From: Psammoneis japonica
Lineage: Eukaryota
Assembly (NCBI GenBank): GCA_008632985.1
Contig: QPGO01000007.1
Coordinates: 806,001-870,000, forward strand
Direction: 5' to 3'
DNA: 64,000 nucleotides
Shown: piece by piece, positions 1 through 64,000 of the stretch
Position numbering within the stretch: the stretch's first letter is position 1
How the letters are laid out: the number at the start of each line of letters is the position of its first letter
Position numbers and translations under genes: made by a program
The notes under the pieces: generated by a model
The model's input: only the letters and a program-made list of their open reading frames with translations
Told to the model about the DNA's origin: nothing
Databases searched by the model: none

Positions 1-3000
1 CCATCCTTGATTGGCTCTGGCACACTCAGCCAACTTGGCCGGGTTGGATTCCTTCAAGTCTGCAAGGTGTTCCCAAGTCAAGGTTCCATCCTTCCAACAA
101 ACACAAAGGTGCCATCCTTTGGTCATCTTGCACATGATTTGGTGTCCTCTGCTGTCCTGCAGGAAAGTGCCATCCTTCTGGACTGCATGCCCATCAGTCT
201 TGTGATCAACAATGGTGTCCAGAAGCAAGTGCTGGTTGCTTTTGTTGTCACATTGTGCCAACATGTTCTCGGCCATGACGTTGGCCACAAACTCCACTTT
301 CTGACCATCAGGAAATCAATCTCATGCACACAAGTGTCCAGAATGAAATTGGCACTGGCTCTGCCCATTGGTGTTCCATCTCAATCAAGCTTGCACTGTT
401 TGACTGTCCCAGTTTGTTGGGTGTCCCTGTGAGGCAACAATGCTTCTGAGTTTGCACAAACATCAAAAGCAGCATCAGGGATGTTGTCCTTGTTGGGTGC
501 ACTCACGGGAGCATCCTGGTCTTCATCATCCTTGCATGGATCAAAAGTGGGGGTCACAGCATCAGGGTCATCAATGTCTCCAACCATCATGCCCAGACCT
601 GGCTTGGCCTCCATCAGCTCATCAAATTTCTTGTGCAATGCCAAGTGCATCTCGGGTGCTGTTCCTCAGGGTTCAAGGGTCAACAGGATGAATGGTGGAC
701 AACTTGTCCATTGTCTTTTAGCATCTTGGCCATCACAGTGGGACCTGTGTCTCAACTTGGACCAAGGCAACACCCTGGGACTTCCTTGTCCTTGGGGAAT
801 GAGACGGCTGTGTCCCCAAACATGACCCAGTCATGCCAGCCAAACTTGCACATGTGCGAAATGTCAGCTGTCTGTCCAGACACTGTGGTTTGTGGAACCT
901 CCCCATCTAACTTGCAAATGTTGTGGACAGCATTGGATCAGATGAGAGCTTCAAGCTCAAGACAATCGTCCCAAAGGCATTTTGGGGCTTGAGTCTTCAC
1001 CAATTTGCATCCGACACCTTGCTTGAATTCATGAATGGTGCCTGCAGCAAAGTTGGACCATGGAGCACAGGGTTCAGTCTGCTTGACATGGCAGTCAGCC
1101 TCCCTGGCCTTCTTGCTGAACTGACCCAGTGTCTGCTCTTTTCCCCCATCCATGATCATTGTGTGGGGTGTGCCGTCTTGCATGAAGAGCAAGAACAGTG
1201 CTTCATGCGCCAATCCTTTAGATCTCAGAGGACAAGCCCATGCCCAACTGTTGGACATGCCAAAGACTTGTGCACAGGCATTGTCCCTTCTTGATTAAGT
1301 CAATGAGATTAAGGTGTTGGAGTGCATCTCCTTTGCAATGCACCTGTGTTGCAACTGTCAGTCATTGGTCCAAAATCTCTGTGACAGCATTGGATGAAGA
1401 GCCGTTTGTGCGCCACACTGCATCATGACTTTGACAGTGTTCTCAGCATCCTTGACACTGACAGACCAATTCTTGGCCAATTGTTCTGCATCAATGTGCA
1501 GTCCCCACTTCGTCATCTTGAGCAAAGAGAGACCAATGGAGGCTTGCAGCATGTGGTCATCGCATGTGTGTGAAATGTCTTGAAGCGGCTGATTCCCCAG
1601 GTGGTCTGAGGTCTCTTGAGCTGTGGTGCATGAGAGCTTTGTGCTCATGATGTGAATCTGAGGACATGCATTGTCCCCGGTCTCAGGCACATGACCAAGA
1701 GAGTCCGTCATGGAATCCTCTCTGGTTTGAAAGTTGGCAGTTTGTGGGTCCCATTCCGGGGACTCGCAAGAAAGTTCTGCTGCTGTGCCATCTTGCATGG
1801 CTGCTTCATGCTCCACAACAGCAGGTTTGGAAGTGGGAAAGCAACTCATGATGCCATTTAATTCCAACGGAATCAGGAGCTTGTCCCCATTTGCATCTGT
1901 CAATGTCGCCGCATGTGACTTGCTGTCAGGCTTTGTCAGTGGGAAATCGGTTGTGGGTTAACTCCCACGTCATTCAGCCATAACTGCACAGGACACAAAA
2001 GGTTGTGTTCAAGGTGCGGGGTGCTGTGTGCTGCCTGGTGAACAACCAGGATGCATTGGTGGCCCAAGGCAGGGTCTGCACATGCAACGGCTCTGCTTGT
2101 GGCATGCAGACTCTTGCTGGTGCCCTTTTTTGGGTCACAACCTGTGGCATCTGCTGGACAATCATGGTCAATTAAAGCATGCTTGCTCAGTGTGCTTGTG
2201 TGTGCATGACTGTCTGGCTCAGTCCAAGCTTCTGTGCACACGGCATCCCTCATGGTTGTTTGGGTCATGTGCAGGGTTTGAAGTGGACTGAGACACAGGG
2301 TTGGAGAGGATCATTCCTTCTCCTTCCCACTGGGTTTGAGGTTGCCATTCTTGTCATGCCGGTCATTGGCCTTGATGGCAGGCTGCTTCATGATTTCTTT
2401 GGACTTGCCAGTGGCATCATCCTGCTGGTCCTCAACATGAGCAGTCATTGCTGTGACCGCACTGGCAAGGGCCTTACGTGTCTTGGCTGCCACGAGTGTC
2501 ACGTGGGGACTTGAGCTTCTTTTGCACTTTTGGGGACATTCACTTGCACTCCTTGTTGGGGCAGCACTTGTCCTTGATGTCTTTCTCATGAATGACATCA
2601 TTGCATTGGCGCTCAGTGGCCTTCAAGGCAGCAATGCAAAGCTTCTTGTTTTTGTTGTCTGGCTTGGACTGCTTGATGAAGTCTTTGCATGAGACAACAC
2701 ACCCATCAAAGTTGCCGAGCAGCTTCATGCTGGCCACAATCTGTGCTTTGATGGAGTCAAGGGATGTGTCCTTGATGCTCTCCAGAAGGTGGTGCACCTT
2801 GGAGCATTCATCAATTCTGGCACAGCCGCACTCCTCTTGAGGCCCTCAATGATGGAATGCAGTTCAATGCAAACACGCACCAGGTGCTCAAAGTTCCAGT
2901 TTTGGCATTTGCCGTGGTGGGAAAGACCTGCCAAGCGCTTTTCAGCTGCATCAGCCATGTTGTCTGTGTCATTCAGACCCAAGAAGTGGTTGTGCAAGTT

Positions 3001-3730
3001 CAGACAGGCCGTCCTGCTGTCCTGATTGTGCTGAGCCTTCTTCACATGTGCCCAACAAGAATGTTCCCATGTGATTCCAGCAACAATCTCCCAAACCTTG
3101 ACATTGTCAGCAGCAGATGTTTCTGCAGGTTGCAGGCCAGCCCCAGTGGTGAATTGGGGGGCACAGGCAATCATCTTGGCACAGGCATTGGTGTGGTTGT
3201 CAGCGTCATTGTCTGCCTCCAGTGCAACCACCTGATTTTCTCAGACCACACAGGCTGGGGGGATGTTGGTCTCTCCGTGACTGGCACAAAGATGCTTGTG
3301 GATGGCTTCCATCACATTTGGCCAGTCCTTCTCAATGACAGCAGGCAGGGTGTCAGGGTTCTCATGGGTTGTCGTTTCCACTGTGCAAAGGTGGTGGCAC
3401 CCCCTGACATGGTTGAGGGTGACATCAGCAGCGTGCAACATGTGTGAAATGCACTCATGGTGATGAGCAGCAAAAGCTGCGAGCTTGAGATTCGTCTCAG
3501 CCCGCAGCAACATGGTGGTCCCAGGTTGGGTTGTGGATTCGCTCCACCACCCACCGCACCTCCTGGGCAATGCATGACCTTGCATGAGGTCTTGACCTCA
3601 TGGTTGTTAAGATGATGCAGTTCCTTGACAGTGTTGATTCCCTGGTCAGCAAAACAAGGGCCGCTGACACTTGGTTCATGAAGCCAAGTCTGCGGTGTGA
3701 AAAGTGAGTGAGTTGCACGAAGTTCATGTT
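1..3730 (-). mobile_element. Degenerate Ty1/Copia (CoDi-like) LTR retrotransposon, gag-protease-integrase region, continuing beyond the window start
   Basis: Frameshifted minus-strand fragments. Gag: 'DQGINTVKEL..VKTSCKVMHCPGG', 'RAETNLKLAAF'. Protease: 'EPDSHAHT' (ELDSHADT-like). Integrase core: 'MIMDGGKEQTLGQF..KQTEPCAPWSNFA..LWDDCLELEA'. Copia domain order PR-IN. Almost no TpA or CpG left. Confidence 0.85.
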
Positions 3731-5419
3731 GCTTTTTCATTGTCATGTGTGTTCCATTAGTTTGTCTGACCAAAGTGTCTAGAGATTGGATTCCAATGTT
3801 GCAACTGCATGTTGCCATGTGTGAACATTGTGCAGACTGGAGTGCCAACTCTTGTTGGACATGCGTGGTCACACACTGAGGCATGCTTTGTTCCCAATGG
3901 TTGGCTTGACCTGTGGCAAGTGTTTGACACAATGTGCAGATCACATCATGTGGACACATGCACAATGGACATGTGTGTTGCTCACTCAACAATTTCAAAT
4001 TGCTCACGCATCTGCCTCTGAGACAACTTTGGCATGGAAATGGCATCCCAAATCCATCAATTTGCACTCTGTGTTTGTGCATGCATGCCACAAAGCACAT
4101 CAGAACAGATGATGCTGCAGTGCTCAATGAGCATTGAGACTCGCACCAATTCTGGGAGCACAACACTTGTCAAGCACAAATGCTTCTTGCATTCGTAGAT
4201 GTTTGCTCATCATCCCTGACACATGTGGAACATTTTGTCATCATTGCATTGCATCACAATTACCCTGTGGTCGCATGAACTGGGGATGAGACTAAAAGAA
4301 AGCTTGCAACATTGTGCTGCTTTTCTAGAAGTGAGATCTAAACTTGAGGAACCGTTCTGTGCCCAATCGCCAATGACAAAGCACACCAAACTAACTTGAA
4401 TTGATCACATGGTAAATTCTTCAGCGGCAGTGCGGCAGCATCCCGCACGAGCATCTGGCCTTGGGGCCACAAGTCCACACAAGTGTCAGTGATGGGCCAT
4501 GATGCCATTCAAGACATGGCCAAACATTTGAGGCCACCACAACCCAGGGCTGCTGGTGGTGGTGGTGGTGCTTCTTGTTGTTGTTGCTGCTGCTGTTCCA
4601 AAACATGTTGCATCAATCATCCCCACCCACTTGACTGGTCATTTGGTGCGTGTGTCAGAGGGTGTCTTGCCACCATGTGGTGGCTGCCACACTGCAGCAC
4701 AAGTGTCCTCCTCATTGTCACAACTGTTGCTGTTGACTGAACAATGCTCCTTTGTCAACACCAAATCAAAGCTGACTTTGAACTCAATGATCAACCCCCA
4801 TGTGACATTTTTGTCCATGCACCTGGCTCCAAATGCCTGGATGTAATCAACCTGCGTGGTGGCCAGACCCAATCCTTGACTGCACACTCCATTCTTCTGC
4901 TCTGTTCTTGTCTTCCAATTGAAACACAATCCAAACCTCAATCAGCTCCATGGCATTTTTGCTTGTTTGTGCCCCCCCACATTGGACAAGCAAAGGAGAG
5001 AGGACAATGACACCTTCATCAACTTCCAGGTCATCATCACCATCATTTTCCTGGCCAGCCTGCCCTTGCTGCTGCCTGTCTGTGTTGAGGGTGCACCGGG
5101 CATTGAACACTTGACATGGGCACACATTGCACGTTGGAGCATGGCAATGGCCACGGTGGCCAGAGACTGACAACTGCAGGCACTGCTGCCTCCACCCAGC
5201 TTGGCCACAGTGAATGACATGTCCCCAAGAATGCACCACAGCTGTTGATCAGCAGCGGGAAATTGATTTTGGCACATTCCTGCCACAACTCAGCTGGAAA
5301 TGTCTGCTCCTTGCAAGCCCTGCATGCCAAGGATTGTGGCCATGAAATGGCCCAAATCGAGGGTGTGAGTTCAAAGCAGCAGCTCTGTGGCTGCTTGGCA
5401 AAAAGAAGAAAGTTTTAGT

Positions 5420-5770
5420 CAAGCTGTCTCATCAGCACCCATGGAAATGAAGCCAAGGAGTTTGGCAAAGAAGGGCACAGGAGACAATGCAGGGCACCAA
5501 GGAAGAGCAAGGGATGGTTGCCAAAAGCCAACAAGTTCTTCGAGGAGCTGGTCATGGAGATCAAATGTGACATCACAAGTGAATGACTTGGTTGATGGGA
5601 AGATTTGTGCAGAACAATTTCAGCCAGACATGGAAAGCAAGTGGGGGAAGGATTTGATGATTTGGGTGATGAGGGCAGGGAGAATGATTTGGGTGATGAG
5701 GACAGGGAGACCACATGGCGGCCGAGCTGTGCCAAGGTCTGCGAGCTGGAGCTGATGGTGGTTTGGCAGA
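5420..5770 (+). repeat. Relic 3' end of an unidentified multicopy ORF family, copy 1 (homologous to ~42640-42980)
   Basis: 'ggttgccaaaagccaacaagttcttcgaggagctggtcatggagatcaa' matches 'ggttgccaaaggccaacaagttctttgctgacatggtcatggagatcaa' at ~42760. Both copies end in CAK(I/V)(Y/C)ELEL. Confidence 0.7.
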
Positions 5771-6878
5771 CAAAAGCCCATGAGTGGAATTTTTTTGTTG
5801 TTCAATGCATGGATTCTTCCATTGTAGAAGCTGCACTTTAGATGGCTGCTGTCAAATTGAACATTTTGTGTGGGTGCAAACTTCTTGAATTTCACCGCGC
5901 TGATTGGTTGTTGCACGTCTGTCCCACAGACATTCATTGGAGGTGCGGGACATTTTTTTCTGTTTTCAAATCACACCCATCAATCACACCAAACAAGTGT
6001 GATTCACATCAAATCTGATTGATTTAGTCACAAACAAATTGACGTGCTTGCACTCACACATTTGGGGCAGACCAAGGTCTGGTCATCTGTGGACACAAGG
6101 ATTCATTGATTCAGGCCCCTGGTGGTGCACAGCTGTGAGTGGAGCAGTCCAGCTCCACACAGCAGTGCCATGCCAGAGTAACTGCACAAAAAAGGCAGTC
6201 ATGCAAGAAGTGCTCAAGTTTGGCCACTGAATGACTTGTGGGGGATGAACAGCAGCACACTTTGGGGCCCCAAAACACTCTTCTGGAGTGGCTGTGGGGG
6301 GTCACACCAATTTGCAATGGCAGGCTGAGGAAAAGGCAAACACATGCAGGGCAAGGGGAAAAAGGTAGCCAACTGACAAGGCCAGGGCATGGCAAAGTGA
6401 TGCCAAGAATGCAGAGCAGGCTTTGAAAAGAGTTTGTCTGGCAGTGCAGCATGAGAATGCGAGATGTGTGTGACAGCATGACAAAATGCCTGTCGTTGGT
6501 CAGGACCCAATGGAGAATGGGCTTCATTGCCCAAAAAGATGATGGAAAAGGATAAATACAGTCGACGTTCCCGTGCCACGAGGCAGGAATCATTTGAGAC
6601 TCCGACATTTCCGCCCATAAACTTGCCAAGATCAACGCCACCCAATCACAAAAATTTCACACTCACATGGAAGCCGCAGAAGCTGCATTTGGTGTGCATG
6701 GCACCAAGCCCAAATTGACTCTCTTTGACCACTTTCATGGTGATGACAAACAGCGATTTGATCGTGAAGTACTGCGTCTCCCATTTTGCAAATATAAAAT
6801 GTTCTAAAGTACAGACATGATGTAAATCGAGTGTCCTGCGGCTCAGGGCCTTGTTCCCCTTTCATTGCTCTACCCCCG

Positions 6879-8558
6879 TCACTTTGTTAGTGAAAGTGAG
6901 GATGGCTTGGCAAATGTCACAATCGAGTTGACGTGTGATCCAACACTTGTGATCAGAAATACAAGTTTGTTCCCGACAACATGGGCACCTGCCATCATTC
7001 GATGGATTACGTCGTGTTCATCATCTTCGACCCGCCATGGGACTCCCGTATCCAACGTGCGAATCATGTTCCCCGACAAGAGATCAAACTGATGAATTTG
7101 AATCGTCCCCTCGCTTTCATCCTCGTACGTGTAGAGTTGGTTTGTGTCCGTGACCAAGAGAACGGCGCCACGAACGCCGCAATTCAATCGTTTCGGTGGC
7201 CCCACTATGCCACCCCGAATTCCCAACGTAGCTTGGTATGAGTCATTTCCACGCCACACACGGAAGAGGACACAATCCGCCGTCATCTTTTCCACAAGAG
7301 TGTTGTCCTGCGCAAACTCGCTGGGAGTGTAGTTGAAAAGGGTGAGATCATGGCTGTCAAAAACGTAGACACCCAAGCCGTTGCCGTCCGTTCGTGCGTT
7401 AGCGATTTGTTCCTCCAAGTTCAAGACCAACACTAGTTTGTCTTGGCTTACAACAGCATTGATCACAGGACGACGTGGAAGTGCATCTGCTCCCAAGACT
7501 TGATGCAAAGCCGATGCAATGCGGATTCCACTCGAGGCATAAAAATTTTCGATTACGATGCTTGTCGCTCCTTCCGCAAGGCGAATCAAATAGACTACCC
7601 CCTCGCGACTTGAGACAATGACCTTAAGCGTTGCATCCTCAGAGCCATCTTGTAATGGTGGGAAAGGCACACGCTTGACACCTTTGTGAACCGTGCCATT
7701 GTCAAGTTCGATATCTTGATCTTCCGGGCGGGACAAATCAATCGTATCCATTCTTGTTTCACGAAAAGAACCATGTTTCAACACCAAATGTCCTTCTTTT
7801 CCTTGGGATGAAGAAGAACACCACCAGAGTTTGTCGAGCACAAAGCTGTAGCCAAACGACAAGAGTCCGCCCCCTGCGGCAGGGCATGTGTGTGTCACAC
7901 GCACAATGTTTAGGACACGTTCCCCATCCCGTTCAAATGACTTGTCGGGATCCACTTGGACCAAAAGACCCCCTTTGTCCAGTGCCCCGCCAATGAGAAG
8001 ATGCAAATATTCCTTGCTTCCATCCATGGGAGTCGAAACACAAGACGGACCGGGTGGGAGTCCCCGTGCCACGACCAACGGGACCTTGTAGCGATGTTGC
8101 AAAAAATACCGCCAGGGTTGCAAGGTGCGAGGAGGAGGACGAGGACGCCACCACATCAACAGGGAACTCCAAGTCCGTTGAGAAGCCAACTTGTCGCGTT
8201 GAATGAGTTCCGTGGCCTTGGCTTCAACGGCACTTTCGATGCAGCTTTCGCTGTGCCGCTCAATCTTGACAAAGGTGAAACTGTCCCGGTCGGCAAAATA
8301 CTCGTAGAAATCAAAGGCACAAGCGGCAAGAGATCGCTCTGCTTCGTCCTCCCAAAAGGTTGTCACTGTCGTCCAAACATCCGTGTGTTCTTTCACCATG
8401 TCTGCAAGGGACTCGGGGCGGTCATTATTAGTATTTCCCGTCGCTGCTCCCGTCGCGGTCTTGCGCTTTTTGATGGGAGGTTGAGCCGTGGCGGCGGTGG
8501 CGTCCTCTGCCTCGATTTGTTCGCGAGGACGGCGGCGGCCAAAGAGATGAGCAAACAT
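6879..8558 (-). CDS. Hypothetical protein, ~559 aa, single exon
   Basis: Uninterrupted ORF with normal TpA/CpG and Tyr content. ATG at 8558 (MFAHLFGRRR). NLS-like PPIKKRK. Beta-rich C-terminal half. No family recognised. Confidence 0.75.
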   Translation of the reverse strand: MFAHLFGRRRPREQIEAEDATAATAQPPIKKRKTATGAATGNTNNDRPESLADMVKEHTDVWTTVTTFWEDEAERSLAACAFDFYEYFADRDSFTFVKIERHSESCIESAVEAKATELIQRDKLASQRTWSSLLMWWRPRPPPRTLQPWRYFLQHRYKVPLVVARGLPPGPSCVSTPMDGSKEYLHLLIGGALDKGGLLVQVDPDKSFERDGERVLNIVRVTHTCPAAGGGLLSFGYSFVLDKLWWCSSSSQGKEGHLVLKHGSFRETRMDTIDLSRPEDQDIELDNGTVHKGVKRVPFPPLQDGSEDATLKVIVSSREGVVYLIRLAEGATSIVIENFYASSGIRIASALHQVLGADALPRRPVINAVVSQDKLVLVLNLEEQIANARTDGNGLGVYVFDSHDLTLFNYTPSEFAQDNTLVEKMTADCVLFRVWRGNDSYQATLGIRGGIVGPPKRLNCGVRGAVLLVTDTNQLYTYEDESEGTIQIHQFDLLSGNMIRTLDTGVPWRVEDDEHDVIHRMMAGAHVVGNKLVFLITSVGSHVNSIVTFAKPSSLSLTK

Positions 8559-10699
8559 GATGATACCCTCCTGTCCGACACCTAAATCCAAAGAGCGAGG
8601 ATATTATGGGGCACACAACAATAAGCAGGGCCGCAAGTCACGTTCCTCTTTTATTGTCGCTGCGTTATCCGCACTGCCGGTAAGGTTTGACTTCGGGCAG
8701 AACAAACAATAAAAACAAGCGCCAGAAGCCAGTTTCCTAGCGTTTTACTGGTAAAATATTTATGTAAAAATTCGTACAATTACAAAAAAGAGATGAGGTC
8801 GGATCGAAAAAAAATGCGACAGAGACACACAAAAACGCGACACAACACGACAAGCGACAATGGCGACCATCATGTGGGGATGATTTCAACACCCGCACTA
8901 ATGTCAGGCATACACACCTAACAATGTAAACATGACAGATTTAACTGAAACAATGTTTGGTGCACTGCTGTCTGTCTGGGTGCTCCAATCGATCACTCGA
9001 GATGACGCCAATGTCATCAACATCTCGCGTTCATGTTGTTGCTGAGTGCAGTTCATGCAGAAAATTGCAGAAAAAGCCAGTGACAAAGATGCCCTGAATT
9101 TAACCACAACCTGCATCCAGGATCAATGAGGGTGCACACATGTGCTCATCACTCACTGCACGACACATCTGGTGCAGCATTTCATCACACGAAAATCAAC
9201 CAACGGCATCACGGGCGGCCGCACACCATTGGCCAGCATCGAGTGCCACACAAAAAGCATGGGGATGATGGATGTCAACTCTCCTGTCACGTTTGTCTGT
9301 CTGTTGCCCGTTTGTCTTGTAGAATCTGTGACAATGTTCCCACACTTTGTGGTCTGCTGGTGTCCACATGCTTCATCATCTGACACAAGAGCTGTTTGCT
9401 CCTCTGATGAAAAGGTGCTGTCAAAGGGAGTGCAGCACCAGATGCAAAAGCTCAGGAACTTGCCAGCTGATGCTGACAAACCCATGCATGAACCCATTGT
9501 TCTGCACTTTTCTGCTGGCATGTGTGAAAAATGCCTGTTGTTCCCAGGCACCAGCGTGCAGACTGCATCATCACAAGGCAAAACCAGCCAGAGATGAGAC
9601 TGAAGGGCACACGCACAGCTCAAACAAATGCATTGTTTGGTGCACTCATCACAAAAGCCTTGGGAAGCACCTTCCTGTGCAGGGTTCAGGGCAGCACTGC
9701 CACAAAAGTGCCATCTGTGGTGTTTTGTGTGCAAGCGCCCATGAAGACTTCCATGCAACTGCTGTTTGACAATTTGCACAGTGACTGGGCAGCACACAAT
9801 CTGCAAATCTGCAATCCAAAAACAAGCTCAAATCACTTCTTCACCAAGTCTTCACATTGGAGCATCATCAGGAGCACCAGGAGAAGTGGCAAGCAAGAAA
9901 TCAAAACTTGTGGGAGGACAAAGTCAACGACAATCATGGAAAAAAGGAAATTTCAGCAGTGCTGCACATGGACAGGCATCACTGTTGTCATGTTAAATTG
10001 GAGCAACTTGGACATTGTGGCAGTGTCATGGACAGTGCTGGAAAAGGTGCCACACCCAAGGATCTGATGGCAAGAAGATGTGGCTCATTTTGCACTCCAT
10101 CAAGGGATGTGCCAGCAGCCAGCTTGCCAACCTGCAGTCAAGAGCTGGGTGATCGCAGAATGCATCAGATTGTCTTTTGTACAAAGGAAGCTGTGCAAAT
10201 GCTCTCAGCAATTTTTGTGGCTGGGCACCTTGTCAACAAGACATGTGGGGTGCAGCAAACAAATGGCATGTTTCTCTGCCACGCAACATTTTTTTGGAAT
10301 GATTGGTTGACCACAGGGTCAAGATGGAGCCAAGGCCAAGGGTGCAAGAACACAAAGCAGATTGACAAATGACCTCAATCCAAGAGCACTTCACATGGAT
10401 TTTTGGTGACACAGAGCACAGCTGAGCTGTCTTCACTTTGCGCCTGGATCTGGCAGTGTGACATGATCAATTGGGCACTGTGCCAAGCAAATGTTTTCAG
10501 ACAGTTCATGCCCAAAACAGCAGCTGGCCCTTCTGCAATTCAGAGAGCTGGGTTCAAAATCATGCCAGCTCTCCAGTGCCAGGGAGAAAAAATGTTTCTT
10601 GAGAACTCTCTGCCAGCTGTGGAGGACAGAGTCACAACTGGATGATGGGGTCTTGTTCTTGGCAAACACTTTTCAACACAGAGCTGAAGAGAGTGCAAA

Positions 10700-13600
10700 T
10701 TTTCCATGGAGTCAGGGGATCATTTGGCTGAGAAGGGCAACAAATCGTGGGACAGTTGTCGGGTGATCACTCGGCTGAGAACAGGAACAGATCATGGGAC
10801 AATGACTCACATGTTCCACAACAAAACAACTTGGGTGCTGTTGGTGCATGTCACTCAACTCCACGTCAACAAACTGGTGTTCCTGGATCCATTGGGTGGT
10901 GGCAGGATTCTGCATCTCGTCAAGGGATGGATGGTTCAGCAAAGATTGAAACAACTCAGGATCATCCACAAAAAAGAACAAAAATGAGAAGGTTCTTCAC
11001 ATTGACAAGCAAAATGGCACACTGGCACATGCTTGTCAGTTTCTTCATCCTCTTCATGAGGTGACACAGCAATGTTGATTGCCTTGAAGTCTGTCAACTT
11101 GCCCTCATCAGGAGCACACTTCTCTTCCATGGAAGGATCCATGTGAGGCAATCAAGCAAAACAATCAGCCAACGCATTGTCCTTGTCTGTCAATGTGCTC
11201 AAATGCAGGTGCAAAGTCTTCTAAGAAGAGTTGCCACCTGAGCACACATGCATTGAGAATTGAGGGTGTGAAAGGTGAGATTCTCATGATCAGTGAAAAC
11301 AGTGCAGTTGCCTCCAAGGACTTCATCACGATGCAACCTTCGGATGGACGATTGCGTTCAATGGCAGACCCTTGGTGGATTGTGCTGGTCCGGTGTTTGG
11401 TCATTCGCCATCATCCCATTGGGCTGAGGCTTGCGGTTTTCTCTCCCTGACTCGGCCCATCCATTGTCTGATGGAGTTTTGCAAGATGTCAATGCATGAA
11501 GGTGTTGACAACTGGTGTGACAACAAGGCCTTGGTCCATGTCCTTTCCAGATTGTCTTCCAGCCGCCCATCCACCAACCCGTCACCACAAGAGCATTCCG
11601 ACAGAGACTTTTGTCTGCGACAACATGATGCCAATGTTCTTTCATCCAACTGGGATGTCATCAATGAAACACACTTGATGCTTGAAGCCATTCCTCAGGC
11701 TCCAAATCCTTCTTCCCCTGGGCAGGCACTGTCCACAGCTTGGGTGAAAGGACACCAGGACAGACAAGCTCCTGTGGAGACCCTCCCACTGAATGCACAA
11801 GTCAACGCACATGCAGATGGGTTGGCAGGAAGATGCCAAGGACAATGTGACGCAGACACAACGGCCGGAGGTGCTTCCCTTTCCCCATTGTCAATCACAC
11901 CTTTGCCTCGCCAATGGAACGGTCACTGCAGGAATGAATTCCATGGTCAGATGTGCCGCAATGGCTCCTGCTCTCTTGGCATGTGTTCAGGAAAGAAATG
12001 ATTGGGATGAATCTGTCACAGAAAAGATCGACTGGAAGGTCCATGCAACATTGGTGCGCAGGCACTCCAAGAAACATGTGTCCATGGTTAAACTCATCCA
12101 CGACCTCCTTCCAACAAACAAGATCACTCATTGGTGCAATCCTGTGCGGCCACATCATTGCCTCACATGCAAACACCCTGTGGAGGATTGTGACCACATT
12201 TTAAGATGCCCCGCCAACAAGGCCTGGCGTCACAAATTCCTGCAGGGCTCACAAAAACACTGCAACAAAATTGACACAATGCCACCTCTGCGCGATCCAC
12301 TGCTGACTTCCCTTGAGACATGGCTGAGAGGTGAGATGCAGCATGAATCAGACATTGCCCCAATGCTGCGAACGCTGTGGAAAGCCCAGTCAGAAACAGG
12401 ATGGCGACAAGTTTTTAACGGATGGCACTCCACCCTTTGGAATGTGTTTCAGGAGATGCATCTTTGTGAGACGGGTCTGTTGGAGAAACACAGGAAAGAG
12501 AATCGACCTCCTCCGGTGTGGGGAGTGCACATGGGAACCTGCACTTGGAAGTCCTGGTGGGAACTGTGGGAAGAACACAATCAGAAGGTTCATGGTCATG
12601 ACGCGGATTCAAGGAAATCATCTTTACAACATCAGGCAGAAGCCAAGCTCACAGCTGTTTACAACAAAAGACAGGATCATTTGGCCAAAGACAGAGAGGT
12701 GCTGCTGGATTCAGCAGATGACCACATGACCCAATCTACACTGCGGATTGTGAATTGGGTTGCTGTGGTTAAACCACGTCCAAAAGAAAGCCCAAAGAAG
12801 GCAGTGCGCGAGGCGCTTCGTGGCACTTGCTCCATTGCAAGCTATTTTGGATGGGTGTCATCTCATGGTGACGCCCCTTCCAGCTGATCCCAAGAAGCTT
12901 CTGCCGCACTTAACGGTGTGCTGGAAGTGTGGGTTGGCCGGCACCAGCTTAGCTGGCAAAGGAGTGACAGCACTTTAAACATGGATCTGTTTTTTTTTTG
13001 CCTCCAAGGAGCATTGTGCAAAACTCCATGAAGCACATCACCACCACAAGTGTTTTTTTTTTTATGGCAGAGTGATTCTGCTGCACTGAGCTGAGCTTCT
13101 GGGACCAGCGTGCACCTGGTTTTCCTTCTTGCATGATCACTGTGCCATCTGGCAGTCTGAGGAATCAGCGCAAATGTGGAGAGGCTTGTCATGATCAGGA
13201 CAGGTCCACAGAGCATCATCCAGCATGACAGTCTTCACATCCTTGAGTGCTTGTTGACATTGTGGTGTCCACTCCAATTTGCTCTTGCCTCAGAGCTTTG
13301 TAAGAGGAGAAAGTGCATGAGAATGGCGTGGCCACATGTTGCAACAATGGGTTGCTGTGCCAATGAAAGAGTGCAGTTGTGTTGTGTTCTGTGGATGCTG
13401 CATTCACAGCACCATGTCTGCTTTTTTCTTCTGCAGTTGGACTCCTGTTGGTGTGAGCCAATGGCCCAGAAAATTGGTCTCTTGGACACACCACTCGCAT
13501 TTGAGTGGATTGACTTTGAGACAATTCTCCTCCAGCTTGGATGACAGCCCATCAAGATGACACATGTGAGCATCAAACATCATCAAATTGGGCAATGTCA

Positions 13601-15300
13601 TTGACACAAGCCTCAACATTGAGACCATTTGCCACTTTCTCATTGATGGCTTGAGCAATGTCTGGCAAAGTTTTCAATCCCATCACAAGACAACAGTGGC
13701 AAATTTTCCAAAAAACAGAGTGACAACAGTGCATGGGTCCTTGGACTCTTCGTCAAGCTCAACATGACAATGACACAGCAAGATCCAACTTGGTCAAACA
13801 CTTGCATCCCGATCATTGATGAGTCACATCTTGAATGATTGGCAGAGGATAAATCTTGCATTGAGGACCTTGTCAAGCTCTCAAAAGTTGGGTGCCCATT
13901 GCATGTGTCCATCCTTTTTGGGTGCAACAAAGGCTCCAGCTGCCCACTGGGTTGAACCAACTGGCTCTGGCATGCCAATGTCACAAAGGTGTTGCAATTC
14001 CTTTTAGAGTGCTTCTTCATTGTTCTTTGACACTTCACAGGCTTTAGAATGGAAGGGAGTGGTGCTGGGATTAACTTCCAAGTGAACTGTTTCACATGGA
14101 TGTTTGCCAGTGGCACCATCAAAAAGAGTTTCATGCTTTTCAAGTGCAGCTTGCAGCTTGTTGTGCTGTCAGGGTGTCAAATGGGTTTGAACTTGAGCCA
14201 CCTTCTCAGTGGAGACCTTTTCACATTTGGCGTCCGGCACGCAGCTCTTGCCCAACAGCTCTTCTTCAAATTCATTGCCGCCATCCTCGTGGTCGTCCAG
14301 CACATCTCACCAACTCTGCACCACCATGCTCCAATGATTGGACTGCTTCATTGGGATCAACGCATCCAACCACTTGGTGACTCCAAATCAGAAATCAAGC
14401 ACCATTCCAGCCTTGGAAAGAAAATCTTGACCCAACATCATGTTGCACTTGTGCGCGTGGAATCAAACACTTGTGTGGCAATGCCATCCACCGTGTGTTG
14501 GGATGATTTGCACCATCCAGCTGTGGTCTCAAAACTCATCCATCCTTTGTCGTTCATTGTTGGATTTGCTCCCTCAGGCAAAACTCGAGAATGCACAAGG
14601 ATGTCAGCACCTCCAGAATCTAGAAGCACACACAACACTCGCTTGCTCTCTTGGTGGCTTTGAATTGCATGGGATGCCATCAACATTGCAGGCACCATGT
14701 TCAATGGTTTGGGAGTTGCAGTTTTTGAGGTTGGTGCAGCACACTGCAAAGCGCCACCCAACTCTTTGTCATTCACAGTGTGGGGTTCCATCAGGTCTCC
14801 CACACTCTCATCAACATCAAAACACAAACAATTTTCACAATCACACGAAACACAAAAAGATTGAGCAACATGCTCTGACTCAGGCACTTCCATCCCTTGT
14901 CAATTGTGTCAACTTCATTGGCCTTGTGAGTGACGACCACCTTGATCGCACCCATTTCCACCTCGTGTCTCACGAGGCCCTCCTTGGTCAAAATGGCAGG
15001 ACTCCATCATGTGCCAGCCACCACCAGGAGGAGCTGCTCCAGTGGGATTTTCACAGCCTTGGGATTCACCATTGGCTTGGGTGCCATTTTGATTTTGACA
15101 ATGACAAGCTCCACTTCCTTGGGGATTCTGGGGACCAGCACAGTTCCCGCAACCGCGGCCTCCACAGTTGCCTCTTGGCGAAATTTCCCAAACAGAGCGA
15201 TGATGGTGTGCCACACAGTTGAGTCAGGAGTTGAAACATCTTGAAGGCTGCTTCAGCTGAGTGGTGCTCGTGACTGTTTTCATCGTGGTAACACCAATGA
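10700..15300 (-). mobile_element. Degenerate Ty3/Gypsy element (gag end, protease, RT, RNase H, start of integrase), split by a LINE insertion
   Basis: Protease 'VLLDSGG' (~14620). RT 'LKVNPLKCEWCVQETNFLGHWLTP'. RNase H 'IMQEGKP..WSQKLSSVQQNHS..EFCTMLLGG' resumes left of the insertion as 'LGGNCTVFTDHENLTF..VLRWQLFLEDF'. Confidence 0.85.
11321..12997 (+). mobile_element. 5'-truncated non-LTR retrotransposon (RNase H and C-terminal Cys/His domain) with a 13-bp target-site duplication
   Basis: RNase H motif 'WVKGHQD..LNAQVNAHADGLA'. CCHC-like 'CLTCKHPVEDCDHILRC'. Trp-rich tail. Flanked by ttgcctccaagga at 11308-11320 and 12998-13010. Confidence 0.85.
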
Positions 15301-15844
15301 GTCTTTCTCCAGCTGTTAAAGTCATGCATGTGATTCACCCTTGAGCTCAGAGCGCAGCCGTGCTGTGGTTGAGTGCGTGATTGGCTCGCGCACGTGACGA
15401 ACCGCGCGCGCAATTTCTGTCCTTCATCAGCGTCTCACCGTTCTGGGGGGCGTCTTTGGAAGTGAGATCGACGAAGGCGGTCTGATCGCCAGTGCGTTTG
15501 GGGGTTTTCCCAGTACAATTTGTACGCACAAAAAAACACGTAGGATCTGTCCAGCGATCCCAAATACCCCAATCGCACTGATTGACAGACTGTTTTAGTA
15601 CAAATTCTACGTAACTTTCTTCGACAGTCTCACTTCCGAAGACGTCCCCCATAGTGCGCCGATTGCAAAGATTTTTGTCATTTTGTCTGTGAACACGCAT
15701 GCGTTTCCCTCATCGACGATGCTCTCTATCTAGGGCCTTAGCAGCATCTGGCTGCCGCACACANATTGTTATTGACATTTTTCCTCCCATTCTCTTTCGC
15801 ATCCTTGCCATTTGTTTGCAACTTTTTTGTGCTGGAAAAAAAAA

Positions 15845-16204
15845 ATGCACAGCCTCTGGCGACAATCATGCTTGAAATGTCAACGACGGTTGTGCGGACG
15901 ACAGTTTTCAACAAAAGCACGTCGACAACGTCGAGCGGTACAAACCCAAGTTAAGCAACATGCGCACGGAATTCCACCCGTGGATTACTCGGTACCACCA
16001 CCCATTTACAAATCACCCCCACCGCCACCGCCTAGACCGGGTGCAAGACGACTCGCCTTTCCACTGTCGCTCGCGTTGTTTGTTGGAACCGGTCTATACG
16101 TCTATGCAAACAATAAGAATGATTCTTATGAATACTGGAGAGCGATGCAATCGGGACAAATGGTTTTGCCGGATGATGAGGATGACTTCGATGATGAGGA
16201 ATGA
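15845..16204 (+). CDS. Small (119 aa) probable mitochondrial single-pass membrane protein
   Basis: ATG follows an A-run. Arg-rich, acid-free N-terminus (MHSLWRQSCLKCQRRLCGRQFSTKARR), Pro-rich linker, one hydrophobic helix (LAFPLSLALFVGTGLYVYA) and an acidic tail. Confidence 0.7.
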   Translation: MHSLWRQSCLKCQRRLCGRQFSTKARRQRRAVQTQVKQHAHGIPPVDYSVPPPIYKSPPPPPPRPGARRLAFPLSLALFVGTGLYVYANNKNDSYEYWRAMQSGQMVLPDDEDDFDDEE

Positions 16205-16447
16205 TTTTTCAGTTCGAAATCACCTTGGAACGCCGTAGCAAGCCATCAACGCTTGTACTTCTATTAGAATTGCAGGGTGGGAATTTTCTTAACAAAGTTC
16301 TTTAAATGGAATAAACAATAAACATACGAGCACACTTCTTTAACAACAGTGCAGCAGCAACGTATGTCATCTCACAATGAAAGTCTGCCGGATACTCGTG
16401 CCGTAGTCATAACCAGACCAAATTCAACAAAGCCTCAGTCCAAAGAT

Positions 16448-18814
16448 TCATTCATCTCGGGCCCCAGCTCGACGTACACCGAATAGAGCTGCTGCGCGCA
16501 ACTCCCCATGCGAATCGTCATCATCGCCTTCTGGTTGACCCAGTTCGTCGGCTCGACGACCTTGCTGGTCATTCGGCATGTGACCCGGGTCCCGCACGTC
16601 ACTTCGGCTCCTGACGAGCGGGGGTAGCTCCTCTTCCATCTCCTCGCGGCCAATCAGCGGTGGCATGTCGTCATCCGTCTCGTCATCATCGTCGCTTTCT
16701 TCATCATCATCATTGCCACGGTTGAGTATTGCCGCCCTGGCAACAATTCTCCCGGCACCTCTCCGAACTCCAAAAAATCCACGGAGCACGCCTTCGTCAT
16801 CCTCGCTACCATCGTCTTCATCCTCCTCTCCATCCACAGAGTCATCATCATCCTCGTCTTCATCATCATCTGGATCACGAAATGCAAAACGCCCATGTCC
16901 AGGAATCCCAGCTGCCAAGTACTGAAGGAAATGATCAATGGCACGCCCGACATTGATCTCTGCACCATCCAGTCCCAAATCTCCAAAGGGCGTCGCTCGG
17001 TTCAATCGTTGCGACTCGGCGCTGCCCAAACGAATACACGACGCTACATGCAACCGACCCGAGTCGGGAATTTCGTCAACGCTTTGCAGCCGCACATGAT
17101 AGAGGGGAATGAGTGAAGCGTCCGCCGTGCCGTCCTCGTGGACAATGCAATGCTGGACTTGCACCACACACGCGGTGGACCCAACGCGCAACGGAGTCGA
17201 CGTGGCATAGATAAAGGTAGGAACGTCGCCGTTTTCATTAGGAAGAATGTCATCACCAATGCGGGCAGACTCGGGAAAGAGTTCCAACACGTCGGCAATC
17301 ATTCGTCGGTAACGGGGTTCAAAAAAGTGAATTCCAAACTGTCGACCCAACCGAACATAGCCAGGCATGGTAAAGACAGGTTTTGTCGAGCAAAGGTAGT
17401 CCCGGTGGACTCGTTGAAAGAGATCCTTGTGGCTCTCTGCATTCACAGTCACAAAAGCTCGTTCCACCAGCTCTGCCGCACTTTCCTCCTCGTCATCGTC
17501 GTTGTCTTCTTCTTCGTGATTGCCCATGATGCTAAGCAATCCCTTTCTCCACAGAGACGGTTCGCGTGTCACAAGCCGCTCCAATCCAATCCGCCAATAA
17601 TAATTGGCCGAATCGACACAGAGCCGATGAAAGCGCTTGCAAACAACAGGCAAATCATCGGACAGAGTCGACTTGATTTGGGTGGGATTGTGTCGGGCGA
17701 CAGGCTTTTCAAAGGGAATCTCCGACACAAAGGACAAAATGTGCGTCACCAAATCGTCACTGAGTTCTTGGACTTGAGGAAACTCGGTAAATCCAAGTTG
17801 CCACCGAGCAAAACGACCAGATGGCGGAGCCACCAAGCCCGGCATGCTGTCATCATCATCCTCCGACGACGATGAATCATCCAAAGCCGTACGTCGTGGA
17901 CGCAAGGCAGGTATAGCGTCGTCATCCGAGTCGTCATAATCATCAAGGCCCGAAAAGCGTCGGAGGCGCGGCGGAGGCCCATAGCGAGGTCTCAGGCGTG
18001 GCATAGAGTCATCATCATCATCCAAGCTGTCTTCATCGCTATCCGACTCGTAGGGGCGCCTCACGCCGCGGCGCGCAGGGGCAGCAAAACGAGGTCTCAC
18101 GCTGGGCACAGTGTCATCATTGTCACTATCATAGAGCTCCAAACCATTGTTATTATTTGGAGCACGCACATGGAATAATTCGTTGTTACGGCGCAACAAC
18201 GGCGGCATTGAATCGTCGTCGTCGTCATTATCATCTTGACGTCGAACATCATTGTCATTGACTGCCCGATTCATAATCTCATCCATACGCCTCGAGGCAG
18301 CCTGCATGTGATCAACAGCCTCTTGAATGGAACGTCTGGCTTCTCGAACCGAGCGCTGAATGGCGTCTCGGGCCACCTCAAAATCAGGAGCAGCCTCCTC
18401 TGGCGGAGCATCTTCTTCTTCTTCTGGTGGAGCATCATCATGATCGTGATTCTCTACCCTTGATGGTGATTCCACCTGTTGAACTTGAGCAATGGCATCC
18501 AAGACAGACTGTCGTAGTGCACCTGGGCCCGTTAGAAATTCTCGGGCCGGAGGTTGCATAACGTCGCCGTTGTTGTTGGTATCTTCGTTGCGCTCTTCTT
18601 CTTCTTCTTGTGCAATCCTAAATGTCTCTACGAGAGGACTATTACTACGCCGAACGTCGTCATCGACTAAACGATGAGTATGAGCAATAGCTTGCTCGAC
18701 CGATCGCCTCAATTCGGTTTCACCCGTTAAGAATTCCTGAACCGGTGGAGGCACAACCGGAGAATTGTTGCTGCCTGCAGCAAGAGGCGACGATCGTTCT
18801 TGCGTGCCCACCAT
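16448..18814 (-). CDS. F-box-like + LON N-terminal (substrate-binding) domain protein with long acidic disordered regions, ~788 aa
   Basis: Intact ORF from ATG 18814. F-box-like 'ELSDDLVTHILSFV...VVCKRFHRLC'. LON-N signature 'PVFTM..GIHFFEPRYRRMIADVL'. Confidence 0.8.
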   Translation of the reverse strand: MVGTQERSSPLAAGSNNSPVVPPPVQEFLTGETELRRSVEQAIAHTHRLVDDDVRRSNSPLVETFRIAQEEEEERNEDTNNNGDVMQPPAREFLTGPGALRQSVLDAIAQVQQVESPSRVENHDHDDAPPEEEEDAPPEEAAPDFEVARDAIQRSVREARRSIQEAVDHMQAASRRMDEIMNRAVNDNDVRRQDDNDDDDDSMPPLLRRNNELFHVRAPNNNNGLELYDSDNDDTVPSVRPRFAAPARRGVRRPYESDSDEDSLDDDDDSMPRLRPRYGPPPRLRRFSGLDDYDDSDDDAIPALRPRRTALDDSSSSEDDDDSMPGLVAPPSGRFARWQLGFTEFPQVQELSDDLVTHILSFVSEIPFEKPVARHNPTQIKSTLSDDLPVVCKRFHRLCVDSANYYWRIGLERLVTREPSLWRKGLLSIMGNHEEEDNDDDEEESAAELVERAFVTVNAESHKDLFQRVHRDYLCSTKPVFTMPGYVRLGRQFGIHFFEPRYRRMIADVLELFPESARIGDDILPNENGDVPTFIYATSTPLRVGSTACVVQVQHCIVHEDGTADASLIPLYHVRLQSVDEIPDSGRLHVASCIRLGSAESQRLNRATPFGDLGLDGAEINVGRAIDHFLQYLAAGIPGHGRFAFRDPDDDEDEDDDDSVDGEEDEDDGSEDDEGVLRGFFGVRRGAGRIVARAAILNRGNDDDEESDDDDETDDDMPPLIGREEMEEELPPLVRSRSDVRDPGHMPNDQQGRRADELGQPEGDDDDSHGELRAAALFGVRRAGARDE

Positions 18815-19456
18815 GGCTTTTTCAATTGCAATCAACTGTCTCTCTGCTGTCAAAATGAAGAATCGGTAGGATGGATATGCTGAGGAGAGTTGTCTTACAT
18901 GACACAACACAACAGTATTTTTATTTGTTTCACCGTTGTTTTTGTTGCAAACTGTGCAAAAAATTGAATCGCTGCGTAGATTCAGTACTACATCCTACGT
19001 TTCGCTGTGTCAGCGGTTGGAATGTTACACAAATTTTGTACCAGAAAACATGCATGTGAAAATCAATAATAATGCTACATGCATAGATTTCACGTAGGTC
19101 AATACCGGAACGGAAAAATTTCGTGCGACTATGGTTGACAAGGACAATCTATTTGCGAGGCTGAAAGGCTCTATCAAATGGCATATTAGATAATGAAAGG
19201 CCTAAACCAATAGCATATTTTTAAAAAAGAAAATAATGGAGAATTCATAATTAGTATAAATGTATTAGAATGTCCTTTCAATTTGAGAATTATTTCGTTC
19301 CATCCGCCTCGAAAAAAGCCAACACACGCGGTCTTTGTCTCATTGCTCTTGCTGGGGAAGCGGCGGTGGCGGCGCTGTTGTAGTAGTTGTATCGCCGCTA
19401 GTATTGCATTGTTTTTGTGTATTTCTTACAAGCGTTTGCAGAAGAAGAATTAAAAA

Positions 19457-20064
19457 ATGTCATCCAACAACGGGGGTCTTCCGCGTCGAATTCTCAAGGT
19501 AAAAGTTCAAGCAGTGTTGTTGTTACTCGCGCATAGATGGAGTTTTCACTCACTCTTCCCACTCTATGTACATTATGGCTGCGCCTCTTAACTCGTTTGC
19601 TTTTTTCTCGTTTTCATTTTTCATAGGAAACGCAACGTTTGATTGCAGAACCTGTCGTTGGCATTAGTGCCACTCCATACGCGGACAATTTACGCTACTT
19701 TGCCGTGGCCATTGAAGGCCCCACCGATTCTCCCTACGAGGGCGGTGTCTTTCAATTGGAATTATTTTTGCCCGCCGATTATCCCATGGCACCACCCAAA
19801 GTCCGGTTTTTAACCAAAATTTATCACCCCAACGTGGACAAGTTGGGACGAATCTGTTTGGATATTCTCAAGGACAAGTGGAGTCCGGCGTTGCAGATTC
19901 GAACCGTGTTGCTGTCGATTCAAGCCCTGCTGAGTGCGCCCAATCCCGATGATCCGCTGGACAATACCGTGGCGGAGGTTTGGAAAAACAATGAAGCCGA
20001 AGCACTCAAGCGTGCAAGAGAATTTACGCAAAGCTTTGCCATGAAGAATGAAGTCAAGAAATAA
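19457..20064 (+). CDS. UBC13: Ubiquitin-conjugating enzyme E2 N (Ubc13); exons 19457-19498 and 19627-20064
   Basis: 'LPRRILK|ETQRL' across a GT-AG intron. Catalytic '[37 protein letters not shown]'. Confidence 0.96.
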
Positions 20065-20140
20065 AAAAAGAAAAATGTGGAATCTACATATACATTGAAA
20101 ACTGTTGTAGCCAGCTTGATGATGATGATTCTACTCTAAA

Positions 20141-21560
20141 CTATGCGTATTCTACACTCGACTGACCAGAGACGGAGCGTCTCGTAGCAATTGATAGAGC
20201 ACGGTTGGGTTGTCTGAGCGTTTGCCCAATTTGGACAGTAGCTTGCGTCACGGCACAGGGAGGCAAATGTTGATCCATGACGGCTGCTGGATGAGCTTGC
20301 AAGAGTGTCTCGAGTCCTTCGTTCCACTTGCGCTTGGCACAAACAAAGGACGCCAGTGGCAACAGACCAGCGTCGTTGGTTGTCTTTGGTCCTGCTGGAA
20401 AAGCTTGAATGAGTTTCTCGAGTAACGACGTAAAAGCCTCGCGTTCACGTGGTTTGGGTGTCATGGTGGCTGCAAGGTGGAGAGGAAGGTTACCCTTTTC
20501 GTCCTTGCACAGAGCTTGTTCTGGAAAAGCCCGGAGAAACGCACGTACCAACTCGACAGGGCATTTCTCAAGGAGAATGGACTTGCGCAATAACACAGAG
20601 TCGGAATTGCAGCGGCGGCCCATGGCGAGCATCTTGGCAACATTCAGGTTCAGGTAACACTCGGATGCCACAGGCCCTCGTCGCTTGCAATCAGCCGAGC
20701 GGTGTCNTGTTGCTCTTGTCTTTCGGCAGCTACAAGCGTCTCAAAAATTTTCAGAGAGGCAAACCAAAAGACAGCGCTGGAAAGGGGTGTTTGGCCGTTT
20801 TTATCCCGGGATTCCAAGAGACAGCTGCGGGTGTCACATTCAGCAAGAGCTTCAGTCGCTCATTTGCATCATCGTGTCTGGAAGTCAAGTGGAGTGGTGT
20901 ACACCCATTGCTGTCTTGTGCTTGTACTGTGAACAGGCTTGTTTCCAGCAGAATCTTCAAAACCGCCAATGTGAATGACAAATCCTTTTGTGGGAAAACG
21001 CAACTTCGACTGCTCGATGAAGCGGAGTCGAAAGTCTTCTGAGCCACTTGCTTTGTGGCATTCCATCCAAGCTCTTGTCAAAAGTTGCAGCATGTCAGCT
21101 AGATCTGCACTGAGCACATCATCTGGCTGTTTGTCATCCTCTCCTTCACGTTCCAAAAAGTGCCGAAAAAAGCCATGCAATCCATGGGTGTCCGGCGCCC
21201 GCCACGGTCCACCACCATGTGGATTCAAGTGAATGTCCAGCAAATCAGAAATCACCTCAAGATTCTGTTTGAACAAAATGGCATGGTGAAGAGGCATCAG
21301 ACCCCACCCGTTGGTCACATGCTGTCATTGCTGCACTAAGCCGGCACTGCGTCTGATTCTAAAAAGGCACAGGATGTTGTTGCCCTGCAAAAGTGAAAAC
21401 AAGGAGTTGTCTGGCTTGTCAGCAGGGGTTTTAAACCCATCACTCTGCTCTCAGGCAACCCAAAGTGTTGCCAGCTGGGGGTTTGGACATGCTGGCACAA
21501 CTCTGTGGACCGGGTGGAAGCTTGGCACACAACTGTGAATGGGACATCACAGCCCAGTGG
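20141..21560 (-). pseudogene. Ankyrin-like repeat gene (diatom 'LPLH' family), frameshifted, 5' part hypermutated
   Basis: Motifs 'DEKGNLPLHLAA', 'DSNGCTPLHL', 'NGWGLMPLHHA', 'DAGLLPL' spread over several frames. One N at 20707. TpA nearly absent beyond ~21040. Confidence 0.7.
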
Positions 21561-21619
21561 CTTCTGATTTGCAAGACAGTTCAAGACTTCAAGTCCAGTT
21601 TCAAGTCATTTTAAGCAGC

Positions 21620-24600
21620 AACAAAACAATGGCTTTGAGCACATTTTAGGCACTGCCTGTTCCCAATCAAGTCACAGACAGTCCACTTTTCTTCACCTTC
21701 AGCATTGATGGCACTGACTCCTGCCAGGATCTCTTCACTTTTACTCCGACGCAACTCGATGCCCTGGTTTGCAATGATGGCACCAATCAAATGCCCTTGC
21801 CACGCAGCTGCAAAGCACAGATGGCTGCGTTGATTGGCCCGTGCATGGCAAAAGTGCACAGAGATGCCAATGTCAGCAACAACCCTGCCTTGTTTGTGCA
21901 TGAGGGGTTTGCTGACTGTCGTCTCAGCCCTGAGTGTGCAGCGTCCCTTTCCACAGCGGGCACAGTGCCATCTGCTCCTGCACCTGGCTCATTGCCCCCA
22001 AAACCATGTGACCCCGTGCGTGACTTTAAATGAGGCAGCAAACATGACCCACTTGCCTTTGCAACTCTCAAGCCCAACAAACATTGGCACACATGGCACA
22101 CCTCTGTTGTCGCACAGGCCGCTCCCAGAACATCGACCGCATTCTTGATCCAACATGCAAGCCCTCTGCAGCTGAGGACAAGGCCCTGCTCACCAAACAA
22201 CAGAAGCACATGTTCGCCACATTTGAGTGCATCTTGCAAAGTGACAAAGGCAAGGCACTTGTTTGTGAACATGTTGGCTCCTCTGATGCTCAAGCAGTGT
22301 GTTGTGAACTGTCCAAGTGCACCCTTGCACATGCTTGCGCATCTCTGGAGTCCTCAACCCTTCTCATGCACCTCACCACCGCTCGCCTTGGCCTTGGTGA
22401 TGGCACCTGGAAAGGCTCTGCTCATGCCTTCATGCTTCACTGGCAGGACTGACTTTGTAAGTGTGAAGCTCTCATCCCAAATGCGGACAGCTTCTTGCTG
22501 GCCAGAAACACATCATGCTTGAGAATGCCATTCACCCTGTTGAAAAACTCCGTTCAGCAAAGAACCAAGCCAATCAGTTCTGCACACAGAATGGCATGGG
22601 CGTTTCACTCAAACAGTGCTGTGGGCTCCTCCTCTCTGTGGCAGCACAGTGCAACAGCACGTTCACCCCCAAGACAGCCTCATGCACTCCGTGCTGTGCC
22701 ATCTGCAAACATGACCTGGCCCCCAACAACCCTGAAGATGATGTGTTGTTCAACATCGACAGTGATGTTGACATCATCCAAGCCTGCGCTGCACAGACTC
22801 GTGGCACCTCCCTCACCAGGGAACAATGGTGCTGCATCTTGCTGGATCACCAACACATCTAGGACGCCTTGCCTCAGTCTGCCAAGGCCATCATCCTTGG
22901 CTTGCACACTGTCTGTGCCGGCAACTGCCAGGTGTCAACTTGTCTGCCAATGCTCACAATCTTGCATCAGCCCCAAAACCACCCGATGCCACAGCAGATG
23001 CAGCCAATGCCAACCCCATCCTGGCACACCTCACCAGGTGCAAGCCTTTGCCACCTGGTGACTTGCAATGCCTCCTTGCACCTGAAAGCCCAAAAGGCCA
23101 CCATGGGCCCACTCTGGTGAGAACCCCCCAGATCTACATCCTCCCATGCTGCTGCTGCCAACATTGAGATCAATGGCCACACTTGTCATCATGCCAACAG
23201 TCACAATGTTGTCTGCTCCACCTTGACACACAACTCGACTTGCAAGGGTGCTCTCGTGGATCACAGTGCAAATGGTGGCATCACCATGCACTCGTGTGGC
23301 CAACTTGCATGGCACAAACACTGCATCAATGATCGGTCGATCAAGGTTCCCAATGGTCTGCAGTGCATCACCACCATCAATGGATGTGTCATCCCTGCCG
23401 ACATCAAAGGTGGCCTTCTGCACATTGCCACATGCCCGCACACCAATGCTGAATGTGCCCATGATCCGTCCACTTCCAACCTGCATCTTGACCCTCATCC
23501 TGACAAGAAATCTGCCAAACCCGTCATCAAACCCCACACAACTTCAAGGATTCACCAGATCCACCAGATGGGGAGGCAATCAGGATGCTCAAAATGCCAG
23601 TCTTTGACCCCAAGGTTGAGGACTGACAACGTCACAGAGCCCACATCTTCAAGGCCTTTGACTCTGAGGTTGAGGACAGACAATGTTGCAGAGCCCGCAT
23701 CTTCAAGGCCATTGAAGGTTGAAGACCATGACTGGAAAATTGGCAACAACCTGGAACTGGTCAAATTTGTTTGCTCTGTTGACAATGATGAATGTGAAAA
23801 AATCCTTGCCTGCAATGACATCATGCACCACATCAAGCAAGAAGACAAGGACTCCACTCTTTGGAAGTTCCGACATCATTTTGCACAAAGGACCATCCAG
23901 CCCAAGCCACAATGTCATGCTTGAATGGGAGAATGGGGAGATTGCATTGGAACCCCTTGCCATCATTGCCAAGGACAATCCCATCACCTGTGTCATCTGC
24001 ACAGGCAAACACAGCCTGCTTGAAACCAAAAGCTGGAAACGCTTCCAAACTGTGGCTCTGCACCAGAAGAAGCCATTCCACATGACCAACCAAGCCAAGC
24101 TGTGCTCATTTTGCACTGCACCACAACACAAGCACAGGCATGAAGTGCCACAAGATTGCAGGCACACCTTGGCCCTTGACAAGTGCAATGGCAACCACAA
24201 GTTGGGGATGCAACAGACCTTGAGATGACTCAGCTGGGGTGAGCACAAGGTTTTCTATGACTGTGGACACTGCAAGGACTCCACACAAGAAGATCAGGGT
24301 GCATCCAGTCTGCAACGTCAAACATGACGGGTGGCACAAGGCACAACTTGTTGCTGATGGATGCCTCACAGATGCACTCATTGATGGTCTGCACATCACT
24401 TTGCATTGCCTTGGCATCCCCATTCGTGAAACATGTCACATGTTTGGGGACAACAAGTTGGTTGTGGACAGTGCTGCCATCCCACACTCCAAGTTACACA
24501 AGCGACACACTGCCCTCTTGTTCCACCATGTGTGCGAGGTGATTGCCTCCAGTTTTCCAAGGTTCCTGCAACCCAGCTGACATTCTCAGCAAGCACTGGG

Positions 24601-24940
24601 GCTGCTCCCAGGTCTGGAACATCCTTTGTCCTCTAATGTTTTGGAACTTTGATCCCAAGGCTTTCAACCAATCTGACCTTGAATCCATTGCTGTGGACTC
24701 CTCAAGCAAACTGGGGAGTGACAGGATTTGAATGAGATTTGAGTTTGTCGCACACAATTGTGTGTGCTCTCAGTTGCGTGCACAGTGCATGATGTGGTTT
24801 GGCTCAATGACAGCAGTGCTGACATCACAACACCAGTCTTTTGGCTCCTGTGATGGTCTCTGCATGAAGACTCATCCGCCATTTAGACAGCAGCAAGGAG
24901 TTGTTGTTTTCTTCCACCCAGTTGTCTTCAATTTCTGTCA
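21620..24940 (+). mobile_element. Internally deleted, degenerate Ty1/Copia (CoDi-like) element
   Basis: Gag 'KQQKHMFATFECILQSDKGKALV..DAQAV..LTTARLG..WKGSAHAFMLHWQD'. Protease 'ALVDHSANGG'. 'VMLEWENGEIALEPL'. RT start 'VKHDGWHKAQLVADG' joined directly to RNase H 'MFGDNKLVV..LHKRHTALLFHHV..NPADILSKHWG'. Confidence 0.85.
24719..24940 (+). repeat. Probable 3' LTR of the Copia element
   Basis: Follows the polypurine tract GGGGAG. Starts TGACAGGATT and ends ATTTCTGTCA (imperfect terminal inverted repeat). No matching 5' LTR found. Confidence 0.55.
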
Positions 24941-25249
24941 GGTCTGCAGCAGCTGACATTGTGAGCAACAAACAACTCTAGATCAACAACACTTGACTCA
25001 ACAACAAACAGCTGGACAGCACAGTGTTTTCATTTGTTGATTGCTGTGATCTTGTTGCTGGTGCAAGGGAAAATGCCTTGAGCATGACAAGTGCTGTTTT
25101 TGCGAGGCGAGGTGAAGCAGATTGAGAAAGACAGAAGTCTGCAGTGCGTCACACACGTGTGATCACAGCAAAATCTCCACAAAGTCTGTCCATGCCTCAC
25201 CTGGTCAGGAGGAATGCATGAAGCTTCCCCAGTTGTCTCCATTCAACAT

Positions 25250-26690
25250 GAGACTCTAAATGTGTCTTGAAGAGCTCTGTGCGACCTTTCCACCGACACA
25301 TGCTTGGGTCATGGGGTCTGTGGCTTCATCCTAAAAAAAGTCCACTGAATTTTTCACTGGAGTCCAATGCAATTTAAGGCACGGTGCAAATTGAGGCACA
25401 CTTTGCATTGGCCCCTCACAAGCTGCAAGCTCCATTAAAGTTTTGTGAGTTGCTGCAACATGTTCGGTGCACTTTTGCCCTTCCTTGAACTTCCATTGAG
25501 AACAGTGCTTTTCTTGCCTCTTGAATGTGGCACAAATGCTGATGAACGGACACCAGTTCTCTTTGCAGCATGGTGTTTATGCCAAAAATGAACAAGTTCA
25601 TAACTTGCATCATCTGTTGTGCATCATGTGTTTCCAAGTTGCGTGCACGCAACAAACTGCAGCAGCACAACACAGTGCGTGCGGCTGATGTCCCACTTTA
25701 CGGCGTGATGTCTCAATGGTGCTTGCACCAATTTCCCCATTTCTTTTTTCAACATTGGGAGCAATTGCACAATGCATCCTGCCAGGTTGGTCCCATTGTG
25801 TGTCATTGAGAGTTGTGGATTTCTGTTTTGTCCAAAAATCTTCTCAGAGCGGGCAAGTCACGCAGGCGCACTGCAACAAATGAAGGACAAAAACATTTTT
25901 TGACAACACCAAACACTTTTAACCAAACCAGCCAATGCTTGCATTGAATGAGCTTCTCCATTGCTGTCATGATGCCATTCCTTCTCAACCAAGCCACTCG
26001 TTCACTGCGTCCGTCATGGTTGACAATTTGCAGCTGAGGCTCCTTGGACCAATTCGTCCTTGGTTTCTTCACTGCAATGGACCCATCACTCTTGCCACCA
26101 TCCATTGATGCCTTGCGCTTTTTGTCTTTGTCATTCTCAGCTGCAGCAGTCTTCTTGGCAGACCGCACGAAGAAAGTGCCTCGCCGATGATGTTCTGGCA
26201 GCACTGCTGGCAGCATCCTTTGCAAACTTCGCTTTCTTCTTCTTTGGATGGCCATGACATTTGTTTTTTGAGAAGAAGTCAGTCACAAAAGAAAGCTTTG
26301 CCTTCTTTGCATCTTCCTGCGTTTTGGGGGGCTTCAAAAGGTGGCGCCATGGTCGATCTTTGAAAGAGAAATGAGGCGCCAAATCTTGGTGGTATCCTAC
26401 GTAGAAGTCACGGTTGTTTCTACGTGAGAAAAAAGAATTGCCTTCATGTGCGACGTCAATACTATCCTCAGTCATGACGAAATATTTTTCGAAGGACATA
26501 AAATGACAAGGACGTGGAATTTCGGAGTCGTATAAATTTTTTCCTGGCCAGCGCAATCAGATCTTTCATTTGCGCGCGTCAAAAGGGCGGGAAAATGGAA
26601 CATTGAAGTTTTTCAGGTCTGTTTCAAAGCTGACTGCTGACAAAAATTTCAATTTTTTTTGGACGCGGGTTCACGCAAATCCCTGCATTA
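25250..26690 (-). mobile_element. Possible DNA-transposon relic
   Basis: Frameshifted basic ORF pieces ('KKRKASMDGG..KKPRTNWSKEP') grading from intact to TpA-depleted. No transposase catalytic motif or TIR pair confirmed. Confidence 0.3.
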
Positions 26691-26700
26691 GACTAGACCC

Positions 26701-27968
26701 ATGAGCCGAATCATGATGATGATGATGATTGGTCCGATTTCCTTTTTGTGCTTGTTCGTGTTTGTCGCCGCGGCGGATCCGCACGAGCAGCAGCAGCAGC
26801 ATCTCCGGGAACTTGCCAAACCTTCGTGCGATGATACTCGATGCCGTTGGGACTGTGTGGCCAAGAACTGCCCGCAGATAGCTACGTTTGTACGAGCTGT
26901 GGTGGAGGAGGCGGTCCTCCTACTTCTACACCAAGTCCAGTGACGTCTCCGCCTACCCTATGCTCTGCCGAGGGAGAGTCCTGTCAGGGAGGGAATACTT
27001 GTTGTCCTGGCTTTACCTGTCTTAGCTTTGGCAAGGGCAGAAACAAATTCGCCTTTTGTTCTCTCTATACGGGATCCCAAGGCAATCGGAATGGTCCTGT
27101 TGCGTCTGCGGACAACACCGACATGAAATTCCTCGCCTTTGGAGACACGCCCTATGATGAAAATTTTCCGTATCCGTTCGAAGGAACGGATTATGAGTGC
27201 CTGCGGGACGTGATTCTGCCCGGAGTCCAGAGCCTTTCGGTCAACGACATTGTTGATTGGATAGTGCATGTGGGAGATATCAAAAAGGGACAAGAAGATT
27301 ATGCCAACTTTTGTGACGATGGGGTCTTTACCTCCAGATCCAATCTTTTTTCGGCGGTCGAACCCGATTTGGACTTTTTGTTGCTTGCTGGTGACAATGA
27401 GTTTAGCTCAGAATGCACGGGATGGACTGCCCAAGTCAACGACAGTGACGAAATTCAGACACGTTGGCGTAATTACTTTACCACTGGAGACTTTGCGGGT
27501 CTCGACAAGTTGTCTCCTCGATGGGGAAGTCCTTCCTTTCTTCGACAGACGGATTATCCGGAGAACTTCTTCATGTACTATGCGGCTTTGAACTTGGCCT
27601 TTTTTGGAATTACAGAACCAGCGGGGGATAACGATTACAATCTGCTCAATGCTAATTTTATTCAGTCACAGCTTTCTGGTCTCGGCTCGACACCCGATGC
27701 CATTATCATCATGGGGCATGCAAACTTGGAGACGAGTGGCTCTTTGGACCATGTCTTTGACGTTTTGGATGGCTACAGCGATATTCCCATGCTCTATGTC
27801 ATGGGAAATGACCACAAGTACGCAATGGACTTTATGGCTCCTCAACGGCTGCCCAAACTCTTGCAGTTGACGGTGGAAGCCTTCAAGTCGGCACCTCTCT
27901 TGGTGTCCATTGTCAATGTCGATGGGGCCAAATTCTTTCATGTCGAAAAGACGGCATACTCTTGTTGA
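26701..27968 (+). CDS. Secreted calcineurin-like metallophosphoesterase with Cys-rich N-terminal modules; apparent 1-nt frameshift at ~26871
   Basis: Signal peptide (MSRIMMMMMIGPISFLCLFVFVAAA) is in one frame. Motifs FGDTPY, VHVGDIK, AGDNE, MGHA and GNDH are in the 26841 frame. One extra C in 'aactgcccgcagat' joins them (NCP-ADSY). Confidence 0.75.
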
Positions 27969-28289
27969 TGGGTGGGATTGTCATTGAGTATCAATTATAC
28001 CTATCAGAGCTTACGATAACGTTCGCATTAGTTCATCTAAGTTTTTAGAGGCATGTCTCGACCTAACAGAGAAAGTAGCGTTGCGCCAAGGGGACCCTAT
28101 CCACTGGGTTGCATGTGAGTCGACTGCCGGAGGCAAACACCACACACGTTTCGGGGTCGACGTGTACATCTGCCGTGCTGCGCTACCTGGACGATAGCTG
28201 CTTCCTCAAATGATTCATGTCAAGCTGCAGCTGGCTGGCCAGTGTCGAAGTGATGATCTTTACAAGCTGCTAGAATGCAAGGATGAACA

Positions 28290-28907
28290 GTTGTCTTGGG
28301 ATGGCCTTGGATGACTCCATTGGGTCCCAGAGGATGCAACAATGACAATGGTTGGGAAGCAAAGGTCTTGTCTTGTGTCAATGCAGCAGCTTGTCTCTCT
28401 GATGTTGCTGGCCTTGGCCCCCAGCCAGCCAACCAGCAGAGACAAGGGCGCCATCTGTGCGACAGTGCAAGTGCTCTGTTGTCTTGAGGTGGCGTTGGAT
28501 GACTCCATTGGGTCCCAGAGATGCAACAACAACAATGGTTGGGAAGCAAAGGCCTTGTCTTGTGTTGACACAACCCTTTGTCCCTCTGACATGACTGGGT
28601 TTGGCCCAGCCACCCCACCTGCAGTGACAAGACCCATCTGTGTGACAGTGCAAGTGCTCAGTTGTCTTGGGATGGCCTTGGACAACTCCATTGGGTCCCA
28701 GAGGACACAACAACGACAACAACAACGGCTGGGAAGCAAAAGCCTTGTCTTGTGTTGATGCAGCCCTTTGTCTCTCTGACATGACTGGGTTTGGCCCAGC
28801 CACCCCACCTGCTGAGACAAGAAAACCATCAGTGTGACAGTGCAAGTGCTCAGTTGCCTTGGGATGGCCTTGGATGACTCCATTGGGTTGAAGAGGTCAC
28901 AACAATG
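28290..28907. repeat. Degenerate ~185-bp tandem repeat (3+ units; 4th unit interrupted by the Gypsy element, resuming at ~34186)
   Basis: 'gttgtcttgggatggccttggatgactccattggg' recurs at ~28290, 28478, 28661 and 28853. 'caatggttgggaagcaaaggccttgtcttgtgt' reappears at ~34190. Confidence 0.8.
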
Positions 28908-29332
28908 TGCAGCATGCCTCGCTGCTGGACAACACGGCGAGACCGTGCACAAGCCTCTTGTGCATGGCAACGTGGTGTTGTCAACACGCACCTGGGAAGC
29001 ACGACCACAGGAGGGCGTGGCTCCAGGTCTTAGGCAATTCCAGAAGGATGCCAAGAGAGCATCCGTGTGAAGCACACCAGCCCGTCCTCTGGCCCACGAT
29101 GGCAGCGTGATTCCACACGATGACATCACTCGTGCATGGCGCGTGATGGCTTAATTCGCACGATCCACAATGCGAACGCATGATCGATTTAATGCGATCC
29201 AAATGCGAACGAATGGGGATTTGGCAAGATTCCCCATTCGCACGATCCCATTTTCTCTGCTCTGAACTGGCTCACAATTTTCACAACGACAAAGTCGCAA
29301 CACATCTTCTTTTTCAGTGCCCAGCACACACA
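28908..29332 (+). repeat. 5' LTR of Gypsy-1
   Basis: Aligns end to end with 33748-34177. Confidence 0.9.
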
Positions 29333-31120
29333 TGGGGCACAGCAATGTCACTCCCGCATGTTGTGCGAGGTGACAAAATCTGCAGAAACGAAACTACGAA
29401 ATGTTGGCAGGACCGACAAATCTTAAAACGACCATGAAGAAGCGGACTGAGCCGCCGATTCCGTTTGCACGGCCGGAGAAGAAAGAGCCGCAGCAGGGCG
29501 AGCACCAGACGTTCAAGCTGCGTAACAACCCCACTGATCCGGACAGTCCAACGCACGAGATGGGCATCCCGTGCCTTTCTGCGGCTACATGCGAGACACT
29601 CCTGATCTTTCTGCGCAACGTGGGTCGCGTGCGCGAAGGACAAAACATCACGACCGGGCCAGCGAAATTTGCCCTCATGCGTGACCTGCTGCAGGGCGAT
29701 GCTCTGACGTCATTCAACAATGCCGCTGACAAGCAGGCATCCCAAACCAACGCTGCGTGCGCAGCATGCGTCGCGAAGCTAAAGGAAAGCATCTCCCCAA
29801 ACGGGGCGGTGCTGTTGCAGAAGCGTTGTCTGCGGCGCTTCATGCGCAAGCCCGCAGAGGTTTCTGATTGACGGCTGTATCTCTCAGTTTCCACCCGTGA
29901 CGGAGGATGGAGAAACACCGGCACCATCACCCAACGACGAACTATGCGACATGTTCGAGTACGGTGTGCCGAACGCATGGCAGAAGTTCATGACGCTACA
30001 GAACTTTGACCCGTTGGCGCATGCTATCGCCGAATTTGTACAGTTCTGTGAGCGCATCGAGCAGGTCGAGCTTACCGAAGGTAACCAGGACCAACATACT
30101 AAGGTTCCACGTAAGCGGGGACGTAGAATGGACAATCCTGAGTCGTTGATCACGACCCAGCGGAACACCCAGAGTCGTGTATGCTACACGGGACTAACTG
30201 TGGACATGATACGGAAGATTGCCGTCAGCTCAAGCACCACGTGAAACGTGTCAAGACTGGACATTCCAATAACGGAGGCGGCAAGCCTAATACAAAACCT
30301 CGGAATGAGGAAGATATTAATACTCTCATCGGATCGAAGGTCGAGGAGTACTTTGCCAACGCTCAGAAAAAGCGTAAGGCCCGCGAGGAGGAGCTTAATC
30401 ACTTCCGCGACCTCAACTTAAGTGATTCCGAAGACTCGGACGCCTGAGAAGGGGGCCGACACGATACAGGTAGTTTTAATACATTGGATGAATGCATAAA
30501 TGAAAAACTGAATTACCATCGTACACGTGTTGTAGGCCAATCCCGTAAACGAGTTAAAAAGACTCATCTTACTCCAATCTTGTTTTTAGCTATGAATACT
30601 AAACATGGCAAGGGCAAGACTCAAACCATTAAGGCACTACTAGATAGTGGCGCCAGCAGTACTCTACTCGATAGTCGATACTGTAAACGTCTGCGAAGCC
30701 ATTCAACGGCTGAGACAAACTGGACTACGGTAGCAGGCTCGTTTAGTACGTCTAACGACTGTACCGTTAAATTTTGGTTACCAGAATTATCCGAAACTGG
30801 AGAACTTAAGCATACCGTCCACGTACACAACGGAAAGTTGGGCAAGTACGATATGATTATTGGACGTGACATTCTGGAGACACAAGGCATTGATATTGTC
30901 TTCTCTAAACAGATGATAGAGTGGCCATTAGTCAATGGAGAAGTACCAATGAGGCACGTAGATGCTACGGTGGAAACCTCCTTCTATCTTCAAGATCCAG
31001 AAGCCTTATCTTCGGAAACCGACCGGATTTCGCGTATTTTAGACGCTAAGTACGCGCCGGCCTGCCTCGAGGACATAACGCGAGGGCAATAAATTTTCTA
31101 TAGTTCAACAAAACGACCTT

Positions 31121-33706
31121 TTGGCACTATTGAAACGCCATGAGTCCTTATTTGATGGGACATTAGGAGAATGGAAGGGAGAACCCTACCATATCCAACT
31201 CAAGGAGGGTGTAGAACCATACCACGCTCGTCCGTATAAAGTACCTCGTGCGTACGAAGCTACGCTACGTAAAGAAGTAGAACGCCTAGTACGTATCGGT
31301 GTTCTCAAACGCGTTAACCGATCCCAATGGGCAGCTCCATCATTTATCATACCGAAGAAAGATTTAACGGTACGCTTTATTAATGATTTGAGAGAGCTGA
31401 ATAAACGGATCAAGCGATTGCCTTATCCGATTCCTCATATCCAAGATATGCTACTTAAGCTCGAAGGCTTTATGTGGGCTACATCGCTGAATTTAAACAT
31501 CGGCTATTATCACATCCGATTGGATACTGATAGCAAGAAGCTCTGCACGCTCATCTTCCCGTGGGGCAAGTATGAGATGCAAGTATTGCCCATGGGATTA
31601 TGTAATTCGCCAGACATTTTCCAAGAACGCATGTCAGGCTTATTTGAAGATCTATCGTTCGTTCGAACGTACTTAGATGACCTTCTCGTCGTGACGAAAG
31701 GCACCTATGAAGATCACCTCAACAAACTTGAAGAAGTCTCATTGAGGGTCCAGAAAGCAGGACTAAAAGTTAACGCAACTAAATCTCACTTCTGTCAAAC
31801 CCAATTAGAACACTTGGGTTATCTGGTCAACAGAGACGGAGTGCGGCCAACACCTGATAAAGTCGACGCCATCAAGGGAATCGCGACCCCAGCCAACAAA
31901 CGCGACCTGCGTTCATTTGTTGGCATGGCGAACTGCTGCCGCGACACGTGGATTGGACGTTCTGAAGTCTTGGCTCCGCTGACACGACTCGCAAGCGAGG
32001 CTGTTAAGTGGGAGTGGACGTCCGTTGAAGACGAGGCGTTCGAAACCGTTGAACGGGCAACATCGGATGATGTTTTGTTGTCACATCCTGATTTTAACAA
32101 ACCCTTTGAGATGCATGCCGATGCCTCTAAATGTCAATTGGGAGCAGTTGTGTCCCAAGATGACAAACCCGTCGCCTTTTACAGCAGAAAGCTCAACAGC
32201 GCGCAACTAAACTACACAACAACGGAGAGAGAATTGCTCGCCATTGTGGAGACGTTGAAAGAATTTCGAACGATTCTCCTTGGTCATCGTGTGATCACAT
32301 GTGCTGATCATAAAAATCTTGCGTGCAAAGCATTCAATGCCAAGCGTGTCATGCACTGGCGGTTGACATGCGAAGAATGCGGCCCCGAATTACGCTGTGT
32401 TAAGGGCACCCACAACCCAGTCGCTGATGCTCTCAGTCGCCTTCGACCAGCACCCAGCTTGCCTTCCGAAGCCAATCCGGATGTAAAAGACACTCCATCG
32501 AGTCGTCCTTTGCATGAAGCCTTCAATGCAGACGCTCAAGATGAGCTGTCTCTGCCTGTCAGCTTCAAGCGCATTCAAAAAGCACAGCAAAAGGACAAGC
32601 GCCTGCTCTCAAGAGCCAAGGACTCGTCCGACTGCTCCATTCACGCGTGTCGTGGGGGAGGGTCATCACGACAGTTAATCTGTCATAAGGACAAAATCGC
32701 AGCACCACAGTCATTGCAGGTTCCGCTGACTGAATGGCACCACGAGACATTGTGTCATCCAGGTGAGACACGTGCAGAAACATCTGTTGCCCAGCACTTC
32801 TGTTGGCCCAGTGTGAGGTCTACGGTGCATTCTGCGTGCGTCAAGTGCAGCCGATGCCAGAAGACAAAACGCCGAACGCAGCATTGTGGGAAGCTGCCAG
32901 AAAAGGTCGCAGAGATGATTCCATGGGAAACTCCATGCACAGATGTGACAGGGCCACATAAAATTCAAAGACGCGGAAAGGACACCTTGCAATTGTGGGC
33001 AGTCACAATGATTGACCCAGCAACCGGGTGGTTCGAGATTAAAGAAGTGTCTGCGAAACGCGCAGACGTCGCAGCAAACGTTGTGGAACAAACGTGGCCA
33101 TGCAGACATCCGTGGCCAACCCAGGCAGTTTATGACCGTGGGACAGAATTTGTGGCAGAATTTAGCCAGATGATTAAAAATGACTGTGGGATTTTGAAGA
33201 AACCCACAAGCAAACGGAATCCACAGGCGAGTGCCACAGTGGAACGTGTGCACCAGACACTTGGTGACATGGTGCATTCCTTTTCAGCACAGGACATGGA
33301 ACTGGACGAAGATGACCCATGGAGTGGCATCCTCTCCGCAGTGGCCTTCGCCATTGGAGCTGCGGCACACACGACCACGCGTGCAAGCCCCGTGCAATTG
33401 GTCTTCGGATGCGATGCGGTTTCATCCATTGCCCATCGTGCTGAGTGGAAGCACATAGAAACCAGAAAGCAGAAGCTTGTCCACTTAAACAACAAGCGTG
33501 AAAATCAGAAACGCAAGGAGCATCAATGTGCCGCAGGGCAATTGGTGCTTGTCAAACAGGAACAATCCTCTAAATGCGGTTCTGACAGCTGTGCAGGACC
33601 CGCCAGAGTTGTCCGTGCATGTTGTGACAACGGCACGTTGCATGTCCAGAACAGAGCGCTGATAGATGCGTGCAATCTACGGCAGATTGCACCCTGTCAC
33701 CAGTGA
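31121..33706 (+). CDS. Gypsy pol (RT-RNase H-integrase); open frame, but the 3' two-thirds carries many missense changes
   Basis: 861-aa ORF. Conserved Tyr replaced by Cys/His after ~31800 (e.g. NCCRD, LSHPDF, EECGPELRC, RHPWP). Confidence 0.85.
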   Translation: MALLKRHESLFDGTLGEWKGEPYHIQLKEGVEPYHARPYKVPRAYEATLRKEVERLVRIGVLKRVNRSQWAAPSFIIPKKDLTVRFINDLRELNKRIKRLPYPIPHIQDMLLKLEGFMWATSLNLNIGYYHIRLDTDSKKLCTLIFPWGKYEMQVLPMGLCNSPDIFQERMSGLFEDLSFVRTYLDDLLVVTKGTYEDHLNKLEEVSLRVQKAGLKVNATKSHFCQTQLEHLGYLVNRDGVRPTPDKVDAIKGIATPANKRDLRSFVGMANCCRDTWIGRSEVLAPLTRLASEAVKWEWTSVEDEAFETVERATSDDVLLSHPDFNKPFEMHADASKCQLGAVVSQDDKPVAFYSRKLNSAQLNYTTTERELLAIVETLKEFRTILLGHRVITCADHKNLACKAFNAKRVMHWRLTCEECGPELRCVKGTHNPVADALSRLRPAPSLPSEANPDVKDTPSSRPLHEAFNADAQDELSLPVSFKRIQKAQQKDKRLLSRAKDSSDCSIHACRGGGSSRQLICHKDKIAAPQSLQVPLTEWHHETLCHPGETRAETSVAQHFCWPSVRSTVHSACVKCSRCQKTKRRTQHCGKLPEKVAEMIPWETPCTDVTGPHKIQRRGKDTLQLWAVTMIDPATGWFEIKEVSAKRADVAANVVEQTWPCRHPWPTQAVYDRGTEFVAEFSQMIKNDCGILKKPTSKRNPQASATVERVHQTLGDMVHSFSAQDMELDEDDPWSGILSAVAFAIGAAAHTTTRASPVQLVFGCDAVSSIAHRAEWKHIETRKQKLVHLNNKRENQKRKEHQCAAGQLVLVKQEQSSKCGSDSCAGPARVVRACCDNGTLHVQNRALIDACNLRQIAPCHQ

Positions 33707-33747
33707 GACATCCTGTCACTTGACGGGGCCCTGATCATGGGGGAGTG

Positions 33748-34177
33748 TGCAGTGTGCCTCGCTGCTGGACAACACGGCGAGACCGTGCACAAGCCTCTTG
33801 CACATGGCAATGCAGTGTTGTTGACACGCACCTGGGAAGCACGACCACAGGAGGGCGTGGCTCTGGGTCTTAGGCAATTCCAGAAGGATGCCAAGAGAGC
33901 ATCCGTGTGAAGCACACTAGCCCGTCGTCTGGCCCACGATGGCAGTGGCATGAGATTCCACACGATGACATCACTCGTGCATGGCGCATGATGGCTTGAT
34001 TCGCACGATCCACAATGCGAACGCACGATCGATTTAACACGATCCAAATGCGAACGAACAGGGATTTGGCAAGATTCCCCATTCGCACGATCCCATTTTC
34101 TCTGCTCTAAACTAGCTCACAATTTTCACAACAACAAAGTCGCAACACATCTTCTTTTTCAGCACCCAGTGCATGCA
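33748..34177 (+). repeat. 3' LTR of Gypsy-1
   Basis: Follows the PPT and aligns with the 5' LTR. Confidence 0.9.
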
Positions 34178-36149
34178 CAGGGCAAATGACAATGGTTGGG
34201 AAGCAAAGGCCTTGTCTTGTGTCAGGCAATGGCGTGCAATCTTGGTGCCATGGCACCTTCCTGCTGCAGCGTCTTCACCAATCTGCCCAACAGGGCACAT
34301 TTTGCCCGCATCTTGGGCCTTGGAACAAAGCAAAATGGCTGCAACACTGATGCCATTGTTCCACTTTGCAATGATGGAACTGTTGTTGCACTTGCATCCA
34401 AGCTTCTTAATTGCCGCACACCCTCAAAACTGAGTGCAGCATCATTCTTTTGTTGGCAACAAGATTTGAAGTTCTCACGTGACCCAAAAAGCGTGGTCCA
34501 CAATGACTTCTAAATTGCATTGAATGCATTGCACAACACACACCAATGGGTCATGAAGGCACACACAATTGTTTTTATTCAGCGTCAAGTTGACAGAGTT
34601 GAGTGTTGCAAAGAATCCTGCATCACAATCAGAGGAAGAGACAAAGAGGCATCAATGACATCAGGAGTCAAAAGTCCGTTGACAAGACACAACAAATGGA
34701 CAAAATCAAAAACACAACCATGCCATCATGTGGAGTGCAGTCTCATTGATCTGTCCCAGCACTTTTGCCTTCTTTCTTGTGACAGATGCATTGCACAAAT
34801 GGGCAAATTCTTGGCAGTGGATGGTGCCATTTTTGTGGTTTTGTGAAAAGCAATGTTGTGTCTTGATTTTGGAACTTCACAATTGAATGTGAACATGAAA
34901 CACTGCCTCAATTGACTGCAAACTCATTGCCCAAAGGTGCAAATTTTTAAAAAAACATTTGTGTGCATGTCAGCCCAAATCATCCCGGGTTCCTCACCTC
35001 CTCACTTTGTGTCCAGAGTTCCTGCCATGAAGGAGGAACCAATGCACCTGCGCAATGCCAGGTTTTGTCACTTGTGCTACAAAAAGTGTGGCAAACAGTC
35101 AGTTGCTTGTGCGCCGCCAGCACAAAATTCAAAGATTTGGAACTCTTTGAAAATGTCTCTGCTCCGGTGGCCACTGCACTGTGGAACACTTTCTTCATGA
35201 GAGCACTTCTTGCCATTTGCCAGAGGTTGAGCGCATGCTTGCTTGGGAACAAAAACAAACAAGGGCTTTGATCCAACCTTTCTGCAGGGCACTGGAGGTT
35301 GCGGCCGCCAAGGAGAAGTGCCAAAGCAAGCTGCTGTGCTCCTGTTGGGCTGGTTTGCACTGTCCCAGAACACGCTCCAGTTTTTGAACAGTCAGAGCAA
35401 TTGCAGTCAATGAAGCAACTGCCCATGTGGTGCACAAGACTGTTGCAAAAACAGTGCAGTTTGTGCCTCCATGGGCCACTCCTTGTTTCATGACCAAGAC
35501 TCATTGACAGATGCACCTCAAACACCCAATTGCAGATGAAGCCCACCTCCCATTGGCCCAAAACAAGGCCAGGAATGGCATTGACACCACAAGAGAAATC
35601 CAGCTGCAACAGGTGTTCATTCCAGCAACATGTGGCAAAAGGATTCACCAATTGCATCTGCCCAAAGACCGGGGCCCACTTTGCCAAGCCGGGTGTCAGA
35701 TCCAAATTTTGGAAAGGGAAAAACAACCAATTGGCCAACCCATGCAAGCAATCTCACCCAGGGTGATCAAGATCACTGCCCATCAGCAACAAAAGGGTGG
35801 CATGTTTTGAAAAAGAAAAAAAACAAAAGATGCAAGCCCAATGAGGTCAGAATCTAATGAGAGTTTGGCAGAATCCTGAAAGAAAATGTGCAGGGTTTGC
35901 ACAGCTCATGTTGTCTCAACACTTGTTGCAAACAAGAACCTTGCAATGACAGAAAAACTCTTTGTTCAAGAGGCTGTTGGAGTCATGATGGAGAGTTGGG
36001 GCCTGCAGCGCAAGCTCATTGCCCACAGTCATGGTTGCGCAAAAGTGCGGTGAGGAGCCAATGCACACATCACAAGTGCTGTTGACAAGGCATTTTGCAC
36101 ACAAGATTTCCACAATGAGCAACTCAAATGCCATGCCATCATCACTGTT

Positions 36150-37890
36150 GCCTCTTGGGTGCAATGCTGTGTGCACTCTCACACTGACAAATTGAGCTCT
36201 TTGGCACATGAGACCATCTCCACTGACCATGACCCCAACTCTTCCTCCCTTTTGCTGACTCAACTGACCCACTCAAGTCTTTTGGTGCTCTTTGTTGCCA
36301 CTCCACCCCTGTGGCCACCTCCACCCCATGTCTTGTCCCTTTCAAATGCCCCCTTGATCTCATCCTTTTTTGAAAATCTTCCTCCTTCTGTCCAGCCTCA
36401 CTTTGCGACCAGCTGCTTCCTTGCCCTTCACAAAAACCAGTCTGACCCTTCCAAGCTCTGACCTGTTGGGGTTGGCACCTCCATCCATTGCATTGCTGGC
36501 ACACTCATCATGTTCCTCTTTGCCTCCATCTTTGTTGCTGAGATTTTCTCACCTCAGGCCAGTTTGGCATTGATGTCCATGGTGGCATGGATTTTCTGAT
36601 CCACTCTGTTTGTGCAAACATCAAAGGCTGCCTCTCCCCTGATGCCACTCCTCTCAAAGCAATGGCAGTGATCCTGGACCTTGGCAACTTTTTCAATGAG
36701 GCATCATCATGTGATGCCTGCCACCATGCTCTGTCTGCTTCCTCCCCTTGTCAACCCTTGCCACCTTTCTTCAACCTCATTTGTCAACATGTCCCAATCA
36801 ATGCTGATGCCTGGACCACTGCCTCCAATGGCCCTCCTTTTTTCAACAGGCTTTGTCCAAGGTTGCCCATTTGGCCCTGCCTTTTCCAGCCTTGTCCTTG
36901 CCCACATCTGCATGCTCCTCAAGCAAGAGCTCCATCAGCACCTCCCTTTTCACTCCAAGTTGGCCACCTCTTCTTGCCCAAATGGCACCCGTGCTTTTCT
37001 CCCATGCTCTGCAATCTCTTGGTTCCCAGACCAGCTGTCTTCACTGCCCCCCCCCCCCATTGGCATCATTCTCAACCAAGCCAAAACCAAAATGCTGACA
37101 TCTGCCTCTGGCTCTTCCCCCTCTTTGACCACCTCTGATGCCACCACTCTCTCCAACACCTTCAACTTCATCAACCCTGACAACAACCCTTCCATGCAGC
37201 CTGAGGTTGCCACCAGCATCTGTTTCCTTGGGCACAACCCATTGAGTCCTCATCCTCTTTGCCTCCAACTTCCTCCAATCCAAGCCCTGCCATTGCCAAA
37301 GCCCTCCACCATGACTTGCCACTTGTCTCAAAGACAAGCAAAACCCAAAAGCACTCTCTTCCACCACTGTGCCATCCCTTCTGTCACCCACCCACTTGCA
37401 GCCAATGCACGTTGCAACTTCCACCCCTCCAACCCTTCTGAATCCCCAGATCTCTTCCTCCAATGGGCATCTCCATTTGCCAATGCCATCATTGGCCATT
37501 CTCCCTGTTTCCTCTCCTGTCTTGCAGCCACCCCTCTCCTGCTCCTGACTGCCACCCTCTTCATCACCTCCCTCCCCATCTCCCTTCTCTTGGTGGCACA
37601 GGTTGCTGCAACACACCTGCTTCTGCTGTCCCTTCCTTCCTTTCCTCTCATGCATGCTCCCTCCACTTTGCAAAACATGGCAATTCTCTTGTCGGAGACC
37701 AACACGCTTTTGCATCCCATCCAGCCACTCGGCTGCTCTCTCCTTGTGGTTTGACCCATGCTCCACCTGTGTCTCTGCACCATCTCATGTTGTTTTGCCC
37801 CCACCCTTTTCTCCCTGGACTTTTCTGCTGCCTGCAGCTCTCTCTCCTCTGCTGCATGTGACCATGACCTCCATGGCCTCTCCCAGCCCA
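36150..37890 (+). mobile_element. Degenerate non-LTR retrotransposon RT relic (CRE/early-branching type)
   Basis: 'QFGIDVHGGMDFLIH', 'ILDLGNFFNE', 'GFVQGCPFGPAFSSL' and 'GIILNQAKTK' resemble RT subdomains of this group. Truncated by the Gypsy-2 LTR. Confidence 0.6.
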
Positions 37891-37892
37891 CC

Positions 37893-40800
37893 TGCAGCAT
37901 GCGACTGTTATATACATATTCATGATTATATATTATTTATATGTCAATCGTACCACAGTCGTGGATGCGTACAAAGGACAGAACGATCACACAGAGTTGA
38001 TCGGATGTCGAGAATTGCAAATACGATCGATTGACGATGTTGACATCTTACGTGTCAACAGCAATCGTATCCGGACAATCTGTTGTCACGAATATATTCT
38101 CCGAAAGGCCTTTTGTCTGTAGAAGCAGTACAGAAGCTTTAGGCCATTGAGAACTCGTTCGGAGAAACCAAAAATCACAGAGCAAAATTCAATCTCATAA
38201 TTTCCACTTTTCGTACACTGTTCTACTTTCGTTTACACTCGTTCTTCGAGCATAGTGCATTGTGCACACACACCACAGAAGGTAAAAAGCACGGAAAATG
38301 AAAATTTTAACTAATGTGCCTTTGCAAATTCTTCTATGAACAGGAACGAATCGCGTCAGTTCTGCTGGAATCGATTTCCGAGCGGAAGAAGCTCAAGCCG
38401 AGCAGCACCTCAAGATGGAACGCTGTTTTTCGTCTACCAGACAAGAGGATTCGCTCTAATGCGGTCTGTTCCAAGCACCCAAGGATCAAGGGCTCTCAAG
38501 TGCACCGCATTGTCAAAAAATCTACACCAAGTCATGGTTGCAGAGAACGCAAGTTCCGAGTCGATCAGGTCCGAGAAACACGTCTGGCATGCAAGGAGAG
38601 ACTATTGGAGAGTTTTTGGAGACCGAATCAACGAGCCTCGAGTCCAAGAGCAAGATGGAACCGTTGGAAAGTACCTCAAGAGTCTCACGTCTCATGTCTT
38701 TCCAAGAACTGCACTTCAGAATCAGAGTTGTTATTTTCAAGACGATCTGAAGAAACCAGAGCTGCTTGACAGCAAGAAAGCCTCTGTTAGACCCAAGAGG
38801 TCAATGATGAGAGTCCATGCGACCCTCAGATGGATTCTAAGTCGAATCTAGCGGGAAACCGAGCGCTGATTTGTCAGCTGTCACTCGCACCGCAAGGATG
38901 GCAGCATCAGTCTACTGTCCAAAACAATCAACTGTTGCAACTCATCCTTGATGAGCTGATTAAGTTTTGAGTCATCTAAAGGTCGTTCATGACGTCCGTG
39001 ACGAAAAAACATGTCAACTCAGGCTCTGATGGCGCAGTTGGTTCCAAAATAAAAAAGGCCCCAAATTTGGTTCCAAAAATGGTCTCCTGCATGGTGCCAG
39101 AACAATCCAAAGTGAATGCAAGGTCTTGTCTTTGAAAAAAGAACACCTGCATCACGGATTGAAGCCACTCTAAAAATGAACTAGCAAAAGAGTGCAAGGG
39201 TGACTCTGAAAGAGACCCAAAAATGCGCCGTTCAAATGGCAATCGCACGCGGTCGCGTCGCGACAACGAAAATGCCGCTCGCAAAAAAAGAGATGAACGT
39301 CATGATTGATCAGGCGGTTCAAAAAATGCTCAAAGCGAGTTCCTTGAACAAAGAAAAAGAGCAAAAGGGCAAAGAATCAGATTCTGACACCCTCAGTGAA
39401 GAAAAGAGCCAATTTGATCGGATGATCCAGACTGAATCCGAAGAATGATTTTGGTCTGTTCACGAATTGTGTGCTTTGCTGGATGTTGGGAAGCCTAGAA
39501 AAAAGGCAGAAATAATTCACACTGGTCCAGGAGTCATCATTTATGTGAACACTTCCTTGGGAAAGGAGAAAAAAAAAAACATCTACGTGTTCCCATCGAC
39601 AACGGAACATCGTCAACCACAATTTTGCGCAAATTCGTGCGAAAGTTGAGAACACAAGAATCCGCCACCAAAAACTTGGGAAACCAAGGGTGAGCTCTTT
39701 ACGACTGACAGCAAACACCGAGTTCAGTTCTCACCATGCGAAATTTAAGGCATGCTGACATGCAAACAGTGTGTGTTGAAAACACCAAATTTTCTTCAGG
39801 TTCAAATGATGTGATCATGGGACGCGACTTAATGTCCAGTCCTGCAAGTCACATTGGACTGCGCAAATGAAGAAATCTAATGGGAAGAAGCAATTGCCTT
39901 ATGAAGAATGTTCCACACNNNNNNNNNNNNNNNNNNNNNNNNNNNNNNNNNNNNNNNNNNNNNNNNNNNNNNNNNNNNNNNNNNNNNNNNNNNNNNNNNN
40001 NNNNNNNNNNNNNNNNNNNNNNNNNNNNNNNNNNNNNNNNNNNNNNNNNNNNNNNNNNNNNNNNNNNNNNNNNNNNNNNNNNNNNNNNNNNNNNNNNNNN
40101 NNNNNNNNNNNNNNNNNNNNNNNNNNNNNNNNNNNNNNNNNNNNNNNNNNNNNNNNNNNNNNNNNNNNNNNNNNNNNNNNNNNNNNNNNNNNNNNNNNNN
40201 NNNNNNNNNNNNNNNNNNNNNNNNNNNNNNNNNNNNNNNNNNNNNNNNNNNNNNNNNNNNNNNNNNNNNNNNNNNNNNNNNNNNNNNNNNNNNNNNNNNN
40301 NNNNNNNNNNNNNNNNNNNNNNNNNNNNNNNNNNNNNNNNNNNNNNNNNNNNNNNNNNNNNNNNNNNNNNNNNNNNNNNNNNNNNNNNNNNNNNNNNNNN
40401 NNNNNNNNNNNNNNNNNNNNNNNNNNNNNNNNNTGCAATCTATTTGATTCAAACATGGAATGCCACCATGTCAAATAAAAAAAGCACACGTCGTGCTCAC
40501 ACGAAAATCATGCCGTGGGGAGAAAATGAGCACCACGGACTTCCAATGAGAATCTGTGGAGCCCCAGACATTTTTGTGCAACACTTGAGTGAACTCATGA
40601 CAGGTTTGAAGTTGTCAGAACGACTGTGTGTGATCGTTTGTGCCTGACAAAAGTAACTTCAAAATGTCACCTGTGCAAGTGACAGCTTAATGCGGCATTC
40701 AAACGACTGGAACAGTCGCTCAGAAGGTTGACAACAAAAGTCCTTCACTGTTTAACTTGAAATGAACTGTCAAGACTTCCACACGTAACGACATGCAATC

Positions 40801-42606
40801 GATTGCAAAGAAAATGGAGGCGATTCAAGCAATCGCAACACGAGAAAAACGTGAAGAACACTGCGACATCTCGTTGTCATGCGTCACCATTGTCGAGACA
40901 TGCAGTCTCAACGATCTCCTGTGCAACACTGGCCAAATTCACCTCAGTGAAGGTCAAACGGCAAAAGTGCAAGCACGGAACGAAAAGTCTCTGAAAACAT
41001 GGAGCGCATCAAATCAAAAACTACATTGTTGTCACACACGCATTTCAACATTGTGCGTTGCAACGGAAAAAGAACTTCTGTCCACAGTGAAAACACTTAT
41101 AAAATTCCGAAATTGCTGTTTGGCCAACAGATTTGTGCATGTGCGGATCACAAGACACAACGGACAAAGTCATACGTTGACAACTTCAGTCCCGAATTAG
41201 AACACAACGAGGGCAAGGCGAACATCGTCGCGACAGACGCGATCAGCCGACTCACCATAGAAAATTGAATCCTACGACAATGTCCTGCCGTTAAAACGGG
41301 ATAAAGACATTCCCTCCAAATTGTCGGACGCGACACATCATACGAACACTTTTCGTGGAGGCGAGCGAGATCGAAAAATGCTCATGTCACAAGGATAAAA
41401 TCGCCTTTTTAAAGGACGATTTAGGAAAAAACAGTGACAGATTGGTATACATTATACGTATCCACTTCACACTGGCAAAAGACAATCTCACAACACCCGT
41501 ACGGTTGTATTGTACAATGTACGAGGCAAGACATTAAAATGTGCTTCATGTCGACACACGAGATGTGCCAAAGATCTAGAAAAAGAAAAGAAAAATGGAC
41601 ATTTATCCACTTAGTGCACGAAACCAGTGCCTTCGGAATGACAAAATAACACCGGTATGTCAGAAAGAAACGTCCAAATAACGATTAAAATCCAACTGAT
41701 AGATGGTTGAAGTACAAAAAAAAAAATCCATAATGGAATTCATAACCATCACAGGATTGATTATCAAGACGAAATGGTCATAATATCTTTGACCATCGTT
41801 TATTATTACTTATGAAACGTGGTAGTGCAGCAGAGCAATATGGCATATAAAGTAAGCCCGCCAAACTACATGAAATCCACAAGTAAGTAAGTGAACGCCA
41901 TAATTAAGAGCGTACATTAAGTACTGGGCACGATGCTATGTACAATCGATATCAGGAAAAACACTTACTCCAGGACAATTAGTCCTTGTGTTCATATCAA
42001 CAAGAACGTCAATGAGAATACTCGACGTAATACTATATATATACATATTAAGTGAGAAACAAACAATGTCACTCTCAAAAGACATTCGGAAATTGGAACG
42101 GCCCTATATTGCCTATACAAAACAACAACAGTCATTGCTAATGGCACAATACAGTGAAAGTGGAGACATTATTGACACTGTCGATGTCCGTCGAATAATC
42201 CACTTACAAATGACTCTAATGTGCAATTAGGGAGGCGAATGCAGTATGCGACTGTTATATACATATTTATGATTATATATTATTTATATGTCAATCGTAC
42301 CACAGTCGTGGATGCGTACAAAGGACAGAACGATCACACAGAGTTGATCGGATGTCGAGAATTGCAAATACGATCGATTGACGATGTTGACATCTTACGT
42401 GTCAATAGCAATCGTATCCGGACAATCTGTTGTCACGAATATATTCTCCGAAAGGCCTTTTGTCTGTAGAAGCAGTACAGAAGCTTTAGGCCATTGAGAA
42501 CTCGTTCGGAGAAACCAAAAATCACAGAGCAAAATCCAACCTCATAATTTTCACTTTTCGAACTTCGTTCTACTTTCGTTTACACTCGTTCTTCGAGCAT
42601 AGTGCA
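37893..42606 (+). mobile_element. Ty3/Gypsy LTR retrotransposon (Gypsy-2) spanning an assembly gap; internal region heavily frameshifted
   Basis: 367-bp LTRs at 37893-38259 and 42240-42606 with TGCAG(T/C)ATGC..GCATAGTGCA termini. PPT AGGGAGGCGAA. Fragments 'DVIMGRDL', 'IMPWG..LPMRICGAPDIF', 'TEKELLSTV', 'GKANIV..DAISRL'. Flanks CCACC/CCACA. Confidence 0.85.
39919..40433. other. Assembly gap (run of N)
   Basis: 515 consecutive N. Confidence 0.99.
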
Positions 42607-42619
42607 CCACAGCTCTGAC

Positions 42620-42980
42620 CGAGGCCACAAAAGTGCTTGTTGACATCCAAAACAATGCGGGTGCATCCAGCAAAAAGAGAAAGGTTGTCAGAACACTCAA
42701 GCATTTCACGCAGCCAAAAGACACAGGCTGGAGGCACAAGACACCAAGAAAGTGCAAAGGGTGGTTGCCAAAGGCCAACAAGTTCTTTGCTGACATGGTC
42801 ATGGAGATCAAGCAAGATGTTGCAAGCGGACACCTCAGCCAGTGGGAAGAGCTTTGCAGAGCCATCACAACTGAGTGAGATCAACGGGCAGCAGAAGAAG
42901 CACTGGGCAGCTTGGATGATGAAGTTGACCACCAGGTCAACTGTGCCAAAATCTATGAACTGGAGTTGGCGCCAGTTTAG
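42620..42980 (+). repeat. Relic 3' end of the unidentified ORF family, copy 2
   Basis: 'TPRKCKGWLPKANKFFADMVMEIKQD..WEELCR' and 'CAKIYELELAPV*'. Homologous to 5420-5770. Confidence 0.7.
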
Positions 42981-43399
42981 TTGAGATTAACTTGGCAGCA
43001 ATGACTCGCATTCACACTTGTTGACAATCGATTGCAGCAGAGACACACAATGAATGGACAAGACAATGGAAAACATTGTTTGAACGTGCAAGTCAACCAA
43101 TTGACTGTGACAGCAAAGATTGAAAATGAGCCCCAATGCTGAATTTGGCAATCACCCAGTCAGCAATGATGAGCCAAGTGAATTCCCACAAAGGAACTCA
43201 TTTGGATCTGCAAACTGATTGAGTTTCACCTCACTCATTGAAATCAATGACTGTTTGTTGATGTCCCTGGACATTTGTTGGCATGCATGGACATTCATTC
43301 ATTTTTGGTCACTCCCATTTGTGATGAACAGGTGTGATTTGTGTTGAGTGGCAATGGTTCATCACAAATGAATTTGTGTGCCGACACTCACACTCACAC

Positions 43400-45650
43400 A
43401 CGCTGTCTGCAACATTGTCCGTTGGTCCGACCACAAGACAATTCATGGAAATGGGCCTCTGATGATGTGTGCACCTGCACAGCAGGAGGGATTTGCAGGC
43501 AGAAGCAGGAAAGCTGTCATCAGCTCCTTCTTGATTGAAAAAATCCAAGCAGGATGGTCAAGGGCGCATGTGTGTTTCTGCAGGTCACAGAGACCTCCTT
43601 TCTCTGACTGGAAAGCTGCAGAGGGCATTCCCCCCTGCAGCTTGACAATCCACAAGTCAAGGACAAATGTGCACCACTGCCTCTCCACATGGCTTGCAAG
43701 GATGGTTGGAATTGCCAGCCAAAAGTGGAGTCACTTCAGAGCTGTCCCTGCACATTTGAGATTGCACAGGATGCTCTGCAAAGGTGTGCAAACCAAACCA
43801 TGAATTTCCAGTTCACTGCTGGGCCTTTCAAAAATGTGCCAATCAAAATTCTCTTCTTGTTGCCATGCACCCACACACTCAAAAAGTGCCCAACTCAGTT
43901 GAGGTTTGCAGCATGGGTTGCTGGCACACTGAAGCTGCCTCTGGAGCATGCAAAACACAACAAAAAAGTCTTTGAATGTCTGGCATGGTGCATTTGTCAG
44001 AGGGATCTGGCTTTTCTGTTGCACCCAATGTTTGAGGACAGAGGCACTCAAGGCAGCAAGCAGCGAGTGCACTTGCTGTGGCTTTTCAAGCATTTTCCAG
44101 CCCAAGTGGACAAAACTTGGGGGTCCAACTGGACATTTCCATTGCATGTTGCATGGCTTTTGTGGATGACATGCACTCAAAAGATCAGCTGGCAACCTTT
44201 GTTGGACAAGCACCCCCCCTCACTTTGAGGACAAAGCAGACAGAAAATGAGTGGCTGAAGCTGCTGAGAAGAATGAGATGTTGTGCACTTGCCAGCATCA
44301 GGCAAAGATGACACATCCCTGTGCACAGCTCTGCTGCACAAGATTTGAGACATGAGAACAAGCAGAAGAAAAAGGAAGTGGCCAATCCACGTGCAGAGCA
44401 CCAAAGCTGCTGCAACAGCAAAAAGAGCTCAGTGTGTTGCAGCGAAGAGAAAAATGAGGCACTCTCACTCTAAAGACATGTTCAAAGATGACAACTTTGC
44501 ATGGGACAAGAATGATGAGAACAAATTGATCCCACACTTCTTGGATTGATGGCAAGAGAAGTTCTGCACCCGCATTGGTGCTGCCCCTGGGATTGTCCAG
44601 TGGTGCACTGCACCACAGGCAGCAAGGAAACAGCCCACAGCCAACAAGAAGTGGTGTTGGTGCAACAGCTCTGCACTCTGGTGCACTCAAAACCACTGCT
44701 GCTGGCCCACACATGTGGCTTGTGCAGCACTGCTGGTGGCACAACTCTTTCATGTGGAGCTCAAGATCAATCGCCAAGGGATTCCAGCAATTGCGTGAGC
44801 ACAAAGGCTTGCAAAGCTGACCACCAATCCCCCATGGTCAGCCCAACATGTGCTCATTGGAGAGCTGTTTGAGGGCACGCCACTTGGACAAGGAGTTGAC
44901 ATTCTTGCCATTCCAGACAAGGCAGTGTGTGCCAACTGTCTGGAGGGAAAGCATCAAGGCCACAGCAAGATGCAGCAAGGAAGAAGCTGTGCAGCAGGGG
45001 CCTTCTTCTGAGATTGCTGTGATGTCTCATGTCAATTCAAAAATTGCAGCACATCACAAAGATGCCTGTGCACTGTGCACTGTGCTGATTTGTCTCAACA
45101 TGCCAGCAATGAGAGACAAAAAGTGCAGGAAGCACCAAGTTTTTGGGAAATGTCTTGTTTCCATTTTTTGGCTCAGAGCATGCAAGATGGTGTTCTTGTG
45201 CAGCTTCCAGCAGGAGGAAGTCAAAGATTGCAACAAAGCATCAAGCATGCAATGATGCTGGTGTGAGCAAAGGGGGTGAGAAAACCATGCCACAGTTTCA
45301 AATCATTTTGTGCAGTGCCGACGTCATTTCGTGCATTGTTGAATGCCTTCATTGAATGACTTGTGAGTGATGTTTCCATTTTGGAAGGGCCAAAGAATCT
45401 CATTTGTTGCTGAGCTTCCAAGCTGCAATCACAGCAAATGTCCAGTGTTTTGGAATCCATCCAAGAACATGCAAATTGGCTGCAGATGGGCTCATTTGGT
45501 GTGGGGTCTCCCTTTTGACATGGAGAGGCTGCACTCAGCTCAGACTGGCATTCTTGGAAGCAGTTGCCATTGCACCCTTCCTCACACCATGCTCTTGTGG
45601 CCATCACATCCTGCAACAAAGCTGATGGTCTTGTTTTTTTTTTTTGTGCA
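43400..45650 (+). pseudogene. Highly decayed relic, possibly of an ankyrin-like 'LPLH' repeat gene
   Basis: Scattered 'KDKCAPLPLHMAC', 'LKLPLEHA', 'FPLHVA' and 'QLPLHP' motifs. TpA and CpG almost absent. Confidence 0.35.
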
Positions 45651-46294
45651 TGACAAGGGCAGAAGATCTGGGTGAGAAATGCCTTCAGTTGGCAAAGGGG
45701 TTGTCAGAGACCCCCCAAGCACAATCAAGAACATTGGTGCTGGTGGAGCTGGGGTGCTGACATCCCCGGGTGACAGATCTTCCAGGTGACTGCAGCTGCA
45801 GAATTGCCACGGAGGAGGCATTGCACTCTCTGGCCAATTTCCCCCCCCAAACAATCTCTTTGGGTGGTGGAGTCCTGGCTGACAACGAATCAAGTCGGGT
45901 CCCGAGAACGGCCACCACTTGGTGTCCCGGTTCTCTGGGGTTCCTCAGACGGGAACCGGCGAATGGTGCACCGGCGAATGGGAAAAGCGTTAGAATTTCA
46001 AACGAAATCCGTTGAACTGCACAGTGCTGTCATTTTCATGTCACCAAACGGAAGCAATAAGTGGTCATGTGTCGATCATGCTAGCCCGGGTCCAGCACCA
46101 ATATCTGCCTCCTCGGGCGTGAGGATGCGTTCACCCTTGGACCAGAATGTGGTGACAAAATAGAGAATGTAACGTTTAATCACTACTCTCTCTGTACAAT
46201 CGCAAAAGGCGAAGACAACAACTACTACTGTATGCTATTCTCGTTACACTTAAGAAGAGAGCCCAATCGTCCTCTCACAAAGGACCAATCGTCT

Positions 46295-47089
46295 TTAGAA
46301 GCCTGCAGCAACAGTTGGATCCTGAGGAGGAGCACCCTCCATACCAAGTGGCATGGCCGCCGCAGCGGCTGCAGCCGCAGCTGCTGCAGCCGCAGCTTCT
46401 TGTTGAGCAATCAAAGTAGCGGGACTCGGCTCTTCTTTCGGTTCCATAATTGTAACAACATCATCTAAAGGAATCTTTGGTCCCTGTACACCGCTAGGAT
46501 CATGCGGAAGCATGATACTGACCTTAATTCCAATAACACCCTGACGCATAAGTACGTGACGGACGGCAGTATCCGTGTAAACCTGACCAGCATGACCAGT
46601 CTTGATCATGTACCCGTCACCAAATTTCATTGCCTTAGCACGCTGTCCTCGCAGTTTTCCAGTCACAATAACTTCGACACCCTTGGCGGATGCTTCCATG
46701 ACGAAACGGACCACACCATAGCAAGCACGGCGAACAGCCAATCCTCCGAGAAGCTTGAACTTGAGAGACTCAGCTTGTGCCTGCGCACAGAGTCCACGGT
46801 TCTGCACACGCTCCGCGTAAAGCTCGACGGCTCCGTCGGCAAAGTTGAAACGCTTCTGCACGACACTCGTGAGTTCACGAATGCGCTGTCCCTTTTCTCC
46901 AAGGACAGACTGGGTGCGAGTAGCACGAATAATGATTTCCGTGCGGTGAGGGGTGGTCCTCACCTCGACGCCAGCGTAACCATCTTCGGCCAATTCAGAA
47001 ATCAACAACTCGTTGAGCTCAGCGTTGAAGACACCGTCAGCGACAAACTTGCGCTTGGTGGAGAGACGACTGCGGCGAGTAGCAGACAT
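46295..47089 (-). CDS. RPS3: 40S ribosomal protein S3 (uS3)
   Basis: '[50 protein letters not shown]'. ATG at 47089. Single exon. Confidence 0.97.
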
Positions 47090-48954
47090 GTTGGAGAATC
47101 TGAGTTTTGAAAAAAGCGAGAAAGAAAAAGTGAGCAGAAGAACCCGGAATGAGCAAAAGCACCGGGAGATTACGCTGATAGAAATTATTAACGACTCGTT
47201 TCCGATCTTTGGCTCTCTATCTGACACCAGTACGATCATTTGACTTCGTTACGACAATTGCATCAAAAGATATTCGCTTGCGCTTGTTTCGCCATGGTCA
47301 ACGTACCAAAACACTTGCTTTCGAACGACGGAATGATGTGCGACACTGAGCTTGTCGAGGTTGTTACGTACTTCTTCAGTACTTTTTGTAGCATGTAGAA
47401 GTAGTACCTATACGAAGTAGAAAATCTCCAGTATTGCGGTAAGTTGAACGGAATCTGGAGTCTTAGAAGTGAGAGTTTCTCTATTATTTTTAAAAATATT
47501 GCGGTGAACGGGCAGACGAAAGCCCGTAGAAGAACTTACTAACTAACTCGAACCTCGAACGAAATCTCGATGTGGTTTTGAGTTTTGATCGTCGTCATAG
47601 TCGATCACAAAAAACTTGCTGGTAAGTACACCATGGTGATGATTCGCTGCTCTGACATTGTTGCTGTTGTTTGTAAAGCACAATGCCATCACCGCAGCAC
47701 TTCAAGAAACCAGCACATCATGACGAGGTGGGGTTGTCTTCTTCATGTGGTGAGCGGCGGTGTTTGTTTTGAGTTGCTGAATGGGTTTGCAAGTGGACTT
47801 TGGCACAGCCCACACAAAGCAATGTCACTCACCATGTCATTGCTTTTTCTGTTTTTCTCCTCCTTCTCACACTCATCACATGCATGGCCTCCTCTTTGTT
47901 GGCATGACACGTCAAAACAAACAACAGCGCACCCCCAGAAGCAACAAGAACAAACCGCTTTGCTGTGCAGCATTGTCATTGCAGCAAGTCCCAACATCAT
48001 GGTTCCTGTTGTTGCACTGTTCAGTGCTGTTGCATTGACACCCAAGTTGCGCCCTTCCTCCTTTCTCAGGTGCCTCTGCCGTTCCTCTGGCGGCCACTCT
48101 GAAAATGGAAAAGTGACACAAGGTGTTCACTTGGGTCAAACTCTGCCTGGGACTGGCCTGTCAGTGCCAATGATTTGCTCAATGCAAACACCACAATCAC
48201 TGTCTTGCAGTTTTGAGGTCTGGATCCCCGCTTGCACAAAGCAGTCATTGTCATGGCTTGTGAGAACTTGCTCTCCAAGCACAAAGGAAGCACTCCATTT
48301 TTTGGGGCTGCTCGACCTTCCAATGAACTCAAACTGGCATGTCCAGAAGTTGGCATGCAACCCACTGCACTGTGACTGGAAATGTCGCCAATGACACCAT
48401 TGTGGCATCCCCCCTGGAGCAGATCTGTGTGGCCTTTTCCACTTTGACCACCATCCAGCAGCATTGCTGCCAGTCCCGAACCAGTCCCAAGCCAGTTTGT
48501 TCAACGAGTCCTCGGGCAGTTGTGACCTCAGCACCCGCCTGCACAGCGTTGAGACCAACATCGAAGGTCTCCATCAGTCCCTGGACACATCTGATTGCAA
48601 CAGCAAAACAATGCGGACCAGCAATAGAGAGATGATGTAACAACATCTAGGACAGCATTATAGCGTGTGCTAGTAGATCAGAGAGAATGTGAGAAGAGTG
48701 CTTCCCTCGTGACGACTGTTCTCCAAATTGTTGACGCTTCCAGCAGGGATCACATCTTATGAAATGAGGTGAATTCACTGGGTGATCATGATCCGCCAAG
48801 CGAGATGGACCCTTCTTGCTATGAGGTTGTACGCACAAATGAGACACTGGGCTAGTTGGACGCAATCGAAACAAATGCTGGTCCAAGATCTAGAGCAGTT
48901 CTATGAACAAATGAGGCACTGGGCTAGTTGAACGCATCGAAATACTACAGGTTG

Positions 48955-49932
48955 TCACATAGGCTCAATTTTCTGCTCCTCCACACCAGCGACCACTTCA
49001 TCGTCTTCCTTTTCTACCCAAATAGGCTGCGATCTCTGGTAGTCATCAAACTCCAACTCTGGTTGTGATTCAAATCCCTTGTGAGGAAGTTTCCTTCTGG
49101 GTTGCTTCCTTGCAGCTTCACGACGTTGTTCGCGATTCATTGTAGTCGTGTCCAGTTCCGGTTCTTCCTCTGGATACTCGGATTCAAAGTCGCCATCGTA
49201 TTCGTCGTCATCGCCATCGTCTATACCAAACAGCTCCTCGTCGCTTAGGTCGTCGCCTTCTAATTCACGAACGACAAAATCGTCTCTATCGGTTGCTTCA
49301 CTCAGTCCCTCTTGAATTACAGCTTCTTGTTCGTCTCGAGCAGCCTTGCTCTTTTTGACGTAGACTTCGTTTTCCTTTGGCTTCCGTTTCCCCTGATGGA
49401 ACTGTAACCTTCGCCCCATAAGCTGTTGATTGGAGGTATTGCAAACCTCCATGGCCGAGGTGGCATGAATAGGACTCTGAAACATGATGAATCCATAGCC
49501 CTTGCTGTTTCCCGTTTTCCAATCACGAATTATCTTAATAGAGCAAATCGTTTGATCATGTCCCAGACGCTGCACAAGAAACCTCTTTAAATCCTCCTCG
49601 TTTGCTTTGTATGGTAAATTGCCACAAAATACCTTGCAGGGATCCACAAAGCGTTTCGTTCCCGGTCGTCCTGCATTGGAGATTCGTTCCGCATTGACTT
49701 GTGCCAATTTCCCATCCCCTCTATTGGAACGGCTTCTTCTCGATACCTTCATTGAAATTTGATTATTATTTGATGGAGCAGCAGGCGAACTTCTTGGCGC
49801 TGTTCTTGTTGATGCTGTCGAAAATATTCTGTGATTGGCTGTCGGAACGACAAAGGAATAAGCCCGTGAAAAAGTCACAGCAAACGTGGATACCAAGTAC
49901 CACAGGATTATAGACTTTTTGATAGACGTCAT
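48955..49932 (-). CDS. RRM-domain RNA-binding protein, probably plastid-targeted
   Basis: Signal peptide plus 'AYS-FVV' cleavage motif and Ser/Thr/Arg-rich transit peptide. RNP2 'VFCGNL', RNP1 'KGYGFIMF'. Acidic C-terminus. Confidence 0.88.
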   Translation of the reverse strand: MTSIKKSIILWYLVSTFAVTFSRAYSFVVPTANHRIFSTASTRTAPRSSPAAPSNNNQISMKVSRRSRSNRGDGKLAQVNAERISNAGRPGTKRFVDPCKVFCGNLPYKANEEDLKRFLVQRLGHDQTICSIKIIRDWKTGNSKGYGFIMFQSPIHATSAMEVCNTSNQQLMGRRLQFHQGKRKPKENEVYVKKSKAARDEQEAVIQEGLSEATDRDDFVVRELEGDDLSDEELFGIDDGDDDEYDGDFESEYPEEEPELDTTTMNREQRREAARKQPRRKLPHKGFESQPELEFDDYQRSQPIWVEKEDDEVVAGVEEQKIEPM

Positions 49933-50448
49933 GGTGAGCGAATAAGGTCGGAGTAGTTACAGTAAGTCGCCGACAGTAGTAGCTCGTCAACAATCGACAA
50001 CGCAAGAACAAAGAACAAAAGGCGAACGAAAATGGGCCAAAAAAGCGGTGGTGTCGAAATCGCGTCTTGCTGTCGCTCCCAATGTTGTTACCTGTTTACC
50101 GCTTACTGGATTCCTACGAACGATTTGTACCACATTCTACACAGCAAGCCTATCTCGCAAAGTGCCGCCCACCGACGGACCTCGCCTCCTCATCGTCGCT
50201 TTGCATCACGTGTGATTTAGTTTACATCGTTGAGATCGGTAAGGCCATGGCGTTATGTTTTATACCAAGTAGCCGATACCAACACGCTGATTGAATGTGT
50301 CGGTATGACGAAAGAGCGATCCTCGCTCGAAAAGATTTGCTGAAATCATGGTCGTGGTCTGGTGGTCTGTCTGTCCCTCTTTGATAACAACATACTTCTT
50401 TCTCACATTTTGAACTTGTTCCATTCTCTTTCTGATAAGACTGTCACA

Positions 50449-50865
50449 ATGAAATACTCTTCATCTGTCTCTTCATCTCGCCGCAAGAGCCGCAAGGCTC
50501 ATTTCTCGGCTCACTCGGAGGCTCGCCGCAAGCTCATGTCTGCAAACCTTTCCAAGGAGCTTCAGGCACGTCACGGAGTCCGCAGCATGCCGATTCGCAA
50601 GGACGATGAGGTTCTGATTACACGTGGTGTATACAAGACTCGTGAAGGCAAGGTCACGGCTGTGTACAGGAAAAAGTGGGTTGTTCATGTCGACCGAATT
50701 TCCAGAGAAAAGGCAAACGGGGCGACTGTTGATGTGGGTATCCCGGCGTCGTCCTTGACCATTACGAAACTCAAAATGGATAAGGACCGTAAGGCAGCTT
50801 TGGAGCGCAAGAGCAAAAGCAGCACCAGTAAGACCGAGGATGCCACTATGAGCAATGTGGATTAA
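50449..50865 (+). CDS. RPL26: 60S ribosomal protein L26 (uL24)
   Basis: '[54 protein letters not shown]'. Confidence 0.97.
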
Positions 50866-51679
50866 ACTATATAGTTATACTAAGTAAAAACTAATGCTCC
50901 ATTCAGAAACACTTCAAACCATGGTATCTGGCATTCTCAGATTCCGCAGCCGTATTGTTCAGTAGTTTGGTCATGAAACTGGTTCTTAACGACTTGAGTG
51001 TCATCCGCTGCTGTTCTGAGAATGCTTGGTCAAAAGCTAGTGCTCCCGAATCACAACAGTTCAAACAACCATGTCTGACTGTCTGACCTACCGGTACCAA
51101 CTGTACATGAGTTTTGTAAAAAGCGAATGACTCTGCCAAAAAAGCTAGTAGCTATGTTTTCTGCTTTGCCTTACTTGCATTGCGCTAAAATAGCTTTGCT
51201 TGCTTGCTTTGCTTGGCTCTCCGCTTTTTTCCTGATGAAACGCGAAATAAATCTAGGGCCCTACTAGCCTCTAGGCCTGATAAGGTAAGTCCCTGGCGCA
51301 GCAAAAGAGAATCTCCTTTTCCTTGCTGTGAGACAAGAAAAACGGAGATACAACCTGAATTTATGGCTTACTTCAACCGCAGCTCTAGTCTAGAGAATGC
51401 AACAGATTTTGAGCCGAGTCTTAGAAACCGTAGAGTACTCAGAGTCACGCTCTCTAGGTCTAACTCTTCAGTAAAGATGCGTCATCCTGGGACTGGTCAA
51501 CTTAACGAGCACACTCAGCACCAAACGTTTCCTCTAGAGTAGAATCTACTTATCTCGACGAATGTAACTTTTTTTAAAGAGCCTGCATAGGATTAGAGGT
51601 TTTACTACCATAGCACATGTTGCACACTCTCCGATGTTTTTGCAAGAAAGATATTTTGTGTTCAAACGCCTTTTGGTAT

Positions 51680-53656
51680 TTAGACCGGAAGTCCACCCCG
51701 ACGAGGGCCAAGAACGTTGTCAGCCTCCGCCATTTCGCCAAGGCCCAAAATGTTTTGGCACTTGAGGTCGGCAAAGCACTGTTCAAGTCGCGCGACGGTG
51801 TTCGCCTCGCCAGCCCGCAAGCACTCACGCGGCTATGTCGAACAAACAAGACGAGTACAAAAGCACATTACGAGTGAGAATGCTGTACAGACAGAACAGC
51901 ACGAGGCCGATTGCAGCAGGTTCAACTTACATCGTAATACTTCTTGTTGGGCTTGTCCTCTGATGTTTCACAGGCAAAGAGAAGCACAGCGTTTTAGTGA
52001 CGTAGCATTCTCAGACAGACAGTTCATGCCGTCAATACTCACCTCCTTCTGGGTTTCCGATTTGCTTTTGCAAGTAGTCGTGGTATTTGGACTCGAAGTT
52101 CTTGATGCCCTCCCAATAGCTCCATTGAGTGTCCGTGTCAATGTTCATCTTGATGACACCGTATCCAATGGCTTCCTGGATATCGCTGACATCTGAACCA
52201 CTACCACCATGGAACACAAACGCTACAGGCTTTTTATCCGCTGGTGCTTCGTCTCCGATCTTTTCGCTGATGTATTCCTGGGCCCGGGTCAGAATTTTTG
52301 GCTCGAGTTTGACATTTCCCGGGCTGTATACACCGTGGACGTTTCCAAACGCAGCGGCAACTGTGTACATTGGAGAAATCGGTTGAAGGGCCTTGTACAC
52401 CTCATAAATTTCCTCTGGCTTCGAATAAAGATCCTCAAGAGGGGTGTCAGTGTTGTCGACGCCGTCCTCTTCACCGCCGGTGATGCCAAGTTCCATCTCC
52501 AAAAGCAGACCGATTTTCGACATGCGTGCAAGATAATCCTTACAGATTTCAATATTCTCTTCGATTGGTTCTTCCGACAAGTCAATCATGTGGGACGAGA
52601 AAAGGGGCTCACCGTGATCCTTGTAATAACGCTCAGATGCCGCAATGAGTCCATCCACCCACGGCAGAAGCTTCTTTGCACAATGATCAGTGTGAAGAAT
52701 TACAGGAACACCGTACTGCTCTGCCATCGTTCGTACATGGAAAGCGCCCGAGACTGCTCCGGCAATGGCTGCTCTGTAATCTTTGTTGTCGAGGCCTTTA
52801 CCACCATAGAACTGCCACAACACAAACCAACAATTCAGCCAGAGTAATCACGACGACACAGTGGCTTTCCGTCATTCAAAAACTTACCTGGGAACCACCT
52901 GAAGAAAACTGAATAATAATTGGGGCATCGTTCTTACGAGCCGCCTCCAAACAAGCATTAATTCCGGAGGAGGAGACACAGTTGACAGCTGGAATGGCAT
53001 ATCCTAACGAAACAGGCGCGAAGAGGAAATCGGGTGAGATTTTTTCTTCTTGCCAGATTGTGACGAAAAAAGCCTCATGACATTTTCATACAAAACTCGA
53101 TAGTGTCGAAAATTTTAGCCAGAGTACGTCAAACACCACGTCACTAAATTTGCGAGGTCGATCATAGCGATCGAAAAAAGCCTTCTCGACCATGAGATTT
53201 TCAGAGCAACGCGAAGGAATGAAGAAAAGGCAACGCTTCATAATTCCTAAACCTTTCATGTCTAGGACTCCTATGAAGCTGAACTCATTTTCTTCGCTAT
53301 GTCGGCTCAAACATGATGAAGCATCACGCTTTTCAATGCAGCATCGCGGAGGCACCTTGAAAAGCAACTGTACACGAAATTGATCCCTCTTCCGAGATAA
53401 ATTCTTATGACTTACCATTCTCCTTTGCATGTTTCAATAAATCAAGTTGAGCCTGTCCAGTCAAAACACCTGGGTGCACACTCGCCGGCATGTTGGGGTA
53501 TCCGTCAAGAGCACATTCGTCGGTACAGGGAAGGCCCAATTCTTCGGACATGGCGTCGAAGAGCGCAGTACTTTTGCCGGCATATCCTGCAGGTGATACA
53601 AAGCCACCAACAGAAGACACCAAAGAGAGCGCCGAAAGCGCAAGAGCTAACTTCAT
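51680..53656 (-). CDS. FBA: Plastid-targeted class II fructose-1,6-bisphosphate aldolase; exons 53656-53416, 53003-52888, 52811-52043, 51959-51931, 51832-51680
   Basis: Bipartite presequence (MKLALALSALSLVSSVGG-F). Motifs 'YAIPAVN', 'ILHTDHC', 'FGNVHGVY', 'VFHGGSGS', 'KMNIDTD', 'PNKKYYD|PR'. Four GT-AG introns keep the frame. Confidence 0.95.
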
Positions 53657-54749
53657 GATGTCCGTCGTTTTTTTTTGAATCCGATTTGGTGAAGAGATGT
53701 GAAGAAGAGAAGGGCTTCACACCGCACCGCCGATTGAAGTACGTACTGTACGTAGAATTCTACGATGGTCCTCCTACGTATCCGACGAGGCGATGCTTCG
53801 TGCGTGTCAAGCTTGCTTCTGTCGCGTGCACTGGAGGAGTCGCGCAGCCCGAGACGGAAACATGATGCCATATGGTAGCAAAGATACATGCTACCACTTG
53901 AAGAGTTCCTAGCAGGTCCCTACCCTTGATCTTTGTTCTGTCTCAGGTTCACTATTCACGACATTACAAGGATTGTGGCTCTACAAGAGAAACTGAAATT
54001 CGCTCATGAATGTCAGTGGATCTTGCCGTAAAAACGAAAGAAGATCTCTTGCATCTGCGAACTGTTTTGCGTTGGTTGAGTGATGCCGAAGTTGCTGCGA
54101 ACGAGCTCGTAATGTTCAAATTGACATTCTCTCATTTTCTTGTCAATCTCGCCCAAGTGCCCTTTCAGATTTCAAAAGATATATAGGAAAACCAAAGCGC
54201 TATACTGTGTTGTGCAAATGAAAGAATGACATGAATAAAGATGGATATGGTCGGCTGGTAAAGATCGCACCCAGTACTCATGAAGTTGATACACATGATG
54301 TGGACATGAGACTATGGATAGTAGTGCGTTGATTGAGGATAGGGTATGGATCTGGTTCGACATGGCTGATGGGTGTCGGGTCGATCGACGGACCATGGTA
54401 TCTTTCTAAGAGGTATTGATTATTCATGTACGAATAAATACCAATGTCGGAAACAAATTTTCAAACTTCAGTAGGCGTACGTACGTCACTACCAGAAAAA
54501 ACTCCCTCCGACACTGGCCTGAAATTGCACAACCCAACACCACGTCTCTTTTCACGGTGCGTACAACGTCAGTGCATATTCGTATTGTGACGTTTGCAAT
54601 CTTCGCCTCATATCCTGTTACGTAGCACTAAAACCGCCATCACAAGAGACGGAGGCGCTGTGAGAAGCAAGGCGAAAGGGAGGCAAGCTTTCTTACTTTT
54701 TCTCGGCACTTGTGAGACAGTAGCAACAGCAACAACATCATCCACCAAG

Positions 54750-56629
54750 ATGCAGTCTCAGAATCCCGGACACGGCCCCGAACTTCGCGGTTCCAACATT
54801 ACCCTCGGAACGATCACCAAGCCCACCGAGGAAGACAATCGTCAAACGAAAATTGTCTGTACATTGGGCCCCGCCTGTTGGGATGTGGATCAGTTGGAGG
54901 AGCTTATCGATGCCGGAATGAGCGTTGCTCGTTTCAACTTCTCGCACGGCGATCACGACGGACACAAGGCATGTCTAGACCGTTTGAGGGAGGCTGCTAA
55001 GAACAAGAATAAGCATGTCGGTACGTTTTTTGCCGACAAATAGTGGTCTTTGTCTCGTCACGTCAGCTTTCGGTGTGCGCGCGTAGCATAGTACTATGAT
55101 TCTACCCGAGCGAATCTTTTTCTTCGAGAAAAGCTATCTTGTTCCACAACTGCTTATGATGCTCACTATTCTCACTCAACCTCTATTTTCTTCGCATTAC
55201 CATAGCTGTCTTGTTGGATACGAAGGGACCAGAAATCAGGTCTGGTTTCTTTGCAGACGGCGCTAAGAAAATTGATCTCGTCAAGGGCGAGACAATTGTG
55301 TTGACTTCTGACTACACCTTTCGGGGGAACAACAAAAAGCTCGCCTGCTCCTATGCTTCTCTAGCTACATCTGTAGCTCCTGGGCAGAGCATTTTGGTTG
55401 CTGATGGCTCGTTGGTATTGTTGGTGGTCTCGACTGATGTTGATAATGGCGAGGTGACATGCCGCATTGAGAACAACGCGTCGATCGGCGAGCGGAAGAA
55501 CATGAATCTCCCCGGTGTCGTTGTGGACCTTCCCACGCTTACCGAAAAGGATATTCGGGATATTCAGGAGTGGGGTATCAAGAATGAAGCCGATTTCGTT
55601 GCTGCAAGTAAGTTTTATTTTGCGTCGTATTAGTTACTGAGAGCTATCATGGGTATCTCACAGCCCAAATTGTTTTTCACCAAAATTTTAGGTTTTGTTC
55701 GCAAGGCGTCCGATATTAAGACGATCCGTGAGGTTCTTGGCGAAGAAGGCAAACACATTCAGATAATTGCAAAAATCGAGAACCTTGAAGGTTTGGAAAA
55801 CTATAACGCGATCTTGGCCGCGACCGACGGAATCATGGTTGCCCGTGGTGATTTGGGTAGGTTATTCAACAAGTGCTTCGAGAGCATCTGCCAAGTCATA
55901 ACTACGTTTCAACTGATCTTGTACTGTTTGTCCTACTTCTCGTTTAGGTATGGAAATCCCTCCCGAGAAGGTCTTTCTGGCCCAGAAAATGATGATTCGT
56001 GAGGCCAACATCGCTGGTCCGCGACGCAAATGCTCGAGTCCATGATCTCCAACCCCCGTCCGACTCGTGCCGAGTGTTCCGATGTCGCCAACGCTGTGCT
56101 GGATGGAACCGACTGTGTCATGCTTTCCGGAGAGACCGCAAACGGAGAACACCCCACCGCCGCCGTTCAGATCATGGCCTCTACTTGTTGTGAAGCAGAG
56201 TCTGCCGTCAACTTTAATTCTCTCTACCAAGCTGTCCGTAACTCAACCCTCAACAAGTATGGACACTTGAGCACGTCAGAGAGTATCGCCTCGTCTGCTG
56301 TGAAGACCGCCATTGATGTCAATGCCAAGGCGATTATTGTTTGCAGTGAATCGGGCAAAACCGCCACCCAGATTGCCAAGTTCCGCCCCGGACGTCCTGT
56401 CATGGTTTTGACCACGTCCCCGACCGCAGCACGGCAGTGCTATGGATGCCTCAAGGGAGTACAGAGTGCGATTTTGCCCTCTCTGGAGCACACCGACAAG
56501 GTCGTCAACAAAACCATCGAGGGATGGCTCAAGAGTGGAGTTGCCAAAGCTGGTGACCCCGTTGTCGTTGTCCACGGAACAACCGCCCGTGTTGGCGGAA
56601 CTAACGTCATGCGTATTCAATATGCCTAA
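54750..56629 (+). CDS. PK: Pyruvate kinase (no targeting peptide, likely cytosolic); exons 54750-55020, 55206-55607, 55692-55856, 55948-56629; apparent ~13-nt deletion at 56018/56019
   Basis: '[10 protein letters not shown]', 'ARFNFSHG', 'LDTKGPEIR', 'IIAKIEN', '[13 protein letters not shown]', '[15 protein letters not shown]'. The frame breaks within the GKPVxT motif. Confidence 0.93.
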
Positions 56630-57628
56630 GATGTTTGAGTAACAAAGCACTATATCTTTCAAAAGCTAGTCGATCATTTGCCAAGTCTAGACAAAAACTT
56701 GAAATGTTATGTCTCAGATCTCCGGATGGACGGAGCGGGAAGTTTTCCGTATAGTTACAGTACCTTTATTCTTACGAATAAATAGCTCCACTCGACTCTG
56801 ACACTCGTTGTCAAAACTCAATGAATCTCGTACATTGAAACAAACTTTCAGGGTACAGCGTGCAGATCCAAGGCTTTTCCATCGCGAGTAGGATGACAAC
56901 TGTATAGTAGGATAATGACGTACGGGCGGTTGCCACCGCTTTGCTCATGCGTGCTTCGTATCGGGGATGGACGAGCGCGCTCCTGGAGTGAAACGGTGGG
57001 TTCAAACCACTGGTCGCGCGCTCTCTTCTAAAGTGATGTAAATCTCATGGAATGCATTGTGTGCTTGGAGTGGAGATGGCTTTACTAGCGCTGTGAAAGG
57101 TTTTCTCCCTACCCAAAGCTGGACGGTGGGGCCAGAGGGCGGGAGAGGTGGGAGCGATTAAACTGTGCTGACGACCGTGGCTTGTCTTTGTCGATCTTGA
57201 AAGAATGAGACAGACCGGTGACCGAAGAAAAACAACAACCAACCCTTACAGCACGTTCAACGTGCGTACGTGGTTCAACAGGTAATGGGTCTTCTCCCCG
57301 ATTCTGGCACTGGATGAGGACAGCGGTTGCCACCGCTTTGCTCATGCGTGCTTCGCATCGGGGATGGACGAGCGCGCTCCTGGAGTGAAACGGTGGGTTC
57401 AAACCACTGGTCGCGCGCTCTCTTCTAAAGTGATGTAAATCTCATGGAATGCATTGTGTGCTTGGAGTGGAGATGGCTTTGCCAGCGCTGTGAAAGGTTT
57501 TCTCCCTGCCCAAAGCTGGACGGCAGGGCTTCCAGCGCCACCCACTGATGTGCAGGCGGTGCAGCAGCTGGCCAAACATGTCTTGGGATTGGGCGGGTGG
57601 GCCCGTCTGGAGGGCTGGTGGAGCACTG

Positions 57629-58708
57629 TCATGGGGCGATGGGCACTTCAGCATTCGGGTGAAGCACAAAATTGCCCCCAGCGAGCATGGCTTGCGCAAA
57701 TCCGCGCATGGTGGGCTCGGCTTGGAGGTGCAGATGGCGCAGCATCTCGTCAGAGCGCCAACGGCCTAAGAGACGGATTGGGTCGGTGTCGACATGGGCA
57801 CACAGCAGTGCCGTTGTTCCTGCTGCACGAAGGCAGCGGGATGAGACATCGGCCGGTGTGAAGCCCAGGTTCTCGGGACCCAGGGCAACAATGGCGGTGC
57901 GGAGTGCCGACGTCATGTCGGCAGGGGAGACGGCGTGCCACCTGTCGTTTTCAAAATGCACCCCCAGGGGGGTGTCGGGTTGCGCTCCGCAGGTGCGCAA
58001 GTGGACAACTCGGCGGACGAGGGCCCTGGTTGGGCAAAGGTCTGGGTGGCCTGACAGGCCGTGCGCAATGACTTCACCGCGCACTCCATTTTTCTGGGCA
58101 GCAAAAGTGAGGGAGCTGAGGGTGGTGGCGAAGAGGGCAGGGGCTGCAGTGGTGAAGAGGTTCAGATGCACTCCGCCCGAGGCCAAACGAAGGTCTGCCA
58201 GGCAAAACGGAGTGGTGTCAGATGGTGTGGCTGTGCACTCACCCGGGCAAAGCAAAAAGAAAAAGGCGATTGCGATCATGTCCGCAATGGCCCGGGTGCC
58301 GGCGCTGTTGCCAAGGGCGGCGGCGTGCAAGATCCAGAGGAGGATGCTGATGGGGACTGGTTTGACACGATCGGGCGGCGGATCCTGTTTCTTGTAAAAA
58401 TGGATTTGGCAGGTGAGACGGAAATCCAAGCCGCCCTGGGGTGTGAGATGTGGGTCCGCGGACCCCATTGCAGCGAACATCTGCCCAACCGACCGCAAGG
58501 CATCCTCAGCGGTGCGTGCCCGGACGGGATTGCCTCTTGGTGCGATGATGCCGGTGCGGAATCGATGGAGGAACACTTGGAGGAAGAGGATGGGATTGCA
58601 GGTGTCTTCGAGAAATGGACTGATGGCCAGTTGGCGGCAAAAGTCGATCCAAAGGTGCCAGTGGGTGTCGGCGGCGGAGGCTCGGGAAGTGGCAATGCCA
58701 CGCTGCAC
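57629..58708 (-). CDS. Tyrosine recombinase of the DIRS/Ngaro element, catalytically mutated
   Basis: 'IAFFFLLCPGEC' (expected LLRPGEY), 'CLRAAGTTAL', 'LGRWRSDEMLRHLH' (expected catalytic Tyr is His). Confidence 0.85.
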   Translation of the reverse strand: MQRGIATSRASAADTHWHLWIDFCRQLAISPFLEDTCNPILFLQVFLHRFRTGIIAPRGNPVRARTAEDALRSVGQMFAAMGSADPHLTPQGGLDFRLTCQIHFYKKQDPPPDRVKPVPISILLWILHAAALGNSAGTRAIADMIAIAFFFLLCPGECTATPSDTTPFCLADLRLASGGVHLNLFTTAAPALFATTLSSLTFAAQKNGVRGEVIAHGLSGHPDLCPTRALVRRVVHLRTCGAQPDTPLGVHFENDRWHAVSPADMTSALRTAIVALGPENLGFTPADVSSRCLRAAGTTALLCAHVDTDPIRLLGRWRSDEMLRHLHLQAEPTMRGFAQAMLAGGNFVLHPNAEVPIAP

Positions 58709-59784
58709 TGCTTCCTGCGCAGCGCCGAGATCACGTAAGAACGCATTTCAGGTGGCGGGGTCCACAGACGCCAAGACTTGCTCTGTGGGCAAGTGGAGTT
58801 CAAATGTGAAAGGAACGCGACGTCAGACAAGTGTTGCAAGCGCGAAGCGTCGTCACCCGCTCGGTTCCAAGTGCCCGGGTGGCAATCGTGGAGGCCCATG
58901 TAACGGTGTTGGCGTTGATGGTGCGCTTGAAGCCGGAGGAGCTTTGAAGCCGGTTTGACTGTGGCAGCCAATCCCTTGCATTGCCAGCACATGGTGCCAA
59001 GGTTGTCGGCACGGTTGAGGTTGGTGCGCTCGCGGATGTCGCACGTGTCGGCAGCTGCGCAGGTGTGGACGATGCTGCCGACCAGTTCGAGGTCGGTGTT
59101 GGTGATGGGTCCGTGTGGATTCTCGTGCGTGGCAAGCAAGTCGGAGATGTCCTTGGGAAATCGCAGGCGCCACGCAATGGGGCCTGCGTCACGTTGGATG
59201 CGACGTCGGCCAGAGGAATGGCGCAGCTTGGCGGCTCGTGGGACTGCGGTGGGTGTTGGTGCGATCACCCCGCCGGCCCCGTGGCCGGCAGCGTCGTGAC
59301 AGCCATGAACAGTTGGAGGCAGTGGTGCGAGCTCTTGGATGCGGACGGGACATGAGTCCAGAGTCTGGCGCAGATCACGGAAATCGTCCAGTGTGGAATG
59401 TACGTTGGCCACAAGTCGGATGCGTGAGTCCGGTGCAGTGTGGCGGAGGGCTTCCTGCAATTCGGAGAACAGGCCTCGAGAGCCGGGTGTGGCTGCCGCG
59501 AGTGAACGCAGTTCTCCCAGGAGTTTCTGACAATCCTGAACGGCAACGCGTTTGCGTGAGCGGGGGAAATCCTTGTGGAGTGTGTCGTGTGGTCGTGCAC
59601 GCCGGCGAGGAGCAAGTCGAAGTGTCATTGACAAGGTGTCAATTAACCAGCCTAACACTTCTTTCTGTGTAGACCATGTGGCGTCACCCTTGCGGAGCTT
59701 TTTGACTGATGCGGGTTCTTTGCGGGCGGCAACGTCGTTGGAGTCCGTGGGGCGGAAAACATCGTCGATGGCGTGCAGCAACAC
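58276..59784 (-). CDS. RT C-terminus/RNase H frame of the DIRS/Ngaro element, overlapping the YR frame
   Basis: 'KEVLGWLIDT', 'CHDAAGHGAGG', 'ITNTDLELVG', 'ADN', 'NRAGDDASRL'. Confidence 0.75.
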   Translation of the reverse strand: MLLHAIDDVFRPTDSNDVAARKEPASVKKLRKGDATWSTQKEVLGWLIDTLSMTLRLAPRRRARPHDTLHKDFPRSRKRVAVQDCQKLLGELRSLAAATPGSRGLFSELQEALRHTAPDSRIRLVANVHSTLDDFRDLRQTLDSCPVRIQELAPLPPTVHGCHDAAGHGAGGVIAPTPTAVPRAAKLRHSSGRRRIQRDAGPIAWRLRFPKDISDLLATHENPHGPITNTDLELVGSIVHTCAAADTCDIRERTNLNRADNLGTMCWQCKGLAATVKPASKLLRLQAHHQRQHRYMGLHDCHPGTWNRAGDDASRLQHLSDVAFLSHLNSTCPQSKSWRLWTPPPEMRSYVISALRRKQCSVALPLPEPPPPTPTGTFGSTFAANWPSVHFSKTPAIPSSSSKCSSIDSAPASSHQEAIPSGHAPLRMPCGRLGRCSLQWGPRTHISHPRAAWISVSPAKSIFTRNRIRRPIVSNQSPSASSSGSCTPPPLATAPAPGPLRT

Positions 59785-59879
59785 GCGATGTGTGTTTCTC
59801 CGGGCTGCGGCGGACCCCTGCGCGGCGCCGATGAAGTCATCGACGTATGTGTCAATGCAAGCGAGGCGCCGGCGGCGGC

Positions 59880-62800
59880 TTGGGTGTTGAGGTGTGGGTC
59901 CGGCGACGTTGGAATCGGCGCGGCAATTGTTGCCGGTGGTGGAGTTGGCTGGGGTGCATGGGTTGGCACCCGACTGGATGCCAATTGCTCCAATGGGTGT
60001 GGTGGTGCCGTTGCGGCACGCACTGGCTGTAAGTCAGCCAGGTCTGCTGCCGTCTTGGCAGCGGCGCTGAAACACGGTGGCGAACAGGCCCATCCCACAG
60101 GGAGCCGTGTGGGTGTGGCCACCAATGGGGGTTCTCCCGGCAGGTGTGGGAAAACCACCCCGAGTCGTTGGGCGTCATCGGGGTTAAGGTGCATCCGATA
60201 GAAGCCGTCAGCGAGGTCGACTTTCACAAGGTAAACCCGGCCGTGCGATGGATTTGCCAGCAAGATGCGGCGCAGCAAACGGTCCAAGGTGCGTCCGAAC
60301 TGCATGGCCTCCATTGGGGTGTTGGGCTGAGTCGCGTCGTTGGTGCCGTAGAAAGTGCAGTCAACGATCGGTCGTGGTCGCCGACCGCACTGGGGCACCA
60401 CGCCGATGGGGCTCAGATGCAATCCTGGGGTGTCCTTTATTTCCTCATGTGGGAGGACCACCCAGAAACCCTTGTCAATGTAGTCGGCCATGTCCTCCCG
60501 CAGGAACTCGACATGCTCGTAAGCGGACTTGTGTGGCCCCCTGGCCAAACTTGCTTCAAGCTCTTGAGGTGTCCAAGGTGCGTCTGCGAGGGTTGTGGGG
60601 ACACCGCGGCATTTGCAGCTTTGCAGCAGCCTGTGGGCTGGGTGCTTTCGTGTGCGGCGCAATGGACCCCAGTCCCCTCTGCCGCTGCGGCGACGCAACA
60701 AGCAGCCCAGTCCTCCAAGGCGCAGCAATTTTGTGTCACGTAACATTTGCTTGCCCAGTTTGTCAGTCTGTACAGCGTTTGCAATGGCCTGCGTGCGCGA
60801 AGCACTACGGTCATTGCTGTCTGAGAATCTCTCCACCTGCGGGGGTGGCGGCACTGCCAATGATGCTGATGGCAGCTGAAAAGGCTCTCGGCCCAGAGCC
60901 CCCGAACTCGGGCCGTTGCCGAAGACCTGTTCAGTCTTCCAATGCTCCGTTGCCCACGTGAGGAGGTTCGCCTGGTCGCTCTCCGCGTGGTTGTCACGAT
61001 GGTCTGTGACACAACCACAGTTGGAGTTGCGCTGCCCTTTCAAGTGATGCAGGAGGCACCGTGGGTTTCCTTGCGTGTCGACCGGCAGGGCGACCCCATT
61101 CTGAGTGCACCGCCGCTTTACCTCCCGTGACCCAACGTTGGGACGATCACGGACGGCATTGAACCGTTCGTCGCATTGGGGGTTGCGTGCTGGCGTGTTG
61201 TCGCCCGGCGCGCCTGGGCGAGGGTTTTGTGAGGCACCACCCACGGGCTGGGTCAACGTGGGAGTCGTGGCAGCTGGGGGGGGCGTGCTGCCGGACACCA
61301 GTGCAATTGCAGGGGGCAGCGTGTAACGCCACGAGTCGTTCCCCTTCGAAGCATCGCCCACTGCTCGGCGCGCATGGAAAGGGACGGCGGCGTTGCAGGC
61401 TGTCTCCTGCAGCCAGAACCACGACATGAGCTCCACCTGCACATGCCGCTGCATGTTCGCCACCAGCGTTGGGTTCCGGGAGCACTCCACAGCTGAGTCC
61501 TCAGCGCACGTGTCCAGGTCCTCCCGGGAATCCGTGAAATGCTGGACCACAGGGTGTCCCGCTCCCAGCAATGTTGCGAGTGCGACGCGGGTGCCTTCCA
61601 AACAATGTTGGAGAGATTCGATGGTGGTGGTTGCGCGAGCGTCGTCCGGAGTTTCCAGCACCATGGTGTCGGTGAGGCTGGGCCGGCTGTCACCTCCGTG
61701 GATTTGGCGGCACATGGCAGCGCGGTGTGTGATCTGCTGCGCTTGCTCCGGGGTCGTGAGACCAAATTGACACGGGTTGACTCCTTGGGCGGGGTCATCC
61801 CTGTTGTCTCCTGCAAAGTTGAGGCTCATCAATTTCGACACCAAACTCACAGTGACAGGGATGCGGAAACGCACTCCCAAAGCGCGGCGCGTCTCATCGA
61901 CTGCGTTCTGGACTTCGGTGATGCGTCCCGCCTTGGAAGCCCGCGCGAGGCGTGGCCACACAGGCGGCAGCTGATCTTCAGTGCATGCTTGGCAGAGCCT
62001 CATGAGCTTGTACACACCTGGATCTCCGAATGCTTGCACCGGCATCTTTCCTTGCTCGGCGGCTCGTTGGCGTGCCTGTGCGTCCATGCAAGATTGATGC
62101 TGCTCGGTCGTGAGTCCATCGATCGCCCTCACCACTGGTGCGATGTGATGGGGCGGAAGTGCAAGCTCGTTCCGCCCTGGCAGGTCAAGATTGACCTTCT
62201 GGTCGAAGTGCCGCATGAGCACTGCATTCGGGGGCTGGGGCATGGTGAGCCACTCTCGCGCAATGGCCGACATGTGGGGGTCCGCCGCCGTGGCGGTGCA
62301 TGCAACCTTGAGACAGTCCAACAAGGGACGTGTCGCGTCGACCTCATTCCTGGCCGCAGCCGCTCCAAAAATCTGTGTGAAGGCTTGCTTCGGGGACAGC
62401 CCCCCTGGGAGAAGTACGTTCATGCAGGCGAACGGGACGTGCATCGCAAGTCGAGTGCGTGCTTCCACCGTGTTTGCTGCGTTCGGGTCCGCGGGGTCTG
62501 CCAACCCTTCAGGGTGCGCCGTGATCTCTGTTGCCATCCCCGCATCATCTGGGACAAATGTGCCAGCGGCGGCAAGACCCATCTCCTCTGGCGGATGCGG
62601 GACCACTGTGAACTGGTTGGCGACCAGGTCCCCGGCCAGGGCGCAGGCATTTCCGTCCCACGGCTGTGCAGGCCCAATGACGGCAGTCGGGCAGGTTGAA
62701 ACGCGGTGGTGCACCTGAATCGACCCTTCATCGGGTGCGCCCTGCGCACAGCAGAGGCGCACTGACGCCATCGGCACGTTGTGCTCGGACGCCGCCGACA

Positions 62801-63243
62801 CCCTCTGTGCCAGGGCCTGAGGGTTGTAACGAGAGGCCCCCTGCACACGGGCGGCAAAGTCAATCATGGGCTCCGTGTAGACTCCTTGGTGGGGGTCCTT
62901 GGTGTTCGTCGCGAAGAAATCGTGGCAAGTTCGGAGGTTCCCCTGTTGGGGAACCTGAGCTGCACCGGCCTGCTGTGCCGGTTGGGCAGCTGCCTGTGGC
63001 TGCACGCCCGGCCCTCCTTGCGGCGCTTGGCCAGCAGGCACACCCGGTGGTGGCTGGGCTGGTTGCCCTGCTTGTGGCACGGGATGCACCGGCAGTGGCG
63101 GTGCGCCCGGTGGTGGTTGCGGTGGCTGCCCAGGCGGTTGCCCGTCACCGTGATTCACGGCGTTTGGCGGTTGGTCACTCACACTGCGTGCCGTGTCGAA
63201 TTCTTTCTGCGATGGAACAAAGACGGCGGAGGTGTCCTGCATC
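59880..63243 (-). CDS. Gag-like ORF fused in frame to the RT N-terminus of the DIRS/Ngaro element
   Basis: ATG at 63243 (MQDTSAVF). Pro/Gln-rich N-terminus. Cys/His knuckle 'RCLLHHLKGQRNSNCGCVTDH'. Followed by RT motifs. Confidence 0.7.
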
Positions 63244-63425
63244 GCGGTCTTGTGGCGATTAAACCATGCTGACGACCGTGGCTTGTCTTTGTCGATCTTG
63301 AAAGAATGAGACAGACCGGTGACCGAAGAAAAACAACAACCAACCCTTGCAGCACGTTCAACGTGCGCACGTGGTTCAATGGGCAATGGGTCTTCTCCCT
63401 GATTCTGGCACTGGATGAGGACAGC

Positions 63426-64000
63426 AATTGACACTGACGTTGCCAGCTTCTGCCAAAGAAACTGACGTTCACGATTGCAAAGTTCCACTTTCTCCTTGAC
63501 AGTGTGAAAAATGAGGTTTGGGTTGTTGCAAGCTTGCTCCAACACGAGTGCCCAAATGCCATCAGGCACCTCTTGATCGCGCACCACTCACAAAATGTTT
63601 CGGCAAAGTTTGATTTCCGCCCTCAGGTCCTCATCCATGCCTTCCCACAAAGCACAATGTTCAGCAGTCCAATTCTGCTTCATGCCTTTTACCAGCACAG
63701 CCTTGCCAACGTCACCAAAAGAGTTTTGCTCAAAATCCACCTCTTCGAGCTTGTTGCTTCGCACAAACATCTCGCCCAATGCTTTCGCACCTTCATCTCC
63801 AATGTCGTTCCCACCAAGGAAATTTTTTTTAATGGATGTGTCATTTTCAAGCTTTCGTGCCAACGATTTGGCTCCCTCATCTTCAATGGAGCAGAGCAAC
63901 AAATGTGCAGTTTTGATGGAGGAACTCTTCTGTGGAAAGTCTCCGATGCACTCTGCACCCTCGCCCCCGATTGGATTTTGGGAGAAGCCAACAGACTCCA
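63426..64000 (-). pseudogene. Leucine-rich-repeat (RI/NLRC3-like) gene disrupted by the DIRS element; 3' tail lies at ~56811-56925
   Basis: 'IEDEGAKSLARKLEND..LGGNDIGDEGAKALGEM..LEEVDFEQNSFGDVG'. In-frame TGA at 63588. Reading frame continues across the reconstructed empty site. Confidence 0.75.

Follow-up and report, generated by a model that had tools for sequence, protein, structure and literature searches.

The window considered here, a 64-kb stretch of the Psammoneis japonica genome, combines gene islands of ordinary composition with long blocks from which the dinucleotide TpA has nearly vanished. Over the whole 64 kb the observed/expected ratios (O/E) are 0.30 for TA, 0.67 for CG, 1.51 for TG and 1.48 for CA. 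A TpA-poor block was defined by at most 4 TA per 400 bp; such blocks lie at 1-6750, 8951-15500, 20751-26450, 28201-29950, 32251-37900, 42501-46150, 47551-48650 and 57251-64000, and sum to about 37.9 kb (about 59% of the window). A preliminary description had drawn the blocks to within about 300 bp of these limits, missing the one at 47551-48650, and had estimated about two dozen TpA in the first 6 kb, where 24 are counted. The edges of the TpA-poor DNA are sharp to 100-200 bp and lie no more than a few hundred bases from housekeeping genes, in which the TA O/E is about 0.5.

The gene islands have a TA O/E of 0.51 and a CG O/E of 1.03. The island at 46298-57000, which serves as a control with normal dinucleotides, carries (by Pfam) uS3, an RRM protein, L26, class-II aldolase and pyruvate kinase; its values per kb, excluding 48001-49000, are 0.46-0.72 for TA and 0.83-1.12 for CG. 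This island encloses the small TpA/CpG-poor block 47551-48650, which is situated between two housekeeping genes (7 TA, 27 CG, 115 TG and 127 CA in 1100 bp).

In the oldest blocks (28,042 bp), TA (O/E 0.06) and CG (0.25) are the sole depleted dinucleotides, with 109 TA against about 1,800 expected from base composition. TG (1.82) and CA (1.78) are raised there by an approximately equal excess, and AA (1.20), AT (0.91) and TT (1.15) reveal no depletion of AA. The block 1-6750, putative mobile-element debris, contains 30 TA, 89 CG, 811 TG and 763 CA in 6750 bp; its ORFs match no Pfam family at E<=0.001, and a homolog search with ORF 3315-4169 found none. The block 8951-15500 (minus strand; 25 TA in 6550 bp) includes a degraded Gypsy pol remnant at about 11183-14698, referred to below as Gypsy-2. 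The block 20751-26450 has 31 TA, 108 CG, 599 TG and 682 CA in 5700 bp, and a Pfam search of it gave no match. The stretch 34170-37892 (plus strand) lies within the block 32251-37900, which has 28 TA in 5650 bp, and contains a reverse transcriptase remnant of the RVT_1 (LINE-like) type in ORF 36672-37751; this ORF has 28 representatives at E<=0.001, with RVT_1 alone in 7 of the 7 scanned. The segment 42607-46150 continues a block split by a young element described below (12 TA in 3650 bp, counted over 42501-46150). The data support the limitation of TpA loss to mobile-element DNA, the mobile origin of some 20 kb of old-block sequence being an assumption.

Gypsy-1 is an LTR retrotransposon on the plus strand at 28906-34169, with LTRs at 28906-29324 and 33746-34169 (92.5% identical) and with RVP, RVT_1, RNase H and integrase domains recognised by Pfam. 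Its insertion site is a TpA/CpG-poor tandem array at 28288-28905 (3.3 copies of a 190-bp unit by Tandem Repeats Finder), the units of which differ from each other by TG<->CA doublets; positions 28341-28380 and 34185-34224 match at 97.5% across the element. Gypsy-1 has a TA O/E of 0.24 and a CG O/E of 0.92. It consists of a TpA-normal core of 1.9 kb (about 29943-31858) between TpA-poor flanks, with CpG near normal throughout: per 200 bp there are 9-20 TA in the core and 0-4 outside it, and 7-19 CG everywhere. The GC content is 0.458 in the unmutated core vs 0.531 in the mutated parts, and one ORF spans stretches of both kinds. The core may be a mosaic created in assembly from the hundreds of copies of the family.

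The element at 57154-63434 (minus strand) is GC-rich (61%), has a TA O/E of 0.14 and a CG O/E of 0.88, and is bounded by terminal repeats at 57154-57333 and 63255-63434; these are 93.9% identical and differ by 2 TG<->CA doublets and 3 TA<->TG/CA changes. Its recombinase ORF (57632-58747) has 830 homologs, and the structural model (pLDDT 85.6) matches Cre in Foldseek with E 3e-6, probability 1.00 and TM 0.50-0.68. The reverse transcriptase is represented by a weak RVT_1 match (E 0.054) and a YVDD-type motif. On the predicted Cre-like recombinase fold together with the reverse transcriptase, we class this element as DIRS-like.

Element-2, a young LTR retrotransposon on the plus strand at 37893-42606 with LTRs 97.3% identical, provides an internal control. 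It is almost unmutated (TA O/E 0.49), gives weak matches to the Gypsy profile and contains a gap of 515 N at 39919-40433. At 3 of its 10 LTR differences, TA in one LTR stands against CA in the other. Its family reaches hundreds-fold read depth in the public run X1, yet the element itself is nearly free of TpA loss. Among the element classes named in the preliminary description, Gypsy on both strands, a DIRS-like tyrosine recombinase element and an RVT_1-only LINE-like remnant were recovered; Copia was not confirmed.

Protein conservation polarises the change and supports the direction TA>TG/CA, as had been proposed earlier; conserved Tyr residues now appear as Cys or His in Gypsy-1, Gypsy-2 and the recombinase. 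The four motif changes read earlier in Gypsy pol are indeed present: ORF 31079-33703 of Gypsy-1 has NCCRD, HPDF, EECGP and RHPWP where the family consensus has NYYRD, YPDF, EEYGP and RYPWP. In the TpA-poor part of Gypsy-1, 17 of 21 conserved Tyr columns have become Cys (12) or His (5) and one has become Ala; in the TpA-normal core the count is 0 of 9. The other commonest changes in this element, all of them codon changes of the TA>TG/CA type, are Ile>Val (13), Thr>Ala (8), Val>Ala (5), Ile>Thr (4) and Leu>Pro (3). Gypsy-2, which a profile built from 60 Gypsy homologs places on the minus strand at 13125-14456 (hmmsearch, E 2.7e-71), keeps the consensus Tyr at 0 of 19 positions (6 Cys, 4 His, 9 other). 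Among five conserved Tyr of the recombinase, one is kept, one is Cys, two are His and one is Phe. The Tyr conserved in 98% of 60 recombinase homologs, which we take to be the catalytic one, is His in the window; this bears out the earlier reading of that residue.

The two LTRs of Gypsy-1 are separated by 19 events: 7 TG<->CA doublets, 4 TA<->TG/CA changes, 5 CG<->TG/CA changes and, among the remaining 3, one other transition and two transversions, so that transitions and doublets account for 17 of 19. Since TG<->CA doublets distinguish the two LTRs of one insertion, the hits post-date integration. The earlier proposal that the process acted on integrated chromosomal DNA and on both strands, rather than on the RNA of one element, is supported by these doublets and by the near equality of TG and CA. 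The Gypsy-1 LTRs contain 3 and 5 TA per about 415 bp vs 25-27 per 367 bp in those of Element-2. By our estimate, the Gypsy-1 LTRs began with an inferred 20 TpA sites and have lost about 80% of them, with about 0.5% change elsewhere. Some of these mutations may predate the insertion; the excess of TG and CA seems, again as an estimate, to be above the post-integration yield.

TpA loss precedes CpG decay, as follows from Gypsy-1 and the DIRS-like element, where TA has fallen to 0.24 and 0.14 but CG stands at 0.92 and 0.88. The coupling to DNA methylation suggested in the preliminary description is thus not needed for the TpA step, since Gypsy-1 has lost most of its TpA with CpG near normal. The sequence context is also distinctive. 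Surviving TA is over-represented in TTAA (4.3x), CTAG (2.8x) and CTAA (2.5x); it is under-represented in ATAT (0.07x) and ATAC (0.15x; chi-square p 1e-23). Where a T|A codon junction precedes a pyrimidine, 13 of 13 sites are mutated, vs 4 of 11 where it precedes a purine (Fisher p 0.001). In Gypsy-1 and the recombinase taken together, Tyr codons after a purine gave 5 Cys and 6 His with none kept, and those after a pyrimidine gave 8 Cys and 1 His with 4 kept. The preferred target is 5'-TAY-3'.

We are highly confident that the phenomenon is real and takes place at the DNA level. The best explanation overall, to which we assign a probability of roughly 0.55, is DNA-level TpA hypermutation of integrated mobile DNA by a presumed adenine deaminase; for the chemistry as such, adenine deamination has about an even chance. 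Under this explanation, integrated mobile-element DNA would undergo a region-restricted hypermutation in which the A:T pair of 5'-TpA-3' is replaced by G:C, giving TG, or CA via a hit on the opposite strand. The process would act after integration on either strand, fastest at 5'-TAY-3', at a rate that exceeds background substitution by approximately two orders of magnitude and clearly outpaces CpG decay, would continue until hardly any TpA remains, and would halt within 100-200 bp of adjoining genes. As the TpA is lost with the first hit, no site would be struck twice and no CpG would be made. The elements would be permanently inactivated through Tyr>Cys/His and Ile>Val/Thr changes and the loss of catalytic residues. 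The agent may be an enzyme that is recruited to silenced or foreign chromatin and turns adenine into inosine within TpA; it could be of the TadA/ADAT2 type or belong elsewhere in the deaminase superfamily. The adenosine that TadA and ADAT2 deaminate, A34, comes directly after the universal U33, and the target of E. coli TadA is UACG; these targets fit the TAY preference. The adenine deaminase is our leading guess and, we believe, a reasonable candidate.

The spectrum would be the same if T were changed to C on the opposite strand, and adenine deamination and thymine modification look alike in these data. The same DNA-level phenomenon could accordingly have another chemistry, in which an enzyme alters the thymine of TpA (on the other strand, that of 5'-RTA-3') within silenced DNA. 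A TET/JBP-type dioxygenase, for instance, could oxidise it to 5-hydroxymethyl- or 5-formyl-uracil, which would mispair with G and yield T>C; an error-prone nick or repair step specific to TpA is another option. 5-Formyluracil does mispair with G, and the 5-hydroxymethyluracil of dinoflagellates is enriched at TpA. The complementarity of TA>CA and TA>TG with similar TG and CA excesses is in its favour, and the TAY/RTA preference is compatible with either chemistry. The sole experimental precedent, in Bigelowiella natans, proposes adenine deamination instead, itself as a hypothesis (10.64898/2026.01.13.699255), and we regard the thymine variant as rather unlikely. A-to-I editing of retroelement transcripts by an ADAR- or ADAT-like enzyme, with reverse transcription of the product into the genome, would suit the fact that the identifiable affected elements are retroelements, and ADARs do favour a 5' U. 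The 7 doublets within one insertion, which place hits after integration, the nearly equal treatment of the strands and the same doublets in non-coding tandem repeats speak against it; moreover, the preference of ADARs for the 3' neighbour is opposite to the +1 pyrimidine found here. We consider RNA editing extremely improbable.

Sequencing, base-calling or polishing errors on modified repeat DNA were considered in view of the N gaps within the high-copy element and the suspicious Gypsy-1 mosaic. Contigs from the public run X1 (332-1055 bp, depth about 57-67, built from exact words) cover 34195-37895 and match the TpA-poor sequence along about 3.5 kb except for 16 differences (40 of the 161 rows of read differences were listed). 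These differences include TG<->CA doublets and CG<->TG/CA changes, and none of the 16 brings back the missing TpA en masse. X1 is the sole run covering the region and is possibly the sample behind the assembly itself. Errors on both strands of the palindromic TA would yield CG, which is not raised; the sites have an evolutionary structure, in that paralogous copies went independently to TG or to CA and context has an influence; and an independent metagenome protein (P0136) has Cys at the window's His and vice versa at the same conserved Tyr positions. The TpA-poor DNA is not an assembly or polishing artefact, a systematic miscall of reads at a modified base is unlikely, and artefact in general appears very improbable. 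The elements might also be TpA-poor by nature, or through selection against TpA/UpA, with no hypermutation at all; RNA viruses commonly show UpA and CpG suppression with UpG/CpA excess, and the DIRS-like element is GC-rich. This possibility is barely credible: metagenomic Gypsy loci related to those in the window have a TA O/E of 0.60-1.18 in 79 of 79 cases, which excludes native composition, TpA-normal and TpA-poor parts coexist within one ORF, and conserved and catalytic Tyr residues have been destroyed.

It is tempting to see in the window a dedicated mutational genome defence that is widespread among SAR protists rather than a peculiarity of one chlorarachniophyte. Its agent would be a DNA adenine deaminase, or some other TpA-specific base modifier of equivalent effect, directed at mobile DNA that has been silenced. 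We put this forward tentatively, at a little under even odds. Were it true, 5'-TAY-3' would be rewritten to TGY until the elements are dead; this would be the dominant fate of retrotransposons in Psammoneis japonica, faster than CpG methylation decay, and would constitute a second, chemically opposite counterpart to fungal RIP and a natural DNA A-to-G editor. A mutational defence that matches the window is known so far from one 2026 preprint on an unrelated alga (10.64898/2026.01.13.699255).

Several known systems can be compared with the window. Fungal RIP changes C to T mainly at CpA, creates TpA and lowers GC. The window resembles it in outcome, with transitions of a single direction that crowd into mobile or duplicated DNA only, lasting inactivation and a shift in local composition, but loses TpA and gains CpA/TpG, with GC rising from 0.458 to 0.531 in Gypsy-1, and spares the high-copy young Element-2; RIP as the process is rejected because the change runs the opposite way. 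The suggestion that repeats as such are the trigger finds no clear support: high-copy Element-2 is almost unmutated, and the mutated block 34170-37892 is now single-copy (depth 38-125 in X1, with one bin at 344), copy number at the time of mutation possibly having been different. Deamination of 5mC turns CpG into TpG/CpA and cannot remove TpA. It has the same end products, and the old blocks do bear its mark (CG O/E 0.25); as the cause it is rejected, TpA having been lost at CpG O/E of 0.88-0.92 in two elements. The Pol-eta type of repair (A>G at WA), raised in the preliminary description, is rejected as well, with AA at 1.20 in the old blocks and 1.08 in the mutated Gypsy parts. In animals, ADAR and APOBEC produce clustered, deaminase-driven transitions against mobile or viral nucleic acids and act, with strand asymmetry, on RNA or on single-stranded cDNA before integration; the hits in the window are post-integration and symmetric. 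The natural substrate of TadA and ADAT2-ADAT3 is tRNA, and engineered TadA, used in adenine base editors, deaminates adenine in DNA.

The preliminary description knew of no report of such a process. We also found none for diatoms in the literature; the same TpA-only spectrum does, however, appear in a preprint on B. natans, which describes TpA-restricted hypermutation of integrated NCLDV and virophage DNA (Mettrop et al., bioRxiv, April 2026, 10.64898/2026.01.13.699255). In its mutation-accumulation lines, 230 of 231 mutations in two integrated viral regions were A>G/T>C, all at TpA, and an ADAT2-like adenine deaminase is proposed there as a hypothesis (10.64898/2026.01.13.699255). The likeness extends to nearly exclusive A>G/T>C change at TpA only with TpG/CpA as products, to foreign or mobile DNA being struck while adjoining DNA mutates normally, and to long-term TpA-poor, TpG/CpA-rich clusters with few annotated genes, reverse transcriptases and transposases among them (10.64898/2026.01.13.699255). 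In the window, too, the change is near-exclusively A>G/T>C, confined to TpA and restricted to foreign or mobile DNA, given the mobile origin assumed for about 20 kb. The differences are as follows. New mutations were measured in B. natans in integrated viruses that keep 3.3% and 9.2% TpA (10.64898/2026.01.13.699255), whereas the window holds a historical footprint near saturation (TA O/E 0.06) in LTR, tyrosine-recombinase and RVT_1-type retroelements. PMC13746701 gives B. natans a mean of 8 introns per gene and a repeat content of 12.9%; the window has an intron-free uS3, long single-exon ORFs and about 59% TpA-poor blocks, with indirect signs that its source is an alga poor in introns whose complex plastid is of the red type. 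A preference for flanking bases is absent from the main text of the preprint (10.64898/2026.01.13.699255), and the window prefers TAY. The kind of process is one already described in B. natans; the erasure here is far more complete and has taken place in retrotransposons.

The hypermutation signal is real and strong, and the preliminary description, which claimed a repeat-targeted change of TpA to TpG or CpA, is right in its essentials. Over the whole window the observed/expected ratio (O/E) is 0.30 for TA, 0.67 for CG, 1.51 for TG and 1.48 for CA. With a cut-off of at most 4 TA per 400 bp, TpA-poor blocks occupy positions 1-6750, 8951-15500, 20751-26450, 28201-29950, 32251-37900, 42501-46150, 47551-48650 and 57251-64000, about 37.9 kb in sum or about 59% of the window. 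The blocks delimited by eye agree closely with these, and the “two dozen” TpA reported for the first 6 kb are 24 when counted. In the oldest blocks (28,042 bp) the ratios reach 0.06 for TA, 0.25 for CG, 1.82 for TG and 1.78 for CA; those of AA (1.20), AT (0.91) and TT (1.15) are ordinary. The gene islands, in which Pfam recognises uS3, L26, a class-II aldolase, pyruvate kinase and an RRM protein, show 0.51 for TA and 1.03 for CG.

Some observations on the genes can be added here. The 1.1-kb block 47551-48650, poor in both TpA and CpG and absent from the earlier list, lies between the uS3 and RRM-protein genes; no Pfam family was found in its 270-aa ORF. At the N-terminus of the aldolase (about 52850-53560, minus strand) a signal peptide precedes Gly-Gly-Phe-Val-Ser-Pro (MKLALALSALSLVSSVGG|FVSPAG), an arrangement that resembles the motif for plastid import in algae whose complex plastids are of the red type, e.g., diatoms. 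As to taxonomy, the aldolase matched bacterial clusters only in the Atlas, the PDB matches of uS3 do not separate lineages (the 678 bits of the best one are made up of two aligned stretches), and the clusters of 6 Gypsy homologs carried no organism names. Two single-exon ORFs on the minus strand, 16451-18994 (848 aa) and 6882-8603 (574 aa), have normal dinucleotides, matched no Pfam family at E<=0.001, and are probably host genes specific to the lineage.

The identifiable TpA-poor parts are retroelements, on both strands. The LTR element Gypsy-1 (28906-34169, plus strand) has LTRs that are 92.5% identical and carries protease, reverse transcriptase, RNase H and integrase domains. It splits a 190-bp tandem array of 3.3 copies (28288-28905 and 34170-34224); the stretch directly after its 3' LTR matches the array unit before the 5' LTR at 97.5%. 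The minus strand carries a degraded Gypsy pol (Gypsy-2, about 11.2-14.7 kb), found at E 2.7e-71 with our own profile of 60 Gypsy homologs, run over translated frames with stops masked as X. The ORF 36672-37751 has 28 database relatives, and RVT_1 was the only family in all seven relatives scanned; judging by these relatives, it is a LINE-like remnant. The GC-rich element 57154-63434 (minus strand) has 180-bp terminal repeats and a 372-aa recombinase ORF (57632-58747) with 830 homologs. No Pfam family matched any of the 10 homologs scanned, and a sequence comparison of the family with PDB gave no match; the model of the family (pLDDT 85.6) matches Cre recombinase (Foldseek E 3e-6, probability 1.00), and this predicted Cre-like fold makes the element a tyrosine-recombinase, DIRS-like one. 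Thus the Gypsy, LINE-like and tyrosine-recombinase elements listed previously as affected are all recognised, Gypsy on both strands; no Copia element, also listed, was found in the window.

The young LTR element Element-2 (37893-42606; LTRs 97.3% identical) is nearly unmutated and serves as an internal control. It contains a gap of 515 N (39919-40433), its matches to the Gypsy profile are weak, and three of the ten differences between its LTRs are CA in the LTR at 37893 against TA in the other.

The Pfam scan used stop-to-stop ORFs: 48 of at least 120 aa over the whole window and 125 of the 148 with 75-119 aa (all but 23 located in 28.8-29.4 kb and 57-64 kb). Among the ORFs scanned in the old blocks (those poor in both TpA and CpG) no family was found at E<=0.001, with a single weak RVT_1 match at E 0.0014; relaxed Pfam on 10 long ORFs returned nothing but RVT_1 at E 0.054, and the homolog search with ORF 3315-4169 was empty. 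For about 20 kb of old blocks, neither Pfam, relaxed Pfam nor homolog searches gave an element identity.

The direction of the change follows from protein conservation. The Gypsy-1 pol ORF was aligned with 60 homologs (54-62% identity). Where the ORF is TpA-poor, Tyr is conserved in 21 columns, and Gypsy-1 itself has 12 Cys, 5 His, 1 Ala and only 3 Tyr there, whereas 7 of the 9 such columns in the TpA-normal part keep Tyr (the others are Trp and Met). The other common changes, Ile>Val (13), Thr>Ala (8), Val>Ala (5), Ile>Thr (4) and Leu>Pro (3), are the exact outcome of TA>TG or TA>CA within or across codons. Gypsy-2 keeps none of its 19 consensus Tyr (6 Cys, 4 His, 9 other), and the recombinase keeps one of five conserved Tyr (1 Cys, 2 His, 1 Phe). 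The four Gypsy motifs quoted in the preliminary description are all correct, and so is the reported change of the recombinase Tyr: this residue near the C-terminus, conserved in 98% of homologs, is His in the window. The Gypsy family is not natively TpA-poor: TA O/E is 0.60-1.18 in all 79 related loci from metagenomes, which were picked with Tyr-containing patterns and so cannot tell how frequent mutated copies are or how far the process has spread.

The LTRs of one insertion are identical at the outset. Those of Gypsy-1 now differ by 19 events: seven adjacent doublets with TG in one LTR and CA in the other, four TA<->TG/CA, five CG<->TG/CA, one other transition and two transversions. A TG opposite a CA results when an ancestral TA is hit on one strand in one LTR and, independently, on the other strand in the second LTR. 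CpG decay does not account for the seven doublets, since about 8% of CpG sites have changed per LTR and a double CpG hit is expected, by our estimate, at only about 0.1 sites. The Gypsy-1 LTRs (about 415 bp) retain 3 and 5 TA, against 25-27 in the LTRs of Element-2 (367 bp). These counts suggest about 20 ancestral TA per Gypsy-1 LTR, a loss of about 80% of them since integration, and a change at about 0.5% of non-TA sites per copy; we infer, rather than measure, an excess at TA of roughly two orders of magnitude per base and about 20-fold over CpG. The two terminal repeats of the DIRS-like element also differ by doublets of this kind, as do the 190-bp tandem units, and in every sequence class the excess of TG is close to that of CA. 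Therefore, the process acts on either strand of double-stranded DNA after integration. This bears out the earlier view that chromosomal DNA is the target rather than element RNA; RNA editing of elements followed by reverse transcription is ruled out by the post-integration doublets together with the strand symmetry.

The nested elements form a time series: Element-2 has lost neither TpA nor CpG, Gypsy-1 and the DIRS-like element have lost TpA only, and the old blocks have lost both. Since CG O/E is still 0.92 in the mutated parts of Gypsy-1 (TA 0.24) and 0.88 in the DIRS-like element (TA 0.14), the loss of TpA can be told apart from methyl-CpG decay and is the faster of the two. GC rises from 0.458 in the unmutated core of Gypsy-1 to 0.531 in its mutated parts, as expected if every TA that is lost converts one A:T to G:C.

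The sites that escaped are not random in context. Among the 188 TA that survive, the contexts TTAA (4.3x), CTAG (2.8x) and CTAA/TTAG (2.5x) are over-represented relative to 729 TA in unmutated DNA, and ATAT (0.07x) and ATAC/GTAT (0.15x) are under-represented (chi-square p 1e-23). Conserved A-initial codons of Gypsy-1 that follow a T are mutated in 13 of 13 cases when the next base is a pyrimidine and in 4 of 11 when it is a purine (Fisher p 0.001). Conserved Tyr codons of Gypsy-1 and the recombinase, counted with all 19 Gypsy-2 rows excluded, became 5 Cys and 6 His with none kept after a purine, and 8 Cys and 1 His with 4 kept after a pyrimidine. The preferred target is the A of 5'-TAY-3' or, read on the opposite strand, the T of 5'-RTA-3'; this accounts for all three results.

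High copy number alone is not the trigger for the Element-2 copy in the window, since it is nearly unmutated at a family depth hundreds-fold above single-copy sequence: in the public sequencing run X1, family depth is 9,000-41,000 for Element-2 and 11,000-19,000 for Gypsy-1, against about 60 for single-copy DNA. Gypsy-1 itself contains a spared 1.9-kb core (about 29943-31858) with normal TpA, 9-20 per 200 bp. Its edges are sharp to 100-200 bp, and the depleted flanks on both sides belong to the same ORF and element. A targeted chromatin state may have spread inward from the old flanking blocks, the core may have been restored by gene conversion from an intact copy, or it may be an assembly mosaic of a multi-copy family.

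An artefact of sequencing, base calling or polishing would produce TG and CA in the assembly where the DNA has TA, and reads with TA at these sites would then give hundreds of differences. X1, a run of unrecorded library type that may be the assembly's own sample, was aligned on 29330-39900 in the form of exact-word contigs; another run, X2, covers only 5 of 30 bins. Over the single-copy old block 34195-37895, the contigs are 332-1055 bp long at a depth of about 57-67 and match the window with 16 differences, among the 40 of 161 differences listed; they comprise 3 TG<->CA doublets, 5 CG in reads against CA/TG in the window, 1 TA>TG and 4 others. Thus, among the differences listed, TA is not restored en masse. 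All 16 are fixed, the run showing a single allele at each, and most are CG<->CA/TG changes and TG<->CA doublets. Such a pattern suggests either that X1 comes from a different haplotype or strain or that a few assembly errors lie at these dinucleotides; the doublets suggest hits after the two diverged. Also against an artefact, CG is not created, the mutated sites obey a context rule, and a metagenome protein 67% identical to the window recombinase (P0136) differs from it at two conserved Tyr positions, with His against Cys in the window at one and Cys against His in the window at the other. It may be an independent copy struck elsewhere by the same process; its Tyr content is low (0.5%). We consider the artefact very improbable.

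As for the chemistry, we presume adenine deamination, with a probability of about one half. The motif can be read from either strand, and a thymine-directed or other DNA-level chemistry is possible, although we regard it as rather unlikely. The Pol-eta-type A>G change at WA, proposed earlier, fails because AA is untouched (O/E 1.20 in the oldest blocks). The defining features of RIP, Pol-eta hypermutation and RNA editing are not those of the window; nor are those of CpG decay acting alone.

The first description of targeted A:T>G:C hypermutation in genomic DNA is one preprint of 2026, and a near-complete signature in several retroelement classes, probably in a different algal lineage, suggests a general defence. 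A natural DNA adenine-to-guanine mutator is of relevance to genome defence, mutation-rate evolution and base editing. The search for the enzyme can use the TAY preference, the action on integrated double-stranded DNA and its priority over CpG decay; further handles are the boundaries sharp to 100-200 bp, and Element-2 and the spared Gypsy-1 core as possible live targets. There are also consequences for annotation: the mutated elements lose Tyr and most stop codons and are missed by Pfam. The change creates no stop codon and removes TAA and TAG; many long, spurious-looking ORFs are seen on both strands of the mutated DNA, with TGA as the only closing stop. Such ORFs in TpA-poor blocks could inflate gene predictions in genomes of this kind.

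The preliminary description knew of no precedent; however, the same signature is reported for Bigelowiella natans by Mettrop et al. (bioRxiv 10.64898/2026.01.13.699255), and the literature searches on targeted TpA hypermutation turned up nothing else relevant. According to the available text of this preprint, 231 of 302 nuclear point mutations in mutation-accumulation lines fell in two integrated viral regions; 230 of these 231 were A>G or T>C, all at TpA. The two regions mutated at about 6e-7 per site per generation, compared with 3.5e-10 elsewhere. The same text counts 124 TpA-poor clusters in the genome and 324 TpA-poor CDS, among which reverse transcriptase and DDE endonuclease are over-represented; it offers an ADAT2-like adenine deaminase as a hypothesis, and its main text describes no flanking-base preference and does not mention diatoms. 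The defining features of that phenomenon that are testable here are present in the window. The genomes themselves look different: B. natans is described, in the accessible part of PMC13746701, as having 8 introns per gene on average, 12.9% repeats and very many (AC)n loci, whereas in the window uS3 is uninterrupted, two single ORFs reach 848 and 574 aa, TpA-poor blocks take up about 59% and no (AC)n array is present. The window is therefore very probably not from B. natans. We believe that the window is a much more extreme case of the phenomenon first reported in 2026 and is not categorically new; it adds the target motif, the timing relative to CpG decay and the action after integration.

What the first reader, a model, noticed from the sequence alone, without database searches (positions are those of the whole stretch)
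1..6050. Surviving TpA reveals the mutator's motif: TAY is hit, YTAR is spared
Of ~25 residual TpA here, about 18 are TTAA, TTAG, CTAA or CTAG. The rest are half-sites (TTAC, GTAG, GTAA, ATAA). I found no GTAC, GTAT, ATAC or ATAT. The same holds at 21040-21620 (CTAG, CTAA, TTAA only). YTAR presents TA-purine on both strands, while RTAY presents TA-pyrimidine on both. Inference: the preferred target is the A of 5'-TAY (equivalently the T of RTA), which points to an enzyme. Established parallels: TadA edits UACG, TadA-derived base editors prefer a 5' T, and Pol eta mutates WA.
Basis: partly seen in the sequence, partly recalled or inferred. Interest (0 to 1): 0.8.

Follow-up and report, generated by a model that had tools for sequence, protein, structure and literature searches.

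The report
TAY-targeted TpA hypermutation in diatom DNA
Long silent stretches of this diatom-like genome have had almost every TA step rewritten to TG or CA by a process that hits the A of T-A-pyrimidine on either strand, giving a sequence fingerprint for a still unidentified genome-defence mutator known so far from only one other alga.

Summary
In 1-6050 there are 25 TpA: 18 YTAR, 7 half-sites, 0 RTAY. Across all eight depleted blocks (24.8 kb) the split is 55 YTAR, 26 mixed, 1 RTAY. Normal DNA of the same window gives 161/509/286.

Uniform depletion is rejected (chi2 118, p 2e-27). A model with one survival factor per strand, set by the base 3' of the A (A .69, G .45, C .11, T .05), fits all ten tetramer classes (deviance 2.5, df 6).

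Three polarised or paired tests agree:
- LTR pairs.
- Conserved Tyr codons of a gypsy pol turned into Cys or His according to the 5' base.
- T|AY codons changed 13 of 13, against 2 of 9 for T|AR.

The blocks are single-copy silent DNA and also have decayed CpG. They are not repeats. The host is most similar to diatoms.

TpA-to-TpG/CpA hypermutation itself is described in a 2026 preprint on Bigelowiella natans. The flanking motif, the diatom host and the separable CpG decay are not in the main text of that preprint. The enzyme is inferred, not shown.

The parts
1..6500 (.). Hypermutated block (the flagged region). TpA o/e 0.00-0.20, CpG 0.07-0.37, TpG/CpA 1.5-2.4.
   Evidence: None of the stop-to-stop ORFs of 90 aa or more reaches a Pfam cut-off.
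9000..15000 (.). Hypermutated block, with a slightly less depleted patch at 12500-12750.
21000..25900 (.). Hypermutated block.
28250..28900 (.). Hypermutated block made of a 190-bp tandem repeat (3.3 copies). The copies differ by CA/TG double differences.
28906..34169 (+). High-copy Ty3/gypsy LTR retrotransposon. Its LTRs are at 28906-29324 and 33746-34169 (92.5% identical). Both LTRs and the 3' part are hypermutated.
29850..31720 (+). Unmutated core of that element, with abrupt edges. TpA o/e is about 1 and RTAY sites are present.
31121..33706 (+). Pol ORF (RT, RNase H, integrase). From about 31760 onward, conserved Tyr reads Cys or His, Ile reads Val and Thr reads Ala.
34250..37600 (.). Hypermutated single-copy block. 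Contigs of run X1 agree with it, apart from differences that are mostly transitions and include CA/TG doubles.
37893..42606 (.). Younger high-copy LTR element. Its LTRs are at 37893-38259 and 42240-42606 (97.3% identical), and there is an N gap at 39919-40433. It shows only the first TpA hits.
42750..45750 (.). Hypermutated single-copy block.
47750..48400 (.). Small hypermutated block between genes. It has no TpA left.
57154..63434 (-). High-GC LTR element, with LTRs at 57154-57333 and 63255-63434. It serves as a contrast case. It is TpA-poor, but 12 of its 31 TpA are in-frame Tyr codons, so the cause is codon usage and not the mutator. Its LTRs show the first TAY-type differences.

Best explanation
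A regionally targeted, strand-symmetric mutational process rewrites TpA to TpG or CpA in silent DNA of this diatom-like genome. The targets are old unannotated single-copy blocks and inserted LTR retrotransposons.

It acts on one strand at a time. Its rate is set mainly by the base 3' of the adenine, in the order T >= C >> G > A. The next base has a smaller effect: an A at +2 protects. The preferred word is therefore 5'-T-A-Y-(not A), which on the other strand reads as the T of 5'-R-T-A.

- RTAY offers the preferred word on both strands and vanishes first.
- Mixed sites offer it once and are converted in the predicted direction.
- YTAR offers it on neither strand and lingers.

A second, slower and separable process removes CpG. 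This is most likely deamination of 5-methylcytosine, because diatoms methylate transposons at CpG. Together the two processes drive the DNA towards TG/CA.

What is shown: the motif, the symmetry between strands, action after integration, sharp regional limits, and independence from CpG loss.

What is inferred: that an enzyme does it. I think a single-strand DNA adenine deaminase of the TadA/ADAT2 kind is the most likely agent (about 0.4). Modification or oxidation of the thymine is next (about 0.2).
For: 1. Tetramer survival against normal DNA runs from .52 (TTAA) to 0 (ATAT, ATAC/GTAT).
2. Uniform loss is rejected (chi2 118, p 2e-27). A four-parameter per-strand model fits ten classes (deviance 2.5, df 6, p .87). 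An independent baseline of 79 retroelement loci gives the same result.
3. Direction in mixed contexts. Over the four YYRY contexts, TG rises from 1002 to 1655 and CA from 884 to 1286.
4. LTR pairs, which are identical at integration.
   - In the 92.5% pair, TpA survives only in YTAR (2 sites kept in both copies, 4 kept in one). Eight sites read CA in one LTR and TG in the other. 24 of 28 CpG are intact in both.
   - In the three younger pairs, 8 of 10 single TA differences are of the favoured kind.
5. Polarised by 60 pol homologues. In the affected part, 20 conserved Tyr columns read C 11, H 5, Y 3, A 1. In the unaffected part, 8 columns read Y 7, W 1. His appears only behind a 5' purine (p .036). 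T|AY changed 13 of 13 against 2 of 9 for T|AR (p 2e-4).
6. +2 effect. TARA half-sites survive best (chi2 30, p 1e-6).
7. Contigs of run X1 reproduce the blocks at single-copy depth, for example 17 other letters in 4565 bases. The listed differences are mostly transitions, and they include three CA/TG doubles.
8. There is no TG versus CA bias in symmetric contexts, so both strands are hit alike.
9. The same dinucleotide change was measured as de novo mutation in Bigelowiella natans (bioRxiv 10.64898/2026.01.13.699255; Results and Discussion read).
Against: - The ancestral composition of the blocks is unknown. Survival values rest on proxy baselines, and coding DNA under-represents TAR. The ordering does hold with both baselines.
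- Pol ancestral states come from relatives that are only 53-62% identical.
- The LTR and allele differences are not polarised.
- Only 40 of 1252 variant rows from the laid run were visible. That run may also be the sample behind the assembly, so it is not independent.
- The selectivity is bounded only loosely. It is about 4-5 fold if the blocks are still decaying and about 60 fold if they are at equilibrium.
- Sequence alone cannot tell A deamination from T modification.
- No genome is held, so no candidate enzyme could be sought.
- The natural ADAT2/3 substrates mostly carry a purine at +1 (recalled). Amphioxus ADAT2 prefers GAA on DNA (PMC10354150, passages).
Confidence: 0.85

Rival explanations
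1. Thymine-side chemistry. The T of 5'-R-T-A is enzymatically oxidised or hypermodified (5-hydroxymethyl- or 5-formyl-uracil type) and then mispairs with G. This gives T-to-C, with the same symmetric footprint.
For: The footprint is exactly symmetric, so the motif can be read as R-T-A just as well. Modified thymines concentrated at TpA are known in dinoflagellates and kinetoplastids (recalled, not from a call).
Against: There is no evidence for such a base in diatoms in my searches. Base J in telomeric repeats sits in YTA words, the class spared here (recalled). The context dependence spans -1 to +2 around the A, which resembles deaminase loop recognition (recalled).
Confidence: 0.2
2. TpA is lost uniformly, and the survivors are new TpA re-created from the very abundant CA/TG by context-biased back-mutation. 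The pattern would then reflect creation and not destruction.
For: CA and TG are twice as frequent as expected in the blocks, so back-mutation must occur. In old blocks some survivors are probably secondary.
Against: The polarised tests measure destruction directly. T|AY changed 13 of 13 against 2 of 9 for T|AR, and Tyr fates depend on the 5' base. In the older LTR pair only YTAR sites are still TA in one or both copies.
Confidence: 0.04
3. There is no mutator. The blocks are foreign or coding DNA whose composition or codon usage avoids TpA, as in the high-GC element at 57154-63434.
For: That element is TpA-poor (o/e 0.05-0.3) with normal CpG, and it has long open frames.
Against: In that element 12 of 31 TpA are in-frame Tyr codons (11 TAC, 1 TAT), the very word the blocks lack. 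Of 140 block ORFs, none reaches a Pfam cut-off. LTR pairs and the differences between the window and the laid contigs show change in place.
Confidence: 0.03
4. Base-calling or assembly artefact. Modified bases at TpA and CpG are misread as TG or CA.
For: The sequencing technology is not on record. The abrupt unmutated core of a high-copy element (29850-31720) could be an assembly chimera.
Against: Contigs of run X1 at depth about 60 reproduce the blocks with 2-17 differences per 574-4565 bases. Misreading per strand should also yield CG and TA calls. The pol frame stays open, with coherent Tyr-to-Cys and Tyr-to-His changes.
Confidence: 0.03
5. Error-prone patch repair by a Pol eta-like polymerase (WA motif), triggered by T:G mismatches from 5-methylcytosine deamination.
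For: It would link the loss of CpG to the loss of TpA in the same blocks.
Against: ApA/TpT are not depleted (o/e 0.95-1.2). TpA loss runs ahead of CpG loss in the LTR pair, where 24 of 28 CpG are intact and all non-YTAR TpA are gone. In 79 related loci from other hosts, 8 have CpG o/e below 0.35 with TpA at 0.62-0.92.
Confidence: 0.04
6. ADAR-type editing of retroelement RNA before reverse transcription.
For: ADAR prefers a 5' U (as quoted in the preprint's Discussion).
Against: The two LTRs of one insertion differ at these sites, so the change came after integration. Both strands are hit equally. Single-copy non-retroelement DNA is affected. A 3' G is disfavoured here, whereas ADAR favours it (recalled).
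Confidence: 0.02

Closest known systems
TpA hypermutation of integrated giant-virus and virophage DNA in Bigelowiella natans (Mettrop et al., bioRxiv 10.64898/2026.01.13.699255, 2026)
   Same: Only TpA is hit, and it gives TpG or CpA according to the strand. The process is confined to particular silent or foreign regions. It leaves TpA-poor, CpA+TpG-rich clusters that mostly lack annotation. An adenine deaminase is proposed.
   Different: The host here is most similar to diatoms, not a chlorarachniophyte. The targets seen are LTR retrotransposons and unannotated single-copy blocks, and no viral genes were found. The depletion is far deeper (o/e 0.03-0.1 against 0.45). CpG is lost as well. The main text of the preprint gives no flanking-base context and never mentions CpG (term search).
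Repeat-induced point mutation (RIP) of fungi
   Same: Dense transitions confined to silenced DNA, with a dinucleotide context, that ruin transposons.
   Different: RIP turns CpA into TpA and enriches TpA. Here TpA is turned into CpA/TpG, the reverse reaction. RIP needs duplication, whereas these blocks are single-copy now.
Decay of methylated CpG (5-methylcytosine deamination) in diatom transposons
   Same: CpG o/e is 0.1-0.3 with gain of TpG/CpA in the same blocks. Diatoms methylate transposons through DNMT5a (PMC9998398, passages).
   Different: It explains only the CpG half. It is slower than the TpA process and separable from it.
TadA / ADAT2-ADAT3 tRNA adenosine deaminases and TadA-derived base editors
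   Same: The deaminated A is preceded by T/U. Bacterial TadA reads U-A-C-G, so its recognition runs from -1 to +2 like the footprint here (recalled). ADAT2 of amphioxus and trypanosomes can act on DNA (PMC10354150, passages).
   Different: Amphioxus ADAT2 prefers GAA for A and TCG for C on DNA. Most eukaryotic A34 tRNAs have a purine at +1 (recalled). No enzyme could be examined here.
APOBEC3 hypermutation of retroelements
   Same: A host deaminase with a short 5' context that inactivates retroelements.
   Different: APOBEC3 deaminates C to U during reverse transcription, on one strand. Here the change is A:T to G:C, after integration, on both strands.

Membership tests
TpA-targeted A:T-to-G:C hypermutation (B. 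natans type) | The mutated dinucleotide is TpA and the products are TpG and CpA. | tested here: met
   Tyr TAY became TGY or CAY at 16 of 20 conserved columns. The LTR pairs hold 11 CA/TG double differences in all. The purine/pyrimidine skeleton is kept.
TpA-targeted A:T-to-G:C hypermutation (B. natans type) | Confined to particular regions, with neighbouring DNA unaffected. | tested here: met
   Blocks have edges of 250-500 bp next to genes with TpA o/e 0.4-0.7 and CpG about 1. Edges inside an element are abrupt.
TpA-targeted A:T-to-G:C hypermutation (B. natans type) | Targets are foreign or mobile DNA. | tested here: inconclusive
   LTR retrotransposons are hit. The large blocks have no recognisable origin: 0 of 140 ORFs reach a Pfam cut-off.
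TpA-targeted A:T-to-G:C hypermutation (B. natans type) | A per-generation rate orders of magnitude above the genome background. | not testable with these tools
   This needs mutation-accumulation lines. The only available observation is that all non-YTAR TpA were lost in LTRs that are still 92.5% identical.
Fungal RIP | C-to-T at CpA, which enriches TpA and depletes CpA/TpG. | tested here: not met
   TpA o/e is 0.03-0.1 and CpA/TpG 1.7-2.3, the opposite sign.
Fungal RIP | Acts on duplicated sequence. | tested here: inconclusive
   The blocks are single-copy now. One 85%-alike paralogous contig covers 35336-35828. Past copy number is unknown.
Methylated-CpG decay | CpG depleted with matching gain of TpG/CpA. 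| tested here: met
   CpG survival is .12-.29 in all ten contexts.
Methylated-CpG decay | The DNA is methylated at CpG. | not testable with these tools
   No methylation data are available. Diatom transposon methylation is known from PMC9998398.
TadA/ADAT2-type adenine deaminase footprint | T immediately 5' of the deaminated A. | tested here: met
   Only TpA is depleted. ApA, CpA and GpA are not.
TadA/ADAT2-type adenine deaminase footprint | A deaminase of this family is encoded and acts on DNA. | not testable with these tools
   No genome is held for this window.
Pol eta WA-motif mutagenesis | A preceded by A is also hit (WA). | tested here: not met
   ApA o/e is 1.07-1.20 in 1-6000.
ADAR editing of RNA intermediates | Changes arise before integration and on the transcribed strand. 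| tested here: not met
   The LTRs of one insertion differ at TA-derived sites. RTGY and RCAY are about equal in 24 of 26 bins (p > .05).

The most novel reading that the evidence does not exclude
One sequence-specific DNA adenine deaminase reads the single-stranded word T-A-Y-(not A). It is an old genome-defence mutator shared by diatoms and chlorarachniophytes, and perhaps by the wider SAR group. It would be a 'reverse RIP' that, together with methyl-CpG decay, converts invading or silenced DNA into TG/CA-rich sequence. The motif measured here would be its biochemical fingerprint. If so, this would be the first natural eukaryotic enzyme known to edit adenine in chromosomal DNA as a defence.
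Probability: 0.3. Interest if true: 0.9.

Novelty: new member of a known kind. Interest (0 to 1): 0.72.

Why it matters
TpA-directed hypermutation of silent DNA has been reported once, in a 2026 preprint on a chlorarachniophyte, and its agent is unknown. This window shows the same chemistry in a genome whose genes are most similar to those of diatoms, a major group of ocean phytoplankton. It adds three things.

1. A quantitative target word. The base 3' of the A sets the rate (T >= C >> G > A), and an A at +2 protects. Any candidate enzyme can be tested against this word in a tube.
2. Proof from LTR pairs that the process acts on integrated DNA, one strand at a time.
3. Evidence that it is separate from CpG decay and faster.

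There are also practical consequences.
- Such blocks have almost no TAA or TAG, so they produce long false ORFs in all six frames: 140 of 90 aa or more in about 27 kb.
- Tyr codons are the first casualties in hit genes.
- Low TpA alone does not diagnose the process. The flanking context does.

My literature searches found no report of this process in diatoms.

Tried and rejected
- Whole genome: none is held. I therefore could not build consensus alignments of all LTR copies or search for deaminase genes.
- Earlier findings of this scan: nothing for this genome or this sequence. A word search returned only phage cases with CA/TG biases, which I did not use.
- Pfam on 140 block ORFs: three weak hits (E .0065-.0086), all below the curated cut-offs. 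I treated them as chance.
- Hidden repeats: neither blastn self-comparison nor a purine/pyrimidine-skeleton seed search found any block-to-block homology.
- Strand bias: RTGY against RCAY in 26 bins gave two nominal p values below .05. One of them lies in the tandem repeat. Overall there is no bias.
- Sequencing runs: one holder, X1. No RNA holder is listed, which says nothing about expression.
- Laid contigs: only 40 of 1252 variant places were printed, so per-context rates from other copies could not be derived.
- Related elements in metagenomes: 79 loci, none with TpA o/e below 0.58. They served as a baseline only. The search patterns and the tblastn ranking favour intact copies, so this is no evidence that other hosts lack the process.
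- PDB look-ups of uS3 and aldolase gave no lineage information beyond 'not fungal-like'.
- Rfam: no match.
- Two literature calls failed on term syntax and were re-sent in correct form (37 became 38, 60 became 61).
- Term searches of PMC2806351 and PMC6604790 found no mention of TpA-directed mutation in diatoms.
- A single dual-activity deaminase for both TpA and CpG. I considered this because CpG survival is lowest at TCG/CGA and amphioxus ADAT2 prefers TCG. I set it aside because TpC outside CpG is not depleted and because the two losses are separable.

Full report
THE WINDOW

The window is eukaryotic. It encodes a cytosolic ribosomal protein uS3, a class II fructose-bisphosphate aldolase, an RRM protein and a Ty3/gypsy pol. 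The named proteins most similar to its uS3 (84-91% identity) all come from diatoms: Fragilaria, Mayamaea, Synedra, Attheya, Odontella, Entomoneis and Proboscia. That these names are diatoms is my own knowledge. No whole genome is held for the window.

The composition is a mosaic. Eight blocks have TpA observed/expected of 0.00-0.20, CpG of 0.03-0.45 and TpG/CpA of 1.5-2.6. They lie at 1-6500, 9000-12500, 12750-15000, 21000-25900, 28250-28900, 34250-37600, 42750-45750 and 47750-48400, and I analysed 24.8 kb of them. Gene-bearing DNA lies between the blocks, with TpA at 0.4-0.7 and CpG near 1. Block edges are 250-500 bp wide.

THE OBSERVATION

One search lists all 25 TpA in 1-6050.
- 18 are YTAR: TTAA 6, TTAG 6, CTAA 4, CTAG 2.
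- 7 are half-sites: TTAC 2, GTAG 2, GTAA 2, ATAA 1.
- None is GTAC, GTAT, ATAC or ATAT.

At 21040-21620 the five TpA are CTAG, CTAA x2 and TTAA x2.

Over all blocks there are 82 TpA, split 55 YTAR, 26 mixed and 1 RTAY. The 24.4 kb of normal DNA holds 956, split 161/509/286. The difference gives chi2 51 (p 8e-12) for the flagged region alone and chi2 121 (p 6e-27) for all blocks.

The normal DNA is largely coding, so it is poor in TAA and TAG. For that reason I repeated the test with a second baseline. This was 79 related retroelement loci fetched from metagenomes (369 kb, 22,927 TpA, close to 1:2:1). The ordering is unchanged and uniform loss is again rejected (chi2 90, p 2.5e-19).

THE SHAPE OF THE BIAS

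I normalised within each flank to the four pyrimidine-purine steps. Survival of TpA is then:

| Tetramer class | Survival |
|---|---|
| TTAA | .52 |
| CTAA/TTAG | .29 |
| CTAG | .16 |
| GTAA/TTAC | .094 |
| ATAA/TTAT | .047 |
| CTAC/GTAG | .038 |
| ATAG/CTAT | .027 |
| GTAC | .008 |
| ATAC/GTAT | 0 |
| ATAT | 0 |

In the model, survival is the product of two factors, one per strand. Each factor is set only by the base 3' of that strand's A. This model fits all ten classes (deviance 2.5, df 6, p .87). The factors are A .69, G .45, C .11 and T .05.

This argues for a three-base word read on single strands, and against a palindromic double-strand site. Mixed sites behave as the geometric mean of the two extremes. 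They are also converted in the predicted direction: in YYRY contexts TG rises by 653 and CA by 402, and the mirror image holds in RYRR.

There is a further effect one base out. Half-sites TAAA and TAGA survive two to five times better than TAR followed by C, G or T (chi2 30, p 1e-6).

In symmetric contexts RTGY and RCAY are about equal in 24 of 26 bins, so the two strands are hit alike.

CHANGE IN PLACE, AFTER INTEGRATION

Four LTR or repeat pairs exist in the window.

In the gypsy element at 28906-34169 the two LTRs are 92.5% identical.
- Eight sites read CA in one LTR and TG in the other.
- 24 of 28 CpG are intact in both LTRs, so these eight sites must descend from TpA that each LTR lost independently.
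- TpA remains only in YTAR contexts: 2 sites in both LTRs and 4 in one.

In the three less diverged pairs there are 10 single TA-versus-TG/CA differences. Eight are of the favoured kind (A/G before a pyrimidine, or T/C behind a purine). One is T/C behind T, and one lies in CTAG (my reading of its list). Fast sites therefore go first and YTAR sites go last.

The tandem repeat at 28288-28905 shows eight more CA/TG doubles between its copies.

POLARISED TEST WITH THE POL GENE

The pol ORF (31121-33706) is open, but its 3' two-thirds lie in affected DNA. I aligned it with 60 relatives (53-62% identical).

| Part of pol | Conserved Tyr columns | Residue in the window |
|---|---|---|
| Residues 1-210 | 8 | Y 7, W 1 |
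| Residues 211-861 | 20 | C 11, H 5, Y 3, A 1 |

One example is NYYR reading NCCR.

I then sorted the columns by the base before the codon, using columns conserved at 50% or more.
- Behind a pyrimidine: 8 Cys, 0 His and 3 Tyr kept.
- Behind a purine: 5 Cys, 5 His and none kept (Fisher p .036).

This is what TAY/RTA predicts. The A of every Tyr codon is exposed, and the T is exposed only behind a purine.

At codon junctions T|A the result is as follows.
- Conserved Ile, Met or Thr (A-Y-x): 13 changed to Val or Ala, 0 kept and 2 read another residue.
- Conserved Lys or Asn (A-A-x): 2 changed, 7 kept and 5 read another residue (p 2e-4).
- In the unaffected part none of the 11 kept-or-changed sites had changed.

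Other frequent replacements fit TA-to-TG/CA, namely I-to-V 10, T-to-A 7, I-to-T 4 and V-to-A 3. R-to-H 3 fits CG-to-CA.

IS THE SEQUENCE REAL, AND ARE THE BLOCKS REPEATS?

Contigs of the one public run that holds the region (X1, coded) cover the blocks at the same depth as the uS3 gene region (about 60). They agree closely: 17 other letters in 4565 bases, 3 in 844, 3 in 1055 and 2 in 574.

Of 1252 variant places over 28001-48000, 1046 are transitions. Only 40 rows were printed. Among the 27 printed rows that lie in blocks, 21 are transitions. These include three CA/TG doubles and one CTAC/CTGC.

The run may be the sample behind the assembly, so this excludes an assembly slip but is not independent confirmation.

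The blocks are not repeats. There is no second copy in the window, even on the purine/pyrimidine skeleton, and the depth is single-copy, apart from one 85%-alike contig over 35336-35828. By contrast, the two LTR elements at 28.7-34.0 kb and 37.3-42.7 kb are very high copy (summed depth 3,900-28,900).

None of the 140 stop-to-stop ORFs of 90 aa or more in the blocks reaches a Pfam cut-off. These ORFs exist only because TAA and TAG are nearly absent.

TWO PROCESSES, NOT ONE

CpG survival in the blocks is .12-.29 and depends only weakly on context. It is lowest at TCG/CGA.

In the 92.5% LTR pair all non-YTAR TpA are gone while 24 of 28 CpG stand. Among the 79 related loci from other hosts, eight have CpG o/e below 0.35 with TpA at 0.62-0.92, and none has TpA below 0.58.

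The TpA process is therefore faster than CpG decay and separable from it. Methylation of diatom transposons makes the CpG decay expected (PMC9998398, passages).

A CONTRAST THAT SHARPENS THE DIAGNOSIS

The high-GC LTR element at 57154-63434 is also TpA-poor, with normal CpG. Its 31 TpA are 15 RTAR, 5 RTAY, 7 YTAR and 4 YTAY. Twelve of them are in-frame Tyr codons of minus-strand ORFs (11 TAC, 1 TAT). That is codon usage in a live or recently live gene, not the mutator. Low TpA alone is not diagnostic. The flanks are.

WHAT IS KNOWN

They found one description of this chemistry: Mettrop et al., bioRxiv 10.64898/2026.01.13.699255. I read the abstract, Results and Discussion.

In mutation-accumulation lines of Bigelowiella natans, 231 of 302 new substitutions fell in two integrated viral regions. 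All the A:T-to-G:C changes there were at TpA. The genome holds 124 TpA-poor, CpA+TpG-rich clusters, and an ADAT2-like deaminase is proposed.

A term search of the main text finds no 'context', 'flank', 'trinucleotide' or 'CpG'.

I found no report for diatoms. Term searches of a diatom transposon paper (PMC2806351) and of the diatom mutation-rate paper (PMC6604790) show nothing of the kind.

MECHANISM

Shown:
- the target word;
- per-strand action;
- symmetry between strands;
- action on integrated DNA;
- regional limits;
- independence from CpG loss.

Inferred: an enzyme. The reasons are the absolute need for T before A, a graded dependence on the next two bases, and the thousand-fold regional rates measured in B. 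natans.

I favour a single-strand adenine deaminase (about 0.4). The recognised span runs from -1 to +2 around the A, as in bacterial TadA on U-A-C-G (recalled). ADAT2 enzymes can also deaminate DNA (PMC10354150, passages). Against this, that enzyme prefers GAA.

A thymine-modifying route (T-to-C at R-T-A) gives the same footprint and cannot be excluded (about 0.2).

Pol eta-type repair fails because ApA is not depleted. ADAR-type RNA editing fails on the LTR evidence and on strand symmetry.

UNEXPLAINED

The gypsy element has an unmutated core (about 29850-31720, TpA o/e about 1, RTAY present). Its edges are sharp to within 60-100 bp, while both LTRs and the remainder are saturated. Gene conversion from a fresh copy, a chimeric assembly of a high-copy family, or a true domain limit of the process are all possible.

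VERDICT

The phenomenon belongs to a kind described once, in another lineage. The motif, the diatom-like host and the separation from CpG decay are new.

Noticed in passing
window 29850-31720: An unmutated core inside an otherwise saturated gypsy element. The edges fall between 29780 and 29878 and between 31706 and 31764. It could be gene conversion, an assembly chimera of a high-copy family, or a real limit of the process.
   Followed up: partly
window 57154-63434: A high-GC (about 60%) LTR element with a 1311-aa minus-strand ORF that has no Pfam match but shows reverse-transcriptase-like motifs. It is TpA-poor through codon usage: 12 of its 31 TpA are in-frame Tyr codons. A second short repeat pair (56926-57132 and 57323-57529) is nested at its left end.
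   Followed up: partly
all depleted blocks: Residual CpG is rarest in TCG/CGA contexts (survival .12-.15, against .22-.29 elsewhere). Amphioxus ADAT2 is reported to prefer TCG when deaminating C in DNA (PMC10354150). TpC outside CpG is not depleted here.
   Followed up: partly
window 1-6500 and the other blocks: TAA and TAG are almost absent, so the blocks carry 140 stop-to-stop ORFs of 90 aa or more in all six frames. None reaches a Pfam cut-off. Gene finders would over-call here.
   Followed up: yes
window 36000-38000: Strong strand asymmetry inside a depleted block (GC skew -0.31 to -0.47, AT skew about -0.2), with TpG well above CpA. The cause was not examined.
   Followed up: no
window 28288-28905: A 190-bp tandem repeat (3.3 copies, 84% matches) directly upstream of the gypsy 5' LTR. 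Laid contigs show several alternative joins within it.
   Followed up: partly
window 6879-8591 (-), 16448-18910 (-), 26841-27968 (+): Long ORFs (570, 820 and 375 aa) in normal-composition islands between the blocks. None has a Pfam match. They are presumably lineage-specific genes.
   Followed up: no
window 4555-4600: A run of trinucleotide repeats (GGT, GTT, GCT units) inside the flagged block.
   Followed up: no
L009, L043, L037, L045, L069, L070, L067, L039: Related gypsy elements from metagenomes with strong CpG depletion (o/e 0.12-0.34) but ordinary TpA (0.62-0.92). Their hosts appear to have CpG decay without the TpA process.
   Followed up: partly

Follow-up and report, generated by a model that had tools for sequence, protein, structure and literature searches.

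Fungal RIP (C to T) and the APOBEC and ADAR enzymes of animals are known examples of targeted hypermutation of mobile DNA. RIP disables genomic mobile DNA by transitions that occur on either strand and favour a single dinucleotide, and it leaves blocks of skewed composition beside normal genes; each of these traits recurs in the 64-kb stretch of diatom DNA analysed here (the window). However, its polarity is opposite, because RIP makes TpA from CpA and lowers GC, whereas the window loses TpA and its GC rises. The first report of a form that is specific to TpA and raises GC dates from 2026 and concerns one chlorarachniophyte, Bigelowiella natans, and, in the accessible part of that report, integrated viruses only (bioRxiv 10.64898/2026.01.13.699255). 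There, A:T to G:C hypermutation at TpA strikes the DNA of giant viruses and virophages that has integrated into the genome. Of the 231 mutations that mutation-accumulation lines acquired in two such viral regions, 230 were A>G or T>C, each of these 230 lay on TpA, and de novo mutations in the viral regions arose at ~1000 times the background rate (same source).

According to the accessible passages of two papers, Ngaro-like elements of Cafeteria burkhardae (PMC8547959) and Xenopus (PMC9210276) share the order A1-[ORFs]-B1A2B2, a length of ~6.5 kb, three ORFs (gag-like, RT/RNase H and tyrosine recombinase) and a GC content above that of the host. The element at 56926-63425 of the window (minus strand) resembles them in order, length, GC content and its three ORFs, one of them a probable RT/RNase H ORF, but is dead, with His in place of the catalytic Tyr, a frameshift in ORF2 and loss of the stop between ORF1 and ORF2. 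Ngaro elements differ from PAT and DIRS1 in lacking a methyltransferase-like domain. The element is a dead tyrosine-recombinase retrotransposon, most likely Ngaro-like, A1-ORF1-ORF2-ORF3-B1-A2-B2, whose split direct repeats run on the minus strand in the order A1 (63425-63255), ORFs, B1 (57529-57323), A2 (57324-57154) and B2 (57132-56926). Its parts are as follows.

56926..57132, minus strand: B2, outer (3'-terminal) copy of repeat B, 6 TA kept
57133-57153: 21-nt spacer between B2 and A2
57154..57324, minus strand: A2, outer copy of repeat A, 4 TA kept
57323..57529, minus strand: B1, inner copy of repeat B, abutting A2, 2 TA left, both in resistant contexts (CTAA, GTAA)
57629..58747, minus strand: ORF3, tyrosine recombinase by predicted fold, stop to stop
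58276..60033, minus strand: later part of ORF2, RNase H-like, with a YVDD RT motif seen by eye
59652..60930, minus strand: earlier part of ORF2, probable RT, weak RVT_1 match
60930..63240, minus strand: ORF1, gag-like by position, no Pfam match
63255..63425, minus strand: A1, 5' copy of repeat A, 1 TA left (context TTAA)

None of the element's ORFs was recognised by Pfam at curated default thresholds. RVT_1 matched ORF2 of the window with E 0.016 and that of an intact relative (L025) with E 1.6e-4, both missing the curated cut-off, and a Pfam search with ORF3 gave no match. A model of ORF3 built from an alignment (pLDDT 76) had Cre as its top Foldseek matches (E 9e-6, TM 0.5-0.6), followed by IntI, XerD/H, Flp and lambda Int; this predicted fold is that of a tyrosine recombinase, not a DDE integrase. 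The copy is dead because the catalytic Tyr338 of ORF3 is replaced by His and Arg167 of box I (LLRPGEYT) by Cys. Such losses mark a dead family member and are no argument against Ngaro-like descent with DIRS order. The two parts of ORF2 lie in different frames (offset 2), and most other copies in a public sequencing run (X1) do not carry 2 nt present in the window at ~59884, indicating a frameshift in the window copy. ORF1 is fused in frame to ORF2 by a CAG at 60929 where relatives carry TAG or TGA. No second copy of the element was found within the 64-kb window.

We propose, with a probability of roughly 0.78, that this eroded Ngaro-like element was subject after insertion to a process converting TpA to CpA or TpG, shared with a gypsy element and with saturated blocks of the window, and sparing host genes. 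The paired repeats would have been alike at insertion. Thereafter a process acting on DNA would have worn them unequally, changing T to C or A to G in TpA on either strand, the CA or TG outcome at each site appearing to fall either way. A site converted in one copy would leave TA opposite CA or TG, and a site converted in both copies on opposite strands would leave CA opposite TG. At least about three quarters of the TA would thereby be gone from B1, A1 and the whole interior, and about a third from B2 and A2, which adjoin host genes. The single CG/TG site would reflect ordinary CpG decay. The neighbouring gypsy element would have been struck by the same process, which would have reached saturation in kilobase blocks of the window.

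The B pair (56926-57132 versus 57323-57529, 207 nt) and the A pair (57154-57324 versus 63255-63425, 171 nt) were aligned base by base. Together they show 14 differing bases at 11 sites over 378 nt, with no indels. All 14 differences are transitions (0 transversions), and all 11 sites are pyrimidine-purine steps, outside of which there are no differences; such steps cover just 182 of the 378 repeat bases. In outer/inner order, the B pair differs by 6 bases at 5 sites (56959, T/C, TA/CA; 57084, A/G, TA/TG; 57086, T/C, TA/CA; 57111, A/G, TA/TG; 57127-8, a TG/CA swap) and the A pair by 8 bases at 6 sites (57164-5, a TG/CA swap; 57248, A/G, TA/TG; 57267, T/C, TA/CA; 57279-80, a CA/TG swap; 57283, T/C, TA/CA; 57299, C/T, CG/TG). 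By class there are seven sites with TA versus CA/TG, three CA/TG swaps, one CG/TG and no others, and the outer copy carries the TA at each of the seven one-sided sites. The repeat search and base-by-base comparison reproduced exactly the differences listed in a first-pass annotation of this DNA. Its one exceptional, CpG-type difference was likewise borne out (57299), the remaining 10 of 11 sites being TA-type or swaps.

Repeat pairs of related elements from other organisms (L003, L054 and L055) served as controls. Their 97 substitutions fall into mixed classes (50 transversions, 32 other transitions, 11 CG-type, 6 TA-type and no swaps), which excludes a chance origin of the pattern in the window. 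The same annotation had assumed that the repeats were identical at insertion. This fits the accessible text of PMC9210276, in which the split repeats of Ngaro-like elements are identical at insertion, and the 100% identical repeat pairs of two relatives, L060 and L049 (both metagenome assemblies).

The swaps had been read as one ancestral TA changed on opposite strands, and their number agrees with this reading. With ~16 ancestral TA, of which ~80% were converted in the inner and ~40% in the outer copies, arithmetic predicts ~2.6 swaps, and 3 are seen. A similar calculation gives ~19 inferred conversions at ~32 TA site-copies, while the 378 nt show 0 differences away from pyrimidine-purine steps; this may point, indirectly, to a raised rate at TpA. 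A CG ancestor of the three swaps is improbable, as 24 CG are intact in both copies versus one CG/TG pair. A strand-specific read artefact or a modified-base artefact was also rejected, given that CA and TG outcomes are interleaved within tens of bases.

Pairwise differences of this kind are symmetric, and both directions need 14 events plus 3 coincidences. The family might have carried CA/TG, with the outer copies gaining TA by C-to-T change at CpA on either strand, in the manner of RIP, which prefers CpA (PMC2621366, accessible part). Polarity was read not from the eleven repeat sites but from coding columns whose deep conservation establishes the ancestral residue, both for the element and for a Ty3/gypsy element of the same window. 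The features concerned are listed here with those used further below.

28906..29324, plus strand: 5' LTR of the Ty3/gypsy element, used in the LTR pair comparison
31079..33706, plus strand: gypsy pol ORF (RT, RNase H, integrase), a continuous 875-aa ORF
33746..34169, plus strand: 3' LTR of the Ty3/gypsy element
37893..38259, no strand assigned: LTR-like repeat copy 1, adjoining a depleted block; 3 sites read CA here and TA in copy 2
42240..42606, no strand assigned: second copy of the LTR-like repeat, within a stretch of normal TA content, with TA kept at those 3 sites
43001..46000, no strand assigned: saturated block of complex, non-repetitive sequence, 2 TA in 3 kb

The element was compared at 366 columns, each conserved in no fewer than 85% of 15 or more relatives, and the window departs from the conserved state at 45 of them. 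These comprise TA>TG (6) and TA>CA (3), with no CA>TA or TG>TA; CG>CA (5), CG>TG (5) and TG>CG (1); and other transitions (3), transversions (12) and multi-step changes (10). Of seven conserved Tyr the element has lost four, among them the catalytic one of the recombinase, where His now stands. The gypsy pol ORF differs at 58 of 405 conserved columns, with 28 TA losses and no gains. Twenty-three of these losses lie beyond 32000 (237 conserved columns), where 8 of 10 conserved Tyr are gone, and the other five at 31811-31955. Both elements combined yield 37 TA losses versus 0 gains, and 37 of 42 polarised A:T>G:C transitions fall on TpA (9 of 11 in the element, 28 of 31 in gypsy). The excess of coding TA>TG (27) over TA>CA (10) is expected from which changes alter protein, and is thus uninformative.

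These counts, and the depletion of TpA relative to related loci, support erosion in the direction from TA to CA/TG, as the first-pass annotation had it. The opposite polarity, with TA derived, which the annotation had named as refuting its own reading, is contradicted by the absence of a single CA>TA or TG>TA change against 37 TA losses. In addition, TpA is depleted rather than enriched in the element and in transposon-rich blocks, relatives carry four times more TA, the RIP hallmark of C>T at CpA with TpA enrichment is not seen in the window, and the host is a diatom. We therefore regard a RIP-like origin as scarcely credible.

The window copy of the element has a TpA observed/expected ratio (o/e) of 0.16, with CA and TG at 1.43 each, compared with a median TpA o/e of 0.64 (range 0.38-0.88) and CA/TG of 1.15 in 80 related loci. 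TA is ~75% gone from the element while its CpG o/e is still 0.88. Arithmetic on dinucleotide counts assigns 10 TA (~0.55) to the outer repeats and 3 (~0.17) to the inner ones, and the three TA common to both repeat copies stand in the contexts CTAA, GTAA and TTAA. TA is kept at 57247, 57267 and 57283 and converted by 57356, so that the switch from kept to lost takes place over 73 nt where A2 meets B1, with unique flank ~400 nt away. A gradient of TA from the gene-island side inward had been described; the outer copies do keep TA, but the shape is a step, not a gradient.

A step this abrupt, ~400 nt inside the element, might mean that B2-A2 and B1...A1 stem from different insertions, either because two family copies were assembled into one or because a younger copy took part in recombination or gene conversion. 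The comparison would then be between two copies, one eroded lightly and the other heavily, with the same mutational process at work and no within-element clock. The window contains N gaps, including a 515-N scaffold gap, and run X1, the sole public run containing the element, holds just 57% of its sampled 31-letter words. In this run, 805 contigs aligned to the element, with many family copies at 85-100% identity, and among the places listed (40 of 835) some disagree with the window in all contigs, as at 60899 (9 contigs). Conversely, the gypsy element has an equally sharp boundary inside one 875-aa ORF with eroded LTRs on both sides, which would need two switches, and the outer copies of the split repeats also carry conversions (the 3 swaps). 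We judge a composite element unlikely, albeit a serious contender.

The 835 variable places between run X1 and the window (663 transitions, 172 transversions) describe a large, transition-rich family. Places with C/G in the window and T/A in the reads number 399 and the reverse 264, which fits both directions. Some contigs end at 57084 and close to 57522, a hint, without polarity, that the family varies there. Two read joints, 56889 to 63454 and 56891 to 63449, resemble empty sites; their sides measure only 27 and 21 letters, and no conclusion is drawn from them.

Between the two gypsy LTRs there are 8-9 CA/TG swaps, together with 4 differences of TA type and 5 of CG type, 2 transversions and one indel of 5 nt. 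LTR pairs are identical at insertion, and because both this pair and the LTR-like pair at 37893 and 42240 show the same classes of difference as the split repeats, the process acts on integrated DNA. TA loss in gypsy pol begins at ~31.8 kb, inside the ORF, and the element is untouched from 30 to 31.8 kb although both LTRs are eroded. A simple rule by which the whole repeat is the target does not account for this. The inner copies B1 and A1 both read CA, TG, CA, TG, CA in order; the gypsy LTR differences do not alternate in this way, and we treat the alternation as coincidence.

In the DIRS model, most of A1, A2, B1 and B2 is copied separately from RNA, and if this holds, the difference between the repeats may partly predate insertion. 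Since both copies of each repeat would be transcribed and copied separately, the entire pattern might be ascribed to ADAR-like RNA editing with its 5' U preference, to RT errors, or to old divergence of A1/A2 and B1/B2 that was never homogenised. ADAR does favour U 5' of the edited A (bioRxiv 10.64898/2026.01.13.699255, accessible part). However, LTR pairs, which are remade identical in each cycle, show the same differences, and the repeat pairs of intact relatives are identical. Moreover, A>G and T>C both occur on the sense strand with CA and TG equally enriched (1.43 each), and the changes destroy catalytic residues of the element's own recombinase. An origin before integration is accordingly very unlikely.

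The window as a whole is a mosaic of TA-normal stretches with host genes and of blocks nearly without TA, and often without CG as well. Several blocks have TA o/e values of 0.00-0.12, compared with 0.5-1.0 near the RPS3, RRM, aldolase and pyruvate kinase genes; the block at 43001..46000 has a CG o/e of 0.11-0.27 and CA and TG o/e of 1.6-2.0. Within the 64 kb, erosion is confined to mobile DNA and host genes are spared. Pfam recognises one further ORF besides these four genes (LRR, 63588-63998), and the flank around it is depleted and multi-copy in run X1. Comparing depleted with normal 500-nt windows, TA survival ranges from 0.008 (ATAT) to 0.35 (TTAA).

CpG loss accompanies TA loss, with 10 changes in the element, 4 in gypsy pol and 5 in the gypsy LTR pair, and at conserved columns of the element it is as frequent as TA loss (10 versus 9). 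We read it as a second process. Diatom transposons are methylated, and 5-methylcytosine deamination would give CpG decay. Such decay, from CG to TG/CA, covers the one CG/TG site, the 10 element changes and the CpG-poor old blocks, but it cannot yield CA/TG from TA.

With regard to chemistry, our first choice, held tentatively, is adenine deamination in DNA at T-A. Alternatively, a TET/JBP-type enzyme might oxidise thymine at TpA to 5-hydroxymethyl- or 5-formyluracil, which would mispair with G and give T>C on either strand. In sequence data, T>C looks the same as A>G on the opposite strand, and 5-formyluracil causes A:T to G:C changes. To our knowledge, 5-hydroxymethyluracil (5-hmU) at such a level is known from dinoflagellates, not diatoms, which counts against oxidised thymine. 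In the accessible text of PMC11071213, 5-hmU is cited as favouring TA and TC contexts in one dinoflagellate, whereas it has no context preference in Breviolum. We consider this chemistry unlikely. A dinoflagellate host with 5-hmU at TpA was considered and rejected: no spliced-leader motif was found in the window, its introns are canonical GT-AG, and its aldolase gene groups the host with diatoms. The idea survives as chemistry only.

As in the accessible account of B. natans, TpA gives way to CpA/TpG on both strands, the changes are confined to integrated foreign DNA and lie in blocks, and TpA depletion goes with CpA+TpG enrichment in clustered 1-kb windows. We also count as a likeness that TpA-poor coding sequences of B. 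natans are enriched in reverse transcriptase and DDE domains. The two systems differ in several respects, as far as that account goes. B. natans is a chlorarachniophyte with viral targets, whereas the window host is a diatom (stramenopile) and its targets are retrotransposons; TpA o/e is 0.45 in a B. natans viral region but 0.00-0.16, near saturation, in the window. Older blocks of the window have lost CpG too, a loss absent in B. natans, so that CpG-loss transitions are common here where B. natans has almost no other mutation class in its targets. The window also has boundaries inside single elements and a visible context order, with ATAT most and TTAA least sensitive. Finally, the B. natans rate was measured in real time, whereas the present process is known from its footprint alone.

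The signature and its polarity, the action of the process after integration and its restriction to blocks are shown by the present data; by analogy, they suggest enzyme-driven, targeted hypermutation of mobile DNA of the B. natans kind. We put at about even the chances that diatoms possess a defence mirroring RIP, in which an enzyme edits A:T to G:C at TpA (ATAT far above TTAA) in integrated retrotransposons and other mobile DNA, in sharp kilobase tracts, until these are free of TA. No report of TpA hypermutation in a diatom was found in the literature searched, most subscription journals being outside its coverage. If our reading is true, diatoms would be a second, independent lineage with the TpA signature, and its targets would extend to transposons; the signature is saturated here, affects two retrotransposon families unrelated to each other and has a polarity of 37 to 0. 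A TpA-editing defence would be either ancient or spread widely within the SAR supergroup, given that a rhizarian alga bears this signature too. Tests could start from the context order, from the sharp edges of the tracts and from repeat pairs as internal clocks, and the repeat pairs could serve both as a clock and as a direct read-out of the activity of the process. Divergence-based dating of LTRs or split repeats would be badly wrong in such genomes. Most Tyr codons and the TAA/TAG stops would erode, producing long false ORFs, and the process would explain the unrecognisable state of much diatom repeat DNA.

On the minus strand, the DIRS-like element at 56926–63425 reads A1, followed by three ORFs, B1, A2, 21 nt and B2. 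Ngaro-like members of the DIRS order have the same split-direct-repeat layout (PMC8547959, PMC9210276). The repeat copies and ORF3 are as follows:

56926–57132, minus strand, B2, outer repeat copy
57154–57324, minus strand, A2, outer repeat copy
57323–57529, minus strand, B1, inner repeat copy
57629–58747, minus strand, ORF3, with hundreds of public-metagenome relatives at no more than 69% identity
63255–63425, minus strand, A1, inner repeat copy

The fold predicted for ORF3 matches Cre, integron integrase, XerD/H, Flp and lambda integrase. ORF2 carries a YVDD motif seen by eye, and it matches the Pfam reverse transcriptase only weakly. In intact relatives, such as the metagenome locus L025, the three ORFs are 698, 865 and 388 residues long. 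The window copy is dead: the ORF3 catalytic Tyr is replaced by His and the box I Arg by Cys, and ORF2 is split across two frames at about 59884 by 2 bases that are missing from most copies of the family in run X1, a public sequencing run that contains it. The in-frame stop between ORF1 and ORF2 (TAG or TGA in relatives) is CAG here, at about 60929, and because of this replacement a 1311-codon frame continues through A1 into the flank. Both flanks (56700–56925 and 63426–63650) are multi-copy in run X1, with summed depths of 149 and 434, and two contigs of that run join 56889 to 63454 and 56891 to 63449; these joints may be empty sites within repeated host sequence. TA is depleted in the right flank, which has an LRR-type ORF (63588–63998), and abundant in the left. 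The host is identified as a diatom from its class II aldolase, which matches diatom proteins only (84–90% identity); the adjoining pyruvate kinase gene has canonical GT-AG introns.

Repeat search and base-by-base comparison reveal 6 differing bases in the 207 nt of the B pair (56926–57132 versus 57323–57529) and 8 in the 171 nt of the A pair (57154–57324 versus 63255–63425). All 14 are transitions, spread over 11 sites. At seven sites the outer copy carries TA and the inner copy CA or TG, never the reverse; three are swaps, with CA in one copy and TG in the other; and one is CG in A2 versus TG in A1. Every string that the first-pass annotation had quoted for these differences is present, and the full alignment of both pairs returns the same three classes (7, 3 and 1). 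None of the differences in the A and B pairs lies outside pyrimidine-purine steps, which make up 182 of the 378 bases. No swap occurs among the 97 substitutions in the control repeat pairs, taken from related elements of other organisms (loci L003, L054 and L055); these substitutions are classed as 50 transversions, 32 other transitions, 11 CG-type and 6 TA-type changes. The difference pattern of the A and B pairs is real and particular to this genome.

The outer repeats retain 10 TA steps (observed/expected, o/e, about 0.55), compared with 3 in the inner repeats (about 0.17). Three TA steps are common to both copies, in the contexts CTAA, GTAA and TTAA, which belong to the best-surviving contexts window-wide. 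Along the inner copies the converted sites alternate perfectly, as CA, TG, CA, TG, CA in B1 (57356–57525) and as CA, TG, CA, TG, CA, (TG) in A1 (63265–63400).

Since pairwise repeat differences carry no polarity, the direction of change was assessed through deep conservation in coding sequence. The three ORFs were aligned to 80 related metagenome loci. A column counted as conserved where at least 15 relatives were represented and at least 85% of them agreed, a rule that 366 columns satisfied. The window deviates at 45 of these columns.

Deviations of the window at conserved columns of the DIRS-like ORFs
TA to TG: 6
TA to CA: 3
CG to CA: 5
CG to TG: 5
TG to CG: 1
Other transitions: 3
Transversions: 12
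Multi-step: 10

No change from CA or TG to TA was found at the 366 columns, and four of seven conserved Tyr codons are lost. In a gypsy element 25 kb away, the pol ORF, aligned with 120 relatives, has 28 TA losses and no TA gains at 405 conserved columns; beyond position 32000, 8 of its 10 conserved Tyr are lost. Composition points the same way: TpA o/e is 0.16 in this copy of the DIRS-like element against a median of 0.64 (range 0.38–0.88) among the 80 relatives, and CA/TG o/e is 1.43 against 1.15. The earlier proposal that TA decays to CA or TG is therefore borne out, because the conserved coding columns (9 + 28 losses, 0 gains) and the TpA o/e agree. A RIP-like process, which would turn CA or TG into TA, is refuted by the lack of any such change at the conserved columns of either element.

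The swaps had been explained as one ancestral TA converted oppositely in the two copies. We assumed about 16 ancestral TA steps in the A and B repeats (3 shared, 7 one-sided, 3 swaps and about 3 invisible ones converted identically in both copies), with 18 expected at an o/e of 1. By this arithmetic, the inner copies lost about 13 and the outer copies about 6, and independent loss predicts about 2.6 swaps, in keeping with the 3 observed. A CG ancestor for the swaps is unlikely because the two copies still share 24 CG steps, against a single CG/TG pair.

The LTRs of a retrotransposon are made identical anew in each retrotransposition. The gypsy LTRs (28906–29324 versus 33746–34169) differ by 8–9 CA/TG swaps, 4 TA-type and 5 CG-type sites, 2 transversions and one indel. 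A further LTR-like pair (37893–38259 versus 42240–42606) carries CA versus TA at three sites, where the CA copy adjoins a depleted block and the TA copy lies inside a normal stretch. Because these pairs, identical at insertion, differ likewise, the TA-loss process acts on integrated DNA. RNA editing before integration is ruled out by the LTR pairs together with two further observations: the sense strand carries A>G as well as T>C changes, and CA is as enriched as TG. A strand-specific reading artefact is likewise ruled out, since sites converted to CA lie among sites converted to TG, tens of bases apart.

The gypsy LTRs lack CA/TG alternation; in their right half, one copy has TG only and the other CA only. 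The gypsy 5' LTR is immediately preceded by a tandem repeat of about 190-nt units (28268–28905; 81–83% identity between units). The LTR-flanked element at 37893–42606 (about 4.7 kb) holds a 515-N scaffold gap (39919–40433), and near 38189–38219 its LTR-like pair has a messy cluster of differences that are not TA-type.

Measured in 1-kb steps, composition across the window is mosaic. Stretches with the recognisable host genes, for RPS3, an RRM protein, aldolase and pyruvate kinase, have TpA of 0.5–0.7 and CpG of about 1; the DIRS-like element and the gypsy 3' half have lost TA and kept CpG; and blocks at 1–6, 9–15, 21–26, 34–38 and 43–46 kb have TA of 0.00–0.12, CpG of 0.09–0.36, and CA and TG each at 1.6–2.3. 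The TA-depleted blocks are complex sequence rather than simple repeats and alternate sharply with normal stretches, and ApT and GpC are normal across the window. TA seems to be lost quickly, with CpG apparently decaying separately and more slowly, because the DIRS-like element and gypsy 3' half retain CpG whereas the other blocks have lost both. TA survival in depleted versus normal windows depends on context (ATAT 0.008, ATAC 0.015, ATAG 0.031, GTAC 0.056, ATAA 0.057, CTAC 0.088, GTAA 0.129, CTAG 0.146, CTAA 0.235, TTAA 0.35). Some blocks show CA/TG asymmetry (at 22–24 kb, TG 2.2–2.3 versus CA 1.6–1.7), and 36001–38000 is strongly strand-skewed, with a GC skew of -0.39, an AT skew of -0.19 and no TA in 36001–37000.

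Block boundaries can fall within elements. One lies at about 31.8 kb, inside the continuous gypsy pol ORF: both LTRs and the 3' half are eroded, and 30.0–31.8 kb is untouched (TpA o/e 0.9–1.0). Another, at the A2/B1 junction, falls between 57283 and 57356. The first-pass annotation had described a gradient here; raw TA density does fall steadily over 56.6–57.8 kb, but the repeat differences change in a step. About 400 nt separate this step from unique flank, N gaps interrupt the window, and just 57% of the element's sampled words occur in the one run containing the element. For these reasons, the outer repeats and the inner ones may belong to two different copies that assembly or recombination has brought together. 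If so, the signature and its direction are unchanged, and the pairs provide no within-element clock.

In the full-text literature, as covered with most subscription journals outside it, no diatom report of a TpA signature was found, and the one report found is a preprint on Bigelowiella natans (bioRxiv 10.64898/2026.01.13.699255). That preprint describes mutation-accumulation lines in which two integrated viral regions mutate ~1000x faster than the rest of the genome, with 230 of 231 changes being A>G or T>C and 230 of 230 at TpA. It also describes clustered genomic windows that are TpA-poor and CpA+TpG-rich, with reverse transcriptase and DDE domains enriched among TpA-poor coding sequences, and its authors propose an ADAT2-like DNA adenine deaminase. 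We file the present case under this type of TpA hypermutation; what sets it apart is another lineage, retrotransposons as targets, erosion close to saturation, CpG loss in addition, and boundaries that lie within elements. The same signature may be present in two related elements of other origin: L010 (1–1852) has TpA of 0.38, CpG of 0.48 and CA/TG of 1.47, and the L004 terminal repeats (1–346 versus 5948–6296) have 5 TA-type changes among 10 substitutions.

These data show a process that changes A:T to G:C specifically at TpA, after integration, on both strands alike and only within blocks; we infer that this process is enzyme-driven and targeted. The preferred chemistry would be deamination of adenine in DNA. 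tRNA adenosine deaminases act on A34, directly after the universal U33, and this would give an adenine deaminase a natural T-A preference. The main alternative is oxidised thymine mispairing with G. The TpA process destroys the coding capacity of transposons. It never makes stop codons and erases TAA and TAG, and therefore leaves long false ORFs.
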